Of a stretch of 50,255 nucleotides of DNA, positions 1 to 50,255 are shown one piece after another. Position 1 is the stretch's first letter; every line of letters starts with the position of its first letter. Both the position numbers and the translations under genes were made by a program. Origin of the DNA: a phage. The stretch is from sequence record PV636259.1. One strand, written 5' to 3'. The notes beneath the pieces were generated by a model. The model was not told the origin of the DNA, did no database searches, and saw only the letters and a list, made by a program, of their open reading frames with translations.

Positions 1-127
1 GTTGTAGCCATCAATACACATCAGCTTCATCATTACCGGGCGCTTAATCTTTCCCTTGCACCAGTAAAACCCATCCCTGCAATCAAGATAACTCTCAGTT
101 ACACAGCGTGAGCAAAACTCCTTAGAT
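1..127. repeat. Terminal duplication: identical to 50129..50255 (127 bp), consistent with circular-contig overlap
   Basis: Read directly: the first 127 nt of the window recur verbatim as the last 127 nt. 127 equals a common assembler maximum k-mer, so this is more likely an assembly overlap than a biological repeat. Confidence 0.9.
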
Positions 128-276
128 AGCGCGCTTGTAAATTCACGACGAGTCATTCCTGCGGCCTTAGCAAATCGCTCACTTTCCTTGTGGGCGTATA
201 TAAATTTCGCTATGTGCTGTCGAGTGTATTTGTCGTAACCTTCGCAGAACCTGAACAGATCTAAAAGAAGCAGCAT
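1..276 (-). CDS. Hypothetical Cys-rich protein, 5' part of an ORF that crosses the window junction (continues at 50128 down to 49997); about 135 aa in total
   Basis: ATG at 276 lies 4 nt after the stop of the 281..1849 gene. Hand translation MLLLLDLFRFCEGYDKYTRQHIAKF...CSRCVTESYLDCRDGFYWCKGK... runs in frame through position 1 and on into 50128..49997. Four Cys in CxxC/Cx6C spacing suggest a zinc ribbon. Confidence 0.45.
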   Translation of the reverse strand, partial: MLLLLDLFRFCEGYDKYTRQHIAKFIYAHKESERFAKAAGMTRREFTSALSKEFCSRCVTESYLDCRDGFYWCKGKIKRPVMMKLMCIDGYN

Positions 277-280
277 ATCA

Positions 281-1849
281 TTAACCCATCAGTCTAGGAT
301 TGATGAAAACAATATCATCAATGCGGCAAGTGTAGTTCATCTCTTCGAGCGTGATCAGCAGGCTGTCGATTCGCTCAGATACTTTCTGTTGACCGTTGAA
401 CGGCGTAACGTTCCGGCACTTTGCAACGATGCTATGAATAGGAGCGCGCCCTTTATTCTTCTTTGCGATCTCAGTGATAACATCAATCAGCTTACGAGAT
501 TCAGCCTCATCACCAGCATACCCGGCAGCGCTGGCAGACGACAGATAAGTCCTGGAAAGCTCATTAAAAATCATGATTGCTTCCTGCATCGTTTCAAGAT
601 CTATCTCACGATTGGAGCGGTTCGGAGATTCACCTTCCCAATTCTTTATCGTGTGAAGAACTGAAGCAATGCGCAATGCGTGCTTATCGAACTTACCGAG
701 ATGACCGCGTAGCATTGAGTGAGAGTATTTGCCACCTGCGGCGAAATCCGGCTCCATTGCCTGGCGCGCAAGGTTTAATTCACGCATAGCATTACGACTT
801 ACAGAAAGAACAACGTTTTCCTCCTTCATAATGTTGTGCACAAGTCGATAATATTTACTCACCAATCCTCGATCTACTTCCTTATACAGCGCATCACCAT
901 TTTCATCACAAAGAATACGAGTACCTAAAAGTGGTTCCTCACGAACTAAAAGGAAACGCTCAGATACGCCGATGCCTCGTTGGCCTGCGTCCATGATACC
1001 CTTGATTGTTTCATCCTGCGCAATAACGCAGATGGAACCGACCGGGCAAAGGGACAAGTTGTTATCCTGGTTGGAACGCGCTACCTCCATATGGTTTTTA
1101 TCCCACGCCTTAAGGATAAGCTCACTATTTGATTTCTTGTCTGAACCCCCATAAGTCAGGCCGAGCAATGTATTGATTGCTGTCGCCTCATCAGAGATTA
1201 CGGAGAAATGACCTTGAACAGCAGCTACCTTCGCAAGACCTTCAGGTGTAGGATCTGATACCGCGAAAACAATATCAGCCATCTTCTTGATCTTCTCTTC
1301 CAGTTTTTCTTTGTCTTCGTACAGCGCCGCCGTCGTGTTACCCTTCGGGTCGTTTTTAATTTCCTTCTCGACCTGACGTAGCTGACTGGTTAAGCGGATA
1401 CGCTCCTTTTTTCTCTCTTCGTTCAGTCGCTGAATTTCTGCACGCATAGGCGTAATCGCTGCGGAGTTAATCGCGGATTTACCTGTTGACGGTGGCTGGC
1501 TGATTACCATGTAAAGAGCGGTGGGTTGTTCTTCTCCGTGATATTGCACCCAAAACTTCCCGAGCATCGCGGCTGAGATGCACCCAATGAAATGAGCGTA
1601 CGCAGACGAAACAGGGAACTGTACAGACTCGGCCTTTGCTTTTGCATATTCGAATACCAGGTTATCGCCACCTAACGAAATCAGAGGGAACTTATCGTTG
1701 CCGCTATTGATATCGATCGGATCTTGCCAAAATGAAACTGAGTCACCATAGCTGTTTTCACGAATTGCGATTGCCACCGGATTAACTCCAGTGCTATTGG
1801 CGATCTCAATAATCTGTTGGTAATTCAGTTTTGGCTTAATATTAAACAT
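281..1849 (-). CDS. Large P-loop (Walker A-like PPSTGKS) protein, 522 aa; possible replication/recombination-associated NTPase
   Basis: Long ORF from the track; start moved to the ATG preceded by TAAGGAG (MFNIKPKL). Walker A-like motif and central K/E-rich coiled segment. Function not recognisable from sequence alone. Confidence 0.6.
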   Translation of the reverse strand: MFNIKPKLNYQQIIEIANSTGVNPVAIAIRENSYGDSVSFWQDPIDINSGNDKFPLISLGGDNLVFEYAKAKAESVQFPVSSAYAHFIGCISAAMLGKFWVQYHGEEQPTALYMVISQPPSTGKSAINSAAITPMRAEIQRLNEERKKERIRLTSQLRQVEKEIKNDPKGNTTAALYEDKEKLEEKIKKMADIVFAVSDPTPEGLAKVAAVQGHFSVISDEATAINTLLGLTYGGSDKKSNSELILKAWDKNHMEVARSNQDNNLSLCPVGSICVIAQDETIKGIMDAGQRGIGVSERFLLVREEPLLGTRILCDENGDALYKEVDRGLVSKYYRLVHNIMKEENVVLSVSRNAMRELNLARQAMEPDFAAGGKYSHSMLRGHLGKFDKHALRIASVLHTIKNWEGESPNRSNREIDLETMQEAIMIFNELSRTYLSSASAAGYAGDEAESRKLIDVITEIAKKNKGRAPIHSIVAKCRNVTPFNGQQKVSERIDSLLITLEEMNYTCRIDDIVFINPRLMG

Positions 1850-1903
1850 CACAATAAACTCCTTAGTTGACGGTGTAAATGATACACCGCCAATGGTACA
1901 CGC

Positions 1904-1921
1904 GTTTTGCAAAAAGTGCTA
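1904..1921 (-). promoter_or_regulatory. Operator/promoter motif copy (minus orientation; AATAGCACTTTTTGCAAAAC)
   Basis: Member of the TAGCA-N5-TGCTA family; followed on the minus strand by a hairpin and TAAGGAG RBS of the 281..1849 gene. Confidence 0.5.
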
Positions 1922-1925
1922 TTGG

Positions 1926-2342
1926 TTATAAGTATTTGGCCTCAAAGGTTGTGCCGTCAGCTATGCTAAAACCGATCTCTTCGCGAAATAATGTCCAACG
2001 GCAACCATCATCATCAAAAATATAACCAGCTACGCCGCCGAGAGCGCGACCGCTTTCCACTTGGTAACGCTTGCCAAGTTTGAATGATTTTTTCATCGGA
2101 TTTCGATGATCAAGTCCGGTGCACTTTAGCGTCTTTGTTTTCAACTCAGTGAACTTAGCGAAGAAGATTTCATCAGATCCGTGAATTTGTAATTCATCAT
2201 GCTTTTCAAGTTTTAAATACTTCCCGCATTTTAATTTTACTTCGCGAGTGCCATCGAAACGCTCTCGACCTTTGTATAGGTTGTTAACTTCAAATCCTGT
2301 GATTTTATCAGCGTAAGTACATTTCAGTTTGATTGATTTCAT
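1926..2342 (-). CDS. Hypothetical protein (138 aa)
   Basis: Track ORF; preceded (minus strand) by the ACCAATCAGGAG translation-initiation element. Confidence 0.55.
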   Translation of the reverse strand: MKSIKLKCTYADKITGFEVNNLYKGRERFDGTREVKLKCGKYLKLEKHDELQIHGSDEIFFAKFTELKTKTLKCTGLDHRNPMKKSFKLGKRYQVESGRALGGVAGYIFDDDGCRWTLFREEIGFSIADGTTFEAKYL

Positions 2343-2405
2343 CGCATTAACTCCTGATTGGTTATCTTGAATAAGGTCACTTTATCAAATGACCTTACGG
2401 CAATA

Positions 2406-2425
2406 TTAACAAATCGTGCTATTTA
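2406..2425 (-). promoter_or_regulatory. Operator/promoter motif copy (minus orientation; AATAGCACGATTTGTTAATA) overlapping the stop of 2423..2632
   Basis: TAGCA-N5-TGTTA palindrome followed by hairpin AAGGTCA...TGACCTT and the ACCAATCAGGAG leader. Confidence 0.5.
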
Positions 2426-2632
2426 CCAGGGAATATAATCGTCGTCGTCCTCATCAATATCATCGCCAGGTAACTCGAAGTTTGGATTATATTCGCTTTC
2501 TGCGTCCATATCCATATTCCCTAGCGCGTCATCAAGTGTGATTTCTTTATATGCAACCTTGATACACCATTCCGCACTAAGCCCGGCATCAAGAGCGGCA
2601 AAATAACGAGTCCAGAAATTATCCCGTTCCAT
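2423..2632 (-). CDS. Hypothetical acidic protein (69 aa; C-terminal DDIDEDDDDYIPW)
   Basis: Track ORF; start set to the ATG (second codon of the track ORF). Highly acidic C-terminus. Confidence 0.5.
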   Translation of the reverse strand: MERDNFWTRYFAALDAGLSAEWCIKVAYKEITLDDALGNMDMDAESEYNPNFELPGDDIDEDDDDYIPW

Positions 2633-2635
2633 CAA

Positions 2636-2860
2636 TTAACTCCATGAATTAATGTAAATTGAGTTAGCCTCAAGCGTAGCGCGCACATCAGCATCTGTTG
2701 CATTTACTAAGCGCGAGCCTGGCGTGCTGCCGATAACGTTATTACCGTTACGAGTCTTAGTTACCGTCATTGAAATAAAACCGGAAGACTTATCCATTTT
2801 GATAACTACACGGCCTTTCGCGTTCAGGTGCTTGATGATATTCTCAACTTTAATGCTCAT
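2636..2860 (-). CDS. Hypothetical protein (74 aa)
   Basis: Track ORF with AAGGAATTAAAAATG-type RBS on the minus strand. Confidence 0.5.
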   Translation of the reverse strand: MSIKVENIIKHLNAKGRVVIKMDKSSGFISMTVTKTRNGNNVIGSTPGSRLVNATDADVRATLEANSIYINSWS

Positions 2861-2919
2861 TTTTAATTCCTTTGTTTGTTTGGTGTGGGAGTAATATACC
2901 TTACTCCCTGCTGATTGTC

Positions 2920-2939
2920 TTTAGCTATTCGTGCTATCA
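2920..2939 (-). promoter_or_regulatory. Operator/promoter motif copy (minus orientation; TGATAGCACGAATAGCTAAAG)
   Basis: Motif then hairpin GGGAGTAAGG...TTACTCCC then RBS of the 2636..2860 gene. Confidence 0.5.
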
Positions 2940-3080
2940 GTACTCAGAAATTACTTTGCACTCTTTGATTGTGCCGCCTAGAACTACTTTCTGCATCATT
3001 GCTTTTTGATGGCTATCGTAAACGCGAACATTTTTTACGCTGTTAAATTTGCCAGTATAGAAAGTGTGAATATAAATCAT
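2937..3080 (-). CDS. Possible small protein (47 aa), translationally coupled (ATGA overlap with the 3077..3400 stop)
   Basis: Hand-translated MIYIHTFYTGKFNSVKNVRVYDSHQKAMMQKVVLGGTIKECKVISEY; below the track size cutoff; its stop TGA abuts the motif. Confidence 0.3.
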   Translation of the reverse strand: MIYIHTFYTGKFNSVKNVRVYDSHQKAMMQKVVLGGTIKECKVISEY

Positions 3081-3400
3081 TTTTTACCGTCCCAAGTTTG
3101 ATACGCCGTCACCAGGTTGATGCTATGATCGAACTCATCAATGCTTAGCGATCCGATTCGAACCAATTCTTTTTCATGCTTGATATCAATCATCCTGCTA
3201 TATGGATGACCTGGAACGTATTTGAACAGTCGCTTGCTGTCGGCAATGTCGGCATTGATCCCGTAGAATCTACCTACCGCCGCCTTCACGCGCTCCATGA
3301 TATTTTTTTCGTGAATTGCCGCCGCGTTATTCAGTGCCGCAACCGTGCTTGCGTTAATCTTCGGTGACTTCGTTGTGATTTTGTAAGTGTGGTTCATCAT
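3077..3400 (-). CDS. Hypothetical protein (107 aa)
   Basis: Track ORF; G-rich RBS (AAGGGGGG) before ATGATG. Confidence 0.55.
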   Translation of the reverse strand: MMNHTYKITTKSPKINASTVAALNNAAAIHEKNIMERVKAAVGRFYGINADIADSKRLFKYVPGHPYSRMIDIKHEKELVRIGSLSIDEFDHSINLVTAYQTWDGKK

Positions 3401-3414
3401 CCCCCCTTAACCAG

Positions 3415-3615
3415 TCAGGATAGTTTTCTCGCTTCATCAATGATAACAGGCTCGAGGCGCTCAAGTCGAACGCGGAACGTGTTCATAAATCCCTCGTTGT
3501 TCTTCAATAATTCGAAGGCATCCGTAGCTTCAATGGCGCTACTACCCATGTAAGCGATCACGCTCTTCTGAGTCTTGCGTGAGATCGCAACTACGCGGTA
3601 AATATTATCACTCAT
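3415..3615 (-). CDS. Hypothetical protein (66 aa)
   Basis: Track ORF 3415..3699 trimmed to the internal ATG preceded by GGAGG, which removes the overlap with 3608..3979. Confidence 0.45.
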   Translation of the reverse strand: MSDNIYRVVAISRKTQKSVIAYMGSSAIEATDAFELLKNNEGFMNTFRVRLERLEPVIIDEARKLS

Positions 3616-3979
3616 ACAATGCCTCCTTAACGCGATCTGCAATGCATGAGTTGACGGTGATTGAATAGTTAGCCACACCCCATAATGCAATATTGCCAAG
3701 CTCGGTCCGCATTGATGGGTTGTTAAGCTGGATTATTGTCTCTCCAGTATCATTATCAATGAAGCGAGACACGCCTAAATGGTCCATGGCGCGGGTTACT
3801 CGGTTCACGCACTCCATTGCATCACTTACGCCGTAATAAGCGCTTAGAGCGGCTCTCACTGCCTTCTCTTGCTTGTTGTAAATCTTTCGCGCAATGTTCT
3901 CGATCGCTACGTTCTCTTTCTCGTCAGTCTGGATTGCTGTGCTTGCTGAGAAGTCCAGGTCTACGAATTGTTTAAACAT
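3608..3979 (-). CDS. Hypothetical protein (123 aa)
   Basis: Track ORF; RBS GAGGTAATCACC before the ATG on the minus strand. Confidence 0.55.
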   Translation of the reverse strand: MFKQFVDLDFSASTAIQTDEKENVAIENIARKIYNKQEKAVRAALSAYYGVSDAMECVNRVTRAMDHLGVSRFIDNDTGETIIQLNNPSMRTELGNIALWGVANYSITVNSCIADRVKEALYE

Positions 3980-4035
3980 GGTGATTACCTCGTTTTCTGT
4001 TGATGGGAGAACTATAGCAGCCCTCCCGCATTTTC

Positions 4036-4054
4036 GTTTAGCAGAAAGTGCTAT
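4036..4054 (-). promoter_or_regulatory. Operator/promoter motif copy (minus orientation; AATAGCACTTTCTGCTAAAC) with downstream TATAGT and CATCAACAG leader
   Basis: Palindrome TAGCA-N5-TGCTA, then TATAGTTCTCCCATCAACAGAAAACGAGG, then the ATG of 3608..3979. Confidence 0.55.
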
Positions 4055-4240
4055 TTAGAATTTTACATCTTCAACAAGCTCAACCATTTTGTAACCAAGT
4101 CGATAGGAGTCCCCGAACAACAATAACCCCATAAATTCATCTTTGGTTATTGACTCCTTGCCAACAGTTTTAAGCTCTCCGTTGTGAATCACAGTATCGC
4201 CGATCTTGATTTCTGATTTGTGCACTAATTTCGTTTTCAT
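4055..4240 (-). CDS. Hypothetical small protein (61 aa)
   Basis: Track ORF. Confidence 0.45.
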   Translation of the reverse strand: MKTKLVHKSEIKIGDTVIHNGELKTVGKESITKDEFMGLLLFGDSYRLGYKMVELVEDVKF

Positions 4241-4255
4241 TTGTTAGCCTGTTAA

Positions 4256-4456
4256 TTAAAAGAATGCTACATAGTTTGCAATACCTTTAGCGTCGTCGTT
4301 AGGCATTGCCTTGACAGCCAAGTCATAACCAGCCTCTACCTTCTTCTTTGCTGACTCTTCGTTGTATCCCCAAATAACCAGGATTTTAACTACGTTTTCT
4401 TTGTTCAGGACTTTAAGTTCTTTAGTGATGCGACGTGCCATTTTGTTTTTCCTCAA
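4256..4456 (-). CDS. Hypothetical small basic protein (66 aa)
   Basis: Track ORF; preceded by a motif cassette with CATAAT -10 and CTCATCGAAACGAG leader. Confidence 0.5.
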   Translation of the reverse strand: MRKNKMARRITKELKVLNKENVVKILVIWGYNEESAKKKVEAGYDLAVKAMPNDDAKGIANYVAFF

Positions 4457-4498
4457 TCTCGTTTCGATGAGGTAATTATGCCAAATCGCACCGATCGA

Positions 4499-4519
4499 GT
4501 TTTAACAAAAAGTGCTATT
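4499..4519 (-). promoter_or_regulatory. Operator/promoter motif copy (minus orientation; GAATAGCACTTTTTGTTAAAAC) overlapping the stop of 4502..5206
   Basis: Full-consensus motif read as reverse complement; followed by CATAAT and the conserved leader. Confidence 0.55.
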
Positions 4520-5206
4520 CGCGATTGCTTTGAAAAATCCCCTTGGCGACAGAGATCGTATCAGTTTTGTTTTGGCAGACTTGCCGCCTAGCTTGCTGTG
4601 CTGTGCAGAGTACCCGTCAGGCAGTCTTACAGGTTTTCTTTCAGGCATGACAAAATCGTCAGAGGTCCACAGACAAGTTTTCTTCGGGTAAGCATCGCGC
4701 GGCGCAATATACATCGGGAACCAGGGGTGTGCGTCATTCTCTGGAAGATAGCCACCATACTCCCAGGGATTGAAGGAGTGATTTGGTTTTCTCCACGCAG
4801 AAGACAGGACGCTTACCGGATTCTCAATGATGTAAGTCACGCCCAGGCTATCGCCAATGTTCGCAGCAATCCGGGCGGTGGCAACAGCCTTCTCCTGGAA
4901 TAACGGATCGCGCTCACGCTTTCTGGCGAAGTGAGCAGCACCACTAACAGCCAGGTCAGTGCACGGCGGGAAGGCCATAATGAAATCAGGCTTGCCATAC
5001 ACGCCAGCGATAGCATCACGCTCGAACGCTGCGTCAATGAACACGTTCACATACTCAATGTTCGGATGCTCCACTCTGGCATTGTACTTTGCGTAATCTC
5101 CGTGATCGGCTCCGTCAAAGTTGAAGCACATCACCTTATGACCTTGCTTTGCCAGTTCATGACCAGCAAGCCCGGAACCGTCGAATAGTGACCAAATTAA
5201 TTTCAT
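4502..5206 (-). CDS. Short SAM-methyltransferase-like protein resembling the catalytic core of DNA cytosine-5 methyltransferases (234 aa)
   Basis: Order and spacing of FDGSG (motif I-like), FPPC (motif IV-like, Pro-Cys) and IENPV (motif VI-like ENV) match C5-MTase architecture; no target-recognition domain or motifs IX/X evident. First gene of the leftward early operon. Confidence 0.5.
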   Translation of the reverse strand: MKLIWSLFDGSGLAGHELAKQGHKVMCFNFDGADHGDYAKYNARVEHPNIEYVNVFIDAAFERDAIAGVYGKPDFIMAFPPCTDLAVSGAAHFARKRERDPLFQEKAVATARIAANIGDSLGVTYIIENPVSVLSSAWRKPNHSFNPWEYGGYLPENDAHPWFPMYIAPRDAYPKKTCLWTSDDFVMPERKPVRLPDGYSAQHSKLGGKSAKTKLIRSLSPRGFFKAIANSTFC

Positions 5207-5268
5207 CGTGACTTCCTCTTCTGATTGGTTTATGAGCTGGACTATACACGATCTACCCGACCGAGTCG

Positions 5269-5286
5269 TTAGCGAAAAATGCTATT
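5269..5286 (-). promoter_or_regulatory. Operator/promoter motif copy (minus orientation; AATAGCATTTTTCGCTAA) upstream of the MTase-like gene
   Basis: Followed on the minus strand by TATAGT and ACCAATCAGAAGAGGAAG RBS region, then the ATG at 5206. Confidence 0.5.
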
Positions 5287-5471
5287 CCAATAATTGCTCA
5301 TTATTCCATCAATACTGGAATATCTGGAATAATTACGATCATGATTGATCTCGAATGATGAAATGTGATTGTTGCATGGTGTGCAACAGTTGGTTGATTT
5401 GTTGCTTAGATTGCAATGATTGTGAGAGGGTGGATTTGGTGTTACCCGGTTCGCCTGGTGGTCATCTCCAT

Positions 5472-5490
5472 TTTTAGCAAAACGTGCTAT
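5472..5490 (-). promoter_or_regulatory. Operator/promoter motif copy (minus orientation; ATAGCACGTTTTGCTAAAA)
   Basis: Second copy in the control region, about 200 bp upstream of the first in the minus direction. Confidence 0.45.
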
Positions 5491-5893
5491 CGATTACACT
5501 TTAACTTGTCACGATTGTAATATTTGTCTAGAATCGCACTTGTGACAAAATTACGCACTGTGACGCCCCACAATAGACATATGGATATATGTATATATAT
5601 AATATATATAGTGTTTTTTTATTTATATATATAGATAATTATATTGTAATAGTTGTGTATAGCCGTCTTACATTGTCTAGCGTACTGTTGGCATATTTCT
5701 ATCTGCATGTTTATATATACAGTACTTTTTTGAGAGTCATATATTTCTATGTGTACTCTAGACAGCTAGACAAATGTTACACAGCTTAAAATTGGCTCGC
5801 AGGCATTGACGGCCCTGCATTGCGCTGTCACAATGGCAATTGTTGACATGTTATGACACCATTTACACATCAATAGACAAATGAGGATGGATT

Positions 5894-6409
5894 ATGAGCA
5901 ATACCAATCAGGAATTAAAAATCACCGATATGATTCGACTAACCTGCGATGCAATGTACCGCGACAAAGGCATGAATGAGTTCTCTTTCGTAGCTGATGA
6001 TATGGCCCTCGAAGCAGCGCGATTCTACTTTCGGGGCCAGGAAGTAAGCGATAGCGTTCTTGAATCTGCCGCTGCCGGATGGGTGGACCAGAATCAGGGT
6101 GAGGTGGAGAAGCGATTCAAGTCTGCTTTCATTACGCCAATCATTACCAGGCACTTTTGCAAGTATGGCAAGGTGGCAAAGGTGAAGGTGGGCCGGAATG
6201 ACGCCGCAATCACAATGATAACCGTTATCGTTACAGACGAAGAGGTTCCGGTGAAGAAACGCCGCAGCCGGAAAAAAGTTAGCCTGGCCGACTGCCTGGA
6301 TTCGTTTGATGTTGATGTTAGCAAACTATCCGATAGCGAGTTAATGGTTCGTGATGTGAATGAGATCGTGCGCCAGATGAAAGCACATATTGAAAAGTGT
6401 GGACTGTAA
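5894..6409 (+). CDS. Hypothetical protein (171 aa), first gene of the rightward early operon
   Basis: Track ORF; RBS GAGGATGG before ATG. Confidence 0.6.
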   Translation: MSNTNQELKITDMIRLTCDAMYRDKGMNEFSFVADDMALEAARFYFRGQEVSDSVLESAAAGWVDQNQGEVEKRFKSAFITPIITRHFCKYGKVAKVKVGRNDAAITMITVIVTDEEVPVKKRRSRKKVSLADCLDSFDVDVSKLSDSELMVRDVNEIVRQMKAHIEKCGL

Positions 6410-6415
6410 GGAGAG

Positions 6416-6682
6416 ATGAGTATGAGCAAGATTAAGCATGACGCCCTGAAAGGTATCTTGATGCGACTAAACCCAGGCGAAGCATTCCAGCTTAACCCCG
6501 AGACATTCGGGTTCGTCGGCTTCTATAGACTTGGCCTACAGATGAGTTCGCCAGCCGATGAGCTGGTCCGGTATGTGCGAAAGCAGTTCGGCGTCGAGAT
6601 GATTAGTCTCGGAAAGGTGCAAGGCATCCAGACATTCATCTTTAAGCCAAATGAGATTCGTTGCTTCACGCTGATGAAATAG
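6416..6682 (+). CDS. Hypothetical protein (88 aa)
   Basis: Track ORF; its stop TAG is the first three bases of a motif copy. Confidence 0.55.
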   Translation: MSMSKIKHDALKGILMRLNPGEAFQLNPETFGFVGFYRLGLQMSSPADELVRYVRKQFGVEMISLGKVQGIQTFIFKPNEIRCFTLMK

Positions 6683-6698
6683 CACTTTTTGTTAAAAC
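6680..6698 (+). promoter_or_regulatory. Operator/promoter motif copy (TAGCACTTTTTGTTAAAAC) + hairpin + TATTAT + CATCGACAC leader
   Basis: Read directly; the stop codon of 6416..6682 is embedded in the motif. Confidence 0.6.
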
Positions 6699-6754
6699 CC
6701 GACCGAGCGGATCGGGTATTATCTTCTCATCGACACGATACAGAGGAAGCGAAG

Positions 6755-6949
6755 ATGGAAACGCAAATTGACGTAGTGGTTGTTCAGCGCGACTCAACTC
6801 ATGAAAAGGGTCTGTTCAAGAAAGGAACCGAAATCACGATCGACCTTGAGGATATGGTTGCATATCACTCTGGCCTTACCTGGAACGTGGTGCGCGTAGG
6901 CAGCGACTACAAACTCAAAGGCTTTAACACTTACTTTGCGGAGGTTTAA
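6755..6949 (+). CDS. Hypothetical protein (64 aa)
   Basis: Track ORF 6689..6949 trimmed to the ATG preceded by GAGGAAG; the upstream part overlaps the regulatory cassette. Confidence 0.5.
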   Translation: METQIDVVVVQRDSTHEKGLFKKGTEITIDLEDMVAYHSGLTWNVVRVGSDYKLKGFNTYFAEV

Positions 6950-6951
6950 TC

Positions 6952-7419
6952 ATGGCGACAATTACCGTATTCCTGGCTAAAGATGAGATTGATGGCGAAA
7001 TGTCATTCTTCGCGTTTGAGCACAAAACCGGATCGCACTGGCACATGTACAGTCACTACACGGTTATTGATATCAACTCATACCGCGCAGGCTCACTTAC
7101 TGAAAAGCTGGGTTGCTTCATTGGAGCTATCAAGGCGAACAATGGCTGCGATTGTGAAGATGAGCAAGAGCGTCGCATGTGCGATATGATTAACCCGGTC
7201 TATCTTGAGTCTTTCGATCTTGATTCTGATGTGACCATTAAGGTGAGAAAGTCGGGTGAGTTGTTGCCAGGGATGCGTGTGCTGACTGGTTACTCGGGCC
7301 GTAAGGTGTGGCGCACTGTATCCAAGATTCGCCAGCGTTCGGCAACATGCTATAGCGTATTCTTTAATGATGGCTGGAATGAGGTTGCTGGCAGTAACGT
7401 GAAGTATCTTACCAAATAG
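6952..7419 (+). CDS. Hypothetical protein (155 aa)
   Basis: Track ORF; stop TAG embedded in the next motif. Confidence 0.55.
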   Translation: MATITVFLAKDEIDGEMSFFAFEHKTGSHWHMYSHYTVIDINSYRAGSLTEKLGCFIGAIKANNGCDCEDEQERRMCDMINPVYLESFDLDSDVTIKVRKSGELLPGMRVLTGYSGRKVWRTVSKIRQRSATCYSVFFNDGWNEVAGSNVKYLTK

Positions 7420-7435
7420 CACGAATTGTTAAAAC
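7417..7435 (+). promoter_or_regulatory. Operator/promoter motif copy (TAGCACGAATTGTTAAAAC) + TGCTATAGT extended -10 + CCATCGAAACG leader
   Basis: Read directly. Confidence 0.6.
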
Positions 7436-7493
7436 AGGATCGTGGTATCTTGCTATAGTTACCCCATCGAAACGCTTCTTGGCAAACCCAAAA

Positions 7494-7600
7494 GAAGGAA
7501 GCGGCAAACGTAGAACGGAGCCGCGAAAACCTCGAAGCAAAATTGACCTGGAAAAACCCATCAGGAAGGAAGCGGCAAACGTAGACCGGAGTCGCGAAAC
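7494..7600 (+). repeat. Two tandem copies of a ~36-bp element GAAGGAAGCGGCAAACGTAGA(A/C)CGGAG(C/T)CGCGAAAAC (7494..7530 and 7565..7600) in a 220-bp untranslated leader
   Basis: Read directly; each copy can fold GCGGC...GCCGC/GTCGC and carries an AGGAAG Shine-Dalgarno-like sequence with no ORF. Confidence 0.6.
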
Positions 7601-7638
7601 CCCAGGTTAAAAATTACACACCAATCAGAGGATTCACC

Positions 7639-7869
7639 ATGTCAATCATCAAGAACCAACAAGCCATCGACTCAACCAGCCACAACTGCTTTGCTATTTT
7701 CATCACTCGCGACAACAAGCGATTTGCTGTCAGGGCTGTACCGGGTGGATACAAAACCTATATGGAAAATAACGGAAAATGGGTATGCTGCGACAACCTG
7801 GCCAACTTCCTGGTATGGAACGCAGACCTGCAAGGATTCGACGATATCAGCACTTTAATTGAGGAATAA
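7639..7869 (+). CDS. Hypothetical protein (76 aa)
   Basis: Track ORF; preceded by ACACCAATCAGAGGA initiation element. Confidence 0.55.
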   Translation: MSIIKNQQAIDSTSHNCFAIFITRDNKRFAVRAVPGGYKTYMENNGKWVCCDNLANFLVWNADLQGFDDISTLIEE

Positions 7870-7875
7870 ATAATC

Positions 7876-8103
7876 ATGCCACGTTACAGCAACCTAACCA
7901 AACTAATCCGCGTCAACGGGCACATGATCCCGTCTAAATCTACTCACTGCGCGAAAGGCGCAAAGCACGGATTATATTTCAAGTGGCGCGGTCAATGGAA
8001 CTTCACGGCGGTGAGCAATTTTTACATGCGCGTTCCTGGTGACGATCCGCAATCGGTAGTAGAAAACTCAATCGGCGACAACAAGATCGAGGTGCTAAAA
8101 TGA
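7876..8103 (+). CDS. Hypothetical protein (75 aa)
   Basis: Track ORF. Confidence 0.5.
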   Translation: MPRYSNLTKLIRVNGHMIPSKSTHCAKGAKHGLYFKWRGQWNFTAVSNFYMRVPGDDPQSVVENSIGDNKIEVLK

Positions 8104-8206
8104 ACTTTAATACAGTAGCGCTATGGTCTGCCGTCTGGTTCTTCTGCATGGGTCACGTTATGGTCGGCATCGTTGTAATGCTTCTCCTGTGTGCGGGGGC
8201 GTTCGA

Positions 8207-8380
8207 ATGATGCGTATATTTATTTGCATGATGGCGTCGGTCGCCCTGGCTATCCTGGTAGTGTCCGGCTGTGGCGAGGTCAAAGAGCGATGCCATGAAA
8301 CCGGGAACCAGGTTACTACATTCGTGATGGTTGGCAATGTTTTACTACCAATCACATCAAATGAAATCACTTGCGAATAG
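8207..8380 (+). CDS. Small putative lipoprotein (57 aa; signal peptide with VSGC lipobox)
   Basis: MMRIFICMMASVALAILVVSGCGEV...; start set to the ATG after GGGGGCG. Stop TAG embedded in the next motif. Confidence 0.45.
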   Translation: MMRIFICMMASVALAILVVSGCGEVKERCHETGNQVTTFVMVGNVLLPITSNEITCE

Positions 8381-8396
8381 CACTTTTTGTTAAAAC
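8378..8396 (+). promoter_or_regulatory. Operator/promoter motif copy (TAGCACTTTTTGTTAAAAC) + hairpin enclosing GATATAGT + CATCGACAACG leader
   Basis: Read directly. Confidence 0.6.
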
Positions 8397-8451
8397 GCGA
8401 TCATGTGGTTGCGATATAGTAACCACATCGACAACGAACGAGGACGAGAAC

Positions 8452-8940
8452 ATGAAAATTAAATTACTTTGCACTGGCGGTTACAAAGGCTTTACTCGCG
8501 ACCTAGAAGCCGATCCTATTATCGTTGACGCCGTGAAGTGCGATGATAGCATTGGCGGCTACAGAGTCAAGGTCGATGACCTGGTTAAAGCTGGCGTGTA
8601 CGATCTTGATTACGGCCTATCGGTTAGTCCGGCATTTGGCCCGGCTGACTTCAACGAGAAGGACGGAACGATGTTCTTTTTTGAATGGGAAGTCCAGGCA
8701 AACATCAAGCCGCGCAAGGTTCGACTTCTCAACAATGGCGGGTATCCTATGCGCCCTGGTTATGAGAATCGCACGTTCCCGGTTATTGTTGACTTTGAAG
8801 AAATCACTAACAACTTGGTATACGTTAGCCATGAGCACCTGCGAGCCGTTGGATTCGTTGGCGGTATGCATAAAGAAGCACTATGCTTCGTTCGCGAGGA
8901 AATGCACGGTTACTATTCTGAGTGTGAGTTAGTTTACTAA
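8452..8940 (+). CDS. Hypothetical protein (162 aa)
   Basis: Track ORF 8371..8940 trimmed to the ATG after GAGGACGAG. Confidence 0.55.
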   Translation: MKIKLLCTGGYKGFTRDLEADPIIVDAVKCDDSIGGYRVKVDDLVKAGVYDLDYGLSVSPAFGPADFNEKDGTMFFFEWEVQANIKPRKVRLLNNGGYPMRPGYENRTFPVIVDFEEITNNLVYVSHEHLRAVGFVGGMHKEALCFVREEMHGYYSECELVY

Positions 8941-8955
8941 GCACGAATTGTTAAA
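8938..8955 (+). promoter_or_regulatory. Operator/promoter motif copy (variant TAAGCACGAATTGTTAAA) + hairpin + TGGTACAAT
   Basis: Read directly; stop TAA of 8452..8940 embedded. Confidence 0.5.
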
Positions 8956-9011
8956 TGGGGATTCATCCTGACTGGTACAATCCCCACATCAACCACTAAG
9001 AGGAAATCATT

Positions 9012-9518
9012 ATGTTGAAATTAGAAGATGTTAAATTCCCGATCAAATTTATCAGCATGGGATGTGGTGAAATTACGTTCACCGATAAAGATAAGGGTAC
9101 ATGGGCCACTAATGAGGTGTCGCAGCTTAAGCTGGAGTGGTTTATTGCCAGACATAACGAAGTGAATAAAGAAAACTCACCAAATAAGGACTACCACTAC
9201 ATTATGAGTGACGGTAATAATGCTTACAGCTTGTATGATAGCTGGAAGATTGAAGGCTCAATCTTCAAAGCTGCAAAGCCAGAAATCAAGCCATCGTTAC
9301 AGTGCTCTCAGATCGAGAACATGCCACTTAGAGCGACTTTAAAGGGTGTCCAGCTTGATAGCGAATCATGGTTCGAGATTACCGCCACACCTAAAACTAT
9401 TGAGGTACATGATGATGTGGTTATTCTCCTGTTGCATTACGGCAGCTTTAAGCACAGAACGGTATCAGGAGAAATCAGCATTAAGCGCGGAACGCTCGTC
9501 CGCTATGAGGTGAAATAA
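9012..9518 (+). CDS. Hypothetical protein (168 aa)
   Basis: Track ORF; RBS AAGAGGAAATC before ATG. Confidence 0.55.
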   Translation: MLKLEDVKFPIKFISMGCGEITFTDKDKGTWATNEVSQLKLEWFIARHNEVNKENSPNKDYHYIMSDGNNAYSLYDSWKIEGSIFKAAKPEIKPSLQCSQIENMPLRATLKGVQLDSESWFEITATPKTIEVHDDVVILLLHYGSFKHRTVSGEISIKRGTLVRYEVK

Positions 9519-9667
9519 TGGCTGCATGGGTATTGATTATCTTGATGAGCACCGGGCCGGATCACGTATACATGGAAAGTCAGCAAGCATGTAACAAGGC
9601 TCGGGAAGTAATTGCAGAAAACAAGCCGTTCGGATATGAAGTAAAAACAATGTGCGTTAAAAGATAG
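9518..9667 (+). CDS. Possible small membrane protein (49 aa)
   Basis: Hand-found ORF MAAWVLIILMSTGPDHVYMES... with ATG overlapping the upstream stop (TAATG); its stop TAG starts the next motif. Below track cutoff. Confidence 0.35.
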   Translation: MAAWVLIILMSTGPDHVYMESQQACNKAREVIAENKPFGYEVKTMCVKR

Positions 9668-9683
9668 CACGAATTGCTAAACC
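9665..9683 (+). promoter_or_regulatory. Operator/promoter motif copy (TAGCACGAATTGCTAAACC); hairpin GGCCA...TGGCC encloses TGTTATAGT
   Basis: Read directly. Confidence 0.55.
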
Positions 9684-9774
9684 TTCCGCAAGGCCATTTG
9701 TTATAGTGGCCTTATTGAAGCACGGCAACCAACCAATCAGGCTGAATGCAGGATAATTTAATGAGGTTTTATCT

Positions 9775-10008
9775 ATGATTATCGTCAACAAAGAAACTGG
9801 AGAGGTAATGGAGAATTGCATCATCATAGAAGAGTCGCCAAAGTCAAAGCACAAGCATGGTACTTACAGAAAGGTCACTTGCAAGGCTCCGGGGTGTGGT
9901 AATACATACGATGCAAAAGTGTCCGATCTGAATCGCGGATGGGGATTAACTTGCAGCAAGTCATGTGCCGCCGTCGTTCGTGAATTAAAGAAGAAAGGGA
10001 ATATATAA
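9775..10008 (+). CDS. Small Cys-rich (zinc-binding-like) protein (77 aa)
   Basis: Track ORF; CKAPGCGN...CSKSC spacing suggests a Zn ribbon. Confidence 0.5.
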   Translation: MIIVNKETGEVMENCIIIEESPKSKHKHGTYRKVTCKAPGCGNTYDAKVSDLNRGWGLTCSKSCAAVVRELKKKGNI

Positions 10009-10214
10009 TGGCTACACGACTCACTCAATGGCAGATTTACGACAAGGCCTCACGCCTTCGTGAATCACTTCGCGGACTGACGTCAAATGATCGCATGGAA
10101 ATCATCGGTCATGCATTGCACGAACTAACGCCGCATGACGTAACCTATCATTCTTGCGGCAATAAATTTTGGAACGTAACATTCGAGGTGAATGAAGATG
10201 AGCAAAACTCATAA
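10008..10214 (+). CDS. Hypothetical protein (68 aa)
   Basis: Track ORF; ATG overlaps the upstream stop (TAATG). Confidence 0.5.
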   Translation: MATRLTQWQIYDKASRLRESLRGLTSNDRMEIIGHALHELTPHDVTYHSCGNKFWNVTFEVNEDEQNS

Positions 10215-10485
10215 ATTAAAAATCGCCCCGGTACATTTCATTGGAGTAATGAACGGAACAAAAACGGCAGAGTTCCGCATCAATGACCGCAACTTCCAGC
10301 CTGGCGATATCCTGGAGCTATGCGAGTTCGATCGTGACGAGTTTACCGGGTGGGAAGTTCACGCCAGGGTGTCCGATGTTACAGACGTGACGCCATACAT
10401 CAATCGCGGGTATGACGATCAGGAATGCGACTTCACGCAATACGTGATGTTATCAATCAAACCTTACAGGAAGGTTAGACCATGA
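10198..10485 (+). CDS. ASCH/PUA-like small protein (DUF3850-like), 95 aa
   Basis: N-terminal KLKIAPVHFIGVMNGTKTAEFRINDRNFQPGDIL resembles ASCH-type PUA-fold domains as I recall them; start set to the ATG after GAGGTGAATGAAG. Similarity not verified by search. Confidence 0.45.
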   Translation: MSKTHKLKIAPVHFIGVMNGTKTAEFRINDRNFQPGDILELCEFDRDEFTGWEVHARVSDVTDVTPYINRGYDDQECDFTQYVMLSIKPYRKVRP

Positions 10486-11120
10486 AATTTGAATGCGTAT
10501 CAAGTGACGGAACGGGCTTTAAGTGGGGAAAAATCTACGAGGGCGTTCTCGTCAATGACGACAGCTTCGTTGTCGTGGATGAGCACGGTAGCAATGTGAA
10601 CATCATCCGTCGTCACGAATACCAAGAAATTTTCCTGCCGTATGGCGGTAGTTCAAAATATATCTTCCATCGAATCGTGGATGGTGTTAAATTTAACGAC
10701 GTAATCGAAGCAATCAACCAACTGCATAATAAAGAGGTAAAATTTATGAAATTTGAATGTATCAGTGATAACACCAAAAAATTTACTGTTGGCAAAATCT
10801 ACGACGTTCCTACTGAGCACGCAAAGCACACTGTAGCGCTTACTGACGACACGGGCCGTCACCGCATTGCTACCGTAACGCATAATGGCGAAGGTCTGCG
10901 ATGGAATAGCGGCGGCACTAAGTTTGCAACGTTCGGCAAGAAGCGTAAGCGCACTTTCTGCGTTAAAGGCAAGGTTGCAGCAAACAAGATCCACAACGTC
11001 AAGCCGTCGGAAGTTGACAGCAAGCCAGCGACGAAGTTTGAAGAGAAAGCAGATTTGTCTGGTCTGGCTATCGCTCTTGTTCTCCTGGTCGCTTCTATTT
11101 CGCTGATGTTCATCATGTAA
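10482..11120 (+). CDS. Membrane-anchored protein with two tandem paralogous domains (MKFEC(V/I)S...GKIY...) and a C-terminal transmembrane helix, 212 aa
   Basis: Internal duplication visible directly (residues 1-50 versus about 86-135); C-terminal LSGLAIALVLLVASISLMFIM hydrophobic segment. Confidence 0.55.
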   Translation: MKFECVSSDGTGFKWGKIYEGVLVNDDSFVVVDEHGSNVNIIRRHEYQEIFLPYGGSSKYIFHRIVDGVKFNDVIEAINQLHNKEVKFMKFECISDNTKKFTVGKIYDVPTEHAKHTVALTDDTGRHRIATVTHNGEGLRWNSGGTKFATFGKKRKRTFCVKGKVAANKIHNVKPSEVDSKPATKFEEKADLSGLAIALVLLVASISLMFIM

Positions 11121-11126
11121 TGTTAA

Positions 11127-11162
11127 CGGGGAATCGGCTCTGAACGGTTCCCCTTTCTTTTG
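11127..11162 (+). terminator. Rho-independent terminator (GGGGAA...TTCCCC + T-run)
   Basis: Hairpin followed by TTTCTTTTGG directly after the 10482..11120 stop. Confidence 0.6.
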
Positions 11163-11268
11163 GAGAAAATTCTATGCCAGACTTTGATAACTGGAAAAAC
11201 GAGCCGCCATCATTTCAGGAGTTGCTATTCTGCCTCCTGGTTCTGACAATATCTCTTAAGGGTGTTTT

Positions 11269-11487
11269 ATGGCTACTATCATGACAGCGGAAGATGCAGC
11301 GCGTGAAGCAGTGGAAGGGATGCGCCCAAATACCTCCAGAATCGCACACTACTACAATTTTGACGTGTCGGCAGTGCAGCTGGTCCATGAAATTTTAAGG
11401 CTCCCACAAGTTGATTCAGTGCGCGTGGTGACGTGCTTAAAAAATTATTTTTGCATCACTATTAAAATGAATAGCACGAATTGCTAA
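11269..11487 (+). CDS. Hypothetical protein (72 aa); last five codons (N-S-T-N-C-stop) are encoded by the motif itself
   Basis: Track ORF; ...AATAGCACGAATTGCTAA read in frame. Confidence 0.5.
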   Translation: MATIMTAEDAAREAVEGMRPNTSRIAHYYNFDVSAVQLVHEILRLPQVDSVRVVTCLKNYFCITIKMNSTNC

Positions 11488-11490
11488 AAC
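11472..11490 (+). promoter_or_regulatory. Operator/promoter motif copy (TAGCACGAATTGCTAAAAC); hairpin GGGGAAT...ATTCCCC encloses GCTATGAT
   Basis: Read directly. Confidence 0.6.
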
Positions 11491-11544
11491 CTATCAAGGG
11501 GAATGCGCTATGATTCCCCTACACCAAAAAACGAGGGAACACTC

Positions 11545-11991
11545 ATGAAACATTTGATTTGCATTGACACACCTAACAATGAATACACCCTATACGAAAT
11601 TGGAATGTTCAAAGGCCACTACATGACAGCAAGCATTTATGATGCGCGTCGAGGCGATGGCGATCTGATTATTACGTCAAAAGACGTTAATCCGTACATT
11701 ATGCAGAATCTTGGCAATAATGAATATATGGCTTACGGCTGCAACGCGGTGTACAAACATGTCAAGATCCGTAAGCGTATTGTTCGAGCGTTTAAGAAAA
11801 TCGCCATGAAGCACTGGAAGATGAGCAAGAAGGAGGCTGGGCGCTGGGCGCGTAACGTTGCTGATTCATACTTCTATCGTAACGGTGAGTCGTGCTGCTT
11901 CCTGATCGATGAAATGATGGAAAATTATAGCGGCACATTCTGCCAAAGTGATTTTGACGCTTGGGCTGACTACGAGGTAGATTGCTGGTAA
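11545..11991 (+). CDS. Hypothetical protein (148 aa)
   Basis: Track ORF 11503..11991 trimmed to the ATG after GAGGGAACAC. Confidence 0.55.
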   Translation: MKHLICIDTPNNEYTLYEIGMFKGHYMTASIYDARRGDGDLIITSKDVNPYIMQNLGNNEYMAYGCNAVYKHVKIRKRIVRAFKKIAMKHWKMSKKEAGRWARNVADSYFYRNGESCCFLIDEMMENYSGTFCQSDFDAWADYEVDCW

Positions 11992-12010
11992 TAGCACTAA
12001 TTGCTAAAAC
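11992..12010 (+). promoter_or_regulatory. Operator/promoter motif copy (TAGCACTAATTGCTAAAAC); hairpin AAGGGCA...TGCCCTT encloses GGTAGAAT
   Basis: Read directly; abuts the TAA stop of 11545..11991. Confidence 0.6.
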
Positions 12011-12073
12011 TTGCTCAAGGGCATTTGGTAGAATGCCCTTCGTTGAGTTAAGCAACCAATCAGAGGAATCACT

Positions 12074-12277
12074 ATGAAAACTATTACCGGAATGAGCAAC
12101 GAAACGAGAACGCAGATCGTTAACATGCTAATCGGCATGGCTGACGATATTCAGAATAGCCAGGTCGTTATTGATTCATGCAATCAGACTCGTGAGAGTA
12201 AATTTGAATCATCCGGCTACAAAATTGTTGAAGAAGAATTAACCATCAAAATCATTCGCGTACAGGAGAAAGCATAA
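12074..12277 (+). CDS. Hypothetical protein (67 aa)
   Basis: Track ORF; preceded by ACCAATCAGAGGAATCACT initiation element. Confidence 0.5.
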   Translation: MKTITGMSNETRTQIVNMLIGMADDIQNSQVVIDSCNQTRESKFESSGYKIVEEELTIKIIRVQEKA

Positions 12278-12810
12278 TGGATAAAATTACAATTTGGGGT
12301 CAAACTATCAACCTGTTTCTCGGTCCGCGCCGCGTCGCAATCTTTGACTTTGACGGAACACTGAGTGACGGATCAAAGCGCCTTCACCTGTTGCCAACAA
12401 AGGATTTGCACTTAACTGAAAGCTGGTCTGAGTTTAACCGAGCGGCAATATTTGATAACCCAATCCAGAGCACGATTGAGGTTATGAACTCTATGTTTGC
12501 TGCCGGGTATCACGTAATAGTTTTAACCGGGCGAAGTGATGAGGTTCGTTACGCATCTGAGTTATGGCTTAAGCATCACGGTGCGAGATATGATTACTTA
12601 GTCATGCGACCGCACACAGACAACAGGAAAGACACGGTGATGAAAGAAGAAGCGGTGCGAGCGATCGGTATTGAAAACATCCTGGCAGCTTGGGATGACT
12701 CACCGCAAATTATTCCATTATTCCGGTCGCTTGGAATAACAACATATGCGGTAGTTGACTATGGCGATAACATTCACGATCATTTAAAATCGCACGGGGT
12801 AGAGAAATGA
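12277..12810 (+). CDS. HAD-superfamily phosphatase (177 aa)
   Basis: HAD motif I FDFDGTL, motif II VLTGR, and a C-terminal WDDSPQ acidic motif; ATG overlaps the upstream stop (TAATG). Either polynucleotide 3'-phosphatase-like or nucleotide phosphatase; cannot distinguish without a search. Confidence 0.6.
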   Translation: MDKITIWGQTINLFLGPRRVAIFDFDGTLSDGSKRLHLLPTKDLHLTESWSEFNRAAIFDNPIQSTIEVMNSMFAAGYHVIVLTGRSDEVRYASELWLKHHGARYDYLVMRPHTDNRKDTVMKEEAVRAIGIENILAAWDDSPQIIPLFRSLGITTYAVVDYGDNIHDHLKSHGVEK

Positions 12811-12918
12811 ACCTATACGAATTTATTGCAGCACATCCGGTATTGACGGTTATCATCCTGCTAATCATAAATCACACTATCATCAATATGGCAAAATTAT
12901 TTTTAGGGAGATACTGAT

Positions 12919-13491
12919 ATGAAAACAGCTATCATTTTAAACGGCGCTCCTGGAGCAGGCAAGGACACTATCGGATGCATCCTGGCTGACACTTACGATC
13001 ATGTAGCTTTGCGCAGCTTCAAAGCACCAATGTTTGAGATTGCTCGGGCAATCCTGGGTGAGGCTAACTACGAGTATTTCATGTTCTTGTATGAGGATCG
13101 TCGTTACAAAGAAGAGCCAGCGTCAATCCTGAACGGTAAAAGCCCGCGCCAGTTTATGATCTGGATTAGCGAGGAAGTAATCAAGCCGCAGTTCGGAAAT
13201 CGCTTCTTCGGTATGCGAGCGGAAAGCAAGGTCAAAGAGTCATATTCTCTGTCAGTATTTACTGATGGTGGATTCAAAGATGAGGTATTGCAGATGATTG
13301 AAGGTGATATCCAGGTCAAGCTATGCCGAATCCACCGCAAGGGCGGCAACTTTGACAACGACAGTCGTGATTATATTTACCTGGAAGATATGATCGGGGT
13401 TAATGGTTATCAGGAGTGTGATTTCTTCTCTGTCGAAGGTCATCCAGAAATTACCGCTCAGCACATAGCCGCTACGTTCATCAACAAATAG
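12919..13491 (+). CDS. P-loop kinase (190 aa): polynucleotide-kinase-like or dNMP-kinase-like
   Basis: N-terminal Walker A LNGAPGAGKDT. GAPGAGK resembles polynucleotide kinase P-loops and SGKDT resembles phage dNMP kinases; adjacent to the HAD phosphatase. Confidence 0.55.
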   Translation: MKTAIILNGAPGAGKDTIGCILADTYDHVALRSFKAPMFEIARAILGEANYEYFMFLYEDRRYKEEPASILNGKSPRQFMIWISEEVIKPQFGNRFFGMRAESKVKESYSLSVFTDGGFKDEVLQMIEGDIQVKLCRIHRKGGNFDNDSRDYIYLEDMIGVNGYQECDFFSVEGHPEITAQHIAATFINK

Positions 13492-13507
13492 CACGAATTG
13501 CTAAAAC
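13489..13507 (+). promoter_or_regulatory. Operator/promoter motif copy (TAGCACGAATTGCTAAAAC) + TGATATAGT extended -10 + CTCATCGACAAC leader
   Basis: Read directly; TAG stop of the kinase gene embedded. Confidence 0.6.
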
Positions 13508-13563
13508 GTCGGTGGGGTGATTTGATATAGTTACCTCATCGACAACAAAGAGAGAAAATCGAA

Positions 13564-13773
13564 ATGATGTTATATGCTGGCAAGTTGTTTAAATGCAATA
13601 AAACTTCTGAAGTATTCGAACTTATTGAAACTGATGATGGTGACTTCATGCATGACGGTTGCGACGTTTTTATCGAGGTGAAAGAAAGCGACTATGACGA
13701 CGGAGTTTATTATAACCCGGCAGTGAATACTCAGTTTTTTACACCGATCGAAGATGATGGAGAAGAGGCATGA
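13564..13773 (+). CDS. Hypothetical acidic protein (69 aa)
   Basis: Track ORF. Confidence 0.5.
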   Translation: MMLYAGKLFKCNKTSEVFELIETDDGDFMHDGCDVFIEVKESDYDDGVYYNPAVNTQFFTPIEDDGEEA

Positions 13774-14114
13774 TTACGATTAACCTATCAGAGAAGCAAG
13801 CTCGTGAAATCCTTGATGCGATCGGCGACCAATTGCACGTAAAAGGAGCAACTGCCGAGTTGCTCAACCAGATCGAAAATCAACTTACTCCTGTTTCAAC
13901 GAATCAAGCTGAGTTTGCAGCCTGGAAGAGCGAGCGCATCCTGCCAAATATCATCAAGGCATGGAAGCGCAAGCATAAAAAAGAAATCAATGTTGATGAC
14001 TTATTTTCTGATGAATTAAGTCCTTCAAAGGTTGCTCAATATCAGTTGCGATACATGGAATCAGTTTGCAATCAGGTCTTAAATGTCAACTTTTCATTCG
14101 GGAGTGGTAAATAA
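13770..14114 (+). CDS. Hypothetical protein (114 aa)
   Basis: Track ORF; start overlaps the upstream stop. Confidence 0.5.
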   Translation: MITINLSEKQAREILDAIGDQLHVKGATAELLNQIENQLTPVSTNQAEFAAWKSERILPNIIKAWKRKHKKEINVDDLFSDELSPSKVAQYQLRYMESVCNQVLNVNFSFGSGK

Positions 14115-14344
14115 TGTTTGGTTTAAGTGAAGCGGAATGGAACGTGGTAAAGCGCGCGGCGAAGGAATTGAATAAATTTGTTAGCGGAATGAAGAAGGAA
14201 GATCGCAAAAACGAAAAGATTATGATTGATGTGATCTCAACTCATCACAAAAAGGTTGAGCTACTCATCGACCGCTACAAGTTTGTATGGACCGCCGGAT
14301 ATATTGCAGGGCGCGTAGGTAACAAAGAGGGTGATTACGAATAA
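14114..14344 (+). CDS. Hypothetical protein (76 aa)
   Basis: Track ORF; TAATG overlap with upstream gene. Confidence 0.5.
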   Translation: MFGLSEAEWNVVKRAAKELNKFVSGMKKEDRKNEKIMIDVISTHHKKVELLIDRYKFVWTAGYIAGRVGNKEGDYE

Positions 14345-14547
14345 TGGCTAACTTACCGAAGAAAGGCGATCAGGTTCGATGTGTTACATCACGCAATGGT
14401 GATGCTTTCTCAGCGGGATGCTTGTATGACGTTGAAAAAGTAAGTAAAGCAAAGAGACTTGTATTTGTATACGGAGACGATGGAAATATTCATGAGATTG
14501 ACTACCCGCAGGATATTGCTAAGGGCCAATTTGAAATTAATGATTGA
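14344..14547 (+). CDS. Hypothetical small protein (67 aa)
   Basis: Track ORF; TAATG overlap. Confidence 0.5.
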   Translation: MANLPKKGDQVRCVTSRNGDAFSAGCLYDVEKVSKAKRLVFVYGDDGNIHEIDYPQDIAKGQFEIND

Positions 14548-14711
14548 CCTGAATCTCTGAGCGGTGATAGTATTAATCCCGTAGACAGACGAGGCGCAAA
14601 TAAGCGCAACGCGTGAGACGATTCTCACACTTCCAGCTAACAAGCTCGGTTGCATAGTGGTTAAGCAACGCCGCAGACCCGTAAGCGGCAACAATTCAAG
14701 AGGATTGCGTA

Positions 14712-14873
14712 ATGCAAAATATCAAAAACGAATCAGTCAAAATCGAAATTAAAGTAACTCGCAACGGCAAAACAACTCGTTATAAAAAGCGGTTAAATCC
14801 TGGGGAGGCTGTTATTGGTCGCATCGATGGCGTTATGATTAAGGCGCAAGAAGATGAAGCGATTCAAAGTTAA
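14712..14873 (+). CDS. Possible small basic protein (53 aa)
   Basis: Hand-found ORF MQNIKNESVKIEIKVTRNGKTTRYKKRLNPGE... with AGAGGA RBS; below track cutoff. Confidence 0.35.
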   Translation: MQNIKNESVKIEIKVTRNGKTTRYKKRLNPGEAVIGRIDGVMIKAQEDEAIQS

Positions 14874-15039
14874 ATTGATCATTCGAAAGATGGGGATGCT
14901 TTGCCAATCATGCAAACAATCTTTCGAGACTGAATTATCGGCAACCAGTCAGGCAGAAGCCATCGCGAAAGCAAAAAAACTTTCCGGCGCTAACCTTGAC
15001 ACTCACAAAATAAATATTGAATTAATAAAGGAGATTTAA
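14854..15039 (+). CDS. Hypothetical protein (61 aa); start uncertain
   Basis: Track ORF overlapping the end of the previous small ORF; CQSC motif. Confidence 0.35.
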   Translation: MKRFKVKLIIRKMGMLCQSCKQSFETELSATSQAEAIAKAKKLSGANLDTHKINIELIKEI

Positions 15040-15040
15040 C

Positions 15041-15268
15041 ATGACAATTTTTTTATTGATTATCGCTGGTGTCATTATTTTTGGTGCTGGTTTGTTTGCT
15101 GGCTTCGCACTTGTGGCGGCAGCAATTGCGATGGACGCGAAAGATAAAACTGGTGTATGGCTGACCTACTCGCCTAAGAAGGATCAATGGGAAATGACTG
15201 GCGACCTTGCTCACTGCTACTCTAAAGCTCAGACCCACCCTAAAGGCATTAAACGACGATTATCGTGA
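15041..15268 (+). CDS. Small membrane protein (75 aa, N-terminal transmembrane helix)
   Basis: MTIFLLIIAGVIIFGAGLFAGFALVAAAIAM hydrophobic N-terminus. Confidence 0.5.
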   Translation: MTIFLLIIAGVIIFGAGLFAGFALVAAAIAMDAKDKTGVWLTYSPKKDQWEMTGDLAHCYSKAQTHPKGIKRRLS

Positions 15269-15276
15269 TAAATACT

Positions 15277-15300
15277 AACCCGCTTCGGCGGGTTTTTTTA
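15277..15300 (+). terminator. Rho-independent terminator (AACCCGCTTCGGCGGGTT + T7) closing the rightward early operon
   Basis: GC hairpin with GCTTCGGC tetraloop-like centre followed by TTTTTTT. Confidence 0.7.
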
Positions 15301-15319
15301 TGCCTGCAATATGGTAAAA

Positions 15320-15337
15320 TAGCACTAAATGTTAAAC
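15320..15337 (+). promoter_or_regulatory. Operator/promoter motif copy (variant TAGCACTAAATGTTAAAC) immediately upstream of terS
   Basis: Read directly; no hairpin between it and the terS RBS. Confidence 0.45.
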
Positions 15338-15352
15338 AAAGAGGATTGATTT

Positions 15353-15877
15353 ATGAGTGAACCTAAGAACGCCCCCGTAGTCCAGGGAGGTAATTTCAAA
15401 GAGCTATACAAGAAAAAGTTCGGCACTGTTCTTGCTAAAAACCGGGCAATGACGCCTGAGCAACTATTCGATCTGTCAGTTAAGTATTTCGAATGGGCTG
15501 AGGACAACGCAATCAAGGCGTCAGAATCAGCCAGCTTTCAGGGTGGCGTTTATGAATCGCTAGTTCATAAGCCGCGAGTCTTCACCTGGACCGGATACCG
15601 ACTATTCATCGGTGCAAGCGAGGCCGCAATCATTAAGTGGAAGCGAGAGGAAGAATACAGTGAGGTTATGGAGTTTGTGGAATCGGTAATCAACGAGCAA
15701 AAATTCCAGCTTGCCGCCAACGGTGTTATTAATGCCTCCTTTATCGGTAAGGATCTCGGAATCGATAAGCCAGCCTCAATCAATATCGAAAACTCGTCAG
15801 CTTCCGCATCGACAGTAGTCGCCACTACTGAGGATGCAATGAAAGAGGCAGTAAATAGCATTCTTGACATGCTTTAA
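15353..15877 (+). CDS. terS: Terminase small subunit (174 aa)
   Basis: Position immediately upstream of the large terminase; size; basic N-terminal region. Positional inference. Confidence 0.55.
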   Translation: MSEPKNAPVVQGGNFKELYKKKFGTVLAKNRAMTPEQLFDLSVKYFEWAEDNAIKASESASFQGGVYESLVHKPRVFTWTGYRLFIGASEAAIIKWKREEEYSEVMEFVESVINEQKFQLAANGVINASFIGKDLGIDKPASINIENSSASASTVVATTEDAMKEAVNSILDML

Positions 15878-15901
15878 CGTTACGGGCGCGCTAGCGCCCA
15901 C

Positions 15902-17485
15902 ATGGGAGACTTAATCATGATTCAATGGGAAGACCTTAACGCAACGCAGAAGTTAGCGATCAAGAAAATGAGCGAGGCCAATTTCGAAAAAATGATTCGG
16001 ATCTGGTTCCAGCTTATGCAGGCGCAGCAGTTCCAGCCTAACTGGCATCACCTTTACCTATGTCACGAAGTGGAGGAAATAATTGCAGGTCGACGCGGGA
16101 ACACTATCTTTAACGTCACGCCAGGTTCGGGTAAAACCGAGGTGTTCTCAATTCACCTTCCTGTTTACGCAATGCTCAAGTGCAAGAAGGTACGAAACCT
16201 TAACGTTTCATTTGCAGATAGCCTTGTAAAGCGTAACAGTAAGCGAGTTCGTGAGATTATCAGCAGCAAAGAGTTCCAAGAGTTGTGGCCCTGTAAGTTC
16301 GGCACATCGAAAGATGAAGAGATGCAAGTTCTTAACGAAGATGGCAAGGTCTGGTTCGAGCTAATATCCGCAGCAGCCGGAGGTCGAATCACAGGTTCGC
16401 GTGGTGGCTATATGATGCCGGGATTCTCCGGGATGGTAATGCTCGACGATATAGACAAGCCTGACGATATGTTCTCAAAGGTTAAGCGTGAGCGTACTCA
16501 CATGCTATTGAAGAACACCATACGATCCCGTCGTATGCACAACGAGACGCCGATTATCGCAATCCAGCAGCGACTGCACGCGCAGGATTCAACTTGGTTT
16601 ATGATGAATGGAGGTATGGGTATTGAGTTTGACCAGATCTCGATCCCGGCGCTGGTCACGGAAGAATACGGAAAGACGCTTCCTGACTGGTTACAACCTT
16701 ACTTCGAGCGCGACGTTTTATCGTCTGAGTATGTCGAACTTGATGGCGTCAAGCATTACTCGTTCTGGCCCAGTAAGGAAAGTGTACATGACCTGTTAGC
16801 GCTTCGCGAAGCTGACCAGTACACCTTTGACTCTCAGTATCAGCAGAAGCCGATCGCGCTTGGTGGCTCCGTGTTTAACTCGGAATGGTGGACTTATTAC
16901 GGCAGCAGCCTTGACGCTGACGAACCAGATCCGGGTAAGTACGACTACCGTTTCATCACTGCCGATACCGCTCAGAAGACAGGCGAGCTAAACGACTACA
17001 CAGTCTTTTGCTTGTGGGGTAAGAAGAACGATAAGGTTTACTTTATTGACGGCATTCGCGGTAAGTGGGAAGCGCCGGATATGGAGAAACAATTTACCGC
17101 TTTCGTTAATCAGGCATGGAGACACAATAAATCAATGGGCGTGCTTCGAAAAATCTACGTGGAAGATAAAGCGAGCGGTACGGGCCTTATACAGAACCTC
17201 AGGAAAAAGACTCCGATCTCTATCACTCCGTTGCAGCGTAACAAAGACAAAGTTACCCGCGCTATGGATGCTCAGCCAGTTATTAAAGCCGGGCGTGTGG
17301 TTCTGCCAGAAGAGCACCCCATGCTTGCTGAAATTATCGCTGAACACAGCGCCTTCACTTACGATGACACCCATCCGCATGATGATATCGTCGATAACTT
17401 CATGGATGCGGCGAACATCGAATTGCTGACCATTGATGATCCTATCGAGAGAATGAAGCGGCTCGCCGGGATGGTTAAGCGGTAA
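15902..17485 (+). CDS. terL: Terminase large subunit (527 aa)
   Basis: Size and position before portal; ATPase-like N-terminal region (GSGKT) and acidic nuclease-like C-terminal half. Confidence 0.8.
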   Translation: MGDLIMIQWEDLNATQKLAIKKMSEANFEKMIRIWFQLMQAQQFQPNWHHLYLCHEVEEIIAGRRGNTIFNVTPGSGKTEVFSIHLPVYAMLKCKKVRNLNVSFADSLVKRNSKRVREIISSKEFQELWPCKFGTSKDEEMQVLNEDGKVWFELISAAAGGRITGSRGGYMMPGFSGMVMLDDIDKPDDMFSKVKRERTHMLLKNTIRSRRMHNETPIIAIQQRLHAQDSTWFMMNGGMGIEFDQISIPALVTEEYGKTLPDWLQPYFERDVLSSEYVELDGVKHYSFWPSKESVHDLLALREADQYTFDSQYQQKPIALGGSVFNSEWWTYYGSSLDADEPDPGKYDYRFITADTAQKTGELNDYTVFCLWGKKNDKVYFIDGIRGKWEAPDMEKQFTAFVNQAWRHNKSMGVLRKIYVEDKASGTGLIQNLRKKTPISITPLQRNKDKVTRAMDAQPVIKAGRVVLPEEHPMLAEIIAEHSAFTYDDTHPHDDIVDNFMDAANIELLTIDDPIERMKRLAGMVKR

Positions 17486-17503
17486 TAAATGAGATATAAT
17501 CAA

Positions 17504-17528
17504 GGCTGTCAATTGACGGCCTTTTTTA
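17504..17528 (+). terminator. Intrinsic terminator-like hairpin (GGCTGTCAATTGACGGCC + T-run) between terL and portal
   Basis: Read directly. Confidence 0.5.
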
Positions 17529-17539
17529 TTGGAGGAAAC

Positions 17540-18823
17540 ATGAAAATTGTTAAGCATGATGGATATAACGATATCTTTAACGGCGGTGCAGACGGATCGC
17601 CTAAGCCATTCTTTATGTCTGATGCATCATATCACGTAGGATCTTTCTACAACGACAACGCAACCGCGAAGCGAATTGTGGATGTTATCCCGGAAGAGAT
17701 GGTGACGGCTGGATTTAAAATGTCAGGCGTCAAGGATGAAAAAGAGTTCAAGTCTCTGTGGGATAGTTACAAAATTGATTCTAGCTTGGTTGACGTTCTT
17801 TGCTGGGCGAGACTATACGGTGGGGCTGCTATTGTGGCAATCATCAAAGACAACAGAATGCTAACCAGCCCCGTTAAACCTGGCGCTAAACTTGAGGGCG
17901 TGCGTGTTTACGATCGATTTGCAATCACCGTTGAAAAGAGAGTAACCAATGCTCGATCGCCTCGCTATGGTGAGCCTGAGATATACAAGGTATCTCCTGG
18001 CGATAATCTTCAACCTTACTTAATCCACCACACAAGAATTTTTATTGCTGATGGTGAGCGAGTAACCCCTCAGATTCGCAAGCAGAATCAGGGGTGGGGT
18101 GCTTCAGTTTTGAATAAGTCACTGATTGATGCAATCTGCGACTACGACTATTGCGAATCACTTGCGACTCAGATCCTGCGGCGTAAGCAACAGGCGGTAT
18201 GGAAGGTCAAAGGTCTTGCCGAAATGTGCGATGATGACGATGCTCAGTATGCTGCGCGCCTGCGACTTGCTCAGGTTGATGACAACTCCGGAGTAGGCCG
18301 TGCGATCGGTATCGATGCTGAGACGGAAGAATACGATGTTCTAAACTCTGATATCAGCGGAGTGCCTGAGTTCTTATCGAGCAAGATGGATCGTATTGTT
18401 TCCCTTTCAGGGATTCATGAGATTATCATCAAAAATAAGAACGTAGGCGGCGTATCAGCGAGCCAAAACACAGCGCTTGAGACTTTCTATAAGCTGGTAG
18501 ATCGTAAGCGTGAGGAAGATTACAGGCCTCTTCTTGAGTTCTTGCTGCCGTTCATTGTTGACGAGCAAGAGTGGTCGATCGAGTTTGAGCCTTTGTCTGT
18601 TCCGAGTAAGAAAGAGGAATCAGAGATCACGAAGAATAACGTTGAGTCAGTCACGAAAGCTATCACTGAGCAAATCATCGATCTGGAAGAAGCTCGAGAC
18701 ACGTTGCGATCCATTGCCCCTGAGTTCAAACTCAAGGATGGTAATAACATCAACATTCGCGAACAGGAAGAAACAACCGAACCGGAACCGGGATTAGGGG
18801 AGAAGTTAGAAGATGAAAATTAA
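17540..18823 (+). CDS. Portal protein (427 aa)
   Basis: Track ORF trimmed to the ATG after GGAGGAAACA; size and position after terL; acidic C-terminal tail. Confidence 0.75.
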   Translation: MKIVKHDGYNDIFNGGADGSPKPFFMSDASYHVGSFYNDNATAKRIVDVIPEEMVTAGFKMSGVKDEKEFKSLWDSYKIDSSLVDVLCWARLYGGAAIVAIIKDNRMLTSPVKPGAKLEGVRVYDRFAITVEKRVTNARSPRYGEPEIYKVSPGDNLQPYLIHHTRIFIADGERVTPQIRKQNQGWGASVLNKSLIDAICDYDYCESLATQILRRKQQAVWKVKGLAEMCDDDDAQYAARLRLAQVDDNSGVGRAIGIDAETEEYDVLNSDISGVPEFLSSKMDRIVSLSGIHEIIIKNKNVGGVSASQNTALETFYKLVDRKREEDYRPLLEFLLPFIVDEQEWSIEFEPLSVPSKKEESEITKNNVESVTKAITEQIIDLEEARDTLRSIAPEFKLKDGNNINIREQEETTEPEPGLGEKLEDEN

Positions 18824-19574
18824 TGGCGTTGCAACACAGTGGCGCTATCCTGAAATGAGCGAGCGCGCAATGTCGCGCTCCCTACAGGATGTTGCAGCCA
18901 AACTAACTGAAAAAATGCGTGACGAATTAAAGCCGATGAAATTTGATGCTACCGACGAAGAGATAGATCAGACAGAAAGGTCATTGCTTGATTACGTTGA
19001 ATCACTCATCGCTCCGATTATTGGTTCTCTATCATCCGTTGCGCTCACGATCTATAAATTCAACTCTAAGCAGTGGCTGCGTATCGCTCGCAATGCTGGA
19101 GGTAAGAAGAATCAAGCCGTGATGCTACTTGCCCTGATTGGTCCTGCCGCTGCCGAAAGCTGGTACTCAGGACAATATAATCTGTGGCGATCGCAGGTGA
19201 CTACTTCTATCAGGAAATTTGCTGCCAACATGGTTACTGATTTCACTGATAAACTTCGTGCTGCATCCGGTCAGGGTAAAAGCAAGGATTTTGTTGTTGA
19301 ACTTGCTAATGAGCGATTTGGTGTTTACCGGAATTGGGCCAAAAATAGAGCGTCGGGAATTGTTGGAACCTGGAACAGTAGACTAATGCGTCAGCGCATA
19401 AAAGACGCTGGAGTCTCTTACTATTTCTGGCGTGGGGTGATGGATTTACGTGAACGTGAAAAACATGTAAGATGGGAAGGTAAGCGCATAGCGGTAGATT
19501 CCGATCACGTATTCCCGGGTGAGGAATACAATTGCCGCTGTTGGGCTGTTCCAGACTTTTCTACAGGAGATTAA
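18813..19574 (+). CDS. Minor head / head morphogenesis protein (253 aa)
   Basis: Position directly after portal with overlapping start; typical siphophage gene order. Confidence 0.55.
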   Translation: MKINGVATQWRYPEMSERAMSRSLQDVAAKLTEKMRDELKPMKFDATDEEIDQTERSLLDYVESLIAPIIGSLSSVALTIYKFNSKQWLRIARNAGGKKNQAVMLLALIGPAAAESWYSGQYNLWRSQVTTSIRKFAANMVTDFTDKLRAASGQGKSKDFVVELANERFGVYRNWAKNRASGIVGTWNSRLMRQRIKDAGVSYYFWRGVMDLREREKHVRWEGKRIAVDSDHVFPGEEYNCRCWAVPDFSTGD

Positions 19575-19576
19575 AA

Positions 19577-20689
19577 ATGAAGGCAAAGCAAAGATTCGAT
19601 TCAGTAAAAATCAAGGCGCACTTTGATGATAACGGTTTTTTAGTTGACCGCCCAATAGTGGCGCGAATCGGCGCTCAGGTTTACAAAACGCCGCACGGCG
19701 ATCGAGTTGAGTTCCGTCCGGCGTCCGAAGTTTTCAAGCAAGATTCCTTGCAAAGTTTTGCAGGCAAGCCGATCACAGTCGGTCACGTAACGGTGACTCC
19801 CCAAAATGCTAAGGACGTTGTTGTAGGTTCGTGCGCTGGCGCTGGTATTGCTTCAGGTGTTGGAGTTGAAGTCCCTTTAAGCATTTACAGCGACTACGCG
19901 ATCAGCAAGGCTAAAGCAAAAGAAGCTGGTGAATTATCTGTTGGCTACACGTCAGTAGATATTGATAAACCGGGATGGGGTTCAAATGAGACTGGAGAAT
20001 ATATCTTCGAAGAGGATATGAAACAGGACGAAGCGCCACCTGAAGGCTGGGTGAAATTTGACGCGGTACAGACTAATATCAAGGTCAACCATATCGCACT
20101 TGTTTTCAAAGGTCGCGCGGGAATTGCTAAATTAAATCTTGATGCCGAACAGGAGTTCCCGTATGATAATAACGTTCAATTAACTAACGAGGACAAGCAA
20201 ATGAAAAAAATTAAGATCGACTCAGTTGATGTGGAAGTAACCGAAGACGTTGCGAACCATATCGAAAAATTAACCGCGCAGATTGCAACCATTCAGGGGA
20301 AAGCTGATGGCTTCGAAGCTGAGCGCGATGCGCTGAAGGTTAAGGTTGACTCTCTGCCGGAACTTGTGAAGGCTGAAGTAGAGAAGCAAAAAGCTGATGC
20401 CGCCGCACGCGCAGAAGTTACCGCAGTAGCAGAAACCGCAGGCGTCAAACATGATGGTCTTGATATCAAAGACGTCAAGATTGCCGTAGTTAAAGCCATG
20501 CTTGATAAAGATGTTAGTGAAAAATCAGACGCATATATCGACGCTATGTTTGATGTTGCTAAAGATTCTGATATCATGGCTATTCAGCGTAAAGCAGTAA
20601 AAGGCGACTCTATCGAAGGCGGTAAGCCGGAAGAGAAAAACGACGCCGCGCCTGTTACGCCAAATTCACGTTTAAGCAAAGTAATGTAA
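19577..20689 (+). CDS. Head scaffolding (possibly protease-scaffold) protein (370 aa)
   Basis: Position between minor head and capsid genes; long Ala/Lys/Glu-rich coiled-coil C-terminal half. Confidence 0.5.
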   Translation: MKAKQRFDSVKIKAHFDDNGFLVDRPIVARIGAQVYKTPHGDRVEFRPASEVFKQDSLQSFAGKPITVGHVTVTPQNAKDVVVGSCAGAGIASGVGVEVPLSIYSDYAISKAKAKEAGELSVGYTSVDIDKPGWGSNETGEYIFEEDMKQDEAPPEGWVKFDAVQTNIKVNHIALVFKGRAGIAKLNLDAEQEFPYDNNVQLTNEDKQMKKIKIDSVDVEVTEDVANHIEKLTAQIATIQGKADGFEAERDALKVKVDSLPELVKAEVEKQKADAAARAEVTAVAETAGVKHDGLDIKDVKIAVVKAMLDKDVSEKSDAYIDAMFDVAKDSDIMAIQRKAVKGDSIEGGKPEEKNDAAPVTPNSRLSKVM

Positions 20690-20700
20690 GGGGAAATATC

Positions 20701-21177
20701 ATGGCACAAATTAATGCATCTTATCAGCGAGATATGGCGATTGCGCTTCCGGGTATGGTTGCGGATACTTCAAAGTACAATATTGACGGCGCTTGTGTCG
20801 TTAATGAAGGTGATGTTCTTGTTGGCGCTGCCGTACAAGTTGTTCAAGCTCAGGCGGTTGATGGTCATAAGTTGGTTAAGGCTCTTACTACCGGAACCAC
20901 TCCTTACGGCGTGGCAATCCGTTCTCACTGGCAGACTGTTAACGCTCAAAATCAGATGATTTACGAAGATGGCGGCGCTATCAACGTGATGACTTCAGGT
21001 CGAGTATGGATGCTTTCCAAATCCACCGAAGCACCAACTTTCGGCTCTGCCGTTAAACTTGATGTTGATGGTCAGGAAAAATCTGATGGCACGATCGAAA
21101 CAACCTGGACCTACGCTGGCGGTTGGACTAAATACAAAGATATTCAGCTTGTTGAGGTTCAGTTGCATCAACTGTAA
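20701..21177 (+). CDS. Capsid decoration-like protein, paralog A (158 aa)
   Basis: N-terminal region paralogous to 21240..22007 (shared DTSxYNIDGACV...GAAVQVV...TPYG(V/I)A(I/F)RS); followed by its own terminator. Confidence 0.5.
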   Translation: MAQINASYQRDMAIALPGMVADTSKYNIDGACVVNEGDVLVGAAVQVVQAQAVDGHKLVKALTTGTTPYGVAIRSHWQTVNAQNQMIYEDGGAINVMTSGRVWMLSKSTEAPTFGSAVKLDVDGQEKSDGTIETTWTYAGGWTKYKDIQLVEVQLHQL

Positions 21178-21192
21178 TTAGCGTTTAATATG

Positions 21193-21227
21193 GGGACTAT
21201 CCTTTTTTTGGATAGTCCTTTTTTTAT
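21193..21227 (+). terminator. Rho-independent terminator (GGACTATCC-T7-GGATAGTCC-T7)
   Basis: Perfect 9-bp stem with T-run loop and T-run tail. Confidence 0.7.
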
Positions 21228-21239
21228 GGAGAAATCATT

Positions 21240-22007
21240 ATGGCTTACGAAAATTTAATGTTGCGCCCGGCGTGTCCGGGAAATCTTTCTGATACTTCAA
21301 CCTACAATATTGATGGCGCTTGTGTGGCTCAAGGTGACATTGAGTTCGGCGCGGCGGTTCAGGTTGTCGGCATCGTTGATGGTGTGAAAGTCGTCAAAGT
21401 ACTTTCTGATGGCGGGACTCCTTACGGTATCGCTTTCCGTTCTCAATATGAACACCTGAGCGGTAAAATCTTAGACGGCGAAGTGTGCAACGTAGTTTCT
21501 CACGGTCGCATGTGGACGCTTACTTCTCTTGATGAGGCTCCCGACTTATTCTCAAAGTTGCAATTTGGATCTGGTGGCGTTGTTACTGGTGGATCTGGTT
21601 CCGCAGGTTGGACCTTCGCTGGTGGATTTGTTAAGCATGAAGACGGCTACATCATTGAGGTTCAGGTGAAACAAAATGCTTTCATCGTCCCACCGCCGCC
21701 ACCTCCAGTTGTTCTTGTTGAATCAGCTACGATCACTACCGACAAGGAAAGTCCTCAGCCGAACAATGTTACGATTCAGTGCGTAGCTAATGTTCTTCCT
21801 GTGAACGCTGATGATAAAACTGGCAAGTGGTCAATTGACGCCACCAACATCGCTACTATCGATCCTGACTCAGGTCTTGTAACTCCTGCTGGTGGAGAAT
21901 CGGTCGGTGATTTCAATATCACATGGACGGCTAACGATGCCAGCAAGACGACGGCAACCATTGCTTATCGCGTAGAAGCAGTGCCAGAGCCAGAGGTTGA
22001 TGCATAA
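21240..22007 (+). CDS. Capsid decoration-like protein, paralog B, with Pro-rich linker and C-terminal Ig-like (Big_2-type) domain (255 aa)
   Basis: N-terminal domain paralogous to 20701..21177; PPPPPPVVLV linker; C-terminal region with Big_2-like pattern (NVLPVNADDKTGKWSIDATNIATIDPDSGLVTPAGGESVGDFNITWTANDASKTTATIAYRV). Confidence 0.55.
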   Translation: MAYENLMLRPACPGNLSDTSTYNIDGACVAQGDIEFGAAVQVVGIVDGVKVVKVLSDGGTPYGIAFRSQYEHLSGKILDGEVCNVVSHGRMWTLTSLDEAPDLFSKLQFGSGGVVTGGSGSAGWTFAGGFVKHEDGYIIEVQVKQNAFIVPPPPPPVVLVESATITTDKESPQPNNVTIQCVANVLPVNADDKTGKWSIDATNIATIDPDSGLVTPAGGESVGDFNITWTANDASKTTATIAYRVEAVPEPEVDA

Positions 22008-22026
22008 CATAAAAACACTTTGACGC

Positions 22027-22045
22027 TTTAACAAAAAGTGCTATT
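22027..22045 (-). promoter_or_regulatory. Operator motif copy in reverse orientation (AATAGCACTTTTTGTTAAA) inside the late structural operon
   Basis: Read as reverse complement of TTTAACAAAAAGTGCTATT; lies between the decoration gene and a terminator. Confidence 0.5.
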
Positions 22046-22051
22046 ATTGAA

Positions 22052-22077
22052 GCCGTGAACATAATCACGGCTTTTTT
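22052..22077 (+). terminator. Rho-independent terminator (GCCGTGAACATAATCACGGC + T6)
   Basis: Read directly; precedes the major capsid gene RBS. Confidence 0.7.
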
Positions 22078-22098
22078 ATTAACTACGGAGAAGTAATC

Positions 22099-23058
22099 AT
22101 GACTACTAAAAAATTTGATGAAGCAGATAAAAGCAATGTTGAAATGTATCTGATCCAGGCTGGCGTAAAACAGGATGCAGCCGCAACAATGGGTATCTGG
22201 ACCGCTCAGGAACTACACCGCATTAAAAGCCAGTCCTATGAAGAAGACTACCCGGTCGGCTCCGCTCTACGCGTATTCCCGGTTACAACCGATCTTTCTC
22301 CGACTGATAAGACGTTCGAATACATGACCTTTGATAAGGTTGGCACGGCTCAGATTATCGCGGACTACACCGACGACCTGCCGCTTGTTGATGCCCTGGG
22401 TACTTCTGAGTTCGGTAAAGTGTTCCGTTTGGGTAACGCGTATCTGATCTCAATCGACGAAATCAAAGCGGGTCAGGCAACTGGTCGCCCACTGTCAACT
22501 CGTAAGGCAAGTGCATGTCAGTTAGCGCATGACCAACTGGTTAACCGTCTGGTGTTCAAAGGTTCCGCGCCGCACAAGATCGTGTCCGTGTTCAATCATC
22601 CGAACATCACCAAAATTACCTCCGGTAAGTGGATGGATGGCGCAACTCAGAAACCGGAAACGGCAGAAGCTGAATTGACTCAGGCAATCGAAACCATCGA
22701 GACGATTACTCGCGGTCAGCATCGTGCAACCAACATTCTGATCCCGCCGTCCATGCGTAAGGTATTGGCTATTCGTATGCCTGAAACCACCATGTCTTAC
22801 CTGGACTATTTCAAGTCTCAGAATGCTGGTATCGAGATCGACTCTATCGCAGAGCTTGAAGATATCGACGGCGCGGGTACTAAAGGTGTACTGGTTTACG
22901 AAAAGAACCCGATGAACATGTCCATCGAGATCCCGGAAGCATTCAACATGCTGCCAGCGCAGCCGAAAGACTTGCACTTTAAAGTGCCTTGCACCTCTAA
23001 GTGCACTGGTCTTACAATTTATCGCCCGATGACTATTGTCTTAATCACTGGCGTGTAA
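22099..23058 (+). CDS. Major capsid protein (319 aa)
   Basis: Size, position and flanking terminators; strong RBS GGAGAAG. Confidence 0.8.
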   Translation: MTTKKFDEADKSNVEMYLIQAGVKQDAAATMGIWTAQELHRIKSQSYEEDYPVGSALRVFPVTTDLSPTDKTFEYMTFDKVGTAQIIADYTDDLPLVDALGTSEFGKVFRLGNAYLISIDEIKAGQATGRPLSTRKASACQLAHDQLVNRLVFKGSAPHKIVSVFNHPNITKITSGKWMDGATQKPETAEAELTQAIETIETITRGQHRATNILIPPSMRKVLAIRMPETTMSYLDYFKSQNAGIEIDSIAELEDIDGAGTKGVLVYEKNPMNMSIEIPEAFNMLPAQPKDLHFKVPCTSKCTGLTIYRPMTIVLITGV

Positions 23059-23065
23059 TATTATA

Positions 23066-23092
23066 GGGGCTAACTTAGTTAGTCCCTTTTTT
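23066..23092 (+). terminator. Rho-independent terminator after the major capsid gene
   Basis: GGGGCTAACTTAGTTAGTCCC + TTTTTT. Confidence 0.65.
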
Positions 23093-23108
23093 ATTGGAGA
23101 AAATCAAA

Positions 23109-23396
23109 ATGGCTAAAGAAAAAACCGTTGTTATCGTAAACGTTGGTGTAGCTCTTCAGATGTTCCGTCTTGAAGATGGTTCCTTTGCTAAAGTCCTTCC
23201 AGATGAAGAGGTCACGCTTCCTGCATCCGTTCTTGATTTGCCCGGCCTGCGTTGCTTAATTGCTCGCGAAGAAATCGAAGTTAAAGACGATAGTGCAACT
23301 AACCGCAAAATCCGTGCTGAAATGGCAAAAATCACCAAGCCAGATCCGTGGGATAGCAAAAGCGTAAAAGAGCTTGAGGACGGCGGCGAATATTAA
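23109..23396 (+). CDS. Small head-associated protein (95 aa), flanked by terminators
   Basis: Track ORF trimmed to the ATG after GGAG; position between capsid and connector genes. Confidence 0.5.
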   Translation: MAKEKTVVIVNVGVALQMFRLEDGSFAKVLPDEEVTLPASVLDLPGLRCLIAREEIEVKDDSATNRKIRAEMAKITKPDPWDSKSVKELEDGGEY

Positions 23397-23402
23397 TCAT
23401 CA

Positions 23403-23427
23403 AGGCGCTCATGTAGCGCCTTTTTTT
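23403..23427 (+). terminator. Rho-independent terminator (GGCGCTCATGTAGCGCC + T7)
   Basis: Read directly. Confidence 0.65.
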
Positions 23428-23440
23428 ATGGGGGTAATTT

Positions 23441-23851
23441 ATGAATCAAGAAACTTTAATTGCAGTTGTTGAGCAAATGCGAAAGCTGGTTCCGGCACTT
23501 CGTAAGGTTCCAGATGAAACGCTTTATGCGTGGGTAGAAATGGCTGAGATTTTTGTATGCCAGAAGACCTTTAAAGACGCATACGTCAAAGCGCTCGCTC
23601 TTTATGCATTGCACCTTGCTTTCCTTGACGGGGCGCTAAAAGGTGAAGATGAGGATCTGGAATCGTACTCACGACGAGTTACGTCATTCTCCCTGAGCGG
23701 TGAATTTAGCCAGACTTTCGGAGAGGTTACAAAGAACCAGTCAGGGAACATGATGCTTTCGACGCCGTGGGGTAAGATGTTCGAACAGCTTAAAGCGCGA
23801 CGCCGTGGTCGATTCGCATTAATGACAGGACTCCGTGGAGGATGCCACTAA
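23441..23851 (+). CDS. Head-tail adaptor-like protein (136 aa)
   Basis: First of four small genes between capsid and major tail genes (adaptor, closure, completion, terminator by position). Confidence 0.45.
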   Translation: MNQETLIAVVEQMRKLVPALRKVPDETLYAWVEMAEIFVCQKTFKDAYVKALALYALHLAFLDGALKGEDEDLESYSRRVTSFSLSGEFSQTFGEVTKNQSGNMMLSTPWGKMFEQLKARRRGRFALMTGLRGGCH

Positions 23852-24222
23852 TGAACTACTCACAGATTGAAAGGATGGCTCGCAAAGGTGTGGCTTTCTT
23901 CACCGATCCGTCAAGACCTATGAACCTGATAAAGCAAGGTGAATACGGATATGATGAAAACGGATTCGAGATCCCACCGATGGAACAGGTTATTCCAATA
24001 TCCGGCGCGACGCGAAGACCGAACGCGCGTGAGATTGACGGGGAAACCATCCGCGCCTCAGATATTTTGGGGATCTTCAATAATGATCATGAAATAAACG
24101 AAGGTGACTATATAGAGATTGATGGCATTCGTCATGTTGTCGTTGATGCTCGCCCGGTTCAGGCGTCACTGGAACCAGTTGCCTATCGTCCAGTATTGCG
24201 GAGGGTATCAGTCGGTGGCTAA
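23851..24222 (+). CDS. Head closure-like protein (123 aa)
   Basis: Track ORF trimmed to the ATG overlapping the upstream stop, with GGAGGA RBS. Confidence 0.45.
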   Translation: MNYSQIERMARKGVAFFTDPSRPMNLIKQGEYGYDENGFEIPPMEQVIPISGATRRPNAREIDGETIRASDILGIFNNDHEINEGDYIEIDGIRHVVVDARPVQASLEPVAYRPVLRRVSVGG

Positions 24223-24658
24223 TTATCAGATTCGTAGATTTCAAGGCGAGATTGATGCGTGGATTAAGGCCGCTGAAAGCACGTTAGAACATGCCATTGA
24301 AATATTCGTAAGGGATGTTCACGACGCTCTTGTTAGCCGCTCCCCTGTTGATACAGGTCGATTCAAGGGTAACTGGCAGATAACTTTTAACGAAATCCCT
24401 AACCACGCATTAAACCGATACGATAAAACTGGCGGTGTCGTCAGAGGTGAGGAGCAGGCCAAAACTTATGGCATGTTCAGCCGTGGAGGTGCGATAACAT
24501 CAGTTCACTTTTCAAACATGTTGATTTATGCAAACGCTCTTGAGTACGGTCATTCACAGCAAGCGCCGAGCGGCGTTGTCGGTCTTGTGGCGTTAAGGCT
24601 GAGATCATATATGGCTGACGCAATCAAGCAGGCAAGGAGACAGCAAAATGCACTATGA
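24215..24658 (+). CDS. Tail completion-like protein (147 aa); GTG start inferred
   Basis: Track ORF 24119..24658 trimmed to the in-frame GTG 10 nt after GGAGGG; no in-frame ATG near the upstream stop. Confidence 0.4.
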   Translation: MANYQIRRFQGEIDAWIKAAESTLEHAIEIFVRDVHDALVSRSPVDTGRFKGNWQITFNEIPNHALNRYDKTGGVVRGEEQAKTYGMFSRGGAITSVHFSNMLIYANALEYGHSQQAPSGVVGLVALRLRSYMADAIKQARRQQNAL

Positions 24659-25046
24659 GTTATCAGCGGCGGCGCGAGCCGCTTTTCTATCAAAGTACAG
24701 AGACTTTCCTCACTACATGGAAAACAGAAATTTCACACCGCCGAAGGATGGCGGGATGTGGCTGAGGTTCAACTACATTGAAGGGGATACGCTTTATCTA
24801 TCCATTGACAGAAAGTGTAAATCTTACATCGCAATCGTTCAGATCGGCGTAGTGTTCCCTCCAGGCTCCGGCGTTGACGAAGCAAGATTGAAAGCAAAAG
24901 AGATTGCTGATTTTTTCAAAGATGGTAAAATGCTTAACGTTGGTTATATTTTCGAGGGTGCAATCGTGCATCAAATTGTTAAACATGAAAGCGGGTGGAT
25001 GATTCCGGTTCGCTTTACAGTACGAGTAGACACAAAGGAGACTTAA
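24648..25046 (+). CDS. Tail terminator-like protein (132 aa)
   Basis: Position immediately upstream of the major tail gene. Confidence 0.45.
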   Translation: MHYELSAAARAAFLSKYRDFPHYMENRNFTPPKDGGMWLRFNYIEGDTLYLSIDRKCKSYIAIVQIGVVFPPGSGVDEARLKAKEIADFFKDGKMLNVGYIFEGAIVHQIVKHESGWMIPVRFTVRVDTKET

Positions 25047-25048
25047 TT

Positions 25049-25717
25049 ATGCACTTACCAAATGGCGCACAAATTTTCGTGGAAACCTCTCGAGGGGTAG
25101 AGGTTGAGGCAACCGCTGTCACTAACGCAGAAAATCCTGTTGCTACAGTTGCATCTAAGGGTGACTTGGCAAAAGGTGATTACGTTATTGTAACTCAGTC
25201 AACTTGGGCAAAGATGGTTAGTCGAGTGCTAATTGTTACTGACGCTCAGGAAACAAGCATCACTCTTGCTGGAATTGACACCTCTGATACTCTTGTTTTC
25301 CCGGCTGGCGGCACAATGAGCTTCGCAAAAATTACTGGATGGACTGAGATCCCTTGCGTACAGGAGATTGGTCAGGACGGCGGTGAGCAGCAGTATTACA
25401 CTTATCAGTGTTTGTCCGACGATAAAGAGCAGCAGATCCCAACGTTTAAATCTGCGATCTCGCTAACGTACACTTTCGCGCACGAATTTGATAACCCGAT
25501 CTACCCTATTCTGCGTAAGCTGGATTCTTCCGGTCAGGTAACTGCGGTTCGGATGTATGTTCCAAAAGCGAACGAGATGCGCATGTGGGCTGGCATCTTG
25601 TCTTTTAACGACATTCCATCTACGCAAGTAAACGAAATGGAAACGGTACAACTCGCCGTATCCCTGAAAGGTGATTTTACTTTCGTCTCATCCACTCTGG
25701 CATCTCCAGATGCCTAA
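25049..25717 (+). CDS. Major tail (tube) protein (222 aa)
   Basis: Track ORF trimmed to the ATG after AAGGAG; position before chaperone and tape measure. Confidence 0.65.
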   Translation: MHLPNGAQIFVETSRGVEVEATAVTNAENPVATVASKGDLAKGDYVIVTQSTWAKMVSRVLIVTDAQETSITLAGIDTSDTLVFPAGGTMSFAKITGWTEIPCVQEIGQDGGEQQYYTYQCLSDDKEQQIPTFKSAISLTYTFAHEFDNPIYPILRKLDSSGQVTAVRMYVPKANEMRMWAGILSFNDIPSTQVNEMETVQLAVSLKGDFTFVSSTLASPDA

Positions 25718-25791
25718 ATCATATCCGCATGGGGGCTTGCGCCCCCTTCTTCATTTCTGTAAAATCATCGTATCAACTTTGCGCTCTTTGC

Positions 25792-25811
25792 TTTTAACAA
25801 AAAGTGCTATT
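25792..25811 (-). promoter_or_regulatory. Operator motif copy in reverse orientation (AATAGCACTTTTTGTTAAAA) directly upstream of the chaperone RBS
   Basis: Read as reverse complement of TTTTAACAAAAAGTGCTATT; followed on the plus strand by ACCAATCAGGAG and ATG. Confidence 0.5.
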
Positions 25812-25831
25812 AACCAATCAGGAGAAACATC

Positions 25832-26149
25832 ATGGCTAAATTCAATTTCGTGTTGGGCCAGCTTCCAGACTTCAAACTTCCGGTGACGTTCACCATGCCA
25901 AACGGCGAGGATGCAACTATTATTTTTACAGTGCGCCACCTTTCCAGTAAAGAAGTGCAAGATATGTATGCGAAGCAGGGCGAAATGAATGATAGCGATT
26001 TCATCACTAAGATCGCGTCAGGCTGGAATCTGGAAGAAGAATTTAACGAAGAGAATACGCGTAAACTGGTACAGTATTATCCTTCCGCAGCGTACAACCT
26101 GACGGCAACTTACATCAAGGCGCTTGCCGGACACCGCGCAAAAAACTAA
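25832..26149 (+). CDS. Tail assembly chaperone (G-like, 105 aa)
   Basis: Position immediately upstream of the tape measure; ends ...GCA AAA AAC TAA at a slippery heptamer. Confidence 0.7.
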   Translation: MAKFNFVLGQLPDFKLPVTFTMPNGEDATIIFTVRHLSSKEVQDMYAKQGEMNDSDFITKIASGWNLEEEFNEENTRKLVQYYPSAAYNLTATYIKALAGHRAKN

Positions 26150-26466
26150 AAAGGGCGGTTTATCTGTTATATCAGAAACCGCCGACAGAAGAGCAATTAC
26201 GATCGGTTGGCCTCAGTCTTTCTGACTATGAAGACGAGGAACCGGAAACGATAATCGGCGATACTGAAATGGTGAAGGCGTGGAATGTTTTTACGTCAAT
26301 GCTCACTCAGTGGAGAAGTTCAGGCGCTGGAGCTTATGGTCTTGACTATAATGTTTTGCCTATGTTGTTCAAAATCTATAAAATAGAAGATGAAGAACTG
26401 GCATTGCAGGACGTTAGAATCATGGAAGCGAAAGCGCTTGAAATGATTGCTAAGCAAAACAACTAA
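25832..26466 (+). CDS. Tail assembly chaperone GT-like fusion via programmed -1 ribosomal frameshift at A_AAA_AAC (26140..26146)
   Basis: The -1 frame is open from the slippery site through 26466 with no in-frame start codon before 26269, as in lambda G/GT. Confidence 0.55.
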
Positions 26467-26488
26467 GCCGCCGTTTGGCGGTTTTTTC
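26467..26488 (+). terminator. Terminator-like hairpin (GCCGCC GTTT GGCGG + T6) between chaperone and tape measure
   Basis: Read directly. Confidence 0.5.
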
Positions 26489-26504
26489 GTATATAGGGGG
26501 TTAT

Positions 26505-29378
26505 ATGGTTGATAAGGTAGCAGGTCTGTCGCTTGACGTTGATGTGTCAACAGTGCAGCGCGCCGTCAAGTCACTGAAAGAGTTTTCAAAGGCCAACGAC
26601 CAGGCCGCTGATTCTATGGGTTCTTTAATCAATGAGTCAGAGGTTGCAAAACAGAAGGCCAAAGAACACGCTGAACAACTCAGGCGCCAGAGAAAAGAGT
26701 ATGAGGCCGTGGAGAAGGCAATCGATCCTACAGTATCAAAAATGGAAAGGTTGAAGATTGCATCTCAGCAGCTTGATAAACTCTGGCAGCAGGGAGTCGT
26801 TCCAGATGAGACGTTTTTCCGTTTGGGTGAAATGCTGGATCTGCAAAACGCAAAACTTGCTCGCAGCCGGGCTATGCTTACGGAAGAAGGTCAGGCGGCA
26901 TTGCAGGAAGCGAAAGCAAAAGAGCAGGCGGCAGCACGAAGCAAGGCGTTCATGGATGCCCTGAATGGTCAAGTTAACGCGATCGGCAAGACTCATGCTG
27001 AATTGATGGAACTGAAAGCGGCTGAGCTTGGTTTATCGAAAGAAGCAGCACCACTAATCGCAAAACTTAAAGATCAAGGCCGGGCTATGAATGCAGCAGG
27101 TATTAGCGCCGGGGAATACAGGCAAGCAATGCGAATGCTTCCTGCACAGATTACCGACGTCGTTACATCTCTTGCGTCCGGCATGCCAGTTTGGATGGTT
27201 GCCATCCAGCAAGGCGGTCAAATCAAGGACTCGTTCGGCGGGATTGGTAATACGTTTAAAGTGTTGCTGAGTTATATTAATCCAGTCACAGCAGGTATTG
27301 GCGTTCTTGTTGGTTCGTTAGGTCTTCTGGCGAAAGCTGGTTATGACTCTTACAAGTCAATAACTGATATTCAGAATGCGCTTATTGAGACTGGCGGTTA
27401 TGCAGGTGTTACGGCTGAAGATCTTGATTCAGTGTCTAAAAAGATCGCGCAGACAAGTAACTCAACCATTGGGAGTATTCGCGATATTGTAACGGAGTTG
27501 GCGAGTTCTGGTAAGTACACCCGCGAGCAGATCCAGAACATCACTAAGGCTACCGCAGAGTGGTCAGCGTCAACAGGAAAATCAGCAAGTCAAATTATTT
27601 CTGAGTTCGACAAAATCGCAAGCGATCCGGTAAAAGGCCTGAAGAAGTTAAACGAGCAATATAATTTCCTTGAAAAAGGGCAGCTTACCTATATCGATAC
27701 ATTAAGCCGGACGAAAGGAGAAACTGAGGCTGTATCAGAGGCTACCAAACTATTCGCAGACGTAATGGAAAAGCGAATGAAGTCGATCGCGGATAACGCT
27801 ACTCCTCTGGAAAAGATGTGGAGCGATATTAAACAATGGGCTTCGGACGCGTGGGGATGGGTGGGTGATCATACACTCGGGGCGCTAAACCTGATTATCG
27901 ACGTTGTTCAGGGTACAGTGATTCAGGTTAAAATGATTCTTGCTAAGGGTGATGAGTATATCTCAAACTTTATCGCCTCAGCCATAAAGGCAACTCAGTC
28001 ACTGCCTGGAATGAGTAATTTCGGCGCTGATGTACTGAAGGAGCAGGAGAATATTGTAAAAAGTTCTCGCGACAACTACGATCAGTTAGCTTCAGAGCTT
28101 GACGCTATTAACGCTCGTGTAGAAAAAGGAGAGATGGGATACATTGAAGCAATGAGGCAGCGTCGCACTCTTGAAAAGCAGTACAGCGAGGAAACTAAGG
28201 AGGCAATAAGGAAAGAAGCAGAAGAGATCGAGAAGCGAAACCGAGAACGAAATAAGCAGTCGAAAATTGTACGCTCACCGACAGAGCAATTCGACAAGGA
28301 GTTAATTTCACTCAAGGCTCAACTTAAGGTATTGCAGGAGCACAAGGAGATCGGGCAAAAACTTTCCGCACAGAGAAAGGCGTTGTTTACAACTGAGGCT
28401 ACGATCGCTGTTCTTCGCGAAGCCAGCTCTAAGCGTCAGTTGTCTGCGGAAGAAAAAGCGTTGCTGGCAAGTCAGGAGAGAGTTATTGAGCTTGCAAAAC
28501 AGAAGGCCGAGATTGGCGATCAGATTGTTAAGCAACAACAGTTGAATGATCTTACCGATAAATCTCTGAAGTTTGTCAATGAGATGACAGCGGCGACAGA
28601 ACAGCTTAACGCGTCACGCGGTCTTAGCACGCGCGAAATGGAACGACAAGCGGAACTGGCTAAAATAACCACTGATTACATCAACTCTGGAGGTAGTGAG
28701 GGAGACGAAAAACTACAGAACATGATCAAGGCACAAAATGATTACTATGCTGCGGAAGATGCCAAGCGCGCTGACTGGTTAGCTGGTGCTGAAAGCGCAT
28801 TTGCAGATTACGGCGATTCTGCAATGGATATGTACGGCAACGTGTATGATATCGCGTCAAGTTCACTTAACGGAATGAGTGATATGATGACCCAATTCCT
28901 TACTACAGGTAAGGCAAATTTTGAGGACTTTGCGAAAAATATCATTAGCATGATTATCAAGATGATTGCTCAGATGGTAATCTTCAATACGATCTCAGGC
29001 ATGACGGGAGGTAAGACATGGAGTTTTGCAAGTGGATTGACCTCTAGCGCTTCTGCGGCATCACAGGCAACTCCTACGCCTGCCGTCTCTGGTTTTAGGT
29101 CTTTATCTTCAGGCGTTGCCGTTACCTCGCTTGCTGCCGCTGCGGGTAGTGTTGCAACCTCTGGATTTAACGCATCTAAATCCGCACCGAAGGCAGCGAA
29201 CCAGTCAGCAGGCGGGACGGTCGTTGATGTTAGGGGTATGGAGGTTAAAGTTGACAACGGTTCAGATCCGAGAGGGATTTCTCAGGGCGTAGAAATGATG
29301 TTCAAAAAAATGATTCGAGAGTCTTGTTCGCAGGGCGGTGAGGTTTACAATTACATTCAGGAAAAAACAGGAGGCTAA
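26505..29378 (+). CDS. Tail tape measure protein (957 aa)
   Basis: Length, coiled-coil-rich composition, hydrophobic Gly/Ala/Ser-rich C-terminal third; start set to the ATG after AGGGGG. Confidence 0.85.
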
Positions 29379-29380
29379 TA

Positions 29381-29734
29381 ATGGCGGCACTTGATACTTT
29401 CAGTTGGTGTACGCAGGTTCAAGGGGGCGGCGGCTCCCTTACCACTACCAACAATGACAGATCCATACAGTTTGGTAACGGATACATGCAGCTTGCATCT
29501 TCTGGATTTAACACCACTCGGCGCGAGTATTCAGTTGTCTATGCTGGGGAAGATTTCATGGCTGTTTACGACTTCTGCGATTCTCACCGCATCAAGCCGT
29601 TCGCATGGACGCCTCCAGACGGGAAGGTCGGGATATGGGTAGTTAAGCCAAATAGTTTGGGAGCGAAACCAGTATCACGCGACGTGATGGAAATTAATGT
29701 AACGTTTATGGAGCAGTTTACATCTATGGAATAG
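29381..29734 (+). CDS. Minor tail protein (lambda M-like, 117 aa)
   Basis: Size and position immediately after tape measure. Confidence 0.6.
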   Translation: MAALDTFSWCTQVQGGGGSLTTTNNDRSIQFGNGYMQLASSGFNTTRREYSVVYAGEDFMAVYDFCDSHRIKPFAWTPPDGKVGIWVVKPNSLGAKPVSRDVMEINVTFMEQFTSME

Positions 29735-29747
29735 CACTTCATGACAA

Positions 29748-29772
29748 AAGCCCGCCTTGCGCGGGTTTTTTT
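29748..29772 (+). terminator. Rho-independent terminator (CCCGCCTTGCGCGGG + T7); stem identical to the one at 31928
   Basis: Read directly. Confidence 0.7.
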
Positions 29773-29813
29773 GTAGCTGTAGAATGGTTGCAACTAAACA
29801 AGAGGAAAAGACA

Positions 29814-30596
29814 ATGAGCGAAAACAAAAAACTTTATGATGAAGAAAGCGGGAAGAGCCTGTTTCACAACTGCCTTCAATCACTATACCCTGGAGAGATA
29901 ATCACCCTTATTGAAGTTGATGGTAGCAAGTTCGGCGCTCAGGTGTATCGATTCCACGGAGAGAACATCCAGTACACTCCAGAGGAAATCATGCAGGCCC
30001 AGCAAACTGGAACGCTGCCGCCGAAAGAAATTACATTCCGTGGGGAGCAATATGGAGCGCGCCCGTTCGGCATATCCGGGATCTCATTTGATAGTTCCGG
30101 AAAGGCAACAAAACCACAGTTGACGGTGGCGAACATTGATAGCAGAGTATCTGCAATGATTCGATCATATAACGGATTGATGCAAGCTAAGGTGACAATC
30201 TGGATCACTCAAAAGGACTTAATTCAACCTGACGGCTCAATAGCTGACGGAGCTTACCGCAAACTGGTATACTATATCGAACGCCCGAGCTATGTCGATA
30301 AGAGCGTCGCCCGATTCGATCTCACGTCGCCGTATGATATGGATGGCATCATGATCCCGTCTCGACTAACGCAAAGCGTTTGCTATTGGGCGCAGCGGGG
30401 ATGGTATAAAACCGGGAAAGGCTGCGGATACAACGGGCAAAACGGTTATTTTGACAAAGACAATAATCCGGTAGACGATCCTGCTTTGGATTTCTGCCCA
30501 GGTACGGTAACGGCCTGCCGCCTGCGATTCGGCGCAAACAATGAACTGGATTTTGGCGGCTGCGCGGTTGCTTCACTACAGAGGAAAAATCAATGA
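29814..30596 (+). CDS. Minor tail protein (lambda L-like, 260 aa)
   Basis: Track ORF trimmed to the ATG after AGAGGAAAAG; position in the M-L-K-I-J order. Confidence 0.6.
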   Translation: MSENKKLYDEESGKSLFHNCLQSLYPGEIITLIEVDGSKFGAQVYRFHGENIQYTPEEIMQAQQTGTLPPKEITFRGEQYGARPFGISGISFDSSGKATKPQLTVANIDSRVSAMIRSYNGLMQAKVTIWITQKDLIQPDGSIADGAYRKLVYYIERPSYVDKSVARFDLTSPYDMDGIMIPSRLTQSVCYWAQRGWYKTGKGCGYNGQNGYFDKDNNPVDDPALDFCPGTVTACRLRFGANNELDFGGCAVASLQRKNQ

Positions 30597-31327
30597 TTAA
30601 TGCAAAAATTAAACTTGAAATCATGACTCACGCTCAAGAAGAATACCCCCGCGAATGCTGCGGGGTAGTTACCCAAAAAGGACGCGTGCAAAAATACCAT
30701 CGCATTGATAACGTGCATCGCGATCCTGAGAATCATTTCATGATGGACGCAGTGCAATACGCATGTATTGAGGATGACGCAGACTCAACCACGATTGCGA
30801 TCGTTCACAGCCACACAGGGGACGGGGCTACAACTCTTCCCAGTGCGCACGATACATGCATGTGCAACGAGATGGAAGTTACATGGATTATTGTTAGCGT
30901 ACCGGAAGGAGATATGCGTTTTGTTAAGCCTGAGAAATTACCTCTGATTGGTCGACCGTGGTCTTTAGGCTCATTTGACTGTTACGGGCTAGTAATGGCG
31001 TGGCACAAAGAGCACGGCGTAGAGTTACGCGATCGCCGATTGAATTTTGAATGGTGGAAACCTGAGTACGGAATTAATCTCTATCAGGATTATTACAAGA
31101 AAGATGGATTCGTTGAGATTCCAGATCAGAATAACCCATCATTCGGGGATATGGTAATCATGCAGATAGGGCAAAATGTTCCGGTATGGAACCACGCAGG
31201 GATTTACCTTGGTGATAATCAGATCTTGCATCACGCCTTTGGCAAACTTTCGCGACGTGATATATATTCCGGCTGGTATCAGGATCATACTGTTTTAATT
31301 GTTCGCCATAAGGATCTTAAATTATGA
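30593..31327 (+). CDS. Tail assembly protein (lambda K-like; JAB/MPN + NlpC/P60-like), 244 aa
   Basis: HSHTGDGATTLPSAHD matches the JAB/MPN HxHx7Sx2D metal site; C-terminal Cys/His region; position. Confidence 0.7.
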   Translation: MINAKIKLEIMTHAQEEYPRECCGVVTQKGRVQKYHRIDNVHRDPENHFMMDAVQYACIEDDADSTTIAIVHSHTGDGATTLPSAHDTCMCNEMEVTWIIVSVPEGDMRFVKPEKLPLIGRPWSLGSFDCYGLVMAWHKEHGVELRDRRLNFEWWKPEYGINLYQDYYKKDGFVEIPDQNNPSFGDMVIMQIGQNVPVWNHAGIYLGDNQILHHAFGKLSRRDIYSGWYQDHTVLIVRHKDLKL

Positions 31328-31923
31328 ATGATGTAAAAGTAATCAAATTATCCGGTTCACTTGGAAGGCGCTTCGGCGTCTTTCACAGATTCGCCGTTGA
31401 CTCTTACCCGGAAGCTATCCGGGCGCTATCCAGTCAGGTGGATGGATTCAAAGAATATATGCAAAGTGAGGTCGGATCACGTAGCAAGTTTGCAATATTT
31501 GTGGATGGCGTTAACGTTGGACACCATGAAGAGGAAAAATTCAAGTGTGCCAAAGAGATAAGGATTGTCCCGATCCCGACTGGTTCTAAGTCAGGCGGTC
31601 TATTCCAGGTTGTATTGGGTGCGGCAATAATGGTTGCGGCGTTCTATACTGGCGGCGCATCTCTGGCGTTAATGGGAACAATGTCCTCGTCTCTGTTTAT
31701 GATGGGCGGCGCTATGGTGCTGGGCGGCGTGATGCAGATGATTTCACCGCAGCCGGGTGGCGCAAACTTTGAAGTTCAATCAAGCAAGAATAAACCTTCG
31801 TACGCGTTCGGCGGCGCTGTCAATACGACGGCGGCGGGATACCCTCTCCCGGTCCCGTATGGATATCGCGCCGGAGGTGGCGCAACTTTCTCAGCAGGTT
31901 CTTATGCCGAGGATATGAGTTAA
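31324..31923 (+). CDS. Tail assembly protein (lambda I-like, 199 aa)
   Basis: Position after K; Gly/Ala-rich hydrophobic C-terminal half. Confidence 0.6.
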   Translation: MNDVKVIKLSGSLGRRFGVFHRFAVDSYPEAIRALSSQVDGFKEYMQSEVGSRSKFAIFVDGVNVGHHEEEKFKCAKEIRIVPIPTGSKSGGLFQVVLGAAIMVAAFYTGGASLALMGTMSSSLFMMGGAMVLGGVMQMISPQPGGANFEVQSSKNKPSYAFGGAVNTTAAGYPLPVPYGYRAGGGATFSAGSYAEDMS

Positions 31924-31927
31924 AATT

Positions 31928-31952
31928 AACCCGCCTTGCGCGGGTTTTTTTT
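31928..31952 (+). terminator. Rho-independent terminator (CCCGCCTTGCGCGGG + T8), followed by TGTATAATG extended -10
   Basis: Read directly. Confidence 0.7.
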
Positions 31953-32000
31953 CGCCTGTATAATGAGTCCACCAATAAATAGCACAAAAAGGTAAACATC

Positions 32001-35000
32001 ATGATTCAAAAAGTGATAAGCGGATCTAAAGGTGGGTCACAGAAGCCTCATAATCCAGTTGAGATGGAGGACAATCTAATCTCAATCAACAAAATCAAGA
32101 TCCTGTTAGCTGTATCTGATGGTGAAATTGACGAAACATTCAGCCTAAAGCAGTTGATGTTTAACTCAGTCCCGGTGCAAAACGAGGATGGCTCATTTAA
32201 CTTCGAGGGAGTAAAGGCTGAGTTCAGGCCGGGAACTCAGACGCAGGAATACATCAAGGGCATGGAAGATAGTTCCAGTGAGGTAACTGTAAATCGTGAG
32301 GTTACTACCGATAACCCATACACGATCTCAGTGACCAATAAAACACTATCGGCAATACGCATAAAAATGTTTATGCCTCGCGGCGTACGAATTGAAAGTA
32401 ACGGTGACAAAAACGGCGTTCGCGTTGAGTACGAGGTGCAACAAGCTGTTGATGGTGGCTCGTTTGAGACGGTGCTCACCGATGTAATCGAAGGCAAAAC
32501 AATGTCAGGTTACGATCGAAGCCGTCGCGTAAACCTTCCGAACTTCAACAATCAGGTAATATTCAGAGTTGTTCGAAAGACTCCAGACTCTAACGACTCT
32601 AACGTTGTTGATGCGATCCAGGTAAAGAGCTATGCCGAGGTGATTGATGCCAAATTCCGTTACCCTCTGACAGGTCTTCTTTTCGTCGAGTTCGACTCGA
32701 AGATGTTCCCAAACCAGTTACCTACGATCTCAATTCGTAAGCGCTGGAAGATTGTAAACGTTCCATCAAACTACGATCCGGAATCACGAACCTACAACGG
32801 CAATTGGGATGGGACTTTCAAGAAGGCGTGGACTAACAACCCTGCATGGGTTCTATACGATCTGATGATTAATCAGCGCTACGGGCTGGATCAGAAGGAG
32901 CTTGGAATCTCCGTCGATAAATGGGCGCTCTACGAGGCCGCGCAATATTGCGATCAGATGGTTCCTGATGGGAAGGGCGGGACGGAGCCTCGATACCTTT
33001 GCGACGTGATAATTCAGTCACAGACTGATGCGTACAAGGTGATTCGAGATATTTGCTCAATATTCCGTGGTATGAGCTTCTGGAATGGTGAAAGCATCTC
33101 GGTAATCATCGACAGACCGCGTGAGCCTGCGTACATCTTCACTAACGACAACGTTGTTAATGGTGACTTCTCCTATACGTTCGCAAGCGAAAAGAGTATG
33201 TACACGACGTGTAACGTGATGTTTGACGACGAACAAAACATGTATCAACAGGACGTTGAGCCAGTATTCGATCGTGAGGCGACTCTGCGGTTCGGTAATA
33301 ACGTAACCAGCATTACAGCGATAGGTTGCACGCGTCGAAGCGAGGCTAACCGACGAGGGCGATGGATTCTGAAGACCAACCTTCGCAGCACTACGGTAAA
33401 CTTCGCGACCGGACTGGAAGGGATGATCCCGACGATCGGGGATGTTGTGGCAATAGCTGATAACTTCTGGTCAAGTAACTTGACGATGAACCTATCAGGG
33501 CGCTTGCTCGAAGTGTCTGGAAGCCAGATTTTCTTGCCGTTCCGAGTGGATGCGCGCGCAGGTGACTTTATTATCGTAAATAAGCCCGATGGCAAGCCCG
33601 TGAAGCGCACAATCTCAAGTGTTAGTGCGGATGGTAAGACTATAGAGATTAACATAGGCTTTGGCTTTCCTGTGAAGCCTAACACGGTATTCGCTATCGA
33701 CCGCACAGACATTGCGTTACAGCAGTACGTCGTGACAAAAATCGATAAGGGTGATGACGATGAGGAATTTACCTACAAGATTACTGCGGTTGAATACGAT
33801 CCTAACAAGTACGATGAGATTGATTACGGTGTAAACATCGACGACCGACCGACAAGTATCGTTGAACCAGACCAGATCCCTAGACCGGAAAACGTGCAAG
33901 TGTCATCTGAGTCACGAATCGTCCAGGGGATGAGCGTAGAAACTATGATTGTTAGCTGGGATAAAGTTCCGTACGCAGTTTTCTATGATGTGCAGTGGAG
34001 AAAGGATAATGGCAACTGGCAAAACGTTCCTCAGACGGCAAACAAAGAGGTTTACGTTGAGGGTATTTACGCTGGCAACTATCAGGTTCGCGTTCGCTCC
34101 GTCGCTGGTTCCGGTACGACTTCAGGATGGTCAAATATCGTAGCTGCTACGCTGACTGGTAAACAAGGTGAGCCTGGTCGACCGATTAACCTTACAGCTA
34201 CGGATGATGTTGTTTTTGGTATCCGTACAAAATGGGGGTTCTCTGATGGTTCTGGAGATACGGCATATACGGAGTTGCAACAGTCACCGGATGGAACAGT
34301 GGATAACGCAAGTTTGCTTTCTTTGATTCCGTACCCGCAGCATGAGTATTATCACTCACCGATGCCGGGTGGGAATATTGTGTGGTATCGGGTAAGGACG
34401 GTTGACAGGATCGGTAACGTTTCTCAGTGGACTGATTTCGTAAGGGGCATGGCATCGACCAACGTAGACGATATCATCGGAGAGATTTCTGTTGATATCG
34501 AAAACTCTCCGGGCTACGAGTGGCTTGTTGATAACGCAACCGACAACGCGGCGCAGAACGCAGCTAACGCAGAGGCAGCAATAGAAAACGCTCTCGCCAA
34601 TGACAAAGACGCGATCTACATGAAGAAGGAGAACGGAAAACGAAAAGCTGAGTACACGAAATCACTGAAACTTATTGCTGATGAGACGCAGGCACGAGTG
34701 ACGGCGATCGAGCAATTGAAGGCGAGTTTTGGCGATCAGATTAGCGCTAGCAACAGCGAATTGCGTGAAGTTATCGCAACTGAGACTGGAGCGCTATCGC
34801 GTGAAATTGACCAACTCAGGGCAGAGATTGGTGATGATATCCAGGCAAGTTTGACTGATATCAGAGAGGCTATAGCAAACGAGACTGAGGCTAGAACGCA
34901 AGCTGACTTGTCGTTAAGCGCGAGGCTTGGGAATAATGAGGCGGCACTTTCTCAAAAACTTGATTCGTGGAGCAATGCGGATTCGACTGGTGCAATGTAC

Positions 35001-35450
35001 GGAGTCAAGCTCGGTCTGAAGTATAACGGACAAGAATACAGTGCAGGCATGGCTATGTCTCTGATTGGTTCCGGAGCTGCGGTTAAGGCGCAGATTTTGT
35101 TTGAGGCATCACGATTTGCCATCATGACTGGAATGAATGGTCAGACTCAGTACCCATTCGTTGTTGAGAATGGCCAGGTCATTCTAAGTAGCGCGATCAT
35201 CAAGGATGGATTTATTACTAACGCCATGATTGGTAACGCGATTCAGTCTAACAATTGGGATGGAAATCAAGGGTGGCATATTAACAAGAATGGTGCAGCT
35301 TACTTCATGAACGCAACCGTAAGGGGTGCTTTGTATGCAAATAACGGATCGTTTGCATTCAACGGGACAAACAATACGGTTCAGATAAACAATAACGGGA
35401 TCACGGTTAACCTACCTAACGGGGGCCGAGTGGTTGTTGGTGTCTGGTAA
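32001..35450 (+). CDS. Central tail fiber / host specificity protein (lambda J-like, 1149 aa)
   Basis: Size and position after I; internal fibronectin-III-like segments; C-terminal coiled-coil and beta-rich tip. Confidence 0.8.
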   Translation: MIQKVISGSKGGSQKPHNPVEMEDNLISINKIKILLAVSDGEIDETFSLKQLMFNSVPVQNEDGSFNFEGVKAEFRPGTQTQEYIKGMEDSSSEVTVNREVTTDNPYTISVTNKTLSAIRIKMFMPRGVRIESNGDKNGVRVEYEVQQAVDGGSFETVLTDVIEGKTMSGYDRSRRVNLPNFNNQVIFRVVRKTPDSNDSNVVDAIQVKSYAEVIDAKFRYPLTGLLFVEFDSKMFPNQLPTISIRKRWKIVNVPSNYDPESRTYNGNWDGTFKKAWTNNPAWVLYDLMINQRYGLDQKELGISVDKWALYEAAQYCDQMVPDGKGGTEPRYLCDVIIQSQTDAYKVIRDICSIFRGMSFWNGESISVIIDRPREPAYIFTNDNVVNGDFSYTFASEKSMYTTCNVMFDDEQNMYQQDVEPVFDREATLRFGNNVTSITAIGCTRRSEANRRGRWILKTNLRSTTVNFATGLEGMIPTIGDVVAIADNFWSSNLTMNLSGRLLEVSGSQIFLPFRVDARAGDFIIVNKPDGKPVKRTISSVSADGKTIEINIGFGFPVKPNTVFAIDRTDIALQQYVVTKIDKGDDDEEFTYKITAVEYDPNKYDEIDYGVNIDDRPTSIVEPDQIPRPENVQVSSESRIVQGMSVETMIVSWDKVPYAVFYDVQWRKDNGNWQNVPQTANKEVYVEGIYAGNYQVRVRSVAGSGTTSGWSNIVAATLTGKQGEPGRPINLTATDDVVFGIRTKWGFSDGSGDTAYTELQQSPDGTVDNASLLSLIPYPQHEYYHSPMPGGNIVWYRVRTVDRIGNVSQWTDFVRGMASTNVDDIIGEISVDIENSPGYEWLVDNATDNAAQNAANAEAAIENALANDKDAIYMKKENGKRKAEYTKSLKLIADETQARVTAIEQLKASFGDQISASNSELREVIATETGALSREIDQLRAEIGDDIQASLTDIREAIANETEARTQADLSLSARLGNNEAALSQKLDSWSNADSTGAMYGVKLGLKYNGQEYSAGMAMSLIGSGAAVKAQILFEASRFAIMTGMNGQTQYPFVVENGQVILSSAIIKDGFITNAMIGNAIQSNNWDGNQGWHINKNGAAYFMNATVRGALYANNGSFAFNGTNNTVQINNNGITVNLPNGGRVVVGVW

Positions 35451-35453
35451 CAG

Positions 35454-35482
35454 AAAGGGGCCGATTGGCCCCTTTTTTTAAT
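35454..35482. terminator. Bidirectional rho-independent terminator (GGGGCCGATTGGCCCC flanked by A- and T-runs)
   Basis: Sits between convergent J (plus) and receptor-binding (minus) genes. Confidence 0.7.
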
Positions 35483-36443
35483 ACATGTTTGGAGTGAAAG
35501 GAATTGGCATTGAAATGTTTATATTGAAGGGAAATTGAGCGCCGCTCTGAGTAGAATAGTTACCCACCCTTGTTCCGGGTGCGCTTCTCACGTTACCGCC
35601 GCTCATGCAAACTCCCTTGTATCGAATGTTATTATATCCACCCGTAACTCTGCATATCGTACCTGTTCTCAGTATTGGGAAAAATCCACCGCACCACTGC
35701 CAACCATCATTTATCGCCATAGTCCCGCCAAGAACGAATGGGCGTCTAACGCTTGAGAAAACGATCTGACCAGCAGGGTTACTCATAGTTATTCCTAGCC
35801 CAGGAGGTGGTGGAGTGTTATTAAATATTACGAGTTGCACGTATACGCTAGCGCCAACGTCATCAATCCCGTTATAGTTTGCATCCCTGCACCATATTGT
35901 ATTGCCGTCAGATTCAAGTGTTACGTTTGGATTATCCCACATACCGAAAGGAACGCCCTGTACTGGCAACTGAGCCTGACCGTTAACCTGAATCCCCCCA
36001 ACAAATGCAGCGCTCATCAATCTGGCGTTATTCGGTATAGCTGCGAAGTTCGTTGAATCGTTAACAAGTATCCCCTGATTTCCAGCTTGAGCGGGGAGGA
36101 TTTCGTAGCAGTTTCCATAAAATCTCATCCTCCTTCCACCGTGCCCGTTAAAATTACCTACCGTTATTCGTCCGGTTGAATCATTTACCTTCTGAAAACT
36201 AGTCAAATAATACACCTCCGGGATGTAATCCATATCGTCTATGTAGATAGCCTGAGATGGAAGGCAAAAAGCAGTAGACCCTGGACTCATTTGCAAACCA
36301 AAATCAAACACCGATCCAGATGAATCAACCCCGTCAGCCTGTATGGGTCCGCACCATGACGGTGCGCGAAGACCCGAAGTTATCTCCATTGCCGGGCGAC
36401 CGTCGTTTAGGTTTATATATATTCCTTGTCCCATAATTACCAC
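35478..36443 (-). CDS. Putative receptor-binding protein (321 aa)
   Basis: Gly/Asn-rich beta-type composition; encoded with a Cor-like lipoprotein gene, opposite to the tail operon. Positional inference. Confidence 0.5.
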   Translation of the reverse strand: MVIMGQGIYINLNDGRPAMEITSGLRAPSWCGPIQADGVDSSGSVFDFGLQMSPGSTAFCLPSQAIYIDDMDYIPEVYYLTSFQKVNDSTGRITVGNFNGHGGRRMRFYGNCYEILPAQAGNQGILVNDSTNFAAIPNNARLMSAAFVGGIQVNGQAQLPVQGVPFGMWDNPNVTLESDGNTIWCRDANYNGIDDVGASVYVQLVIFNNTPPPPGLGITMSNPAGQIVFSSVRRPFVLGGTMAINDGWQWCGGFFPILRTGTICRVTGGYNNIRYKGVCMSGGNVRSAPGTRVGNYSTQSGAQFPFNINISMPIPFTPNMY

Positions 36444-36667
36444 TCTTTAGTTTTGATTGACACCTTGCCGCTAAAGTTGCCCTGATCGTCGTCGGATGAC
36501 AGACCCTTGAATCGCATATCGATTTCGCCAGCAGGCACTTTCTGACCGTCAACGAATCGCATCATGCAAGATCCGTAAGCGTAAGTAACACAGTCGCCAT
36601 TCTTAAGATTCTGAGCGCAACCAGTCAGGATGAACGCGGCGGCGATAATGGTGATTAACTTTTTCAT
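36437..36667 (-). CDS. cor: Cor-like superinfection-exclusion outer-membrane lipoprotein (76 aa)
   Basis: MKKLITIIAAAFILTGCAQN: signal peptide with LTGC lipobox; small size; location beside the receptor-binding gene. Confidence 0.6.
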   Translation of the reverse strand: MKKLITIIAAAFILTGCAQNLKNGDCVTYAYGSCMMRFVDGQKVPAGEIDMRFKGLSSDDDQGNFSGKVSIKTKEW

Positions 36668-37193
36668 TCGTGTGTCCTCGTCTTTAGTGTGATTGCATTG
36701 TATGTCGCATTTACTTTTATTGCAATAGTTCGATTACAATTTTTTCGTGTAACAGGTGTCTATTTTTGTAACCGGGAGGTGTGTTACAAAATCGACCTCA
36801 TTCGACCGCAGGGAGATATGATAAAAACTCTATATAATATATATAGATAGATAATATTTAATTTTAGCTTTATATATATAATTATTGTTGTGTAACAGTT
36901 GTATATCGTGTAACAGGTGATTTGATTGATTCGTCAAATTTCTATCATATTTGTTCAAAATATAATCAATCTTGATTCTATTCATGGATATCTGTGTATT
37001 TCTAAGAAAAAGCGGTTACAAGTATTACGAAATAGACACCACATAAAAACAGGATTAAGCCATTGATTCTGTTGATGCTGATTGTAACTTGAGCGATATA
37101 GACACGCTATTACACACCAATTACATGTATCCGATTGACTAAACGCTGTTAATGGCTATAATGGATTCATCGTAAACGAAGGAGATAAGCGCA
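36668..37193. promoter_or_regulatory. Second AT-rich divergent control region (upstream of cor/receptor-binding genes leftward and the recombination operon rightward)
   Basis: No ORFs; GTGTAACAG repeats at 36746..36758, 36889..36898 and 36907..36919 plus inverted TGTTACAC at 36781..36788; 16-bp TATATAATATATATAG (36831..36846) identical to 5596..5611. Confidence 0.6.
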
Positions 37194-38258
37194 ATGTTCC
37201 AGGTATTCACATCAAGTCAGCTTTCTAATGACGAGTATCATAGCAACGAAGGTTGGGCGGCAGAGTATGTAAGCGGATCGAGCCTTGCAGAAATTTATCA
37301 AACTTGCCCGGCTAACTGGCGATTCAAGAAGAACGAGACTACTAAAGCGCTGGAGTTCGGTACTCAGTCGCACACTAACTTTGAGAGTCGAGATCTGTTT
37401 ACTGCAACGTATGCGCGTTGTCCTGCTCCGTCAGAGTTTAAAGATCTTATTACTTCGCAAACGGCACTGGCAGCAAAATTAAAATCTTTTGGCCTGAAAG
37501 GTACATCCGGTAAGCAGTACCCTGACCTCATCAAAATGATGGTTGATTGCGGTGAAGATCTCAATGTTCAATATCTTATTGAACTGATTGCTGAAGCTGA
37601 GGCGCGCGCTGAAGGAAAGCAACTGGTTGACGCTGATAAATATGATGCCTGTATGAAGATGAGGGCCATTCTTGAGCAAAATCCCGATCATGAAGCGTGC
37701 ATCAATAGCGAAACTGCGCAGCGTGAGATCTCAATCTTCGGTGAGATATCCGGCGTAAAGGTTAAGGTTAGACTTGACCATCTGGACTACAAAGAGAATG
37801 TACCAGGTCGTGTGCTGACTGGTTATGATGAGAATGGAGATCCGGTATTCGAAGACGTTATTTTCCCGGAAGCACTGATTATCACCGACTTCAAAACAAC
37901 GATGAGCGCAAATCCGTTGGAGTTCCCGCGCCTTGCATATAATCACGGGTATTATCTGAAAATGGCCTTGCAGCATGATCTGCTACGACGCGCAATCCAG
38001 GCTGGCGCTTTTGAAGGCAACTTCCCTGAAGATATCCCGATCGTAGTTAGATTGCTTGCGCAGGAGAAAAAAGAGCCTTATATCGCACTGGCTTACCGTA
38101 TGACTATGGAGCAAATCAGGATCGGTCGTAACCAGTACATTAGCGTAGTCCACACTTACAAGGCTTGCTCTGAAATGGATATTTGGCCTGGGTACGCTGG
38201 CGACGCAAGCGAGATCGAACTTGAAACGCCATCATGGGTGCGTTACCAAAATAAGTAA
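37194..38258 (+). CDS. PD-(D/E)xK-type exonuclease (354 aa)
   Basis: IITDFKTT matches the D-x-K-T nuclease motif; followed by Erf and SSB. Confidence 0.6.
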   Translation: MFQVFTSSQLSNDEYHSNEGWAAEYVSGSSLAEIYQTCPANWRFKKNETTKALEFGTQSHTNFESRDLFTATYARCPAPSEFKDLITSQTALAAKLKSFGLKGTSGKQYPDLIKMMVDCGEDLNVQYLIELIAEAEARAEGKQLVDADKYDACMKMRAILEQNPDHEACINSETAQREISIFGEISGVKVKVRLDHLDYKENVPGRVLTGYDENGDPVFEDVIFPEALIITDFKTTMSANPLEFPRLAYNHGYYLKMALQHDLLRRAIQAGAFEGNFPEDIPIVVRLLAQEKKEPYIALAYRMTMEQIRIGRNQYISVVHTYKACSEMDIWPGYAGDASEIELETPSWVRYQNK

Positions 38259-38332
38259 ACGGCACAAATAGCTAAACAAATAATTAATGAGGTGTTATAA
38301 TGCACCTCATACACCAATCAGGAGAAGTTAAT

Positions 38333-38980
38333 ATGCAATTATCACCAGAAACAAACGAAATCCTTCCTGCACTGTTCAATGCTCGCAACAAATTCGCGAA
38401 AGCAAAGAAGGACGCTAAAAACAATCACCTGAAAAACTCATACGCAACTCTTGATGCAATGATGGCGGCAGTAAGCCCAGCACTAACCGATAACGATATT
38501 ATGATCCTGCAATCAATGCTGGATACCAGTACTGAAACAACTTTCCATCTTGAAACGATGCTTATTCACAAATCCGGGCAGTGGGCCAAATTCTTCATGA
38601 TGATGCCGATTGCAAAGCGCGATCCGCAAGGCGTAGGTTCCGCAATGACGTATGCTCGACGTTACTCATTAGCCGCAGCGCTGGGGATTAGCCAGAGTGA
38701 TGACGATGCTCAGCTTGCAGTAAAATCTGTCAAGGACTGGAAGAAAGAACTTGATGCGTGTGAAGATATCGAATCACTGAAAGAGGTATGGGCTAACGCT
38801 TACCGACAGACGGACACGGCAAGCAAGTCAATCATTCAGGATCACTACAACGCACTTAAGGCTAAGTTTGAGATCGGTAAAGCTCGCGGTATTCGCCCGG
38901 CACAACCGGAACAGAAAAAACAGGTTGAAGCAACGAGCGCGAAGCCTGTACAATCTCAATCAATCACCAACTTCGAATAA
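38333..38980 (+). CDS. erf: Erf-family single-strand annealing protein (215 aa)
   Basis: KNSYATLDAMM and AMTYARRYSLAAALG motifs; start trimmed to the ATG after ACCAATCAGGAG. Confidence 0.7.
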   Translation: MQLSPETNEILPALFNARNKFAKAKKDAKNNHLKNSYATLDAMMAAVSPALTDNDIMILQSMLDTSTETTFHLETMLIHKSGQWAKFFMMMPIAKRDPQGVGSAMTYARRYSLAAALGISQSDDDAQLAVKSVKDWKKELDACEDIESLKEVWANAYRQTDTASKSIIQDHYNALKAKFEIGKARGIRPAQPEQKKQVEATSAKPVQSQSITNFE

Positions 38981-39026
38981 TCATCAGGGCGGCTTCGGTC
39001 GCCCATAAATTTTAGGAGAGAAAAAC

Positions 39027-39443
39027 ATGCATATTATCACTGGCGAGATCCGCAAAGAACCTAAGATTATGGAGCGTAACGGCGGCAATACTTATATCAT
39101 CGAACTGGCAGAGAGCTATAAACCTCGTGATGGCGATCGAGAATACACCAACTACACATTCTTTTTTAGTGATGGTGGAAAGCCTGGCCTTGCTGACTGG
39201 TATCGTGAAGCGTTCCAGGTTGGTCGAGTTATATCTGTATCATGCGAAACGTTGAAGATCTCATCCCGTGAGCACAACGGAACGGTTTACAATTCATTGC
39301 AGGCCGCTGATTTTCCTAAGCTGGTATTCAGTCAACGAGGACAAAGCAATCAACAACAGCGATCGCCTCAGCAACAACAGCGAACTCAACAACAACCACA
39401 ACCGAACCCTCAGTCAACATTTGACGATGATATCCCATTCTGA
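39027..39443 (+). CDS. ssb: Single-stranded DNA-binding protein (138 aa)
   Basis: Gln/Pro-rich linker and acidic C-terminal tail ending DDDIPF. Confidence 0.75.
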   Translation: MHIITGEIRKEPKIMERNGGNTYIIELAESYKPRDGDREYTNYTFFFSDGGKPGLADWYREAFQVGRVISVSCETLKISSREHNGTVYNSLQAADFPKLVFSQRGQSNQQQRSPQQQQRTQQQPQPNPQSTFDDDIPF

Positions 39444-39447
39444 TAAG

Positions 39448-39475
39448 AAAGCCCCGCAATGCGGGGCTTTTCTTT
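39448..39475. terminator. Bidirectional rho-independent terminator (AAAGCCCCGCAATGCGGGGCTTTT)
   Basis: Between convergent ssb (plus) and tail fiber (minus). Confidence 0.7.
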
Positions 39476-41321
39476 ATGATTGTTTAAGTGATTTTATTTC
39501 TTCTTTTAGAGAAGATACTTGCTTTGAAAGCTCCTGTATCGAAGCTATAGCGTCAAGCAAAAGAACATTCTCATCCAGTGATAGCGTGTAATCTTCTCCA
39601 TTCATATTTCCGTACTTTCTAACGTACTGACTATCTATGCTCATAAGTTGTTGAGCTATGAACCCTCTCCTTACAGTTTTCTCCTTGTCATAATTGTATG
39701 TGAATGATCGGTATTTCATTTTCATCAAATTGTCAAGCGCCAATCTTGTTTCAATATCCTTTATGTCGCTTTTAAGTCTCTCATCTGACACTGGAGACTT
39801 GGAAAATATATAGTTGACAGTACCTGAGTTATTCCCAAACGTTATGTCGTAACTCTCAGCGTTGAACGATGTATTCCTTACAATGTCACCGTTTGGCTGA
39901 TTACCTGAAGCTATATCATAATCGTACACCTGAGATATTACCGCGTGAGGGTGAGAACCATCTGGAAAAATAAGCGAACCAAGAGAGATAAAATTCCTCC
40001 AACCGCCGTTGGATACACCAACGCCGCCACCAACTAGACCAATATAACCGCTGTACTGAGAACTCATCCATGTGTTAGCCAATGTCAAATAGGTATTACC
40101 TGGAGCATATCCAGTTCCATTTGGTACTAGACCCTTGTTAAAAATCAACTTTCCGTCCAGTTTGAAATCCCACGTTGCCGCGCCCTGCTTATATCTGTCA
40201 TTGATTGTTGTTATCCTTGTCCATATATCTATTTCATTACCTCCCTGCAATTCGAAAGAGGATCTGTACTTATCAACTTCACCAACCTTGAATTTTGAAT
40301 CAATCCTGCCGCCTGAAGAATCGGAACCTCTTGGCGGCTCAGAGTCTACATTTTTATAAATAGACCAGTCGTTTACTTTTAGGCCTTTCTCAACCCAACC
40401 CTTAGTAGTTGCGTCCATGTTGCCTTCAGGATCTTTAAGTAACTCTAATGGGGCGTCTGGCCTCAAGTTTTTCCATGATTCTAATTTATCCACAAGACCA
40501 GCTAGATTTCCATCCTTAGTTAAAAGGTTTTCAGCATTAACGCTATTTACTGCGTCTTTCGCTTCCTGAGCACTTACCGCCGCCGCATTTTTTGCGCTTA
40601 CCGCATTGTCACGCGCTACCTGAGCGTCATTTTTTGCAGAGGTCGCAGTTTGTGCTGCCGTTTGAGCGTCATTAACGTAACCAGATAAATCACCTTTCGC
40701 GTCATTAATGGCCTGAATCGCTGCCGCCTCTTCAGTGTCAATGTGAGTGATGACAGATGATTCCTTAGATCCTATATCAGTAATAGCCTGATCCTTTGCT
40801 GCATTAATACTACCTACAGCACCGTCAACAATTTGTTGAGTCTGGTTCTTGATTGAGTTAGTTTCATCTCGTGCAGCGTTGGCTGCGTCACGCGCTAATT
40901 CAGCCTGATTTTGCGCAGCTTGAGAATCAGATTTCGCCTGATTCACCTCAGCAACTATTTGCTCAAGTTTATCCATATCAAGCTGATTGATGATATCAAG
41001 AGCCGCAGCAATCTCAGTTTCTTTGCTCTGGTAGTATCGCAGCGTTTCAGCAACGTTTTGAGCTAAGCCATTTACAGTCAGTGAATCGTTAAGCAGGATC
41101 ACATACTTACCGTCAGCAGCAGTCTGACCATCCGTAGAGATAGCCTTTAACTCAGTGTCGCTCACGATATCGCTGATTACAGCCAGCTTAATTGGTTGCT
41201 CTAGGAATACGATAGTTGCACCTACTCGAATCAGAGCAAGCTGATCCTTCCATTTTGTATCGGTTCCGAGAACCGTTCCATCCGCATCCATTGATGCTGT
41301 ACCGCGTCTATATAAAGCCAT
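39474..41321 (-). CDS. Tail fiber protein with C-terminal intramolecular chaperone (peptidase S74-like) domain, 615 aa
   Basis: N-terminal virion-attachment-like region, long Ala/Gln-rich coiled coil, Gly-rich beta region, C-terminal SDERLKSDIKDIE...RRGFIAQQL... segment typical of autoproteolytic chaperone domains. Confidence 0.65.
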   Translation of the reverse strand: MALYRRGTASMDADGTVLGTDTKWKDQLALIRVGATIVFLEQPIKLAVISDIVSDTELKAISTDGQTAADGKYVILLNDSLTVNGLAQNVAETLRYYQSKETEIAAALDIINQLDMDKLEQIVAEVNQAKSDSQAAQNQAELARDAANAARDETNSIKNQTQQIVDGAVGSINAAKDQAITDIGSKESSVITHIDTEEAAAIQAINDAKGDLSGYVNDAQTAAQTATSAKNDAQVARDNAVSAKNAAAVSAQEAKDAVNSVNAENLLTKDGNLAGLVDKLESWKNLRPDAPLELLKDPEGNMDATTKGWVEKGLKVNDWSIYKNVDSEPPRGSDSSGGRIDSKFKVGEVDKYRSSFELQGGNEIDIWTRITTINDRYKQGAATWDFKLDGKLIFNKGLVPNGTGYAPGNTYLTLANTWMSSQYSGYIGLVGGGVGVSNGGWRNFISLGSLIFPDGSHPHAVISQVYDYDIASGNQPNGDIVRNTSFNAESYDITFGNNSGTVNYIFSKSPVSDERLKSDIKDIETRLALDNLMKMKYRSFTYNYDKEKTVRRGFIAQQLMSIDSQYVRKYGNMNGEDYTLSLDENVLLLDAIASIQELSKQVSSLKEEIKSLKQS

Positions 41322-41342
41322 AGTATAAACTCCTTAAGTAAA

Positions 41343-41360
41343 TAGCACGAATTGCTAAAC
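41343..41360 (+). promoter_or_regulatory. Operator motif copy (TAGCACGAATTGCTAAAC) in plus orientation between two minus-strand genes
   Basis: Read directly; orientation opposite to the flanking genes. Confidence 0.5.
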
Positions 41361-41401
41361 GCTGATTTTATCATTGTGCTATCCGACTTGCAATGGACAA
41401 T

Positions 41402-41424
41402 AAAAAACCGCCAGAAGGCGGTCA
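41402..41424 (-). terminator. Rho-independent terminator downstream of primase (minus strand: ACCGCCTTCTGGCGGT + T6)
   Basis: Plus strand shows AAAAAACCGCCAGAAGGCGGT; primase stop lies in the 3' arm. Confidence 0.65.
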
Positions 41425-42357
41425 GAGTAGGTCACTTGCTGAGAATAACTTGGCTTGCATTCCTGAGCGGTATCCTCCAGGATTTGGGATGATTATTTTT
41501 AATTGTCGGTCGTCTGCCATGTATAAAGTCTCCTTGTCTGAAGGTTCGCACGCAACCCTTACTTCTCGATCCCCTTTATATCTGTATGCAACCATTTCCA
41601 GATTCTCAGGAGTGAAGCAGGCCCATACCTCTTGCTTTGTGTGAAATGCAATATGCTGAGCATCAATCCAATTAAGGCATAAGTAGATCGCTTTTTCTGT
41701 TTTACCAGTCACGGCAACCGAGCAACTTGTGTATTTCTTAGCGTAAAATGACTCCCTACCCTCCTCATCAATAATCAAAATATTACAAAACTCATCATCA
41801 AGACCGTCCTCGTGTACAAGTTGACATGGTATGGTGTGAAATACGCTCTCGCCGCCATCCTCGCGACGTTTTACGCCAACGTCGAATGATTCAGTAGGTA
41901 GAGATTCAAACATGCTTAGAGGTGTGTTTACGCGCTTCTCTGTACGCTCCATGACTTTCATCACCGCTTCATGATCTGCCATCATGACATTGACACCAGA
42001 TACCGGAGTTCGGCGCGCTTTCTTGTTTGCCTTGACGATGTATTCCTGCGGAACTTTTCCGAGAAATCTTCCCAGGATATTTATGCATTCGCTATACGGC
42101 ATACCAGTTAATTTCATTAGCCACCCGATCCCGGAGTCGTTACCGCATGAGTTGCAGATCGCACCTCCGTCGCCCGGAGTGTTCAGGTTATCAGTCCAGC
42201 GAAAGCGGTCTTTACCTCCGCAGTTAGGGCAAGGTTGGTGCTTCTTATTAAAAACATCATTCGGCAATCCGCAGATTGATTGGAAAGCCTCGCGCCATAA
42301 CCCCTTCATGTACGGCAAAACGTCCTCTTTCTGAAACATCATAAATTCTTCGTTCAC
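41422..42357 (-). CDS. DNA primase (zinc-binding + TOPRIM-like), 311 aa
   Basis: CPNCGG...CNSCGN zinc motif near the N-terminus; acidic IIIDEEGRES segment; position next to the helicase. Confidence 0.6.
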   Translation of the reverse strand: MNEEFMMFQKEDVLPYMKGLWREAFQSICGLPNDVFNKKHQPCPNCGGKDRFRWTDNLNTPGDGGAICNSCGNDSGIGWLMKLTGMPYSECINILGRFLGKVPQEYIVKANKKARRTPVSGVNVMMADHEAVMKVMERTEKRVNTPLSMFESLPTESFDVGVKRREDGGESVFHTIPCQLVHEDGLDDEFCNILIIDEEGRESFYAKKYTSCSVAVTGKTEKAIYLCLNWIDAQHIAFHTKQEVWACFTPENLEMVAYRYKGDREVRVACEPSDKETLYMADDRQLKIIIPNPGGYRSGMQAKLFSASDLL

Positions 42358-42370
42358 TTCCAGATCTCCA

Positions 42371-42415
42371 AAATAAAAAACGCGTAGAAGGATGTTAACC
42401 CGCTACGCGTCGTTT
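42371..42415. terminator. Hairpin ACGCGTAG...CTACGCGT flanked by A-run and T-rich tail (bidirectional terminator-like)
   Basis: Read directly between the HTH gene and primase. Confidence 0.5.
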
Positions 42416-42416
42416 G

Positions 42417-42436
42417 TTTTAACTAAAAATGCTATT
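42417..42436 (-). promoter_or_regulatory. Operator motif copy (minus orientation; AATAGCATTTTTAGTTAAAAC) forming the last six codons of the HTH gene
   Basis: N-S-I-F-S-stop is encoded by AATAGCATTTTTAGTTAA. Confidence 0.5.
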
Positions 42437-42871
42437 GGTCGTTCCGATATCTTCCTTCTTCACGACGCGCATAAATTTCTTGTTCTTGCATCGCTTCTCA
42501 AGGCACTTGCCGTTACCGTCAAACTTCAGGTCGAATCGCAACCATGCGGCACGAAATCCTTTGCACCCCTGTCGGCGGTAAGCGCGATGCGCAGCTTCAG
42601 CGCCTTGCCATGAAATCATATTTCGATCTTTCCAGCCTTGCACCGTCTGATTGCTAACTTTTAGAGCCTTTGCGCAGGCCGCAGGGCCGCCGTAATATTC
42701 GATAAGAGCATCAAGTCGCGCTCGCAGTCCGGCGCGTGTTTCTTCTTTATGAATATAGAACCCGCAACGCTGTCGAGGCTTTTTATCTTTACCGCGCCGT
42801 GTTCCGTTGTTACCATTGATGTGACGTTTATCGATTTCACCAGTTGACTCTGCGATACGTTGAATACTCAT
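42419..42871 (-). CDS. Putative DNA-binding protein with helix-turn-helix segment (150 aa)
   Basis: AKALKVSNQTVQGWKDRNMISWQGAEAA resembles Cro/CI-type HTH; basic N-terminus. Confidence 0.5.
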   Translation of the reverse strand: MSIQRIAESTGEIDKRHINGNNGTRRGKDKKPRQRCGFYIHKEETRAGLRARLDALIEYYGGPAACAKALKVSNQTVQGWKDRNMISWQGAEAAHRAYRRQGCKGFRAAWLRFDLKFDGNGKCLEKRCKNKKFMRVVKKEDIGTTNSIFS

Positions 42872-42884
42872 CTTGATTCTCCTA

Positions 42885-42904
42885 TAGCACTTTTTGCTAA
42901 AAAC
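42885..42904 (+). promoter_or_regulatory. Operator/promoter motif copy (TAGCACTTTTTGCTAAAAAC) upstream of the helicase
   Basis: Read directly in the 93-bp divergent gap. Confidence 0.55.
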
Positions 42905-42964
42905 GTTTACTTTATGCCGTGTATTATAGCGTAAACGTTACAACGATTCAAAGGATTAATAGCC

Positions 42965-44983
42965 GTGACAATAAACATTAAAAAACAGATTGCATTACTT
43001 GGCGAGGACTACATAAAGCGAACTCAGGAGCGATTTACTGTTGGTGAGGTTGTTCCTTATCCGTACCAGGTTGTTGCTTATGCCGAGATCGCGAAACGCC
43101 TGTCAAATTACGAGCATCCATTCTTTGTTAAAGCGTCAGTATCTGCTGGTAAGACCATCATTTTTGCTATGGTTGCAAAGCAGTGTCAGAAAATGGGCTT
43201 AAAAATGCTCGTTCTGGCTCGCCAGGGTGAGATTGTCGATCAGGATAGCGAGGAGATTGACAACTTCGGGGTAACTAACTCCATATTCTCAGCCTCATTA
43301 GGTATTAAGTCCTGCTACTTCCCGATCGTGGTTGGCTCTGAGGGTACGGTTGCAAATGGCCTCGACAATGAGTTAGCTGATTTCGTCCCGCATGTAATTG
43401 GGATCGACGAATGTCACCAGGTGGATTGGGAAGACCTTGCGCAAGCCATTGAGGGCAAGGAAACAATGGAACAAATGAGGGGCGAGAAGGGGAAAATCAT
43501 CATGGACGGAGATATTCCTCTGATTGGTAATGATGGAAAACCTATTCTTGGAACCAAGCGAAGCCAGTACACGATCGTAATCATGGAGATGATGCGTCGC
43601 TGTAAAGAGGTTCACGGGCATGATCTCAGAATTTTTGGAATGACGGGGTCTGAATTTCGCGGCGTTGTTCCGATTCTTGTTGAGAATCCAAAGGCGTTAG
43701 GATTCTGGCGTGAGCGCGTTACTGATATCGACACTAATTATCTTATTGAGTTTGGCTCTGTCGTTCCGACGATATTCGGCTCAACAGACGGAGTTCACTA
43801 CGATCTTGATAAGTTCAAGGCGTCTAGCGAGGACGGCGTACAGGACTTTACAGAGAAAGATATGAAGGCAATGGAAGATGAGATACTTCATGATAAATCT
43901 CTGACTCAGCGAATCATGCAAATGGTCGCAAAAAAGGCCGAAGAGCGTAACGCGGTACTGATTACATGCGCAGGGGTGCGTCACTGCAAAGAGGCGGCGG
44001 CGGCGCTTCCACCAGGAAGCACCTATGCAATCATCACTGGCGACACAGACACCAAAACGCGCAAGAAAATCTTGGACGATGTGAGGGCTGGGAAAATTAA
44101 ATACACCTTTCAGGTAATGGCGCTCACTACTGGCGTTAATGTTCCAAATTGGGATTTCAGTGTCATACTCCGCAAGATAGGCTCGCTCACTCTGTTGATT
44201 CAACTTTTGGGTAGGGGTATGCGACTGCTTAAATCCTGGCAGGTTGCTGAAGGAATGGTTAAGCAGGACCATCTGGTATGGGATTTTGCAGGTACGATGG
44301 ATGAGTTGGGCCAGCTTTATTTCGATCCGATACTTGAGCAGGCGCAATTCCAAAAGCGTTTTGAAAATGGCAAAGATCCGAAAAAATGTCCGAAATGCGG
44401 TTGCGTAAATAGCTTCTATGCTCGACGATGCGTTAATGTCATTGATGGTGAACGTTGCGATCATTTCTGGACTTCTCAGATTTGTGAGGACCAGGTTGAC
44501 GAGCGCACCGGTAAAATCCTTGTTAAAGGATGCGGTGCAGAGAATGACGTTGTGGCCCGAGTCTGTCGTTGTTGTGATGTCTCACTTGTCGATCCGAACC
44601 TGAAGTTGTCCGGTAAGGCGTACACTAAGAATGACTGGTACGAGGTAAAGAATTTTGAAGTTACGCTAACCAAAAACCAGAAAGGCATAATATACAAATA
44701 CACGCTGATTAACGACGATGGTGATGAGTTCAAGGCGTATGAAAAATTCTTCCCCGAGTCTGACTCTAAGATTTGCGGTACGCTATGGAAAACTAAAGGT
44801 GTACTTCCTCATGTGTCAGATCCTAAAATGCGTCGCTACTTTATCGGAATGAAGAACGCCATCAAGATCGTGCAGTACGCACATCATATCGCTCACCCGG
44901 TACGCGTAACTCATCGTCGCAACCAGAAGAAAGAAGATATTATCTCACGTAAAGACTTCGGTATGGAGGATATCCCGGAATGA
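42965..44983 (+). CDS. Superfamily-2 DNA helicase with C-terminal zinc-finger region (672 aa); GTG start
   Basis: Walker A SAGKTIIFAM, DEAH-like GIDECHQV, C-terminal KKCPKCGC...CRCCDVS Cys clusters. Confidence 0.75.
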   Translation: MTINIKKQIALLGEDYIKRTQERFTVGEVVPYPYQVVAYAEIAKRLSNYEHPFFVKASVSAGKTIIFAMVAKQCQKMGLKMLVLARQGEIVDQDSEEIDNFGVTNSIFSASLGIKSCYFPIVVGSEGTVANGLDNELADFVPHVIGIDECHQVDWEDLAQAIEGKETMEQMRGEKGKIIMDGDIPLIGNDGKPILGTKRSQYTIVIMEMMRRCKEVHGHDLRIFGMTGSEFRGVVPILVENPKALGFWRERVTDIDTNYLIEFGSVVPTIFGSTDGVHYDLDKFKASSEDGVQDFTEKDMKAMEDEILHDKSLTQRIMQMVAKKAEERNAVLITCAGVRHCKEAAAALPPGSTYAIITGDTDTKTRKKILDDVRAGKIKYTFQVMALTTGVNVPNWDFSVILRKIGSLTLLIQLLGRGMRLLKSWQVAEGMVKQDHLVWDFAGTMDELGQLYFDPILEQAQFQKRFENGKDPKKCPKCGCVNSFYARRCVNVIDGERCDHFWTSQICEDQVDERTGKILVKGCGAENDVVARVCRCCDVSLVDPNLKLSGKAYTKNDWYEVKNFEVTLTKNQKGIIYKYTLINDDGDEFKAYEKFFPESDSKICGTLWKTKGVLPHVSDPKMRRYFIGMKNAIKIVQYAHHIAHPVRVTHRRNQKKEDIISRKDFGMEDIPE

Positions 44984-45396
44984 TTACAGATAAAGGCGAT
45001 TACTTAGAGTTTTACGAGCGAGATCCTAGCGACACTAGAAAGGAGGACGCTCATCAGGTAGATTGCGTTTCCTGGCTGAAATACAACTTCCCACACCTTC
45101 TATTTTGGCACACTGTAAATGAAGGTGAAAAAACAATCACTTCAGCACTCAGGGATGAGCAGGCTGGATTACTTAAAGGTGTGTCAGATTTCGTTATCCT
45201 GATTGGTGTAAACTCACGTTACCCGTTCGCAGCTATCGAACTCAAACGGGTTAATAAGTCCGGCAAGGGAAAGGCGTCACCAGTCAGCGATAAGCAAAGG
45301 GAGTTTCTCAAAAAGGTTCGGGATCGCGGTGGATTCTCTGCCGTTGCATACGGATTTGAGCAATTCAAGATCGCAATATACGAAATGATGAAATAG
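44980..45396 (+). CDS. VRR-NUC-type nuclease (138 aa)
   Basis: GVSDFVIL...AAIELKRVNKSGKGKASPVSDKQREFLKKV pattern; ATGA overlap with helicase stop. Confidence 0.55.
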   Translation: MITDKGDYLEFYERDPSDTRKEDAHQVDCVSWLKYNFPHLLFWHTVNEGEKTITSALRDEQAGLLKGVSDFVILIGVNSRYPFAAIELKRVNKSGKGKASPVSDKQREFLKKVRDRGGFSAVAYGFEQFKIAIYEMMK

Positions 45397-45411
45397 CACT
45401 TTTTGCTAAAC
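45394..45411 (+). promoter_or_regulatory. Operator/promoter motif copy (TAGCACTTTTTGCTAAAC) + hairpin + CATTAT + CTCACCAAAACGAGAGG leader
   Basis: Read directly; TAG stop of the nuclease gene embedded. Confidence 0.6.
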
Positions 45412-45463
45412 ATGCCGGAATGGAATCTGGCATTATTACCTCACCAAAACGAGAGGAATAAAA

Positions 45464-46177
45464 ATGAAAGACTTTAATGATATCGAAACCATAGACTTTG
45501 CAGATACTGGGTGCTCATTCACTCGTGAAGCAATAGCATCAGGCGGTTATTATCAGGCACTGAAAACGCCGACCTGCAAAGAGATTTCAGGTCGTAGATA
45601 CAAGGGAACCAATACACCTGACGCCGTTCGTGATTTATGGTCAACTCCACGCGAGGTTATTGCATACCTTGAAGGGCGTTATGGGAAATATGATCTCGAC
45701 GCTGCTGCAAGCGAGGAAAATAAAGTTTGCGATAAGTTTTATTCCCAGGAAACAAACTGCTTGAAGCGTTGGTGGGGAAAGAATAAGCACGTTTGGTTAA
45801 ATCCTCCTTATAGCCGACCTGATATATTCGTCAAGAAGGCCATTGAGCAAATGGAGCACAACAATCAGATCGATATTCTTTTACCCGCAGATAACTCTAC
45901 GGCGTGGTTTACTGAGGCGCGGCAGAACGCAGCTGAAATCATCTGGATTGAAGCGGACTTGACTGAGGATGTTGACGGAAATGAATACGCACGATCCGGT
46001 CGCCTGGCTTTCATATCCGGTGAAACTGGAAAGGCCGTAGACGGCAATAACAAAGGTTCGGTAATTTTTATTATGCGCGAACTTAAAGAAGGTGAGGTGC
46101 AACAGACTCACTACATCCCAATCACAAGCATTTGCCCTTCGGTGAAAAACAAACGAGCAAAGGTGAGGAAAGTATGA
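45464..46177 (+). CDS. dam: DNA N6-adenine methyltransferase (Dam-type), 237 aa
   Basis: WLNPPYS (NPPY catalytic motif). Confidence 0.7.
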   Translation: MKDFNDIETIDFADTGCSFTREAIASGGYYQALKTPTCKEISGRRYKGTNTPDAVRDLWSTPREVIAYLEGRYGKYDLDAAASEENKVCDKFYSQETNCLKRWWGKNKHVWLNPPYSRPDIFVKKAIEQMEHNNQIDILLPADNSTAWFTEARQNAAEIIWIEADLTEDVDGNEYARSGRLAFISGETGKAVDGNNKGSVIFIMRELKEGEVQQTHYIPITSICPSVKNKRAKVRKV

Positions 46178-46425
46178 TGAGCGAAAAAATGGTTCCTGTT
46201 AAATTAACTGAGCAAGGTTTATGGCTTCTTTATCGCGCTACGTGCTGCGAGATTATGGAACGAAACGGATTGAATCAGGATGTTATTGGTTGCGATCTGT
46301 GGGAGTTCACTAGTTCTCTTGATATGTCTTTCGATGAGATAAAAAATGAATACATAGAGAATTGGCCTTCAATCATACAGAAAGACGTGGAAGAACTTAA
46401 AGCTGACACGATCTTACAGCACTAA
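46174..46425 (+). CDS. Hypothetical protein (83 aa)
   Basis: Track ORF 46132..46425 trimmed to the ATG overlapping the dam stop; stop TAA lies inside the next motif. Confidence 0.5.
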   Translation: MMSEKMVPVKLTEQGLWLLYRATCCEIMERNGLNQDVIGCDLWEFTSSLDMSFDEIKNEYIENWPSIIQKDVEELKADTILQH

Positions 46426-46435
46426 TTGCTAAAAC
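46418..46435 (+). promoter_or_regulatory. Operator/promoter motif copy (AGCACTAATTGCTAAAAC) + hairpin ACCCGGCGAAAGTCGGGT + ATAGTT + CATCAAAACGAAATGAGG leader
   Basis: Read directly. Confidence 0.6.
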
Positions 46436-46491
46436 TACCCGGCGAAAGTCGGGTATAGTTATTTCATCAAAACGAAATGAGGAATAAGAAG

Positions 46492-46701
46492 ATGGCACGC
46501 ATTAACGCAAACTTTTTCAATATCGCTCAACAGTCCGCAAAAATGGCTGTTCATATCACTGACAAGAAAGGCGGTAACTTTGATTGGGATATTGCTATGA
46601 ACTTCCTTAAAATGGCTTATTACCTCTGCTCAGTCAAAGATGTTGAGTGTTTTATTGAAAGCGTGGAGAAACTAACCAATGCTGATAAAAAAACAAGGTA
46701 A
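46492..46701 (+). CDS. Hypothetical protein (69 aa)
   Basis: Track ORF trimmed to the ATG after GAGGAATAAGAAG. Confidence 0.5.
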   Translation: MARINANFFNIAQQSAKMAVHITDKKGGNFDWDIAMNFLKMAYYLCSVKDVECFIESVEKLTNADKKTR

Positions 46702-46951
46702 ACGAGAGGTTTGGGAGCACGCGAAGGAATGCGGAATCTCAGACGATATAGCACTAATAGCGAAATATTTCGATATAAAGGATGTTAGCATTATCTCAAA
46801 TGGCAAGATTTCATTTATGGAAGATATGCCGAGAAAAATGCATAGAGTGCCAGCAACTCCGTCACTTGAGTTTTATCGTGAAGAGGGAAAGAGAATTGAG
46901 AGAGAACGAAAAGCAGCAAAGAACAACAAGCCTTCCAGGCTTAAACATTAA
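46679..46951 (+). CDS. Hypothetical protein (90 aa)
   Basis: Track ORF; overlaps the previous gene by 23 nt across an A7 run. Confidence 0.45.
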   Translation: MLIKKQGKREVWEHAKECGISDDIALIAKYFDIKDVSIISNGKISFMEDMPRKMHRVPATPSLEFYREEGKRIERERKAAKNNKPSRLKH

Positions 46952-47183
46952 CGAAGACGATTACCAGACCATATGGATCGGAAAGAAACAAGTTAAGAAA
47001 ATCCCTTTCTCTGATTGGTTGCCTCCTGACTTCGTTAACGTGCTTTGCACTATTGGGATCGAGCAAGAGTTGCATATAGGTTATTACTCACCAGGTAGAA
47101 ACAGCATGATGCTTGAGGTTGATGGAAAACTGGTTGAGTTTAAATCTTCAGATCTAGGATTCTGGTTAAAGGCTGTGGCATGA
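46782..47183 (+). CDS. Hypothetical protein (up to 133 aa); true start unresolved
   Basis: Track ORF overlapping 46679..46951 by 170 nt in the +1 frame; the downstream part looks protein-like. Confidence 0.35.
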   Translation: MLALSQMARFHLWKICREKCIECQQLRHLSFIVKRERELRENEKQQRTTSLPGLNINEDDYQTIWIGKKQVKKIPFSDWLPPDFVNVLCTIGIEQELHIGYYSPGRNSMMLEVDGKLVEFKSSDLGFWLKAVA

Positions 47184-47261
47184 GACTTTATTTTGCTGTA
47201 GTATTAACACCGCTAATTTCATTTTCAGTAATGTATTTCATTATCATGTAAGGATTAAAAT

Positions 47262-48413
47262 ATGTCACAAGCTAAAATCACTACCGAGCAACTTATCGAA
47301 GAGCGCATGAGCGGCCTTACACTTCGCGAGATTGCGGAAAAGTACGGTATGCACATCCGCACAGTTGAAGCGCGTCACGCAAAACTTGCAAAAGAAGGCC
47401 ACTTCCACGGCAACGAGCATGTTGCTAAAAACGTTCCAGAAGGATTCATGGTAAAAGGTACATCTACTATGATTCGCGGTGATGGGACGGAAGTTGTTCG
47501 ATGGGTTAAGACCGATCAGGACCGTGAGAAGATTGCGGCAATGATGGAAGCGGCGCGTATTGCATTCTGTGAAGACCTGCCGCGAGCAAAGCCAACTGAG
47601 CTACTAACCTCACAAGGTCTTACAACAGCGATTGGTAAGCTGGCACTCTATCCGGTATTCGATCTTCATATCGGTGCGCTTGCTCATAAGCATGAATGCG
47701 GAGAGAACTATTCCACCGACGTAGCGGAAAAAGTGCTTAGCGACTTCTTTAATTACGCGATCGATATTGCTCCGAACGCAGAGAAGGCAGTTCTTTTAAT
47801 CGGCGGTGACTTCCTTCACTCGGACGGTCTTGATGCTGTTACCCCTGCAAGTGGTCACGTTCTGGATCAGGATTCACGATATGCAAAATTGGTGCATGTA
47901 GCTATTAGATCTGTTCGTCGCGCTATCGACAAAATGCTACTGAAACACAAGGAAGTCGAAGTCCAGGTTATCGAAGGGAACCACGACCAGGCAGGGATGA
48001 TTTGGCTACGCGCTGCAATGTCGGCATATTATGAAGACGAGCCGCGAGTATTCGTTGACGTTAGTCCTATGATTCTGCATAAGACCCGCTGGGGAAATAC
48101 CTTGTTGGGATACACTCACGGTCACACGATGAAAAAGGCAGACACGCGACTTGCAGCGATGGCGGCAGACTTCCGTGCAGACTTCGGTGAAAGCAAATAC
48201 GTGTATACTCACAGCGGACACTGGCATCATCAAACAATCACAGAGCACTCGCTTGGTATTGATGAAGTGCACGGTCAGTTAGGCGCGAAAGATGCATACG
48301 CAGCACGCGGAGGGTGGCGCTCATATCGCCAGGCGGCTGTAATTGTTTACGATAAGCAGTTTGGGGAAATAGGTCGCTTCATCTATCGTCCAGAAATGAC
48401 AGGATCGCACTAA
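47262..48413 (+). CDS. Calcineurin-like metallophosphoesterase with N-terminal helix-turn-helix segment (383 aa)
   Basis: Phosphoesterase motifs DLHIG, GGDFLHSDG, EGNHD, YTHGH, THSGHWHH; N-terminal LTLREIAEKYGMHIRTVEARHAKL HTH-like segment. Confidence 0.65.
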   Translation: MSQAKITTEQLIEERMSGLTLREIAEKYGMHIRTVEARHAKLAKEGHFHGNEHVAKNVPEGFMVKGTSTMIRGDGTEVVRWVKTDQDREKIAAMMEAARIAFCEDLPRAKPTELLTSQGLTTAIGKLALYPVFDLHIGALAHKHECGENYSTDVAEKVLSDFFNYAIDIAPNAEKAVLLIGGDFLHSDGLDAVTPASGHVLDQDSRYAKLVHVAIRSVRRAIDKMLLKHKEVEVQVIEGNHDQAGMIWLRAAMSAYYEDEPRVFVDVSPMILHKTRWGNTLLGYTHGHTMKKADTRLAAMAADFRADFGESKYVYTHSGHWHHQTITEHSLGIDEVHGQLGAKDAYAARGGWRSYRQAAVIVYDKQFGEIGRFIYRPEMTGSH

Positions 48414-48424
48414 TTGATAAAAAC
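48406..48424 (+). promoter_or_regulatory. Operator/promoter motif copy (variant CGCACTAATTGATAAAAAC) + hairpin GCCCGAAGGGATTCGGGC + ATAGTA + CACATCGAAAC leader
   Basis: Read directly. Confidence 0.5.
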
Positions 48425-48475
48425 GCCCGAAGGGATTCGGGCATAGTAACCACATCGAAACAAAGAGGCTATATC

Positions 48476-48652
48476 ATGAAGCTAGTTAAGTGCATCCGAA
48501 ATGACTCCAAGACACTTCCATTCCGTGTAAATCAGATCTATAGTGTTGGTTATGATTTCTGTGGGGGATTATTTGAGATTTACGACGGGCGAGGTTCAGC
48601 AATCCAAGCGCCTCTGAACGGTCACTACCTAGAATTTATTGCGATAGATTAA
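48476..48652 (+). CDS. Small protein (58 aa)
   Basis: Hand-found ORF MKLVKCIRNDSKTLPFRVNQIYSVGYDFCGGLFEIYDGRGS... after AGAGGCTATATC RBS; below track cutoff. Confidence 0.4.
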   Translation: MKLVKCIRNDSKTLPFRVNQIYSVGYDFCGGLFEIYDGRGSAIQAPLNGHYLEFIAID

Positions 48653-48770
48653 CAATATCATTCATCACCTTACAGGCTGGCATGATTTACATGCTGGCCT
48701 TTTTGCGTTGTATCAAATAAATTTGAAGGTTAAAATCGACTCACTTGTTCAAAAAATATATGGTGAGATT

Positions 48771-48986
48771 ATGAAAGAATTTTTAACAGCTGCGACGTCC
48801 AGCACGGGCGGCGCTTCATTAGTCGGGGCCGCTACCGGGCAACTTTACATTGCTGGCGCTACATTCATTTGCTTTCTGCTTTTTGGCGCTTGGGGAGCAT
48901 ACTGGAAGTATCGTGATAGTAAGGCGATTCAGGAAGCGTTAAACGATGGCGATCTAAATAAGGCGCTTAAGATCAGGGGGAGATAA
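48771..48986 (+). CDS. Holin (71 aa)
   Basis: Small hydrophobic protein ([21 protein letters not shown]) with charged C-terminus, immediately upstream of the endolysin with overlapping stop/start. Confidence 0.6.
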
Positions 48987-49474
48987 TGAGCTTAAAAAAT
49001 AACGTTATAGGCGCATCGATCGGGGCCGCTTTGACGTTGACACCTACACTACTGGAACGAATCGAAGGGATAGAATACGAGGTGTATTACGATATAGCCG
49101 GAGTCCCTACAGTATGCAGCGGAATAACCGGGCCGGACGTCATACCTGGCAAGAAGTACACTAAGCGAGAATGCGATGCATTGCTGATAAAACATATCGG
49201 AGTCGCTCAGAGATACGTTGACAAAAAGGTGAATGTTGATATTCCGGTAACGATGCGCGCGTCACTGTACAGTTTCACTTTCAACGTCGGTACTGGCGCG
49301 TTCGGATCTTCTACAATGCTTAAGCTAATAAATCAGAGTAAGCACAAGGAAGCGTGCAATCAGTTATGGCGATGGGTATACTACTACAACCCAAAAACCA
49401 AAAAGCGCGAAGTGTCTAGAGGACTAAAGAACCGACGCGCTGAAGAATACGCGTATTGCGTTAAGGAATTATGA
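48986..49474 (+). CDS. Endolysin (phage lysozyme, glycoside hydrolase family 24-like), 162 aa
   Basis: N-terminal E...D...T catalytic-type pattern ([26 protein letters not shown]) and overall T4/P22-lysozyme-like layout. Confidence 0.7.
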
Positions 49475-49875
49475 TGAAACTGAAGAAAACGTGCATTGCG
49501 ATTGCAGTGGCTGTTGGCGTTATTTCCCTATCCGGTTGTTCGACGGCATCTGCCCTGAGCGGTTTAATCGGATCTAAACCGGAAGTTACAGCACAAATCG
49601 GAGAGGAGAACACAAAGCAATTAGCAGGAGTAACCGCAAAATCCGAAGATAAGCGAGATGTTAAAGTTGAGAAGTCCAATGTAGGAAAGATTGACTCTTC
49701 CTTGAAGAAGTCAATTGAAGTGTCAACCATTAAGGCTAACACGGTTAACGCTGAAAGCATCACAGTAACAAAACCGGAAAACTGGTATGATGCTATCGTT
49801 GGCTGGATTCTCGTTTTTATCGGTCTATTGCTGGTTTATTTTTCACTTCGTAAGGACGAAAAAAAGGAGGCTTAG
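49471..49875 (+). CDS. Unimolecular spanin (134 aa)
   Basis: N-terminal lipoprotein signal (LSGC lipobox) plus C-terminal transmembrane helix ([20 protein letters not shown]), directly after the endolysin. Confidence 0.65.
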
Positions 49876-49890
49876 CCTCCTTTGTTATTT
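49861..49890. terminator. Bidirectional rho-independent terminator (AGGAGGCTTAGCCTCCT flanked by A-run and T-rich tail)
   Basis: Separates the rightward lysis cassette from the end of the leftward early operon. Confidence 0.7.
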
Positions 49891-49996
49891 GTACCTTTTT
49901 ACGTTAAGTAGTAACTCCCCCTCCTGGTCGCAAAGATTATGCTCGCTTTCGTTACTGGCCCTCATTGAAGTGAGCAACAGACTCAACAACCCTTGC

Positions 49997-50255
49997 TCAA
50001 ATTCTTCTTTCGTAAGCTGGAGCCTTGCGCACAATTCGACGTTCCGATCTATCAATGTTTCTACGTTCGCCAAACAAATCCTCATCACTCATCTCTCCAA
50101 TGTGCATCATTTCCCACGTATACCGATTGTTGTAGCCATCAATACACATCAGCTTCATCATTACCGGGCGCTTAATCTTTCCCTTGCACCAGTAAAACCC
50201 ATCCCTGCAATCAAGATAACTCTCAGTTACACAGCGTGAGCAAAACTCCTTAGAT
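49997..50255 (-). CDS. 3' part of the junction-spanning Cys-rich ORF (same gene as 1..276; 50129..50255 duplicates 1..127)
   Basis: Hand translation ...CIDGYNNRYTWEMMHIGEMSDEDLFGERRNIDRSERRIVRKAPAYERRI-stop, with the stop at 49997..49999 on the minus strand. Confidence 0.4.
   Translation of the reverse strand, partial: SKEFCSRCVTESYLDCRDGFYWCKGKIKRPVMMKLMCIDGYNNRYTWEMMHIGEMSDEDLFGERRNIDRSERRIVRKAPAYERRI
50129..50255. repeat. Terminal duplication: identical to 1..127
   Basis: Read directly. Confidence 0.9.

Follow-up and report, generated by a model that had tools for sequence, protein, structure and literature searches.

The T1-like coliphages are known to package their DNA by a pac-initiated headful mechanism. 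In T1 and SH6, this mechanism is accompanied by terminal redundancy and partial permutation (PMC5238451), and pac-headful packaging has also been described for TLS along with T1 (PMC11447400). Restriction digests of SU57 behave as those of a permuted molecule (PMC7718038), and for the close relative KanT1, which is kin of phi2013, no fixed termini were detected by PhageTerm (PMC13164509). In the RefSeq record of T1, the first 2,800 bases are annotated as a repeat region.

Repeats at the ends of a sequence can also be left by the assembly. End overlaps of 127 bp on SPAdes contigs have been described in general terms (PMC5923482), and in the SPAdes contig of the T1-like Escherichia phage U136B, terminal repeats of 127 bp were present and were trimmed off (PMC8104045). 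The DNA analysed here, a phage sequence of 50,255 nucleotides (sequence record PV636259.1) referred to as the window throughout the text, also holds the same 127 bases at both ends. This identity is almost certainly the usual assembler overlap on a circularised T1-like contig, for which we infer an assembler origin. The full account, to which we give a probability of about 95%, is that the window represents the unit genome of a Tunavirus, written from a de Bruijn cycle opened at an arbitrary k-mer inside the homologue of T1 ORF10.

The End Repeat and the Unit Circle

Direct comparison of prefix and suffix over the whole window revealed that bases 1..127 equal bases 50129..50255 with no mismatch, and that 127 is the only length at which both ends match. 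A repeat search, also over the whole window, returned this pair (family D4, spacing 50128) as the sole long exact direct repeat. An exact identity of 127 bases in 50 kb makes a chance origin impossible. When one copy is removed, a unique circle of 50,128 bp is obtained, the window length being that of the unit genome plus 127. Neither copy has a strand; the first (1..127) lies inside the coding sequence of the gene that crosses the junction, and the second (50129..50255) is redundant and is the one to trim to reach the 50,128-bp unit genome. The repeat covers codons ~50-92 of this conserved 135-aa gene, which is intact in relatives.

An earlier note on this DNA had claimed the exact identity of the two ends, which is borne out by both the direct comparison and the repeat search, and had related its length to the k-mer of an assembler. 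The latter proposal agrees with the documented SPAdes artefact, as 127 bp is precisely the k value reported for SPAdes end overlaps (PMC5923482, PMC8104045).

Relatives and Collinearity with T1

The two ends were joined into a query of 1600 bp (circle 49329..50128 plus 1..800), which was searched against phage records. This query matched 63 records, all of them from T1-like Escherichia or Shigella phages (among them JMPW1, phi2013, IME167, DELF2, SH2, LeonhardEuler, SH6, and ADB-2), and in 58 of the 63 it was found uninterrupted at a single place, with 92-98% identity. According to their annotated regions, the records of JMPW1, LeonhardEuler, and T1 are classed in Drexlerviridae, Tunavirinae, Tunavirus, and the closest relatives of the window are Tunavirus records. 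Over its first 25 kb, the window had no match of 99% identity or more in the phage collection.

The alignment to T1 is circular, with T1 1..44236 corresponding to window 5371..50128, and T1 44237..48703 to window 1..4008. In total, 88% of T1 aligns to the window in circular order, with 79-94% identity, and the joint 50128|1 of the window equals T1 44236|44237 base for base, at a position within the T1 gene ST10 (44105..44512). The size of 50,128 bp falls in the range of related records (48.8-51.5 kb). Judged by its sequence, the window holds the complete unit genome of a Tunavirus (Drexlerviridae), a T1-like coliphage, which adds one more genome to a genus that has already been sampled heavily.

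The reading of the window as a circularised T1-like contig, made in the same earlier note, stands, with the joined ends contiguous in 58 relatives and T1 and the junction far from both the T1 left end and the terminase genes. Its wording of a closed circular genome holds for the assembly graph but not for the virion DNA, for which homology with T1 predicts linear and partially permuted molecules with terminal redundancy.

Several differences from T1 were observed along the collinear genome. The three HNH endonuclease genes annotated in T1 (ST8, ST63, and ST15) are all absent here at otherwise collinear positions (window 1923..1928, 12763..12919, and 48398..48440, versus T1 46085..46624, 5465..5959, and 42028..42510), which fits the presence/absence pattern typical of homing endonucleases. 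The region 4008..5371 comprises 1.4 kb with no T1 counterpart at that position, and it holds an ORF (4502..5206, minus strand) for a DNA methyltransferase (phrog_757, E 1e-83), present besides the T1-type methyltransferase region near 45464..46177. Two more blocks, 35254..36617 and 39471..40493, do not align to T1. The first follows the central tail fibre gene, where T1 encodes Cor and membrane proteins and the window holds an ORF of 321 aa (35478..36443, minus strand), and the second covers the lateral tail fibre gene (39474..41321, minus strand) in its 3' part. Both blocks are likely to be host-range or exclusion modules exchanged between relatives.

The Gene across the Junction

When the joined circle is read, an ORF appears on the minus strand that starts at ATG 276..274, runs past base 1, continues from 50128 downwards, and ends at TGA 49999..49997, with 135 codons (139 from stop to stop). 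Its 5' part (1..276) includes codons 1-92 of 135, and its 3' part (49997..50128) codons 93-135 plus the TGA. Because ORFs running off an end go unlisted, the linear ORF listing shows just a 54-aa fragment (49997..50161, minus strand). The earlier note had predicted about 135 aa from 276 to 1 and from 50128 to 49997, invisible to linear ORF calling, and had proposed trimming one copy of the repeat and reading the genes again as a check. Both predictions proved right, and this check restored the 135-aa ORF across the junction.

The 135-aa product matches phrog_2794 from end to end (E 2.1e-64), its residues 2-129 aligning with positions 1-128 of a profile 129 positions long, and homologues of equal length are annotated as JMPW1 gp66, LeonhardEuler bas13_0044, and T1 ST10 (CPTT1_070). 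A tblastn search found this protein in 836 phage records across Drexlerviridae. The T1 homologue (YP_003935.1, AAP49989.1) is labelled as an HTH domain-containing protein, a name that derives from an HHpred match stated in the T1 record. No Pfam match was obtained for either the 135-aa protein or the 66-aa protein discussed below. On these sequence grounds, the junction gene is the known, conserved homologue of T1 ORF10.

Regarding the fold, the structure was predicted on a homologue 94% identical to the 135-aa protein, and the model of this homologue shows an N-terminal winged helix, consisting of a helical bundle followed by a beta-hairpin wing. The C-terminal part of the protein is conserved, yet poorly modelled. 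A Foldseek search of the model against the PDB gave no significant match (best E 0.23). The sole return of a profile search against PDB sequences, R-spondin (E 0.4), was judged spurious.

A zinc ribbon built on four cysteines, which had been suggested from the sequence of the window, was discarded. Of these residues, only C87 is invariant, while an alignment with diverged homologues (P0004-P0012) shows C58, C66, and C73 replaced by G/S/M, R/G/N, and S/L, respectively. Moreover, the model locates C55 and C58 in a long helix and C66 and C73 in the wing hairpin, with no zinc-ribbon fold; the winged-helix prediction and the HTH label of the T1 homologue also speak against that suggestion. With moderate confidence, and on the basis of fold and gene order only, the 135-aa product is a predicted winged-helix DNA-binding protein that would act with the helicase or the replication module. 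The alpha protein of phage P4 carries a C-terminal winged helix, and by analogy with it the 135-aa protein might bind the origin and act as a partner to the helicase.

A Small Gene Overlapping the Junction Gene

An ORF on the minus strand at 49885..50088 (67 aa from a GTG start) had been noticed previously, and it is present as described. From ATG 50085, the gene (49885..50085) encodes 66 aa, lies in the +1 frame with respect to the junction gene, and overlaps its last 89-92 nt (49997..50085). Its product matches phrog_9539 (E 7.6e-29, profile positions 2-64 of 64). The earlier note had proposed that this ORF and the junction gene compete with each other, which would mean that only one of the two overlapping minus-strand ORFs is real and that 49885..50088 is an artefact of gene calling. 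Some data fit such an artefact: in the T1 records, the 135-aa gene is the only one annotated here and the 117 nt between it and the terminator carry no annotation, the overlap of ~90 nt exceeds typical overlaps between phage genes, and the AlphaFold2 model of the small protein, although helical, is of low confidence (pLDDT 62).

Against an artefact, the substitution pattern is that of a coding sequence. In an alignment of 14 distinct related sequences over the locus, 13 of which span the stretch of the small ORF, variable sites in its unique part (49996..49885) are distributed 11/5/30 by codon position in its own frame, and variant codons are synonymous/nonsynonymous 35/17 in this frame versus 3/50 and 7/47 in the others. 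The unique part of the junction gene behaves in the same manner (39/24 in its own frame versus 7/57 and 7/56). The overlap is the least variable stretch, with 0.135 variable sites per base versus 0.191 and 0.413, as expected for dual coding.

The small ORF also persists in diverged relatives, which again argues against an artefact. A 67-aa ORF of equal length and frame is conserved in a sequence with ~70% DNA identity (L016), and gene callers report equivalent +1-frame overlapping genes in two others (L020 and L021), in which the junction protein is just 59% and 52% identical. The four small products share the motif EEF..LLSLLL.SMRAS...H.L.D.DG..L.V, and in all four the small-gene ATG is formed from the codon of the invariant Asp107 of the junction protein (aGT GAT GAg, read as ATG), and ~30 codons would be read in two frames. 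By tblastn, the small protein was found in 618 phage records, down to 33% identity. In damhaus, the small gene is present and unannotated, overlapping the junction-gene homologue, which is labelled 'YdbL' there, and it is also unannotated in both T1 records, though the coding sequence is present. Finally, the terminator of the operon begins 1 nt after the stop codon of the small gene.

Because of these substitution patterns, the persistence in diverged relatives, and the adjoining terminator, both genes appear to be real and to coexist as a conserved +1-frame overlapping pair, rather than to compete, and it is improbable that 49885..50088 is a product of gene calling. A programmed frameshift joining both ORFs was set aside, as it would need a +1 shift and the small ORF has its own conserved ATG. 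This ATG is preceded by GGAG 9 nt upstream, a feature conserved in four diverged lineages.

We somewhat favour the stronger view of an obligate dual-coding module, made up of the junction gene and the 66-aa gene and conserved throughout Drexlerviridae, with the overlap as the most conserved DNA of the locus. If it were true that the overlap couples the synthesis of both proteins, the replication operon of a classic phage would contain a small device for regulation.

The Operon around the Junction

Upstream of the junction gene, and with its stop codon 4 nt before the ATG of the latter, is a gene for a DUF3987 helicase/ATPase (281..1849, minus strand; 522 aa from ATG 1849), which is the homologue of T1 ST9 (Pfam DUF3987, E 3e-42; phrog_2373, DNA helicase). 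The longest ORF at this place (281..1912, minus strand) would encode 543 aa from a TTG at 1912, running into a promoter-associated box at 1905..1922. Since the TTG start enters this box, the mechanical ORF call over-extends the helicase by 21 codons. T1 ST9 has 1569 nt and 522 aa, and ATG 1849 is the matching start and is preceded by AAGGAG; it is likely to be the true start of the helicase.

The box upstream of the helicase (1905..1922, minus strand), ATAGCACNNNTTGNTAAA, is one of 21 copies in the window, versus 0.05 expected by chance. This copy probably serves as promoter for the transcription unit running across the contig junction. The remaining copies start at 2405, 2920, 4037, 4501, 5473, 22027, and 25793 on the minus strand, like 1905, and at 6679, 7416, 8377, 9664, 11471, 11991, 13488, 15319, 41342, 42884, 45393, 46416, and 48404 on the plus strand. 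These boxes look like promoters in sequence because TATAGT usually follows ~17 nt later. Most of them point along the neighbouring genes, and those at 22027 and 25793 lie between genes of the late structural operon, in antisense orientation. Phage TLS holds 18 intergenic 21-base repeats of such kind (PMC11447400). Additionally, three near-identical modules consisting of a terminator plus a promoter (CCCGCCTTGCGCGGGTTTTTTT, then TA(G/T)AATG) are found at 15278, 29751, and 31930 on the plus strand, and a separate near-duplication of 51 nt at 7494 and 7565.

The other end of the operon is a bidirectional rho-independent terminator (49863..49883), which lies between the lysis cassette on the plus strand and the helicase operon on the minus strand; a terminator is also annotated at the corresponding site in T1. 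A spanin gene (49471..49875, plus strand; phrog_1804, E 9e-48) closes the lysis cassette and converges on this terminator, and T1 has its u-spanin at the homologous place. According to this arrangement, the leftward operon would consist of the promoter box, the DUF3987 helicase gene, the 135-aa gene, the overlapping 66-aa gene, and the bidirectional terminator.

In LeonhardEuler, SH6, ADB-2, Eco_BIFF, Sfin-3, and others, an insertion of ~296 bp is located exactly after the stop codon of the 66-aa gene (window ~49884). The LeonhardEuler insertion (L002 2056..2351) comprises one ATAGCAC promoter box and the 71-aa gene bas13_0043, in what resembles a moron-like cassette. The insertion is absent from the window, JMPW1, and T1.

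Packaging and the Origin of the End Repeat

The left end and the redundancy of T1 considered here were taken from the repeat_region feature of the T1 record and from secondary papers. Base 1 of T1 aligns approximately at window 5371, and base 2 of the JMPW1 record at 5372. The region 5371..5729 (plus strand) is the homologue of T1 bases 1..371, the start of the T1 2.8-kb repeat_region. It shares 79% identity with T1 across these 371 nt, and 5.4 kb separate it from the junction. It is likely to correspond to the pac-proximal end of the first headful, a position transferred from the T1 record by sequence alignment. The T1-type terminase genes, for the small subunit (15353..15877, plus strand) and the large subunit (15902..17485, plus strand), were recognized by matches to phrog_606 and phrog_38 for the terminase pair, and they sit in a 22-kb block 93% identical to T1. 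The contig junction coincides neither with the left end of T1 or the 2.8-kb repeat region that starts there nor with the terminase genes. From the T1-type terminase genes and the literature, the phage of the window would be expected to package its DNA by the pac-headful mechanism, yielding terminally redundant and partially permuted molecules.

Some phage groups have exact terminal repeats of 100-500 bp, and the 127-bp repeat might be a genuine short direct terminal repeat, T7-like, in which case the window would be a true linear genome with physical ends. Sequence alone cannot tell such a repeat from an assembler overlap. However, this repeat is placed centrally in a conserved protein-coding gene, for which 827 related records show no interruption, the terminase genes belong to the block shared with T1, a pac-headful phage (PMC5238451), and the annotated terminal repeat region of T1 is 2.8 kb long and maps 5.4 kb off. 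Furthermore, the lack of fixed termini in KanT1 (PMC13164509) and the coincidence of the length with the SPAdes maximum k, a documented artefact, both count against it. A genuine short terminal repeat is thus very unlikely, mainly because of the mid-gene site, the T1-type packaging genes, and the location of the T1 2.8-kb repeat elsewhere.

De Bruijn graphs may also close falsely on repeats at least k long, but a misassembled or incomplete genome, in which a collapsed internal 127-bp repeat mimics a circle and sequence is missing at the junction, is hardly credible when both flanks are collinear with T1 and 58 other records with a gapless join, the 50,128 bp agree with the size of related genomes, and the restored ORF has its full length, with 99.3% identity to JMPW1 gp66.

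In the assembler overlap that we favour, pac-initiated headful cutting from concatemers would, as in T1, give rise to virion DNAs that are terminally redundant and partially permuted. Reads from such permuted molecules would bridge every position, and the assembly would close on itself. A de Bruijn assembler would then write the cycle opened at an arbitrary k-mer, leaving k = 127 bases at both ends, and this opening point would have fallen by chance inside the conserved 135-aa gene homologous to T1 ORF10.

Significance and Comparison with Known Systems

The value of this finding is practical and not conceptual. An untrimmed k-mer overlap overstates the genome length by 127 bp, may be labelled as a direct terminal repeat, and hides or truncates the gene cut by the arbitrary opening, in this case a conserved gene of the T1 replication operon for a predicted winged-helix protein. 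Trimming 50129..50255 and rotating the genome before gene calling, for example to the T1 convention near 5371, recovers the junction gene. As a minor by-product, evidence has been obtained for a real, family-wide, out-of-frame overlapping gene of 66 aa that the T1 reference annotation lacks. The only mildly new point would be the support that sequence comparison gives to dual coding in a conserved overlap of the T1 replication operon, and some records already list both overlapping genes as hypothetical proteins.

The end overlap of the window is almost certainly a known assembly artefact and not new in kind. It shares with the SPAdes k = 127 overlap (U136B, PMC8104045; PMC5923482) the exact 127-bp ends, the T1-like permuted genome, and a length of unit plus 127; no difference is detectable from the sequence. 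The T7-like short direct terminal repeats are similar in that ~100-250 bp are identical at both ends of a linear record. Nevertheless, those repeats mark physical ends resulting from DTR-type packaging, whereas the window has its repeat within a conserved gene, in a phage for which pac-headful packaging is predicted, and the T1 repeat region maps elsewhere.

Regarding the two genes of the locus, the 66-aa product is 89% identical to a hypothetical protein of Escherichia phage CLB_P3 (P0014, P0017; phrog_9539), which is also 66 aa long; this homologue is annotated in CLB_P3, whereas it has been left unannotated in the T1 records and damhaus. The 135-aa protein may be compared with winged-helix domains (the MarR, PadR, IclR, and Fur N-terminal domains, and that of the retron Ec86 effector), but identity is just 7-17%, and these domains show no counterpart to its conserved C-terminal 60 residues. 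In contrast, the members of the T1 ORF10 family (T1 ORF10/ST10, phrog_2794, JMPW1 gp66, and LeonhardEuler bas13_0044) are the same as the gene of the window, with 135 aa, 97-99% identity, and a matching place in the operon, right after the DUF3987 helicase gene and before the bidirectional terminator. The gene is split here by the arbitrary opening of the contig, which does not represent a biological difference from the T1 ORF10 family.

Follow-up and report, generated by a model that had tools for sequence, protein, structure and literature searches.

The genome of a T1-like phage (Tunavirus, Drexlerviridae; sequence record PV636259.1, hereafter the window, 50,255 nucleotides) carries about 24 copies of a repeat for which 1 to 2 copies would be expected by chance. 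The repeat is directional and matches the E. coli marbox, which is recognised by three stress activators of the host, MarA, SoxS and Rob. It is somewhat probable (about 0.55) that the cassettes built around it are class II marbox promoters served by MarA, SoxS or Rob, which, if true, suggests that the phage uses host stress activators for driving its early genes.

A 21-nt intergenic direct repeat, aaATAGCACnnnTTGnTAAAA, has been reported in phages TLS, T1, Rtp and Rogue1, and its function was left open as a stoperator, an enhancer or a UP element (PMC11447400). New here are the direction of the motif, its match to the E. coli marbox, the fixed -10 element, the hairpin statistics and the late-gene copies. 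Neither a link between the phage repeat and the marbox nor binding data or transcript 5' ends for any T1-like phage were found in the searchable literature.

Identity and direction of the repeat

All copies listed in an earlier sequence-only reading were recovered to within 1-3 nt. With at most one mismatch allowed, TAGCA-N5-TGCTA matched 23 times in the whole window, as compared with 1.55 expected and a largest shuffle of 4. Exact matches in the window to the marbox 15-mer gcannwwntgnnaaa numbered 21, where 1.02 were expected and the largest shuffle gave 3. Two 15-mers, at 11994 and 46419, agree at 15 of 15 bases with the published ChIP-seq consensus gcactaattgctaaa and also with the E. coli yneO site, and a third, at 15322, has the same sequence as the MarA site of E. 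coli pheP; the yneO and pheP sites are MarA-bound in ChIP-seq, and in vitro at 0.3 uM. With a matrix built from 33 E. coli ChIP sites alone, a score of 16.3 bits or more is reached by 22 sites in the window but by only 7 of the 33 E. coli sites. High-scoring copies at 31979 and 38259, like the directionality of the motif, are additional to the earlier reading.

The classical marbox consensus, AYNGCACNNWNNRYYAAAYN, is non-palindromic and already contains GCA-N5-TGY. Positions left free by the search pattern agree with it (A1 0.91, T2 0.87, C7 0.93, C/T14 0.56/0.38 and T15 0.93), although A3 and T11 are conserved beyond what the classical consensus requires, which counts against a host marbox. 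The inverted repeat had been taken as the signature of a dimeric protein. The sites were selected symmetrically, and complementarity was compared at positions outside the 5-bp arms. The most conserved of these positions do not pair: 1/17 is A/A (3% complementary), 0/18 is A/A (10%) and 7/11 is C/T (0%). In addition, G4 never varies, but the position opposite it is C or T. These conserved asymmetries rule out pure two-fold symmetry and are what AYNGCACNNWNNRYYAAAYN specifies. Hence, the motif has a direction and is no true palindrome, and the dimer signature was not borne out.

The motif is kept in related genomes across subfamilies, a check that had been proposed earlier, with 20 exact marbox matches in T1, 19 in U136B, 15 in Klebsiella phage Sweeny and 14 in Rtp, as compared with one each in lambda and an unrelated Shewanella phage. 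'Vibrio phage Vc1', with V. cholerae as the reported host, has 12 exact marboxes and full cassettes, and related records give Pseudomonas and Campylobacter as hosts. If these assignments are right, an enterobacterial factor is not the whole story.

Architecture of the promoter cassettes

Eighteen well-formed forward cassettes were identified, and a 19th, at 42416, is weak (Table 1). The -10 hexamer, often TGn-extended, begins 20 bp past the 15-mer (21 bp in two cassettes), that is, 18 bp downstream of the 20-bp site, and the marbox of early and middle cassettes faces forward relative to it. A -10-like hexamer (TATAGT, TATTAT, TACAAT, TAGAAT, TATGAT and similar) begins exactly 22 bp after TTG(C/T)TA in 17 of the 24 listed copies, an offset that supports the earlier view of TTGYTA as too distant for a sigma70 -35. 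When matches to TATAAT were scored and CATAAT-type hexamers allowed in 366 distinct copies of T1-like phages, the best -10 of 278 began 20 bp past the 15-mer, in agreement with a composite promoter cassette; the full TGn extension was present in 46% of copies. The cassettes have no -35 element, the mean -35 match being 1.6 of 6 (1.9 in class II promoters of Salmonella, whose sites likewise cluster near -41). The site centre, at about -40 to -42, is the class II position, which supports the activator-type placement suggested earlier.

In micF, the model class II MarA/SoxS/Rob promoter, GCACTGAATGTCAAA is followed by 20 bp and then TAGAAT, the same gap as in the cassettes. The micF promoter has been solved with Rob and with SoxS, and in it a single activator monomer keeps sigma70 region 4 off the -35. 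The cassettes share with such promoters of Enterobacteriaceae (MarA/SoxS/Rob, also RamA) a 20-bp non-palindromic marbox with GCAC and YAAA elements, placed forward over the -35 position, a canonical -10 and no -35 hexamer. Unlike host sites, which are mostly degenerate, about 20 near-consensus copies occur in a 50-kb virulent phage, each combined with the stop codon on its upstream side, a GC-rich hairpin and an initial transcribed sequence that is conserved. Dimeric class II activation is known for CRP or FNR at -41.5 and for lambda cI at OR2 for PRM. These sites are likewise centred near -41 to -42 over the -35 region, with the activator taking the -35 contact, but are two-fold symmetric and dimer-read, whereas the phage motif is directional.

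Each early or middle cassette would resemble micF in operation as a class II marbox promoter, with one host-supplied two-HTH activator of the MarA/SoxS/Rob family (RamA would be the corresponding member in Klebsiella, Salmonella and Enterobacter) occupying the directional site of 20 bp from about -50 to -31. The activator would replace the missing -35 contact through its own contacts with sigma70 region 4 and the alpha C-terminal domain. RNA polymerase would then be placed on the -10 that begins 18 bp past the site, and the transcript would begin with the conserved A of CATCGAAAC, some 25 nt ahead of the start codon. The conserved leader noted previously is real, as 70% of copies have CA at the predicted -1/+1 and then ATCGAAAC or ATCGACAAC.

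The GC-rich hairpin was also confirmed, the 44 nt past the motif folding at -11.8 kcal/mol, whereas shuffles gave -5.8 and random 44-mers taken from the window gave -6.5, in a set of 279 distinct variants that are not phylogenetically independent. It sits between the marbox and the predicted start site, and its location upstream of that start supports its assignment to the upstream transcript. It would therefore form only in read-through RNA of the upstream gene, probably as a weak terminator or 3' stabiliser, and each cassette would thus be an overlapping terminator-promoter joint. The embedding of stop codons in the motif held when ORF ends were compared with motif coordinates. For example, the TAG of TAGCAC is the stop of ORFs ending at 6682, 7419, 8380, 9667, 13491 and 45396, and the central TAA is that of ORFs ending at 46425 and 48413 (the exonuclease gene). 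In 11269..11487, 42419..42871 and also 4502..5206, the final codons together with the stop lie within the motif.

Table 1. Marbox cassettes, other marbox sites and associated features in the window. Starts are predicted.
Feature	Coordinates	Strand	Details
Cassette	1864..1922	-	marbox 1903-1922 (ATAGCACTTTTTGCAAAACG), 16.3 bits; -10 TATCAT 1879-1884; start ~1872
Cassette	2364..2422	-	marbox 2403-2422, 14.7 bits; TGn + TAAAGT 2379-2384; start ~2372; 12-bp hairpin
Cassette	2878..2937	-	marbox 2918-2937, 16.8 bits; -10 TATATT 2893-2898, 21-bp spacing; start ~2886
Cassette	3996..4054	-	marbox 4035-4054; TGn + TATAGT 4011-4016; start ~4004 (CATCAAC)
Cassette	4460..4518	-	marbox 4499-4518; TGn + CATAAT 4475-4480; start ~4468 (CATCGAAAC)
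Weaker cassette	5226..5285	-	marbox 5266-5285, 13.8 bits; -10 TATAGT 5241-5246, 21-bp spacing
Marbox	5471..5490	-	16.8 bits; edge of 400-bp divergent intergenic region; no -10 at class II spacing; conserved in T1
Canonical sigma70 promoter-like sites	5506..5603	+	TTGTCA-17-TAGAAT, TAGACA-18-TATAAT
Cassette	6679..6737	+	marbox 6679-6698; -10 TATTAT 6717-6722; start ~6729 (CATCGACAC); hairpin entirely within spacer
Cassette	7416..7474	+	marbox 7416-7435; TGn + TATAGT 7454-7459; start ~7466 (CATCGAAAC)
Cassette	8377..8435	+	marbox 8377-8396; TATAGT 8415-8420 in hairpin loop; start ~8427 (CATCGACAA); stem with compensatory change vs T1
Cassette	8938..8996	+	marbox 8938-8957; TGn + TACAAT 8976-8981; start ~8988
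Cassette	9664..9722	+	marbox 9664-9683 (perfect match to AYNGCACNNWNNRYYAAAY); TGn + TATAGT 9702-9707
Cassette	11471..11529	+	marbox 11471-11490; -10 TATGAT 11509-11514
Cassette	11991..12049	+	15-mer GCACTAATTGCTAAA (ChIP-seq consensus marbox), 19.8 bits; TGn + TAGAAT 12029-12034 (-10 hexamer of micF)
Cassette	13488..13546	+	marbox 13488-13507; TGn + TATAGT 13526-13531; start ~13538 (CATCGACAA); G-U pairs in stem
Late site, small-terminase promoter	15312..15338	+	marbox 15319-15338, 19.6 bits, overlaps extended -10 TGgTAAAAT (15312-15320) right after terminator
Major capsid promoter	22020..22047	+	TTGACG-16-TATTAT, with TG; spacer filled by backward marbox 22025-22044 (minus strand)
Backward marbox	25791..25810	-	follows terminator and TGTAAAAT, precedes tail gene 25832 by ~22 nt; conserved in T1
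Marbox-like site	31979..31998	+	15.1 bits; predicted 5' leader of J-like tail gene (32001), 14 nt past TATAAT 31959-31964
Marbox	38259..38278	+	16.8 bits; matches classical consensus perfectly; shortly before Erf gene (38300), no space for class II promoter
Tail-fibre promoter	41342..41393	-	TTGCAA-17-TAAAAT (TG), 41393 to 41365; backward marbox 41342-41361 (written on plus strand) covers predicted start region
Degenerate marbox	42416..42435	-	14.5 bits; at gp23 C-terminus; then intrinsic terminator upstream of primase gene
gp23 homologue	42419..42871	-	sole phage-encoded regulator detected
Helicase-gene cassette	42884..42951	+	marbox 42884-42903; -10 TATTAT 42922-42927; overlaps face-to-face gp23 promoter TTGAAT-17-TATAAT (minus strand, 42951 to 42923)
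Cassette upstream of Dam methylase gene	45393..45451	+	marbox 45393-45412; TGn + CATTAT 45431-45436; hairpin in spacer
Cassette	46416..46474	+	15-mer identical to consensus marbox, 19.8 bits; TATAGT 46454-46459; start ~46466; hairpin CCCGGCgaaaGTCGGG
Cassette	48404..48462	+	marbox 48404-48423; CATAGT 48442-48447; start ~48454 (CATCGAAAC)

Sites near late genes

The proposal that each small gene is its own regulated unit does not hold for the late-gene copies, which lie in repressor-like positions. These marboxes overlap a promoter core or start region, an arrangement that looks repressive, and that of marbox 15319-15338 is repressor-like. The arrangements at the capsid and tail-fibre promoters are both conserved in T1, and in U136B a backward marbox lies just upstream of the capsid gene and another, in the same orientation, adjoins the tail-fibre gene start. 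Near late genes, an occupant of the promoter spacer, -10 or start region would repress, and with activating early sites and blocking late sites one factor could turn early genes on and hold late genes off. The sites at 5506..5603 are candidate activator-independent immediate-early promoters.

Blocking positions would also suit a repeat that works without a protein factor, as an intrinsic UP-like element or mainly as a transcription stop of the L5 stoperator type, although this reading is very unlikely. The UP-element, enhancer and stoperator ideas were raised by the TLS authors (PMC11447400), and the copies are intergenic, run with transcription and are followed by hairpins. However, the rigid 18-bp link to the -10 and the conserved start site identify the early copies as parts of promoters and not as stops. 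In UP elements, the alpha C-terminal domain recognises A/T tracts, but in this repeat it is GCAC and TTG that do not vary. Mycobacteriophage L5 stoperators likewise form many asymmetric, orientation-dependent copies in short intergenic regions, but they bind a phage repressor in lysogeny and stop elongation. The present phage is virulent and has no known L5-type repressor; most of its copies are built into promoters, and only 4-5 late-gene copies are in blocking positions.

Candidate readers of the motif

No AraC-type HTH was detected among 59 non-structural phage proteins (the MarA control scored 3e-19), and no phage protein was matched by phmmer with MarA, SoxS and Rob queries; the reported lack of a phage RNA polymerase was upheld. 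A host reader of the MarA/SoxS/Rob family would have to act in unstressed cells, which contain little MarA and SoxS and keep most of their Rob sequestered, and such a dependency is awkward for a phage thriving in ordinary cultures; extended -10 elements alone might suffice. In a Keio screen with the TLS-like phage LL5, rob, marA and soxS were not recovered, which fits redundancy of the three but also irrelevance.

No family was detected for over half of the early ORFs, and another early phage protein of unknown fold, expressed first from the canonical sigma70 promoters at 5506-5603, could read the motif or redirect host polymerase in the manner of T4 MotA/AsiA. T4 middle promoters also combine host polymerase, a good -10 and an upstream box in place of the -35, and TTGCTAAA loosely resembles the MotA box, TGCTT. 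That box is centred near -30, however, whereas TGCT here lies near -37 with rigid spacing, so that the two differ in sequence and position and the cassette spacing misfits a MotA box. With no candidate identified, and with the exact identity to the host marbox consensus and the micF spacing left unaccounted for, such a protein is quite unlikely.

A phage-encoded reader is better represented by the gp23 homologue, as gp23 accompanies the motif in every motif-bearing genome examined, in all T1-like lineages including Vc1. As the sequence-only reading had it, gp23 is an HTH protein, with a Cro-like all-alpha core and an invariant basic N-terminal arm (its fold matches those of Xfaso 1 Cro and N15 Cro with probability 0.98-1.0, and P22_Cro is matched weakly), and this fold keeps it a rival to the host activators. 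A gp23 dimer would bind the quasi-palindrome TAGCA-N5-TGCTA near -42, with half-site centres 10 bp apart, and activate by contact with region 4 of sigma70, in the manner of lambda cI at PRM, the marbox resemblance being convergent or incidental. Having its own canonical promoter, gp23 could be expressed immediately by host polymerase without further factors, and it would account for cassettes in phages reported on non-enteric hosts. A symmetric dimer, however, does not need the fixed orientation to the -10, nor does it accord with the non-complementary positions 1/17, 0/18 and 7/11 and the invariant G4. The predicted recognition helix varies by lineage (NQTVQGW, FQTIQQW, RQAVEEW, VCRLTNAY), whereas the DNA motif is constant, and accumulating gp23 would, via the repressor-like late sites, silence late genes when they are needed. 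Given also that a chance 15-of-15 identity with the host consensus at host class II spacing is improbable, this reading is unlikely. The second proposed HTH binder, 47262..48413, has no Pfam HTH and belongs to a DNA repair exonuclease family (PHROG 704).

The repeated element and the marbox

The window holds a complete or nearly complete Tunavirus genome (T1-like, Drexlerviridae), which is 94% identical to that of Shigella phage phi2457T in the arm tested and ~89% identical to that of T1. From ~5.5 kb small genes are read leftward and from ~5.9 kb rightward; structural genes fill 15.3-35.5 kb, and those for replication and lysis are found at 37-50 kb. A sequence-only reading had described a repeated TAGCA-N5-TGCTA motif, many copies of which include the stop codon of the gene upstream. 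Every motif coordinate was found again, the ORF ends agree with the embedded stop codons, and the pattern gave 23 matches at one mismatch or fewer, as compared with 1.55 expected and never more than 4 in shuffled sequences. A 21-nt direct repeat, aaATAGCACnnnTTGnTAAAA, was already described in the 2024 re-annotation of phage TLS, the authors of which proposed stoperators, enhancers or UP elements and considered its function an open question for T1-like phages (PMC11447400).

As judged by its sequence and spacing, the repeat appears to be a marbox of consensus type, placed as in class II promoters. The marbox is non-palindromic, and both helix-turn-helix (HTH) motifs of one MarA, SoxS or Rob molecule read it. 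Its classical consensus is AYNGCACNNWNNRYYAAAYN, and the Grainger laboratory has given both a definition, gcannwwntgnnaaa, and a ChIP-seq consensus, gcactaattgctaaa. The definition has 21 exact matches in the window, against 1.02 expected, 20 in T1, 19 in U136B (TLS-like), 15 in Klebsiella phage Sweeny (Webervirus; 14 with a -10 in place) and 14 in Rtp (Braunvirinae); lambda and the unrelated Shewanella phage MSO-5 have one each. Two 15-mers, at 11994 and 46419, reproduce exactly the ChIP-seq consensus and the yneO site of E. coli, and a third, at 15322, is the same as the E. coli pheP site; the yneO and pheP sites are both bound by MarA in vivo, and in vitro at 0.3 uM. Motif positions free of constraint from the search pattern also agree with the marbox consensus. 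A matrix built solely from 33 ChIP sites of E. coli gave 16.3 bits or more to 22 sites in the window but to only 7 of its own 33, and at least 14 bits was found for 30 window sites versus 1.06 in shuffles.

The earlier interpretation of the motif as a two-fold symmetric operator for a dimeric protein was not upheld. Even when sites were selected symmetrically, complementarity was confined to the 5-bp arms. Positions 1 and 17 are A and A (0.94 and 0.99; 3% complementary), positions 0 and 18 are likewise A and A (10%), and positions 7 and 11 are C and T (0%), while G4 is invariant and its partner position is C (0.63) or T. These conserved pairs are non-complementary and the motif is directional. 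As the marbox consensus itself contains GCA-N5-TGY, the palindrome is largely implied by it. A sigma54 promoter, the elements of which are TGGCAC-N5-TTGC (GG and GC), was also considered and rejected, since the motif, TAGCAC-N3-TTGC, is 2 bp too short and has AG where GG is needed.

Promoter geometry and the intervening hairpin

In the cassettes, the marbox is followed by a GC-rich hairpin, a -10-like hexamer and a predicted start. A -10-like hexamer lies exactly 22 bp past TTG(C/T)TA in 17 of the 24 listed window copies, and the view that this half-site is unfit to serve as a sigma70 -35, for which 16-19 bp is required, was therefore borne out. No other -35 was apparent, the hexamers 16-18 bp ahead of the -10 not being -35-like, and a -35/-10 scan of the window called none of the cassettes. 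Among 366 distinct motif copies from T1-like genomes and viral contigs, the best -10 was at the shared position in 278, one base later in 13 and one base earlier in 8, so that the motif is kept in related genomes with the same -10 spacing. All IMG/VR contigs with multiple copies are 39-54 kb long, as T1-like genomes are. Averaged over distinct copies, the -10 has 4.8 of 6 matches to TATAAT and the -35 position 1.6 of 6; G is found at -14 in 86% of cassettes and the full TG in 46%. The conserved leader also stood: 70% of copies have CA at the predicted -1/+1, after which come ATCGAAAC or ATCGACAAC and, ~13 nt farther on, a Shine-Dalgarno sequence. Transcription would begin at the A of CATCGAAAC.

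Counted from this predicted start, the marbox covers the -35 position with its centre near -41, and in all 19 forward cassettes GCAC is distal and TAAA proximal. At micF, a class II promoter with solved Rob and SoxS complexes, the 15-mer GCACTGAATGTCAAA precedes TAGAAT by 20 bp; the gap and the forward orientation are equal in the phage cassettes. Forward sites clustered near -41 are also typical of the Salmonella class II promoters defined by ChIP-seq and cappable-seq, which have a canonical -10 but lack a recognisable -35, with 1.9 matches on average as compared with 1.6 in the cassettes. A second E. coli example, ybjC, with TACAGT 21 bp past the marbox, was not counted because no mapped start was available for it.

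The variable GC-rich hairpin proposed earlier is real in folding terms: the 44 nt past the motif fold at -11.8 kcal/mol, versus -5.8 for shuffles and -6.5 for random 44-mers from the window, in a set of 279 distinct variants that are phylogenetically non-independent. The complement of the transcribed strand folds less well (-10.3; Wilcoxon 5e-14). Such a difference would follow if G-U pairing is important, and it points to a role in RNA. In the stem at 8380, a compensatory change separates the window from T1 (GTGGTT/AACCAC against GGGGTT/AACCCC). Since the hairpin is upstream of the predicted start, it would form part of the 3' end of the upstream transcript. In cassettes whose spacer contains the entire hairpin, a partial U-rich tail is provided by the A/T-rich -10. 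Despite strong stems, no early cassette hairpin had the T run demanded by the terminator scan; the copy at 42416, with a clear T run behind its hairpin and a terminator in the T1 record, was not called either. A search of the window for an Rfam family covering hairpin or leader gave no match.

In the T1 record (NC_005833.1), cassette hairpins at 38973-39001, 39998-40024 and 41980-42007 are annotated as rho-independent terminators; these have no U tract and overlap a -10 and predicted start. That the cassettes serve purely as stop signals, or work as promoters free of any factor, is the least probable of the explanations weighed here. Hairpin promoters of the N4 type for a phage polymerase were rejected, as no polymerase family was among the 25 listed, of 32 in all, for the 59 window proteins scanned. 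For TLS, the authors reported no RNA polymerase or sigma gene (PMC11447400).

Early, late and divergent arrangements

The 19 forward cassettes (18 well formed and the weak copy at 42416) precede genes of the early and replication groups and possibly lysis genes. The marboxes next to late genes are placed differently, at promoters, a start region or a leader, and the arrangements at the capsid and tail-fibre genes are also found in T1, with backward marboxes beside the same two genes in U136B. An occupant of the late-gene marboxes would be expected to repress.

Positions and sequence elements of marboxes and promoters outside the standard cassettes, with the divergent helicase-gp23 pair
Feature	Position	Strand	Elements	Context
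Promoter with backward marbox in its spacer	22020-22047		TTGACG-16-TATTAT	Major capsid promoter; best sigma70-like promoter of the late region
Backward marbox over start region			TTGCAA-17-TAAAAT	Tail-fibre promoter
Forward marbox overlapping extended -10			TGgTAAAAT	Small-terminase promoter
Weaker marbox copy				Leader of J-like tail gene
Backward marbox with -10-like hexamer	25760-25810	-	TGn and TACGAT at class II spacing (TAAGAT in T1)	Upstream of tail gene 25832
Sigma70 match, 11/12	5574-5603		TAGACA-18-TATAAT	Early intergenic region
Canonical sigma70 match	5506-5534		TTGTCA-17-TAGAAT	Early intergenic region
Marbox without -10	5471-5490			Edge of early intergenic region
Late terminator-promoter joints	15277-15320, 25731-25765, 29751-29783, 31928-31964			Start of late units
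Late TG-preceded -10 sequences			TGGTAAAAT, TGTAAAAT, TGTAGAAT, TGTATAAT	Late units
Divergent helicase-gp23 region	42884-42951
Helicase cassette -10	42922-42927	+	TATTAT	Helicase cassette
gp23 -10	42923-42928	-	TATAAT	gp23 promoter

The backward site upstream of tail gene 25832, with its -10-like hexamer, could direct an antisense transcript into the major tail gene or could be a coincidence. The two divergent early arms are parted by a 400-bp intergenic region (5490-5890) containing the best canonical sigma70 matches of the early region, a promoter cluster that probably provides activator-independent immediate-early transcription. At the head of late units is a strong intrinsic terminator and, no more than ~20 nt past it, a promoter that has a -10 alone, with TG in front; this terminator-promoter joint is repeated and differs from the early cassettes.

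Candidate readers of the marbox

The arrangement suggests that the cassettes are class II promoters for host MarA, SoxS or Rob (RamA elsewhere), with the hairpin forming the upstream 3' end and the late copies acting repressively. We give this reading a probability of about 0.55. Free activator is scarce in unstressed cells, which counts against it, as do the full cassettes, 12 with exact marboxes, kept by 'Vibrio phage Vc1' (NC_054898.2) and the recording of relatives on Pseudomonas and Campylobacter. Homologues of the phage protein gp23 (42419..42871, minus strand) were found in T1-like genomes deposited under Vibrio cholerae, Pseudomonas aeruginosa and Campylobacter jejuni. Either such hosts supply a reader of the marbox or the host labels are doubtful. 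A further counter-argument is that a Keio screen with the TLS-like phage LL5 did not show rob, marA or soxS to be needed singly, a result for which redundancy among the three could account.

The phage itself yielded no MarA-like protein. Searches by phmmer with MarA, SoxS and Rob against 561 six-frame ORFs were null (best E 0.4), and among 60 sequences, comprising 59 phage proteins and a MarA control, Pfam HTH_18/HTH_AraC was found in the control only. The protein 47262..48413, the N-terminus of which was previously proposed to be an HTH, is instead a member of the DNA repair exonuclease family (PHROG 704, E 2e-156), and Pfam showed no HTH in it. Nor did Pfam support the label 'GntR-family regulator' given to proteins of U136B and Vc1. 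That another phage factor reads the motif is rated as improbable.

It is somewhat less improbable, though still unlikely, that the reader is gp23, the single regulator-like protein of the phage. Its model (pLDDT 82) has a core like the all-alpha Cro proteins of Xfaso 1 and N15, and does not resemble MarA or Rob, so gp23 was rejected as a MarA-like protein. Its predicted recognition helix varies by lineage, while the DNA motif and a basic N-terminal arm of the protein are invariant; arm residues D13, R15, N18-G22, R25, D28 and R32 are the same in 29 sequences. The gp23 promoter is canonical, and it faces and overlaps the helicase cassette. As the two -10 elements nearly coincide, these divergent promoters should be mutually exclusive. 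The marbox of the helicase cassette falls inside the gp23 leader. The predicted-disordered arm, IDKR-INGNNGTRRG-DKK-R, is better conserved than the gp23 HTH, and the C-terminal region has conserved Cys residues. If gp23 turns out to be the reader, the operator and promoter architecture of the family would still be defined.

A wider proposal, that the temporal programme of T1-like phages is run on a borrowed host stress activator, is doubtful. MarA, SoxS or Rob, already there at injection, would fire ~18 consensus class II promoters of early and replication genes, and at the capsid, terminase and tail genes the same protein would keep expression off by sitting on the promoter core or start region. 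The late switch would then need no phage regulator, its trigger being the loss of activator. Short-lived MarA could be degraded after host transcription stops, or the pool could be titrated by replicating phage genomes with 20-25 sites each. Active degradation of MarA and its short lifetime have been described (PMC6307708).

Were the borrowed-activator proposal correct, infection efficiency would track the mar/sox/rob state of the host, as set by bile salts, salicylate, oxidative stress or mar-constitutive antibiotic-resistance mutations, and the phage would soak up these regulators. If the class II marbox reading itself were confirmed, T1-like phages would provide an uncommon example of virulent phages with most early genes wired to a host stress and antibiotic-resistance regulon, and mar/sox/rob status, bile salts and salicylate would be predicted to alter susceptibility to Drexlerviridae. 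U136B and other TolC-dependent relatives are studied for selecting against antibiotic resistance, and this prediction is hence relevant to phage therapy. T1 belongs to the seven classic T phages, and identification of the marbox makes the function of the repeat accessible to simple experiments with existing reagents.

The literature searched, which did not extend to the Rtp and T1 genome papers, nowhere tied Drexlerviridae to the marbox, MarA, SoxS or Rob, and mapped transcripts of T1-like phages were absent from it. Both the type of element and the repeat were known; equating them, and the dual early and late arrangement, appear to be new.

Of the 59 non-structural ORFs scanned, two have matches to DUF7244 and one to PF25180, 'Phage antiviral trigger protein Gp54' (E 7e-36). 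In Rtp, forward cassettes at 6319, 8428 and 16306 are within the structural region, each ahead of an inserted gene: rtp20, which encodes an HNH endonuclease, and rtp22 and rtp34, both hypothetical. Mobile or moron genes may carry or acquire a cassette.

Follow-up and report, generated by a model that had tools for sequence, protein, structure and literature searches.

A nine-base word of T1-like phages and its copies joined to ribosome-binding sites

The word ACCA(A/G)TCAG across the genome

The 50,255-nucleotide stretch of DNA analyzed here (PV636259.1; hereafter the window) belongs to a T1-like phage (Drexlerviridae). The motif CCAATCAG found at its ribosome-binding sites (RBSs) is a subset of a sharply defined 9-base word, ACCA(A/G)TCAG, which is specific to this phage family and is kept by selection at the nucleotide level. 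The word is present in 15–28 copies (about 25) per 50-kb genome of T1-like phages, approximately 25–30 times the chance level, and occurs on both strands, in all frames, within genes and in non-coding DNA. Its density (about 1 per 2 kb) is conserved in every lineage and most individual coding positions turn over; the RBS copies, found ahead of a few genes in each genome, keep their positions from genus to genus.

In the window, 14 exact copies of the 8-mer CCAATCAG stand against 1.48 expected and at most 5 in any of 100 dinucleotide shuffles, and a 14-mer pattern allowing up to 2 mismatches is found 17 times against 0.9 expected. Eight of the 14 copies are in sense orientation and six are antisense within long ORFs; the one-base G-variant CCAGTCAG is present 15 times. 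The first-pass annotation, which had reported seven sites, omitted the sense copy at 5904, the six antisense copies and the fifteen CCAGTCAG copies. The A- and G-variants occur 5–16 times per genome each, as compared to 0–5 times for every other single-base variant. Five genomes carry the word at a density of 0.45 per kb, and 160 loci of divergent genera at 0.37 per kb (minimum 0.136 per kb; the lineages compared are statistically non-independent), against 0.015 per kb by chance and 0.04 per kb in E. coli, and loci of non-T1 phages contain about 0.02 per kb after removal of the triggering copy. The copies are split 57 to 54 between the strands, both orientations relative to genes are in use, and the regularity of their spacing is weak and inconsistent.

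With nulls built on crude, ORF-based gene calls, CTGATTGG is found in the mRNA sense 6–8 times against 1.2–2.0 expected from within-gene synonymous shuffles of four genomes, while the same shuffle of E. coli gives 5 against 3.6; the excess also persists under pooled synonymous shuffles. When all 8-mers of coding DNA are ranked, CCAGTCAG takes first place in the window and, behind the overlapping ACCAGTCA, second place in TH30; the top 8-mer of Samwise is ACCAATCA, and CCAATCAG comes fifth in Klebsiella phage Shelby. TH30 and Samwise have one RBS copy each and keep the full word density.

Five of the antisense A-variant copies, all on the minus strand, are read by the gene as CTG ATT GGT (L-I-G): 19134–19141 in a head-morphogenesis gene (18813–19574), a copy restricted to the Tunavirus lineage; 30944–30951 in a tail-tip gene (30593–31327), here followed by CGA; 35061–35068 in the tail fibre gene (32001–35450), missing from other lineages; 43520–43527 in a helicase gene (42965–44983), also present in T1 and Shelby; and 45199–45206 in gene 44980–45396, whose orthologous position holds a copy in T1, Samwise and Shelby as well. 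The sixth (47011–47018, gene 46782–47183) uses another frame, TCT GAT TGG (S-D-W). The tail-tip copy is retained in 13 of 16 divergent lineages, and its codons 118–121 form the strongest peak of synonymous conservation in the gene, with GGT in all 17 lineages and CTG in 14 of 17. Its sole internal change, ATT to ACT at word position 4, yields CCAGTCAG; this position is also the one that varies in RBS copies. At gene ends, the 8-mer is conserved in antisense copies whose contexts differ.

The G-variant copies in sense orientation are located at 1382–1389 (minus strand, helicase gene, preceded by A) and, on the plus strand, at 14945–14952 (small ORF), 23737–23744 (ORF 23441–23851; not retained elsewhere), 29201–29208 (tape-measure gene), 31430–31437 (ORF 31324–31923; the sole copy with T and not A before it) and 45280–45287 (gene 44980–45396, 81 nt from the antisense copy at 45199). 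On the minus strand, 7282–7289 is antisense in ORF 6952–7419; 16683–16690 reads CCT GAC TGG (P-D-W) in TerL, where relatives alternate between GAT and GAC (32 vs 44 loci), thereby interconverting the two variants of the word; 28771–28778 (tape-measure gene, kept in 3 of 15 lineages) and 39193–39200 (gene 39027–39443) read GCT GAC TGG; 34152–34159 (L-T-G, tail fibre gene, kept in 5 of 15 lineages, synonymous codons varying freely) and 37815–37822 (RecE-like exonuclease gene) read CTG ACT GGT. Word copies other than those at RBSs also lie in promoter spacers: 8968–8975 (minus strand) is antisense, is not an RBS and is located in the spacer of a marbox promoter at 8941, directly before the –10 (TACAAT). 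The copy at 36621–36628 (plus strand, ACCAGTCAGGATGAA) belongs to a 15-mer identical to that at 8963–8977 on the minus strand. Finally, 3411–3418 (plus strand) spans the junction of two minus-strand genes, the minus strand reading CTGACTGGTTAAGGGGGGATG, whose internal TGA is the stop codon of ORF 3415–3699.

Copies joined to ribosome-binding sites

All seven sites of the first-pass annotation carry ACCAATCAG on the strands and at the places reported. The gap to the start codon, given there as 8–12 nt, had to be corrected: it is 10, 10, 10, 11, 11 and 14 nt at six sites, and the site in 9720–9760, with the word at 9733, has neither Shine-Dalgarno sequence (SD) nor start at that distance. On the minus strand, 2354–2362 is joined to an SD (GAG) with the ATG (2342–2340) of gene 1926–2342 (phrog_2684) 11 nt past the word, while 5221–5229 is followed by AAGAGGA and, after 14 nt, by the ATG (5206–5204) of a DNA methyltransferase gene (4502–5206). 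On the plus strand, 7620–7628 and 12055–12063 are joined to AGGA, 10 nt from ATG 7639, which opens a 76-aa gene (phrog_11449), and from ATG 12074, respectively; a 67-aa ORF is inserted after the latter relative to T1, in which the same cassette precedes pnk. The SD is GAG at 25813–25821 (plus strand; ATG 25832, 10 nt), ahead of the tail assembly chaperone gene, and at 38313–38321 (plus strand; ATG 38333, 11 nt), ahead of an Erf-like recombinase gene. The former copy is invariant in Tunavirus and Webervirus, directly adjoins an inverted marbox (25793–25807, minus strand) and lies about 50 nt past the terminator 25731–25760; the latter is conserved in the Webervirus Shelby behind a hairpin of different stem. 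At 9732–9740 (plus strand), where the homology to relatives stops, the usual distance holds no SD or start; a 5-codon mini-ORF (9761–9778, overlapping an ATG at 9775) begins 20 nt downstream and a 77-aa ORF 34 nt downstream, and comparison with relatives indicates that the downstream gene was replaced. The eighth sense copy, 5903–5911 (plus strand), is ambiguous, being either codons 4–6 of ORF 5894–6409 or a sequence 18 nt before the in-frame ATG 5930. Six of the seven sites precede the first gene of a unit, as had been claimed; this placement is not required in relatives, since the copy at 4265 of Samwise occupies a promoterless 19-nt gap between two genes.

Among about 85 relatives, 81 of the 114 unique contexts of forward CCAATCAG place it 10–11 nt from the start codon that follows. 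It also ranks first among the non-terminator 8-mers that precede predicted starts in the window, T1 and Shelby, each taken independently. At the fixed register, 2799 unique upstream regions contain 72 exact and 20 one-mismatch matches, against at most 2 exact matches in each of seven control registers; together with the 14 copies in the window, these counts confirm the observation. All eight positions are constrained at RBS copies. The forward A-variant accounts for 85 RBS copies and the G-variant for none (0 of 51 near-start copies within –40 to –5). The 3′ CAG of the word runs into the GAG or AGG of the SD, which sets the 10–11 nt to the start codon, and forward CCAATCAG is tied to the SD and start and not to the promoter, whose distance ranges from about 7 to about 170 nt. 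The motif adjoins the SD whatever precedes it: promoters of marbox type or of canonical sigma-70 type, a terminator, a 5′ stem-loop or, with nothing in between, the stop codon before it. The 13-mer AACCAATCAGGAG before the tail-chaperone gene is invariant in Tunavirus and Webervirus between diverged flanks, and the same 8-mer is retained ahead of the Erf gene between genera.

Cassettes of about 85 nt, made up of promoter, hairpin and RBS, have the word as their 3′ edge. On the minus strand, the promoter part at 2379–2419 comprises a marbox-like GCACGATTTGTTAAT (2419–2405, one mismatch), the hairpin AAGGTCA...TGACCTT and a –10-like TAAAGT (2384–2379), and the element 5241–5284, upstream of the 5221 copy, comprises a degenerate direct repeat TAGCATTTTTCGCTA (5284–5270) and a –10-like TATAGT (5246–5241). 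On the plus strand, 7419–7459 contains a perfect marbox GCACGAATTGTTAAA (7419–7433) and, exactly 20 nt past it, a –10-like TATAGT (7454–7459) followed by a leader of about 170 nt; 9667–9715 and 11994–12042 contain perfect marboxes (9667–9681 and 11994–12008) and hairpins, AAGGCCA...TGGCCTT and AAGGGCA...TGCCCTT, enclosing a –10-like TATAGT (9702–9707) and TAGAAT (12029–12034), respectively. The hairpin TGAGGTG...CACCTCA (38285–38311, plus strand) carries in its loop an extended –10, TGTTATAAT (–10 at 38296–38301), and lies near a half repeat AAATAGCTAA (38266–38275, plus strand). Homology between relatives begins at ATAGCAC and stops right after AACCAATCAG(+SD), and the same cassette is followed by five unrelated genes and preceded by at least three different ones; since homology breaks at their edges, the cassettes delimit mosaic gene modules. 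The direct-repeat promoter is found upstream in 56 of the 96 RBS contexts listed.

Separately, the 21-nt repeat of the family, aaATAGCACnnnTTGnTAAAA, agrees at all specified positions with the MarA/SoxS/Rob marbox 5′-GCANNWWNTGNNAAA-3′; it is in forward orientation, centred at about –40 (the class II position), with a –10-like hexamer exactly 20 nt downstream. None of the papers searched connects marboxes with T1-like phages.

Recognition word or translational element

The first-pass annotation regarded the motif as a 5′ extension of the SD. The pairing itself is not extended, because the 3′ end of 16S rRNA stops there; the best duplex reaches –9.9 kcal/mol, and 19% of shuffled motifs pair equally well or better. 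The predicted unpaired probability is 0.567 in the motif zone and 0.572 in ordinary genes. Furthermore, the motif has no match in Rfam, and no phage protein was found whose presence or absence tracks the abundance of RBS copies. The translational interpretation is supported in part, by the fixed register to SD and start; for an enhancer, position is the sole support. A purely translational element is insufficient because the word, which is the most over-represented oligomer genome-wide, lies on both strands, within genes and in promoter spacers.

With about 25 copies in each genome, distributed over both strands and extending into genes, the word is more likely a recognition site than a simple translation booster. 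We favor, tentatively and with somewhat less than even confidence in the whole, a two-layer reading in which a family recognition word includes a subset fused to RBSs. The word would be read on DNA, either double-stranded or as either single strand, and the protein that reads it may belong to the conserved core of the phage or to the host. At RBS copies, the binder would sit on promoter-proximal DNA or on the RBS and couple downstream expression to the factor, occlusion or a roadblock being likelier than enhancement. The register may be fixed because the purine-rich 3′ flank of the word is SD-like and must serve as the SD, not compete with it. Against this reading, RBS copies that were merely parked DNA sites should include the G-variant, a register to the start codon that varies by plus or minus 1 nt would be expected of a translational element acting as RNA, and per-site selection is weak on most coding copies (e.g., GAT/GAC in TerL and L-T-G at 34152).

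In an alternative that we consider rather unlikely, AACCAAUCAG would be an RNA element beside the SD that acts on translation initiation at RBS copies only, as an enhancer or as the single-stranded site of a translational regulator; copies within genes or in antisense would have some other purpose, or the same single-strand-binding factor would act on them. C/A-rich tracts upstream of SDs are known translational enhancers, and the strict sense orientation, the gap of 10–11 nt in 81 of 114 contexts, the 72 exact matches at register, the promoterless copy in the 19-nt gap, the invariant chaperone leader, the 8-mer retained before Erf and the exclusive use of the A-variant at RBSs, when the G-variant is equally common elsewhere, all fit. 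However, nothing pairs 5′ of the SD above chance, accessibility is equal, T1 has the motif but not the DUF3850/ASCH 'RNA-binding protein' that the window encodes, the motif-poor TH30 and Samwise retain full word density, and the excess on both strands and the synonymous constraint are left unexplained. Descent and recombination alone are still less probable. Here the motif would be the 3′ end of a cassette spreading via short conserved linkers, its recurrence reflecting the copying of one good RBS and not a function of CCAATCA, in keeping with the homology limits, the exchanged flanking genes, the 67-aa ORF directly behind the 12056 cassette and the frequent direct-repeat promoter. Yet the chaperone 13-mer and the Erf 8-mer are conserved in leaders whose remaining sequence is unalignable between genera, which speaks for purifying selection and against recent copying. 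The sequences that precede the motif are of five or more unrelated kinds, exact matches greatly outnumber one-mismatch copies (72 vs 20), and coding copies are not accounted for. Chance or a by-product of codon usage, with coincidental sense copies and antisense ones derived from preferred Leu-Ile-Gly codons, is very improbable. In the window, in-frame CTG ATT GGT does underlie five of six antisense copies, and E. coli encodes 5 of 16 L-I-G tripeptides in this way; this reading is contradicted by the 14 copies against 1.5 expected, the register matches, both kinds of synonymous shuffle, the 8-mer ranking, the use of three frames and both orientations, and the background level of the remaining one-base variants.

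Comparison with known systems

Translational enhancers located just upstream of the SD include the T7 gene 10 epsilon, the cspA upstream box and C/A-rich or ACA elements. Like these, the RBS copies are short conserved tracts directly 5′ of the SD of selected genes, C/A-rich and G-free, strand-specific and at fixed distance from the start codon; unlike them, they lack rRNA complementarity above chance and a gain in accessibility, are constrained at all eight positions beyond base composition, and belong to a word selected also within genes and in antisense. Over-represented genome-wide recognition words, such as Chi (GCTGGTGG), KOPS and DNA uptake sequences, are likewise specific 8–9-mers in many-fold excess, written into coding DNA by codon choice, with conserved density and turnover of individual sites. 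The T1-family word differs in having no strand polarity, in the subset fused to RBSs at fixed register and in its carrier, a family of 50-kb virulent phages and not a cellular chromosome.

Stoperators are intergenic, one-orientation sites bound by the repressor of a temperate phage. Those of mycobacteriophage L5, cited as an analogy for the T1-family repeats (PMC11447400), resemble the word in number (20–30), in being short and asymmetric, and in their dispersal across a phage genome, where many occupy short intergenic gaps and point in the direction of transcription. In contrast, T1-like phages are virulent and most word copies are intragenic, in both orientations. The cassettes can be compared with T4 promoter-early stem-loop (PeSL) cassettes and lambdoid boundary sequences, since in all of them small variable early genes lie next to conserved cassettes of promoter and stem-loop, at whose edges the mosaic junctions fall. 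The T1-family promoter, however, combines a marbox-like element with a –10 and lacks a –35, the cassettes end 3′ in a specific 9-mer joined to the SD, and mediation of the recombination by the cassettes is putative. The 21-nt repeat, a companion of the word and not the word itself, matches class II MarA/SoxS/Rob promoters in position and orientation and differs in its apparent presence in about 20 copies at most transcription units of one phage; judging from its sequence, MarA, SoxS, Rob or RamA are candidate activators at this repeat.

The word at ribosome-binding sites

T1-like phages are classic phages that are found everywhere and cause trouble in industry, yet to our knowledge almost nothing is known of their gene regulation. 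A megablast search with region 5000-13000 matched 127 phage records, all of them T1-like siphoviruses (Drexlerviridae, Tunavirinae) with about 88-94% identity, and the gene order is the same as in phage T1 (NC_005833): early small genes, terminase, head, tail, recombination, replication and lysis. The comparison genomes were those of T1, TH30 (Nouzillyvirus), Samwise (Tempevirinae) and Shelby (Webervirus), and a further sample consisted of 80 loci anchored on TerL (64-100% identity).

The first-pass annotation had reported a recurrent string ahead of seven gene starts and read it as a translational enhancer or as the site of a translational regulator. ACCAATCAG, the A-variant of the 9-mer ACCA(A/G)TCAG, is indeed present at all seven places and on the strands indicated, and its exact 8-mer CCAATCAG is strongly enriched in the window (14 copies vs 1.48 expected, with a maximum of 5 in shuffled sequence). 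The 14 copies include an eighth sense copy at 5904 and six antisense copies within long ORFs. At six of the seven places GAG, AGG or AAGAGG comes next, and an ATG lies 10, 10, 10, 11, 11 and 14 nt after the word, where 8-12 nt had been proposed; behind the copy at 9733 no start codon lies at such a distance. A position ahead of the first gene of a unit is usual but not required, as the word can directly follow the stop codon of the preceding gene. The genes behind it are diverse and encode a methyltransferase, the Erf recombinase, the tail assembly chaperone and small unknown proteins.

In the comparison genomes and loci the exact 8-mer occurs in 368 unique contexts, 114 of which have a Shine-Dalgarno (SD) sequence, a start codon and an ORF downstream; the gap between word and start is 10 nt in 31 of these and 11 nt in 50. 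The logo of the ribosome-binding site (RBS) contexts reads AA-CCAATCAG-(G/A)(A/G)G, with no conservation farther upstream. When 2799 unique predicted gene starts were scored in a fixed register, 72 exact, 20 one-mismatch and 71 two-mismatch copies were found, the one-mismatch copies differing mostly at position 4, while each of seven control registers gave at most 2 exact matches. Furthermore, AACCAATCAGGAG is invariant in the chaperone leader of Tunavirus and Webervirus, where the flanking non-coding DNA cannot be aligned, and the 8-mer is also kept in the Erf leader, save for one variant copy. What precedes the word is variable. In some contexts it is the repeat-type promoter of the family, either with a hairpin or with its usual leader, in others a canonical TTGACT-17-CATAAT promoter, a terminator or a 5′ stem-loop, and the word can also come straight after the codon that ends the previous gene. 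Therefore, the element is tied to the SD sequence and the start codon, not to the promoter. In relatives with the canonical promoter (locus L061 at 430, L055 at 1895 and L071 at 472) the word lies 13 nt after it. As for the window, its best canonical sigma-70 matches, TAGACA-18-TATAAT at 5574-5603 and TTGTCA-17-TAGAAT at 5506-5534, lie within a non-coding region of about 660 nt (5230-5890) that separates divergent early units.

The RBS register (-10 and -11) is occupied by 85 copies, exclusively of the forward A-variant; among 51 copies of the G-variant (ACCAGTCAG as a 9-mer) close to start codons, none falls between -40 and -5, and reverse-oriented copies are practically absent from that zone. 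Copies at RBSs thus form a specialised subset, stable in position, of a more general word. Their location on the sense strand of the 5′ UTR, within about 20 nt of the start codon, is that of an rRNA-pairing enhancer. However, the SD sequence cannot be extended on its 5′ side by pairing, because the 3′ end of 16S rRNA stops there. When the motif was folded against the complete E. coli K-12 16S rRNA, the best duplex reached -9.9 kcal/mol at positions 1019-1025, and 19% of shuffled motifs pair equally well or better, so that complementarity does not exceed chance and an extended SD or other rRNA pairing is rejected. A role in accessibility, or as a standby site, fares no better: according to partition-function calculations on 90 motif leaders and 250 ordinary leaders, the predicted unpaired probability does not differ (0.567 vs 0.572 in the motif zone, 0.457 vs 0.486 in the SD zone). 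A scan of the whole window at Rfam gathering thresholds gave no matches. No protein of the window is present in motif-rich T1 and Shelby and missing from motif-poor TH30 and Samwise, and the DUF3850/ASCH "RNA-binding protein" of the window was discarded as a partner, being absent from T1.

Overall, the original observation is confirmed and extended, and its translational interpretation is supported in part: position and conservation speak for a cis role at the RBS, but no specific RNA mechanism gained support. Annotators should not take the "extended SD" for a plain SD.

The arrangement AACCAATCAGGAG-N7-8-ATG is also found in true RBS contexts outside T1-like phages, among the matches listed to unrelated viral contigs (L139 at 207-229 and 756-778; L122, L136, L163, L180, L201, L202, L219, L222 and others). 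One unrelated contig group among these matches has gggatagcaaccccg...ttctgatttAACCAATCAGGAGcaaaaaaATG in common, and one 49.6-kb contig holds two copies 550 nt apart. The search pattern itself selects RBSs, and no additional copies of the word occur in these non-T1 loci among the matches listed, which therefore probably reflect chance or local conservation. We thus rejected a general enterobacterial or phage RBS feature; among the matches listed there is no evidence for use of the word outside the T1 family.

A genome-wide word and its coding copies

The word extends well beyond the RBS. In the window the 8-mer core CCARTCAG occurs 29 times, in 28 cases with an A in front, and the copies are distributed over the two strands (13 and 16) in sense and antisense orientation, in all frames and also in intergenic DNA. 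The five genomes (the window and the four comparison genomes) carry 22-29 copies of the core and 15-28 of the full 9-mer each; ACCAATCAG and ACCAGTCAG account for 5-16 copies each per genome, and every other single-base variant for 0-5. The five genomes have a density of 0.45 per kb and 160 T1-like loci one of 0.37 per kb (no locus below 0.136), as compared with 0.015 per kb by chance and 0.04 per kb in E. coli, while 450 kb of unrelated phage loci are at about chance level once the triggering copy is removed. An excess of about 25-30 times chance, with the one-base variants at background, is the profile of a recognition word. No strand polarity with respect to replication, packaging or chromosome ends was seen in the five genomes (57 top vs 54 bottom) or along the window, where orientations are mixed. 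Regular spacing, as known for priming-type sites, is seen weakly and not consistently: the gaps between copies have a lower coefficient of variation than random ones in the window and TH30, marginally so in T1, and show no such reduction in Samwise and Shelby.

The antisense coding copies of the window are mostly in-frame CTG ATT GGT, and a codon artefact was therefore the initial expectation. This explanation was rejected on the basis of synonymous shuffles, both pooled and within genes: the window, T1, Samwise and Shelby have 6-8 observed copies where 1.2-2.0 are expected, with E. coli DNA as control (5 vs 3.6). We also ordered the complete set of 8-mer pairs in coding DNA by their excess over the within-gene null. 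The top pair in the window is the G-variant 8-mer with its reverse form, CCAGTCAG/CTGACTGG (12 vs 2.2); in TH30 the overlapping ACCAGTCA comes first and CCAGTCAG second (15 vs 2.7), in Samwise ACCAATCA comes first, and in Shelby CCAATCAG is fifth and ACCAGTCA eighth.

Selection on a single copy can be followed in an alignment of the tail-tip gene (30593-31327) from 17 lineages below 88% nucleotide identity. The strongest peak of synonymous conservation in the gene falls on codons 118-121 (CTG A[T/C]T GGT CGC), which hold the copy at 30944: GGT is used in 17/17 lineages and CTG in 14/17, whereas the commonest codon at other invariant Leu/Gly columns reaches just 0.3-0.6. The sole change within the word is ATT to ACT (Ile to Thr), which turns CCAATCAG into CCAGTCAG. 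Such positional constraint is not general. Of nine coding sites tested, one is kept in 13/16 lineages and two in a minority (3/15 and 5/15), and the other six are absent from every further lineage; at the TerL copy, relatives alternate between GAT and GAC. Position-specific conservation of the coding copies is hence rejected; selection maintains density more than position, site 30944 excepted, and all 160 loci keep at least 0.136 copies per kb while the individual sites turn over, as recognition words do.

Some of the intergenic copies outside RBSs lie directly after the companion repeat described below, in promoter spacers, and others are antisense at gene ends, where the 8-mer is conserved and context and reading frame differ. 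The reverse word can also provide a stop codon: at 3395-3425 (minus strand), in the string CTGACTGGTTAAGGGGGGATGATG, ORF 3415-3699 is closed by the TGA within CTGACTGG, behind which come TTAAGGGGGG and the start of the next gene (ATGATG).

The word is thus a second family-wide element of T1-like phages, broader than the RBS feature and undescribed in the searchable literature, in which the motif strings matched only primers and eukaryotic CCAAT boxes. These matches arise because the string equals the NF-Y CCAAT box: AACCAATCAG(G) is the optimal form of that box, and its reverse complement CTGATTGG is the Y-box core. The identity is almost certainly coincidental. By inspection, the partner elements required for the NF-Y/Y-box identity of CCAATCAG, for a PdhR/GntR-type half-site or for an IHF core (WATCAR) are missing, and all three were set aside as coincidences.

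The companion repeat, promoters and cassettes

The companion of the word is the 21-nt repeat aaATAGCACnnnTTGnTAAAA of TLS, T1, Rtp and Rogue1, whose function is listed as an open question, together with the mechanism of host-DNA degradation, in the 2024 re-annotation of TLS, which found just three sigma-70 promoters (PMC11447400). In the window ATAGCAC occurs in 24 copies and TAGCA-N5-TGCTA in 23 (1.6 expected). We find that aaATAGCACnnnTTGnTAAAA agrees at every specified position with the marbox consensus 5′-GCANNWWNTGNNAAA-3′ (PMC12052159), and that the window holds 21 exact marbox matches (1.02 expected), for instance at 6682-6696, 7419-7433, 8380-8394, 9667-9681, 11474-11488, 11994-12008, 13491-13505, 41345-41359 and 45396-45410 on the plus strand and at 1905-1919, 4037-4051, 4501-4515 and 5473-5487 on the minus strand. 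The marboxes are in forward orientation, towards the downstream gene, and their TAG is often the stop codon of the upstream gene. A -10-like TANNNT follows exactly 20 nt past the marbox in 373 of 612 unique contexts; relative to the transcription start deduced from it, the marbox centre would lie at about -40, a class II position (overlapping -35, with the centre between -36 and -55). A sigma-54 promoter (TGGCAC-N5-TTGCA) was dismissed on inspection, its spacing being two bases too short. These features of the sequence suggest that T1-like phages drive most of their transcription units from class II promoters of the MarA/SoxS/Rob/RamA type, a link for which we found no paper in the literature searched. 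Were this so, hijacking of the host stress regulators MarA/SoxS/Rob/RamA would tie the growth of these phages to antibiotic-stress physiology.

Two perfect marboxes, at 22027-22041 and 25793-25807 (both minus strand), are oriented opposite to the late structural genes. The latter adjoins the ACCAATCAG of the chaperone and is followed, on the minus strand, by TACGAT at canonical spacing and then by a bidirectional terminator hairpin; it could give a short antisense transcript or indicate bidirectional use of the site.

Inverted repeats are found in and around the 20-nt gap between marbox and -10 at 2385-2406 (minus strand) and at 9688-9715, 12015-12042 and 38285-38311 (plus strand), with equivalents in L035, L033, L110 and L116, and the -10 (TGnTAnAnT) often sits in the hairpin loop. 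By eye, the stems differ and stay complementary (GGTCA/TGACC, GGCCA/TGGCC, GGGCA/TGCCC, GAGGTG/CACCTC and GCGCAC/GTGCGC), which looks like covariation. Several of these hairpins are annotated in relatives as rho-independent terminators, though they have no proper U-tract; they may be combined terminator-promoter elements or DNA structures.

Promoter, hairpin and word with SD make up a cassette. At 9733 and 12056, homology to relatives spans ATAGCAC, the hairpin and AACCAATCAG(+SD) and ends there; the word thus lies at the 3′ boundary of cassettes, and these in turn bound gene modules that can be exchanged. The same cassette is followed by five unrelated genes, the preceding genes differ too, and the window has an extra 67-aa ORF after the cassette that in T1 precedes pnk. 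We take these cassettes to be comparable to the PeSL cassettes of T4: mosaic junctions lie at their ends, and an in silico promoter-like element with a stem-loop (marbox, hairpin, -10) stands before small early genes. Just behind a cassette whose downstream gene has been replaced sits a mini-ORF of five codons (9761-9778: ATG AGG TTT TAT CTA TGA), and its stop overlaps the ATG of ORF 9775-10008; it may serve in translational coupling. The leader of gene 7639 (7460-7620) is about 170 nt longer than that of T1, which has the word 26 nt after the same promoter, and it contains two copies of a unit of about 38 nt, GAAGGAAGCGGCAAACGTAGAaCGGAGcCGCGAAAaCC, roughly 70 nt apart. TRF and Rfam report nothing in this leader, which may have been inserted as a structured element or may be a small RNA.

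Readings of the word

We tentatively favour the reading that a phage or host factor recognises the word on DNA and that in a few genes the word is fused to the SD sequence, which would couple occupancy by this factor to the expression of those genes. The SD-like 3′ CAG and the purine-rich flank of the word would then force the RBS register. Its density, its presence on both strands and in all frames, and the selection seen in coding DNA are consistent with such a site; what DNA recognition chiefly leaves unexplained is that no variant other than the A-variant is used at RBSs. This exclusivity keeps alive the RNA-level model of the first-pass annotation, according to which the RBS copies act in the transcript. 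We consider this model possible and somewhat less probable; position and conservation agree with it, and pairing and accessibility lent it no specific mechanism.

A more far-reaching version of DNA recognition, which we regard as unlikely, would make the word a "self" mark of the T1 family, read on either strand about every 2 kb by a phage or host DNA machine, with the SD-fused genes answering to the same factor. Candidate readers would be a helicase-nuclease modulated in the manner of Chi, a primase, or a genome-wide roadblock or organiser. By such a mark the phage could distinguish or process its own DNA, for instance sparing it while the host chromosome is degraded, and the tail chaperone, the Erf recombinase, the methyltransferase and the first genes of early units would respond to occupancy by that factor. 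A sharply defined word that is under selection at the nucleotide level within genes, and is fused to the RBSs of a conserved subset of genes, offers a concrete point of departure in the search for a new sequence-specific factor.

As for known systems, the word behaves like the distributed recognition words Chi, KOPS and USS in that its density is kept while its sites turn over, but it does not share their strand polarity (57 vs 54). With stoperators it has in common an asymmetric site present in many copies per phage genome; however, stoperators are confined to intergenic DNA and oriented with transcription, whereas most copies of the word lie within ORFs and in both orientations, so that a stoperator-like placement fits its RBS subset only.

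Follow-up and report, generated by a model that had tools for sequence, protein, structure and literature searches.

The gene at positions 4502..5206 of the window (the whole 50,255-nt stretch of phage DNA in sequence record PV636259.1) very probably encodes, judging by its sequence, a solitary (orphan) SAM-dependent DNA cytosine-5 methyltransferase (C5-MTase) belonging to a compact, phage-borne family. Annotations of this gene already exist in near-identical T1-like coliphages, and both the activity of the family and its role as a trigger of retron Ec86 have been published. An earlier note on this DNA, made without database searches, had read the product as a minimal C5-MTase-like protein, possibly of unusual specificity, and was unaware of the annotation in near-identical public genomes.

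Location and relatives of the methyltransferase gene

Sequence comparison identifies the window DNA as that of a T1-like coliphage (Drexlerviridae, Tunavirus). The gene and its surroundings include the following features.

4502..5206, minus strand: coding sequence of the predicted solitary Dcm-like DNA cytosine-5 methyltransferase, 234 aa, PHROG 757 (705-nt ORF starting with ATG)
5212..5218, minus strand: Shine-Dalgarno-like GAGGAAG, 5 nt before the ATG of the methyltransferase gene (read off the sequence)
5207..5893, no strand: AT-rich non-coding gap of 687 bp between the methyltransferase gene and the divergent plus-strand genes (from the ORF list)
4012..5263, no strand: accessory segment of about 1.25 kb without counterpart in T1, with two 61-aa ORFs alongside the methyltransferase gene (window compared with T1 by BLASTN)
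45464..46177, plus strand: second, unrelated methyltransferase of the Dam (N6-adenine) type (PF05869, E 2.4e-69)

The gap at 5207..5893 contains only ORFs of 20-66 aa, with none of at least 40 aa on the minus strand, and the rightward (plus-strand) genes begin at 5894, divergent from the methyltransferase gene. Therefore, the leftward block begins with the methyltransferase ORF, directly left of the gap, which is the position that the earlier note had given it. The gap is presumed to be a divergent promoter region; the count of promoter-like matches within it was not above the shuffle expectation. A sigma-70-like site with an 11/12 match lies inside it on the plus strand (5574..5603), there are long TA-rich tracts such as CTATATATATAAATAAAAAAACACTATATATATTATATATATACATATATCC on the minus strand, and an inverted repeat (5366..5392) falls exactly where the T1 genome end maps. 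The earlier note had also placed a Dam-type methyltransferase at 45464..46177 and considered two base-modification activities possible. The PF05869 match confirmed the former, and the counterparts of this gene in the BASEL phages Bas13 and Bas06 are annotated 'Dam-like N6-adenine methyltransferase'; since the phage also encodes Dam, the presence of both m6A and m5C is plausible.

Matches with 88-95% nucleotide identity link the region to the phages ADB-2, CLB_P3, SH6, ISF002 and JMPW1 and to many others, and the gene is labelled 'DNA methylase' or 'DNA cytosine methyltransferase' in several of the matching records. The window protein is identical at 231 of its 234 residues to the product of bas13_0055 (QXV82492.1) of the BASEL phage LeonhardEuler, annotated 'Dcm-like C5 cytosine methyltransferase', whose gene likewise heads the leftward block in Bas13, about 690 bp from the divergent gene. 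It is 95% identical to JMPW1 gp77 ('DNA methyltransferase') and shares 55% identity over 228 aa, that is, over the full length, with the product of bas06_0055. A TBLASTN comparison of the protein against phage T1 found no homologue, so the methyltransferase gene is an accessory gene. The insertion of about 1.25 kb is flanked on one side by T1 gene 1 and on the other by the right physical end of that phage's genome (T1 46623..48836). The T1 right end (48730-48836) aligns to window 5264-5370, the T1 record stops at window position 5370, and the gap 5207..5893 is the window counterpart of the physical end of the T1 genome. The two 61-aa ORFs of the insertion (4055..4240 and 4256..4441) match PHROGs 3623 and 7717, which have no assigned function.

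Local differences among the relatives were also observed. JMPW1 has a 70-aa ORF (gp78, JMPW1 163..375) that overlaps the methyltransferase gene at its start. This ORF is cleanly missing from the window at about 5207..5250, and the upstream leader that the two share is conserved. Several other relatives also align in two pieces around the start of the methyltransferase gene. Immediately downstream of the methyltransferase gene, the window segment 4027..4455, which contains the two 61-aa ORFs, is not homologous to Bas13 39279..39660, which holds a single 111-aa ORF (bas13_0054). Since both flanks are 93-95% identical between the window and Bas13, a local mosaic swap has taken place here.

The window protein matched PHROG 757 ('DNA methyltransferase') over residues 1-231 (E 1.3e-83). 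Homologues were detected by TBLASTN in 1,519 of 50,697 phage records, among them T1-like phages of Escherichia, Shigella, Klebsiella and Salmonella, rV5-like myoviruses, Dhillonvirus and the 165-kb myovirus ECD7. A protein database held more than 4,800 relatives and, among the matches listed, essentially all have 225-260 aa; an exhaustive profile search yielded 1,912 clusters at 50% identity, and the best 150 of the 1,912 mostly measure 205-260 aa. As the relatives are nearly all of similar short length, 234 aa is the norm of the family and does not reflect truncation. What the earlier note had regarded as an unusually short protein has a length within the 210-260 aa shared by thousands of relatives. 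Species-representative bacterial genomes of many phyla contained 131 relatives, which presumably sit in prophages. Bacterial chromosomes or MAGs with relatives include those of Photobacterium, Yersinia, Photorhabdus, Rhodobacter capsulatus, Burkholderia, Desulfovibrio/Bilophila, Bifidobacterium, Arthrobacter and Planctomycetota, and several of the bacterial matches span residues 75-228 only.

Predicted fold, motifs and place among the C5-MTases

The AF2 model of the window protein (pLDDT 89, pTM 0.88) has a class-I Rossmann-like methyltransferase fold, with seven core strands forming the sheet and C-terminal helices. The earlier note had named a predicted non-Rossmann fold as evidence against its reading; the seven-stranded core of the model is Rossmann-like. 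The best Foldseek matches were DNMT3A and DNMT3B (E ~2e-6). The characteristic motifs I (FxGxG), IV (PC) and VI (Glu) appear in C5-MTase order as F8xG10xG12, P81-C82 and E128-N129-(P130). Conservation within the family was read from two alignments, one of 34 closer members and one of 79 diverse members, and the elements of the protein are listed below.

5171..5185, minus strand: motif I, F8-D-G-S-G12, the SAM-binding loop after strand 1 (G10, S11 and G12 invariant in the 34 closer members)
4961..4972, minus strand: motif IV, F79-P-P-C82, with the predicted catalytic cysteine (C82 invariant in the 79 diverse members)
4814..4828, minus strand: motif VI, I127-E-N-P-V131, with the ENV-type glutamate (E128 and P130 invariant in the 79 diverse members)
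4667..4684, minus strand: K175-K-T-C-L-W180, last core strand, at the position of motif VIII (strand 177-181 in the model)
4577..4660, minus strand: short loop, residues 183-210, in place of a target-recognition domain (lower model confidence)
4535..4558, minus strand: R217-S-L-S-P-R-G-F224, C-terminal element leading into the last helix, at the position of motif X (helix 222-230 in the model)

FDGSG was located at residues 8-12, FPPC 71 residues on (79-82) and IENPV another 48 on (127-131), and the motif residues are conserved in the family, so that the motifs are no chance matches; the C5-MTase order and spacing recognized in the earlier note are thus present. In HHalign comparisons the motif I segment, which follows strand E3-7 in the model, aligns with LSLFDGIATG of DNMT3A. 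The C82 motif aligns with the PC of DNMT3A, E. coli Dcm and M.HhaI, and motif VI aligns with LENV of E. coli Dcm and lies in register, not significantly, with FENVV of DNMT3A. The residue that follows the catalytic-type Cys is Thr (P81-C82-T83), as the earlier note had read. Its view that Thr in place of Gln is unusual found no support, because DNMT3A carries PC-N in the same PCxDL context.

The C-terminal part of the core is less readily matched to known motifs. The literal consensus residues of motif VIII (QxRxR) and motif X (GNxV) are missing from the window protein, and comparisons of residues 100-234 with DNMT3A (global pairwise and sliced-profile HHalign) gave no significant or consistent alignment. 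In the model, and in the model only, strand 177-181 and helices 211-217 and 222-230 occupy the places expected for motifs VIII-X, so that motifs VIII and X can be assigned provisionally; the KKTCLW strand is a candidate for motif VIII by topology alone. K175, T177 and W180 are invariant or nearly so in both the 34- and the 79-member alignments. R217, S218, L219, R222 and G223 are invariant in the 34 members, and R217, S218, P221 and G223 nearly invariant in the 79 diverse ones. By eye, and with no significant alignment, KKTCLWTGN resembles RARYFWGN, and RSLTPRGF resembles RLLGRSWS, of DNMT3A. The earlier note had held the protein to be too short for motifs IX and X, but the modeled chain appears to run on into conserved C-terminal helices at the motif X place. 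In agreement with that note, no distinct target-recognition domain was found between motifs VIII and IX: the last core strand is followed by just about 30 residues (183-210) before the C-terminal helices start, and these residues have pLDDT values of 69-82 as compared with 91-98 in the core. There is also a highly conserved insert that separates motif VI from the last core strand (residues 138-175, with W138, R139, F145, P147, L154, D158, P161, D171 and Y173). This insert, which may contribute to DNA binding, has no sequence-level counterpart in the classical C5-MTases compared, a comparison that included one DNMT3A sequence only.

In sequence searches, the family is only thinly linked to the C5-MTases. 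The window protein had no Pfam or NCBIfam match at E<=10 and did not reach the gathering threshold of PF00145. Nonetheless, 19 of 34 relatives matched PF00145 at E<=1, and three of the six members checked singly exceeded its cut-off of 22 (P0007, 28.5; P0012, 24.7; P0045, 25.4 bits), with matches that cover profile positions 4-94 only, corresponding to motifs I-IV. The 79-member profile aligned with the DNMT3A catalytic domain (query sequence 100% identical to 5yx2_A) over motifs I-IV with E 2.3e-4 (HHalign). By the same method the family profile aligned with E. coli Dcm over motifs IV-VI only (E 0.023) and weakly with M.HhaI over motif IV only. When the 34- and 79-member profiles were searched against PDB sequences, no solved C5-MTase was reached. 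TrwG, ToxD and borneol dehydrogenase, which appeared in PHMMER or profile searches of the PDB, were chance matches only.

The protein shares its fold and the order of motifs I, IV and VI with E. coli Dcm, M.HhaI and M.HaeIII (PF00145). However, the classical C5-MTases have 327-472 aa with a large target-recognition domain between motifs VIII and IX, whereas the window protein has 234 aa and no such domain; it has PCT and ENP where they have PCQ and ENV. Unlike E. coli Dcm and the enzymes of type II systems, it is accompanied by no Vsr partner or cognate endonuclease. Assignment to the E. coli Dcm type (CCWGG-specific and Vsr-linked) was rejected, since the homology extends over motifs IV-VI only and there is no Vsr-like neighbor. 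The layout of the window protein, a core without target-recognition domain, is nearest that of the DNMT3 catalytic domain. Identity to DNMT3A and DNMT3B is about 14-16% and their catalytic domain is about 50 residues longer; they carry PWWP/ADD regulatory domains, and DNMT3L/3B3-containing tetramers act on CpG.

Published homologue and predicted chemistry

A homologue of the window protein has been studied in phage K42, which is 95.4% identical to the BASEL phage KarlJaspers/Bas06 (Wang et al., bioRxiv 10.1101/2023.08.16.553469; the journal version is cited in PMC12640716 as Cell Rep 2024;43:114857). In that study, 4/4 K42 escapers from retron Ec86 disrupted the 711-bp dcm gene, two K42 escapers had a single-base change located 9 bp before the dcm start codon, and expression of K42 Dcm was toxic solely alongside Ec86. 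LC-MS analysis showed high levels of 5mC in msDNA with wild-type K42 Dcm and not with C82A/E128A/K175A/K176A, and the retron response depended on the same four residues, K175 and K176 having been mutated as putative substrate-binding residues. The authors also superposed an AlphaFold model of K42 Dcm on DNMT3A (bioRxiv 10.1101/2023.08.16.553469). The Bas06 genome (MZ501090.1) carries bas06_0055, a gene with the 711-bp length of K42 dcm and the annotation 'Dcm-like C5 cytosine methyltransferase'. C82, E128, K175 and K176 have the same numbering in the window protein, the bas06_0055 product and the K42 Dcm mutant. K42 Dcm and the products of bas06_0055 and bas13_0055 resemble the window protein in belonging to PHROG 757, in length and in these four key residues. 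The LC-MS result together with the identity to bas06_0055 means that 5mC-in-DNA chemistry has been published for a clear homologue.

The chemistry of C5-MTases is established and comprises base flipping, attack of a Cys on C6, action of a Glu at N3 and beta-elimination. In the window protein, the target cytosine would be flipped out of the duplex DNA, Cys82 of motif IV would attack C6, and Glu128 of motif VI would protonate N3. The FDGSG loop would hold SAM, whose methyl group would then move to C5, and beta-elimination would free 5-methylcytosine. The protein would consist of a full catalytic core plus the loop of about 30 residues (183-210) substituting for a target-recognition domain. The likely benefit is that methylated replicating phage DNA would be shielded, alongside the action of Dam, from some cytosine-sensitive host nucleases. 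The cost would be the one known from K42 Dcm, where 5mC on the msDNA of retron Ec86 (Eco1) turns on abortive infection. For the window protein, we infer the protective role, the activity and the target by analogy.

Other activities were considered. The enzyme could transfer a group other than methyl, such as carboxymethyl from Cx-SAM, or the 5mC it makes could be the first step of a hypermodification (5hmC, glycosylation); both variants of this reading are very unlikely. An enzyme that carries out the former is CmoX, which has an SPPC motif, a Cx-SAM-binding Arg in motif X and linkage to cmoA (PMC12783734). This phage DNA cytosine C5-carboxymethyltransferase (PDB 8yf3) is about 100 residues longer than the window protein and is typically encoded beside CmoA and a ligase, neither of which is found near the window gene or in Bas13. 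The CmoX type was rejected, the window protein having FPPC rather than SPPC and there being no CmoA or ligase in Bas13 or among the neighbors; no alignment was obtained at the position of the Arg. More generally, neither the neighbors nor the near-identical Bas13 genome yielded a TET, glycosyltransferase, CmoA, Vsr or nuclease partner. This lack of partner enzymes, together with the 5mC made by the homologue, makes both hypermodification and non-DNA readings unlikely. The earlier note had proposed a hypermodification or hydroxymethylation step, a non-DNA SAM enzyme or a modification-dependent anti-restriction factor. None of them, the last understood as a non-modifying factor, found support, given the lack of partner enzymes and the LC-MS detection of 5mC in DNA for the 55%-identical homologue.

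Methylation of RNA (as in Dnmt2-like tRNA m5C formation) or of a small molecule is barely plausible: DNA methyltransferases outscored Dnmt2, K42 Dcm methylates msDNA in vivo, and the family is spread over lytic phages with many different hosts, a distribution easier to reconcile with protection of DNA than with host-specific tRNA editing. No more credible is a catalytically dead relic or DNA-binding decoy that does not modify DNA. The missing Pfam match of the window protein would suit such a reading, as would the dispensability of the gene: K42 mutants lacking dcm, the escapers, remain viable (bioRxiv 10.1101/2023.08.16.553469), and T1 lacks a homologue. Nonetheless, no variation was seen within the family at the catalytic Cys, the ENV Glu or the SAM loop, and the retron response requires the same residues in K42 Dcm. 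An active DNA C5-MTase is the explanation that we prefer.

Target sequence and consequences

As a DNA C5-MTase, the window protein may select its cytosines through the short loop at residues 183-210, a putative recognition element. The loop occurs in two variants within the family, GYSxQHxKLGG in the window protein and NPGWAK(L/T)GG in Bas06 and K42. At the putative recognition segment (about 190-206) the window protein reads GYSAQHSKLGG and K42 Dcm reads DNPGWAKTGG, so K42 Dcm and Bas06 differ from the window protein in having the NPGW-type instead of the GYSxQH-type loop. The CCWGG target of K42 Dcm was carried over from E. coli Dcm (bioRxiv 10.1101/2023.08.16.553469). In the same work, mutating CCTGG in the msDNA stem abolished defence, and 5mC in the msDNA of dcm+ MG1655 was low until the phage enzyme was made. 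The CCTGG mutants could equally reflect disturbed contacts with the effector and not the methylation site. The low 5mC in dcm+ MG1655 indicates that the phage enzyme does something that the host Dcm does not.

A refinement of the preferred explanation, and not an alternative to the C5-MTase identity, is that the window protein is an active enzyme with a target other than CCWGG, shorter or different, and that the loop variants could read different sequences. We regard this as quite possible, if somewhat short of probable. It is favored by the low msDNA methylation in dcm+ MG1655 before expression of the phage enzyme, a similarity to E. coli Dcm that does not extend past motifs IV-VI, the missing target-recognition domain and the difference in loop 190-206 between the window protein and K42 Dcm. 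The loss of defence by msDNA mutated at CCTGG argues against it, as does the lack of CCWGG avoidance in the genomes with this gene. The observed/expected ratios for CCWGG were 0.92 in the window (98 versus 107), 0.95 in Bas13, 1.03 in Bas06 and 0.82 in T1; as T1, which lacks the gene, gives 0.82, the frequency of CCWGG is uninformative on specificity. A literature search found no base-resolution methylome of T1-like phages and no direct data on PHROG 757 specificity.

A bolder and more doubtful proposal is that this family of about 230 aa represents the smallest autonomous DNA C5-MTase. It would read its target in a new way, through loop 183-210 and/or insert 138-175 and possibly as an oligomer like DNMT3. 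The target would not be CCWGG, and the GYSxQH and NPGW variants would write different motifs. If this were true, the 'Dcm-like' annotation would be misleading, and the rules for Ec86 triggering and for escape from restriction would need to be redrawn.

A phage with this gene and Dam is expected to bear m6A and m5C marks, and a phage so marked may resist some restriction enzymes. Sensitivity to retron Ec86 would be expected as well, and methyl-dependent (type IV) nucleases might also act on such a phage; this could be of practical use in the choice of phages or hosts. In the BASEL study, methyltransferase genes had no simple relation to restriction resistance in Drexlerviridae (PMC8594841), which leaves the protective role of the window gene presumptive. 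The window, Bas06, Bas13 and T1 all strongly avoid most of the 6-bp palindromes tested. Observed and expected counts in the window were 1/25.7 for RCCGGY, 0/16.7 for AAGCTT, 0/9.6 for GGATCC, 0/7.8 for GAATTC and 1/12.1 for GGCGCC; sites little or not avoided were GATATC (29/28.4) and GATC (255/320). Bas06, a Hanrivervirus, avoids GATATC (1 versus 10.4 expected), unlike the window, and is nearly free of CCSGG (2 versus about 12 expected), of which the Tunavirus genomes compared have 65-72 sites. The avoidance of CCSGG and GATATC in Bas06 points to a different restriction history of Hanrivervirus and Tunavirus.

Follow-up and report, generated by a model that had tools for sequence, protein, structure and literature searches.

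Positions 7474–7612 of the window, i.e., of the whole 50,255-nt stretch of DNA that was analysed, hold two diverged copies of a module that recurs in a few other phages, folds into the same covarying architecture in each of its copies, always occupies the same position in an early leader and has no match among known RNA families. The source is a T1-like phage (Drexlerviridae, Tunavirus), and the element is undescribed in the literature searched. As a tentative reading, the module may be a portable accessory leader RNA scaffold that shows GGA-rich, ribosome-site-like segments to a trans-acting factor.

The gap that carries the module is bounded by the stop codon at 7417–7419 and the ATG at 7639, both located as in the initial annotation. 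The stop codon (TAG) of the upstream 155-aa gene is included in a perfect consensus copy of the Drexlerviridae 21-nt intergenic direct repeat, which has 16 regex matches in the window; the repeats are oriented with transcription. The consensus of this repeat was published for phage TLS, and T1, Rtp and Rogue1 were noted to have it as well; what it does is left as an open question in the TLS re-annotation (PMC11447400). In normal units the start codon lies about 76 nt past the repeat (PMC11447400, and units of related phages). The distance here is 223 nt, compared with 40–100 nt in 309 of the 344 units of related phages, and the leader is indeed unusually long, as had been remarked. The 55-nt block 7420–7474 matches 669 phage records. 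Within it, an imperfect inverted repeat surrounds an extended −10-like box, a layout that recurs at other copies of the 21-nt repeat, with arms that differ but are complementary; from the extended −10 box after the 21-nt repeat, transcription probably starts near A7466. Downstream of the module is a native short leader that is common to relatives without the module and is mostly unpaired (7613–7641) in the full-leader fold. It contains the Shine-Dalgarno sequence AGAGGA (7627–7632), followed by the ATG of a 76-aa gene. Positions of all features are in Table 1.

Table 1. Features of the leader and of the two module copies, in window coordinates.
Feature	Position	Strand	Evidence or remark
Drexlerviridae 21-nt intergenic direct repeat aaATAGCACnnnTTGnTAAAA	7414..7434	+	consensus matched at every specified position
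Imperfect inverted repeat GGTATCT/AGTTACC around extended −10-like box TGcTATAGT (7451–7459)	7444..7463	+	sequence
Module copy 1	7474..7541	+	covariance model R1, 84.5 bits, E 8.6e-23; single-sequence fold; pair counts
Copy 1 P1	7474–7482 with 7530–7538	+	7/9 pairs, two mismatches
Copy 1 joining strand	7483–7500	+	carries AAACCC and GGAAG
Copy 1 P2	7501–7505 with 7520–7524	+	
Copy 1 P2 loop AAACGTAGAACGGA	7506–7519	+	
Copy 1 GAAAA strand	7525–7529	+	
Module copy 2	7544..7612	+	R1, 84 bits, E 1.2e-22; single-sequence fold; pair counts
Copy 2 P1	7546–7551 (ACCTGG) with 7602–7607 (CCAGGT)	+	
Copy 2 joining strand	7552–7571	+	
Copy 2 P2	7572–7576 with 7591–7595	+	GCGGC/GTCGC, one G-U pair
Copy 2 loop AAACGTAGACCGGA	7577–7590	+	
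Copy 2 GAAACC strand	7596–7601	+	
Native short leader ACCAATCAGAGGATTCACC	7613..7641	+	comparison with phage SH2 and contig L201
76-aa early gene, T1p75-like, phrog_11449	7639..7869	+	not module-specific

The gap of about 200 bp had been described as having no open reading frame. Two are found mechanically, a TTG ORF at 7479–7610 (43 aa) and a minus-strand ORF at 7409–7561, and three public annotations of the stretch conflict in strand and frame. All these coding readings were rejected and the gap is judged to be non-coding, because no single frame would run through both units (their spacing of 71 nt is no multiple of 3), module copies in the alignment differ by single-base indels, and the annotations disagree with each other.

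By direct reading, the 37-mer GAAGGAAGCGGCAAACGTAGAACGGAGCCGCGAAAAC at 7494–7530 is identical at 34 of 37 positions to a second copy, GAAGGAAGCGGCAAACGTAGACCGGAGTCGCGAAACC, at 7565–7601. With up to three mismatches allowed, the 37-mer occurs exactly twice in the window and is matched in 0 of 100 shuffles; thus no copy is expected by chance. In the repeat search of the window the match is longer, 51 nt with 82% identity, and the spacing is 71 nt. The tandem direct repeat of about 36 bp in the initial annotation is therefore real, but its copies are not head-to-tail, as 34 nt separate them, and they are the cores of larger units of about 69–71 nt (7474–7541 and 7544–7612 by the covariance model) whose outer stem had gone unnoticed. 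It should be noted that the second copy ends in GAAACC and not in GAAAAC, as had been written. The cores of the two units are 85% identical and their P1 arms are unrelated.

An alignment of 13 distinct copies from about nine phages or contigs, built without structural guidance, shows one common fold in copies from Tunavirus, Webervirus and Tlsvirus-like phages. Three helices make up each copy: P1 on the outside, the short P1a, and P2, which has 5 bp and a 14-nt loop. The sequence of P1 is wholly different among copies with the pairing kept, and at least four unrelated arm pairs are present (GCUUCGGGG/CCUCGAAGC, ACUUGGG/CCCAGGU, GCCGGGG/CCUCGGC and GCCAGG/CCUGGC). P2 (GCGGY/RCCGC) displays compensatory and G-U changes, i.e., the GCGGC...GCCGC hairpin pointed out earlier is present and covaries among copies. 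The unpaired segments, AAACCC..GGAAG, the loop AAACGUAGNNCGGA and GNAAAC, are almost invariant. Between the P1 arms, Tunavirus copy 1 and the second copy of Tlsvirus-like phages have cores with 92–96% identity.

Standard pairs fill 90.5% of pair cells, compared with at most 43% when the partners are slid by 1–3 columns. Changes on both sides are found in 8 of the 18 pairs, and the covariation score was reached by none of 500 column shuffles. RNAalifold independently gives identical helices, and single-sequence folds of copies from four phages show the same architecture. The thermodynamic signal is modest (z of −1.7 for the full leader and +0.3 to −2.9 for single units), and independent compensatory events are few because there are just 13 related sequences from about nine phages or contigs. 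The structure of the module is well supported, and the fold and covariation in the 13 copies bear out the original view of a structured, non-coding leader element.

The module is always directly 3′ of a 21-nt repeat and −10-like box, yet the two are separate elements: the 21-nt repeat is present about 16–21 times per genome, while the module, of about 69 nt, is present once or twice per genome in few phages and is unmentioned in PMC11447400. Copy number is 0, 1 or 2 among phages, and single-copy versions exist. The genes that follow the module are unrelated: a T1p75-like gene in Tunavirus, a T1p05-like gene of the other early arm in F20 and VAC2, and others in SP-126 and gut contig L044. An identical downstream protein is found both with and without the module, e.g., the identical 76-aa protein of contig L201 is behind a leader with 0 copies, and in most relatives the T1p75-like gene follows 0-copy leaders. 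Absence from relatives had been named at the outset as an observation that would speak against the element. Most close relatives do lack the module, yet it recurs with covariation in distant genera and thus is accessory and not an artefact.

When IMG/VR, JGI/ENA metagenomes and GTDB genomes were scanned for exact patterns of the conserved core and loop, the matches kept were in already-known phages and one gut contig (L044). Other pattern matches lack the flanking stems and were set aside as chance; those in GTDB are in unrelated soil and marine MAGs, and none in that scan is a genuine module match. A 21-bit covariance model match in L059, L064 and L071 was rejected, because a 186-aa ORF contains it and the search pattern itself had picked it out. 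A search of about 1 Mb (120 loci) of IMG/VR Drexlerviridae sequence with the covariance model added no members. A BLAST search of the module against 5,426 E. coli genomes gave no match, and one against 72,556 plasmids gave just 25-nt chance matches in Erythrobacteraceae.

Rfam gave no match at gathering thresholds in the whole window. At E values up to 10 over 7400–7700 the sole match was IsrR, with 12 bits against a gathering threshold of 52, and it falls on the promoter block and off the repeats. ARAGORN detected neither tRNA nor tmRNA genes in the window. Likenesses to the sarcin-ricin loop (GACCGGAG), the c-di-GMP-I "GGCAAACC" motif, glnA/glutamine, preQ1-I, the kink-turn, lambda boxA and CRISPR repeats were dropped, as either the letters are not conserved or the Rfam models gave no match. 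A scan of 6500–8500 found no intrinsic terminator on either strand, and the sequence that comes after P2 on the + strand is GAAAAC. One has to go 3.5 kb downstream, past three more repeat/promoter units, to reach a convincing + strand intrinsic terminator (11128–11153).

To look for partners, window ORFs present in the module-positive phage Shfl1 and missing from the module-negative phage SH2 were listed, with SP-126 compared through partial loci. There are four (10008–10214, 11503–11991, 12074–12277 and 35478–36443 on the minus strand), of which only the last is also in F20 (30% identity), where it adjoins the tail-fibre genes. Thus the Shfl1–SH2–F20 comparison gave no credible RNA-binding partner or convincingly co-occurring phage protein.

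The AGGAAG sequences had been read as Shine-Dalgarno-like decoys, and this stands in part. GGAAG is invariant in 13 of 13 copies, and the hairpin loop AAACGTAGAACGGAG shares 14 of 15 positions with true ribosome-binding leaders of early genes in related phages, a statistically weak resemblance (p of about 0.02–0.04 versus shuffles). However, AGGAAG is weaker as a Shine-Dalgarno sequence than the real sites of the phage, which are mostly of the GAGGA type, GGAAG fits the anti-Shine-Dalgarno poorly, and the AAACCC..GGAAG segment is no more like real leaders than shuffled sequence is. At the variable position in the loop GGAG, the base pair is kept (C-G to U-A) and not the Shine-Dalgarno letter. 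F20-type copies have GGAA in the loop instead of GGAG, and compensation of this change in the P2 stem points to selection on pairing. The real Shine-Dalgarno sequence is outside the module, largely unpaired in the full-leader fold and masked by neither unit; thus no evidence points to the translational operator suggested initially.

Sequences that resemble a Shine-Dalgarno but have no start codon are known from 5′ mRNA stabilisers and ribosome standby sites, e.g., STAB-SD of cryIIIA. The module has this sequence arrangement: direct reading found no ATG, GTG or TTG within 14 nt after GGAAG (7497–7501 and 7568–7572) or CGGAG (7516–7520 and 7587–7591), which covers the 4–14 nt at which a start codon would be placed. 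It resembles STAB-SD-type elements also in the location of the purine tracts near the 5′ end and in the gene-independent, portable effect proposed for it. However, such elements need no conserved multi-helix scaffold or long invariant unpaired tracts, and the module has both; its binding to the 30S subunit is putative.

A second likeness is to CsrB/RsmZ-type RNAs and CsrA-regulated leaders, where GGA is found in hairpin loops and adjacent linkers. CsrA-binding RNAs carry at least two GGA motifs 10–63 nt apart in loops or single-stranded regions, and at the sequence level the module does too. Each unit has two GGA about 20 nt apart, one in a linker and one in a loop (alignment columns 35–37 and 55–57, invariant in all copies but one), and some copies read CAGGAAG, the CsrB-like heptamer. 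In contrast to CsrB and RsmZ, there are just two or three GGA per unit, and the predicted fold places part of the loop GGA in base pairs. Conservation of the module also far exceeds the CsrA consensus. CsrA binding usually overlaps the Shine-Dalgarno site of the regulated gene, whereas the downstream Shine-Dalgarno here is not part of the module.

In the scaffold reading that we tentatively prefer, the module would act as RNA and not as DNA, as part of the 5′ leader of an early unit whose transcription would begin at about position 7466. Each copy folds alone, and the scaffold fixes the almost invariant single-stranded segments in place. Among these are two purine tracts with GGA, the first directly before P2 and the second at the 3′ end of its loop, and three AAAC strands. 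The module may thereby be a platform on which a factor docks that has affinity for GGA or for RNA like a ribosome-binding site. This factor could be a phage translational regulator, a protein of the CsrA type, or the 30S subunit together with protein S1, for which the module would be a standby site or a site that protects the mRNA. Such binding could tune the stability or translation of whichever early genes follow, or could titrate the factor itself, and the effect would be expected to scale with module copy number (0, 1 or 2).

The RNA may instead be the product itself, an abundant early decoy or sponge, possibly processed from the leader, that soaks up either a defence nuclease directed at RNA or a host regulator that binds RNA. 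This we consider unlikely, but it has much in common with the observations: the module is accessory, patchy over three genera and variable in copy number, it is independent of the downstream gene and directly behind a probable strong early promoter, its core is very strongly conserved across genera, and no phage-encoded partner was found. Phage RNA decoys include pseudo-ToxI repeats and RNA anti-CRISPR repeat units. With these the module shares a short repeated non-coding unit, variable copy number, an early accessory position and a lytic phage, and the 36-nt core with a 35-nt gap is superficially like a repeat-spacer period. Pseudo-ToxI repeats, however, are near-identical, about 34–45 nt long and head-to-tail, whereas the repeat search and direct reading show cores 71 nt apart and 85% identical. 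No host or plasmid antitoxin-repeat match and no adjacent toxin gene of a type III toxin-antitoxin system was found, the neighbours being small proteins of unknown function. The "spacer" differs from that of a CRISPR mini-array in that it holds conserved joining strands and covarying P1 arms; the module has no E. coli genome match, and single-copy versions of it exist. Against a decoy are also that E. coli chromosomes, plasmids and GTDB genomes hold nothing similar to mimic, that the module is not tRNA-like by ARAGORN, that each copy has its own distinct P1, unlike the identical head-to-tail type III antitoxin or CRISPR repeats, and that 6500–8500 contains no 3′ end-forming signal for a discrete small RNA.

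It is likewise improbable that the module, which is tandem in some phages, is an aptamer of the riboswitch kind through which early-gene expression responds to an ion or small molecule. Covarying stems that enclose highly conserved unpaired nucleotides are the classic aptamer signature, they are found here, and the module sits in a 5′ leader. The invariant unpaired bases (AAACCC, AAACGUAG) are more than a simple site for the ribosome or CsrA would require, and a specific ligand or protein pocket fits them at least as well. A tandem arrangement is known in several riboswitch classes, and small tandem aptamers include glycine, NAD+-I and guanidine-II mini-ykkC, the latter with two hairpins and conserved loops. 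The leader resembles these in having two similar units, covarying stems and invariant loops. It differs in that single copies exist, in the lack of a covariance-model match (in Rfam, even at E values up to 10 over 7400–7700) and in the lack of an expression platform, as the scan of 6500–8500 has no terminator and P1 ends (7607) at least 19 nt before the unpaired Shine-Dalgarno. Riboswitches normally travel with a gene class, but the downstream genes are unrelated among phages and form no consistent functional class, and most close relatives manage without the module.

An element that acts in the nascent RNA on RNA polymerase, by processive antitermination or in an anti-Rho role, would be portable among transcription units, but we regard it as very unlikely. 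HK022 put RNAs are cis-acting antiterminator RNAs that need no phage protein partner. The module is like them in being structured, about 70 nt per unit, near an early promoter and with no dedicated phage protein, and its two-module, multi-stem architecture is immediately 3′ of the inferred start site. This likeness is one of general description, not of demonstrated sequence or architecture, and put differs in that the module has no nearby terminator to suppress, the first convincing one being 3.5 kb away beyond three repeat/promoter units. In addition, relatives without the module express the same genes, and no boxA/boxB-like element is conserved, the boxA-like CGCUUCUU of the window not being kept in Shfl1.

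That the modules are decaying, functionless debris of a duplicated leader or ribosome-binding-site sequence is equally hard to credit. The loop resembles ordinary leaders, the element is missing from most relatives and P1 of copy 1 in the window has two mismatches, but decay does not account for a core that is 92–96% identical across genera despite entirely replaced, still pairing P1 arms, for compensatory changes in two helices, or for an architecture retained in three phage lineages at different loci. Most improbable is a DNA-level or minus-strand element, e.g., a single-strand initiation hairpin or an antisense terminator: a U-rich tract (UUCCUUCUUUU) comes after P2 on the minus strand and the wobble-pair preference for the + strand is modest and small (14 G-U versus 8 A-C cells; 90.5% paired on + versus 87.7% on −), but the terminator scan of 6500–8500 was empty on both strands, the flanking coding-like genes and the upstream 21-nt repeat are all on the + strand, and the constant site between −10 box and ribosome-binding site fits an RNA leader.

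A compact, covariation-supported RNA thus rides directly behind the 21-nt repeat and is new with respect to Rfam and the literature searched. T1-like phages are common therapeutic and laboratory phages, and to our knowledge the control of their early gene expression is almost wholly unexplored. The natural occurrence of 0, 1 and 2 copies in otherwise near-identical phages provides a ready-made genetic contrast for the function of the early leader and for the factor that reads it. If the module is a stabiliser or standby site only, it would be a tidy but ordinary example. There is also a small chance that it is a phage RNA aptamer or decoy, made at once from an early promoter, which captures one specific host factor. 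This could be a small signalling molecule, a defence nuclease that targets RNA or a global RNA-binding regulator, e.g., CsrA. The module would then serve in host takeover or counter-defence as an RNA-only cassette mobile between the leaders of T1-like phages, and would add an RNA-only accessory cassette to the repertoire of lytic coliphages.

In the gap between the 155-aa and 76-aa genes lies a portable leader RNA module, present in two copies, with no match in Rfam, even at E values up to 10, and no description in the literature searched. The two copies of the core sequence differ by three mismatches, and their similarity reaches 51 nt (82% identity); the second begins 71 nt after the start of the first. 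Shuffled versions of the window contained no match to the repeat, and a covariance-model scan with filters off found exactly two units window-wide, the next-best match scoring 11.5 bits. The pair of repeats reported in the initial annotation is thus borne out by sequence, shuffles and scan, but not as a tandem of 36-mers: the 36-mer, which is not repeated head to tail, forms the most conserved part of a ~69-nt unit. The gap, initially described as lacking an ORF, is non-coding. Mechanical ORFs are present but not credible, since the two units would fall in different reading frames, single-base indels occur between module copies, and the annotations of three relatives each give a different ORF, with differing strands.

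Positions of the leader modules and of neighbouring features in the window
Feature	Position	Strand	Description
Upstream gene, 155 aa	6952-7419	+	PHROG family of unknown function
21-nt direct repeat, perfect copy	7414-7434	+	aaATAGCACnnnTTGnTAAAA
Predicted extended -10 promoter	7451-7459	+	predicted start near A7466
Module copy 1	7474-7541	+	84.5 bits
Core, copy 1	7494-7530	+	GAAGGAAGCGGCAAACGTAGAACGGAGCCGCGAAAAC
Module copy 2	7544-7612	+	84 bits
Core, copy 2	7565-7601	+	three mismatches
P1 arms of copy 2	7547-7551, 7602-7606	+	CCTGG and CCAGG
Shine-Dalgarno site	7627-7632	+	mostly unpaired in the fold, 20 nt past copy 2 P1
Downstream gene, 76 aa	7639-7869	+	PHROG family of unknown function
75-aa gene	7876-8103	+	follows the 76-aa gene; Pfam DUF7274 in precomputed hits for related contigs
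21-nt repeat copies (regex)	6679, 7416, 8377, 9664, 11471, 11991, 13488, 41342, 42884, 45393	+
21-nt repeat copies (regex)	25810, 22044, 5490, 5285, 4518, 2422	-
Divergent non-coding region	5207-5588		separates the two early arms
Best classic sigma-70 matches of the arm	5574-5603, 5506-5534	+	in the divergent region
234-aa gene	4502-5206	-	284-nt leader with two 21-nt repeat copies (5490, 5285)
Strong terminator-like hairpin	11128-11153	+	nearest convincing plus-strand terminator to the modules
Strong terminator-like hairpin	15277-15294	+	in the plus-strand arm; reads as an intrinsic terminator on both strands; just before the terminase genes

In a megablast search the region 6900-8200 matched 60 phage records, all of them T1-like Escherichia and Shigella phages (Tunavirus, Drexlerviridae) at 85-94% identity, and the 50,255 bases of the window correspond to roughly one such genome. 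Minus-strand genes lie at 281-5206 and small plus-strand genes run from ~5589 up to the terminase gene; the modules sit in this plus-strand arm. The other genes checked between 5894 and 11117 are of unknown function, apart from the DUF7274 gene. The two-repeat leader of the minus-strand 234-aa gene is kept in two relatives (L135 and L151).

The 21-nt direct repeat upstream of the modules has been described for phage TLS in a paper that also records it in T1, Rtp and Rogue1 and treats its function as an open question (PMC11447400). A regex search gives 16 matches in the window, or ~17 with a variant near 8942. Most copies start with the TAG stop of the preceding gene and are followed by a 6-8 bp inverted repeat, whose arms vary among copies yet remain complementary and which encloses a TGnTAnnnT box of the extended -10 type; CATCGAMAAC, a Shine-Dalgarno site and the ATG come next. 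From this layout a sigma-70 extended -10 promoter is predicted ahead of the modules. The ~22-nt spacing from TTGYTA to the hexamer exceeds what a classic -35/-10 pair allows. In one public record the block is annotated as a terminator. Phage records with a match to the 55-nt promoter block (7420-7474) number 669, against only a handful for the repeat-bearing part. Across the window and 120 IMG/VR loci the start codon falls 40-100 nt after the repeat in 309 of 344 units, and at the module locus this distance is 223 nt. Most other long-distance cases inspected hold short ORFs overlooked by gene finding, and a few long leaders (locus L085, window 5207-5490) may be real and non-coding; none of those inspected carries the module. 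Another motif, (A)ACCAATCAG, also recurs among the leaders: of 292 (window and loci L076-L195), 20 distinct ones carry it, the native leader at 7620-7632 included. It is joined directly to the Shine-Dalgarno site, and its distance to the ATG is 18-20 nt in 16 of these 20. The most frequent class of leader is CATCGAAACGAA(A/G)..ACGGAG.

Folding and covariation across homologous copies, proposed as a check in the initial annotation, reveal a shared, covarying structure. Thirteen distinct copies aligned with MAFFT, with no structural input, fall in register, and the same fold is obtained from single-sequence folds (copies of four phages) and from RNAalifold. An outer stem P1 of 6-9 bp leads into a joining strand, (C/A)AAACCC-A-W-H-AG-(G)-M-AGGAAG, whose CC and GG may pair as a short helix P1a. 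A 5-bp stem P2 (GCGGY/RCCGC) follows, with a 14-nt loop, AAACGUAGNNCGGA, and a closing strand GNAAM returns to P1. Two further pairs (P2b) may form inside the P2 loop; they are invariant and therefore uninformative on pairing. Standard pairs fill 90.5% of cells, versus 23-43% after a shift of the 3′ partners by 1-3 columns. Both sides change in 8 of 18 pairs, double-change cells number 30 against 11.7 ± 2.7 in shuffles, and none of 500 shuffles reached the observed covariation score. There are at least four unrelated versions of P1, and P2 changes from C-G to U-A, from C-G to G-U and twice from G-C to G-U. The first copy of the Tlsvirus-like sequences has no P1, and its P1a is extended to CCCC/GGGG. 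The alignment comprises only 13 related sequences, and thermodynamic z-scores are modest. Wobble pairs favour the plus strand by a small margin (14 G-U versus 8 A-C cells), and the strand is assigned mostly from the orientation of the genes and of the 21-nt repeat. Both P1 arms of copy 2 are Dcm (CCWGG) sites, and Tlsvirus-like second copies have the same pair with the arms swapped.

Members of the module were gathered by BLAST and pattern scans. Two copies are found in Tunavirus (the window, ECO104 4-5-2, Shfl1, ULIM2 and two Logan contigs) and in Tlsvirus and Tlsvirus-like sequences (Salmonella phage FSL SP-126 and one human-gut contig), and one copy in the Webervirus phages F20, VAC2 and Solomon. 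The initial annotation had set store by whether relatives keep the repeats, and the outcome is mixed: the module recurs in distant genera, and most close relatives lack it. The latter, for example SH2, phi2457T, JMPW1 and many metagenomic contigs, have a 78-nt gap with AGAT in place of the ~146 module-bearing nt. Gain or loss of the module may be recent, as suggested by a contig (L201) in which a 0-copy leader of this kind precedes the gene for a 76-aa protein identical to that of the window. The core enclosed by the P1 arms shows 92-96% identity when Tunavirus copy 1 is compared with the Tlsvirus-like second copy, but only 85% for the window's own pair. That pair is thus not the outcome of a fresh duplication, and constraint on the core is strong. 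With the covariance model, ~1 Mb of other Drexlerviridae sequence yielded no further members, and nothing similar was found in E. coli genomes, plasmids or GTDB genomes.

The module is not bound to one gene. It precedes a T1p75-like gene in Tunavirus and still other genes in SP-126 and the gut contig; in F20 it lies in the other early arm, before a T1p05-like gene, the T1p75 homologue of that phage being ~47 kb off along the record. In every case it starts 8-25 nt past a conserved CATCGAAA box, downstream of the 21-nt repeat. In phage ADB-2 (record 5250-6500) the same junction holds an extra repeat-plus-ORF cassette instead, and thus repeat-bounded junctions seem to be sites of cargo exchange. 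The extra ORF is of 86 aa, and the repeat-promoter block recurs after it, right before the T1p75-like gene. No phage gene was found that convincingly tracks the module; four window ORFs are common to Shfl1 and absent from SH2, and only one of them, the tail-fibre-adjacent 321-aa gene, is also in F20. The gut contig (UERY01001152) includes an early region of Tlsvirus-like type that bears the module at one end, and positions 11200-11440 of the contig are 98.8% identical to Salmonella phage-plasmid SSU5; the contig is thus a mosaic phage or else a chimeric assembly. The fold and the modular, accessory nature of the leader RNA are well supported.

The module does not match a tRNA, nor is it a terminator, whichever strand is read. 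An array of the CRISPR or ToxI kind is also rejected, as the units are neither contiguous nor identical, covarying P1 arms lie between the cores, single-copy versions occur, and E. coli genomes and plasmids show no resemblance.

The initial proposal was of a structured regulatory RNA that bears decoy ribosome sites. Its structural half has partial support, and its mechanistic half is a candidate reading. GGAAG directly 5′ of P2 is invariant, and so, very nearly, is the CGGA that closes the loop on its 3′ side; each P2 strand has GGA before it and (G)AAAC after it, a pseudo-symmetric unit. A trans-acting decoy is a serious rival. The copy 1 loop, AAACGTAGAACGGAG, shares 14 of 15 positions with genuine leaders (AAACGAAGAACGGAG-N6-ATG) of early genes in related phages, a likeness exceeding 96-98% of shuffled controls. 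Neither GGA tract of the unit is followed by a start codon. The AAACCC..GGAAG strand resembles leaders no more than expected by chance in shuffles. The G of GGAG, also the last P2 pair, changes to A jointly with its partner (C to U); conservation here is thus of the base pair, which speaks against a pure Shine-Dalgarno decoy. The numerous unpaired bases that do not vary also hint at a specific pocket or at contact with a protein. A ligand-sensing aptamer is likewise a serious rival. No riboswitch expression platform is visible, the two units folding independently and the real Shine-Dalgarno site being mostly unpaired. Antitermination is less likely, since the nearest convincing plus-strand terminator is 3.5 kb off, past three more repeat/promoter units, and gives little reason to invoke it. 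Leftover debris and a role at the DNA level are also less likely.

The preferred reading is that the module would be a scaffold showing GGA-rich, ribosome-binding-site-like RNA to a trans factor, for which 30S with S1, a CsrA-type protein and a phage translational regulator are candidates. It would alter how stable the transcript is or how well it is translated, or else how much of the trans factor is available, independently of the downstream gene and in dependence on copy number.
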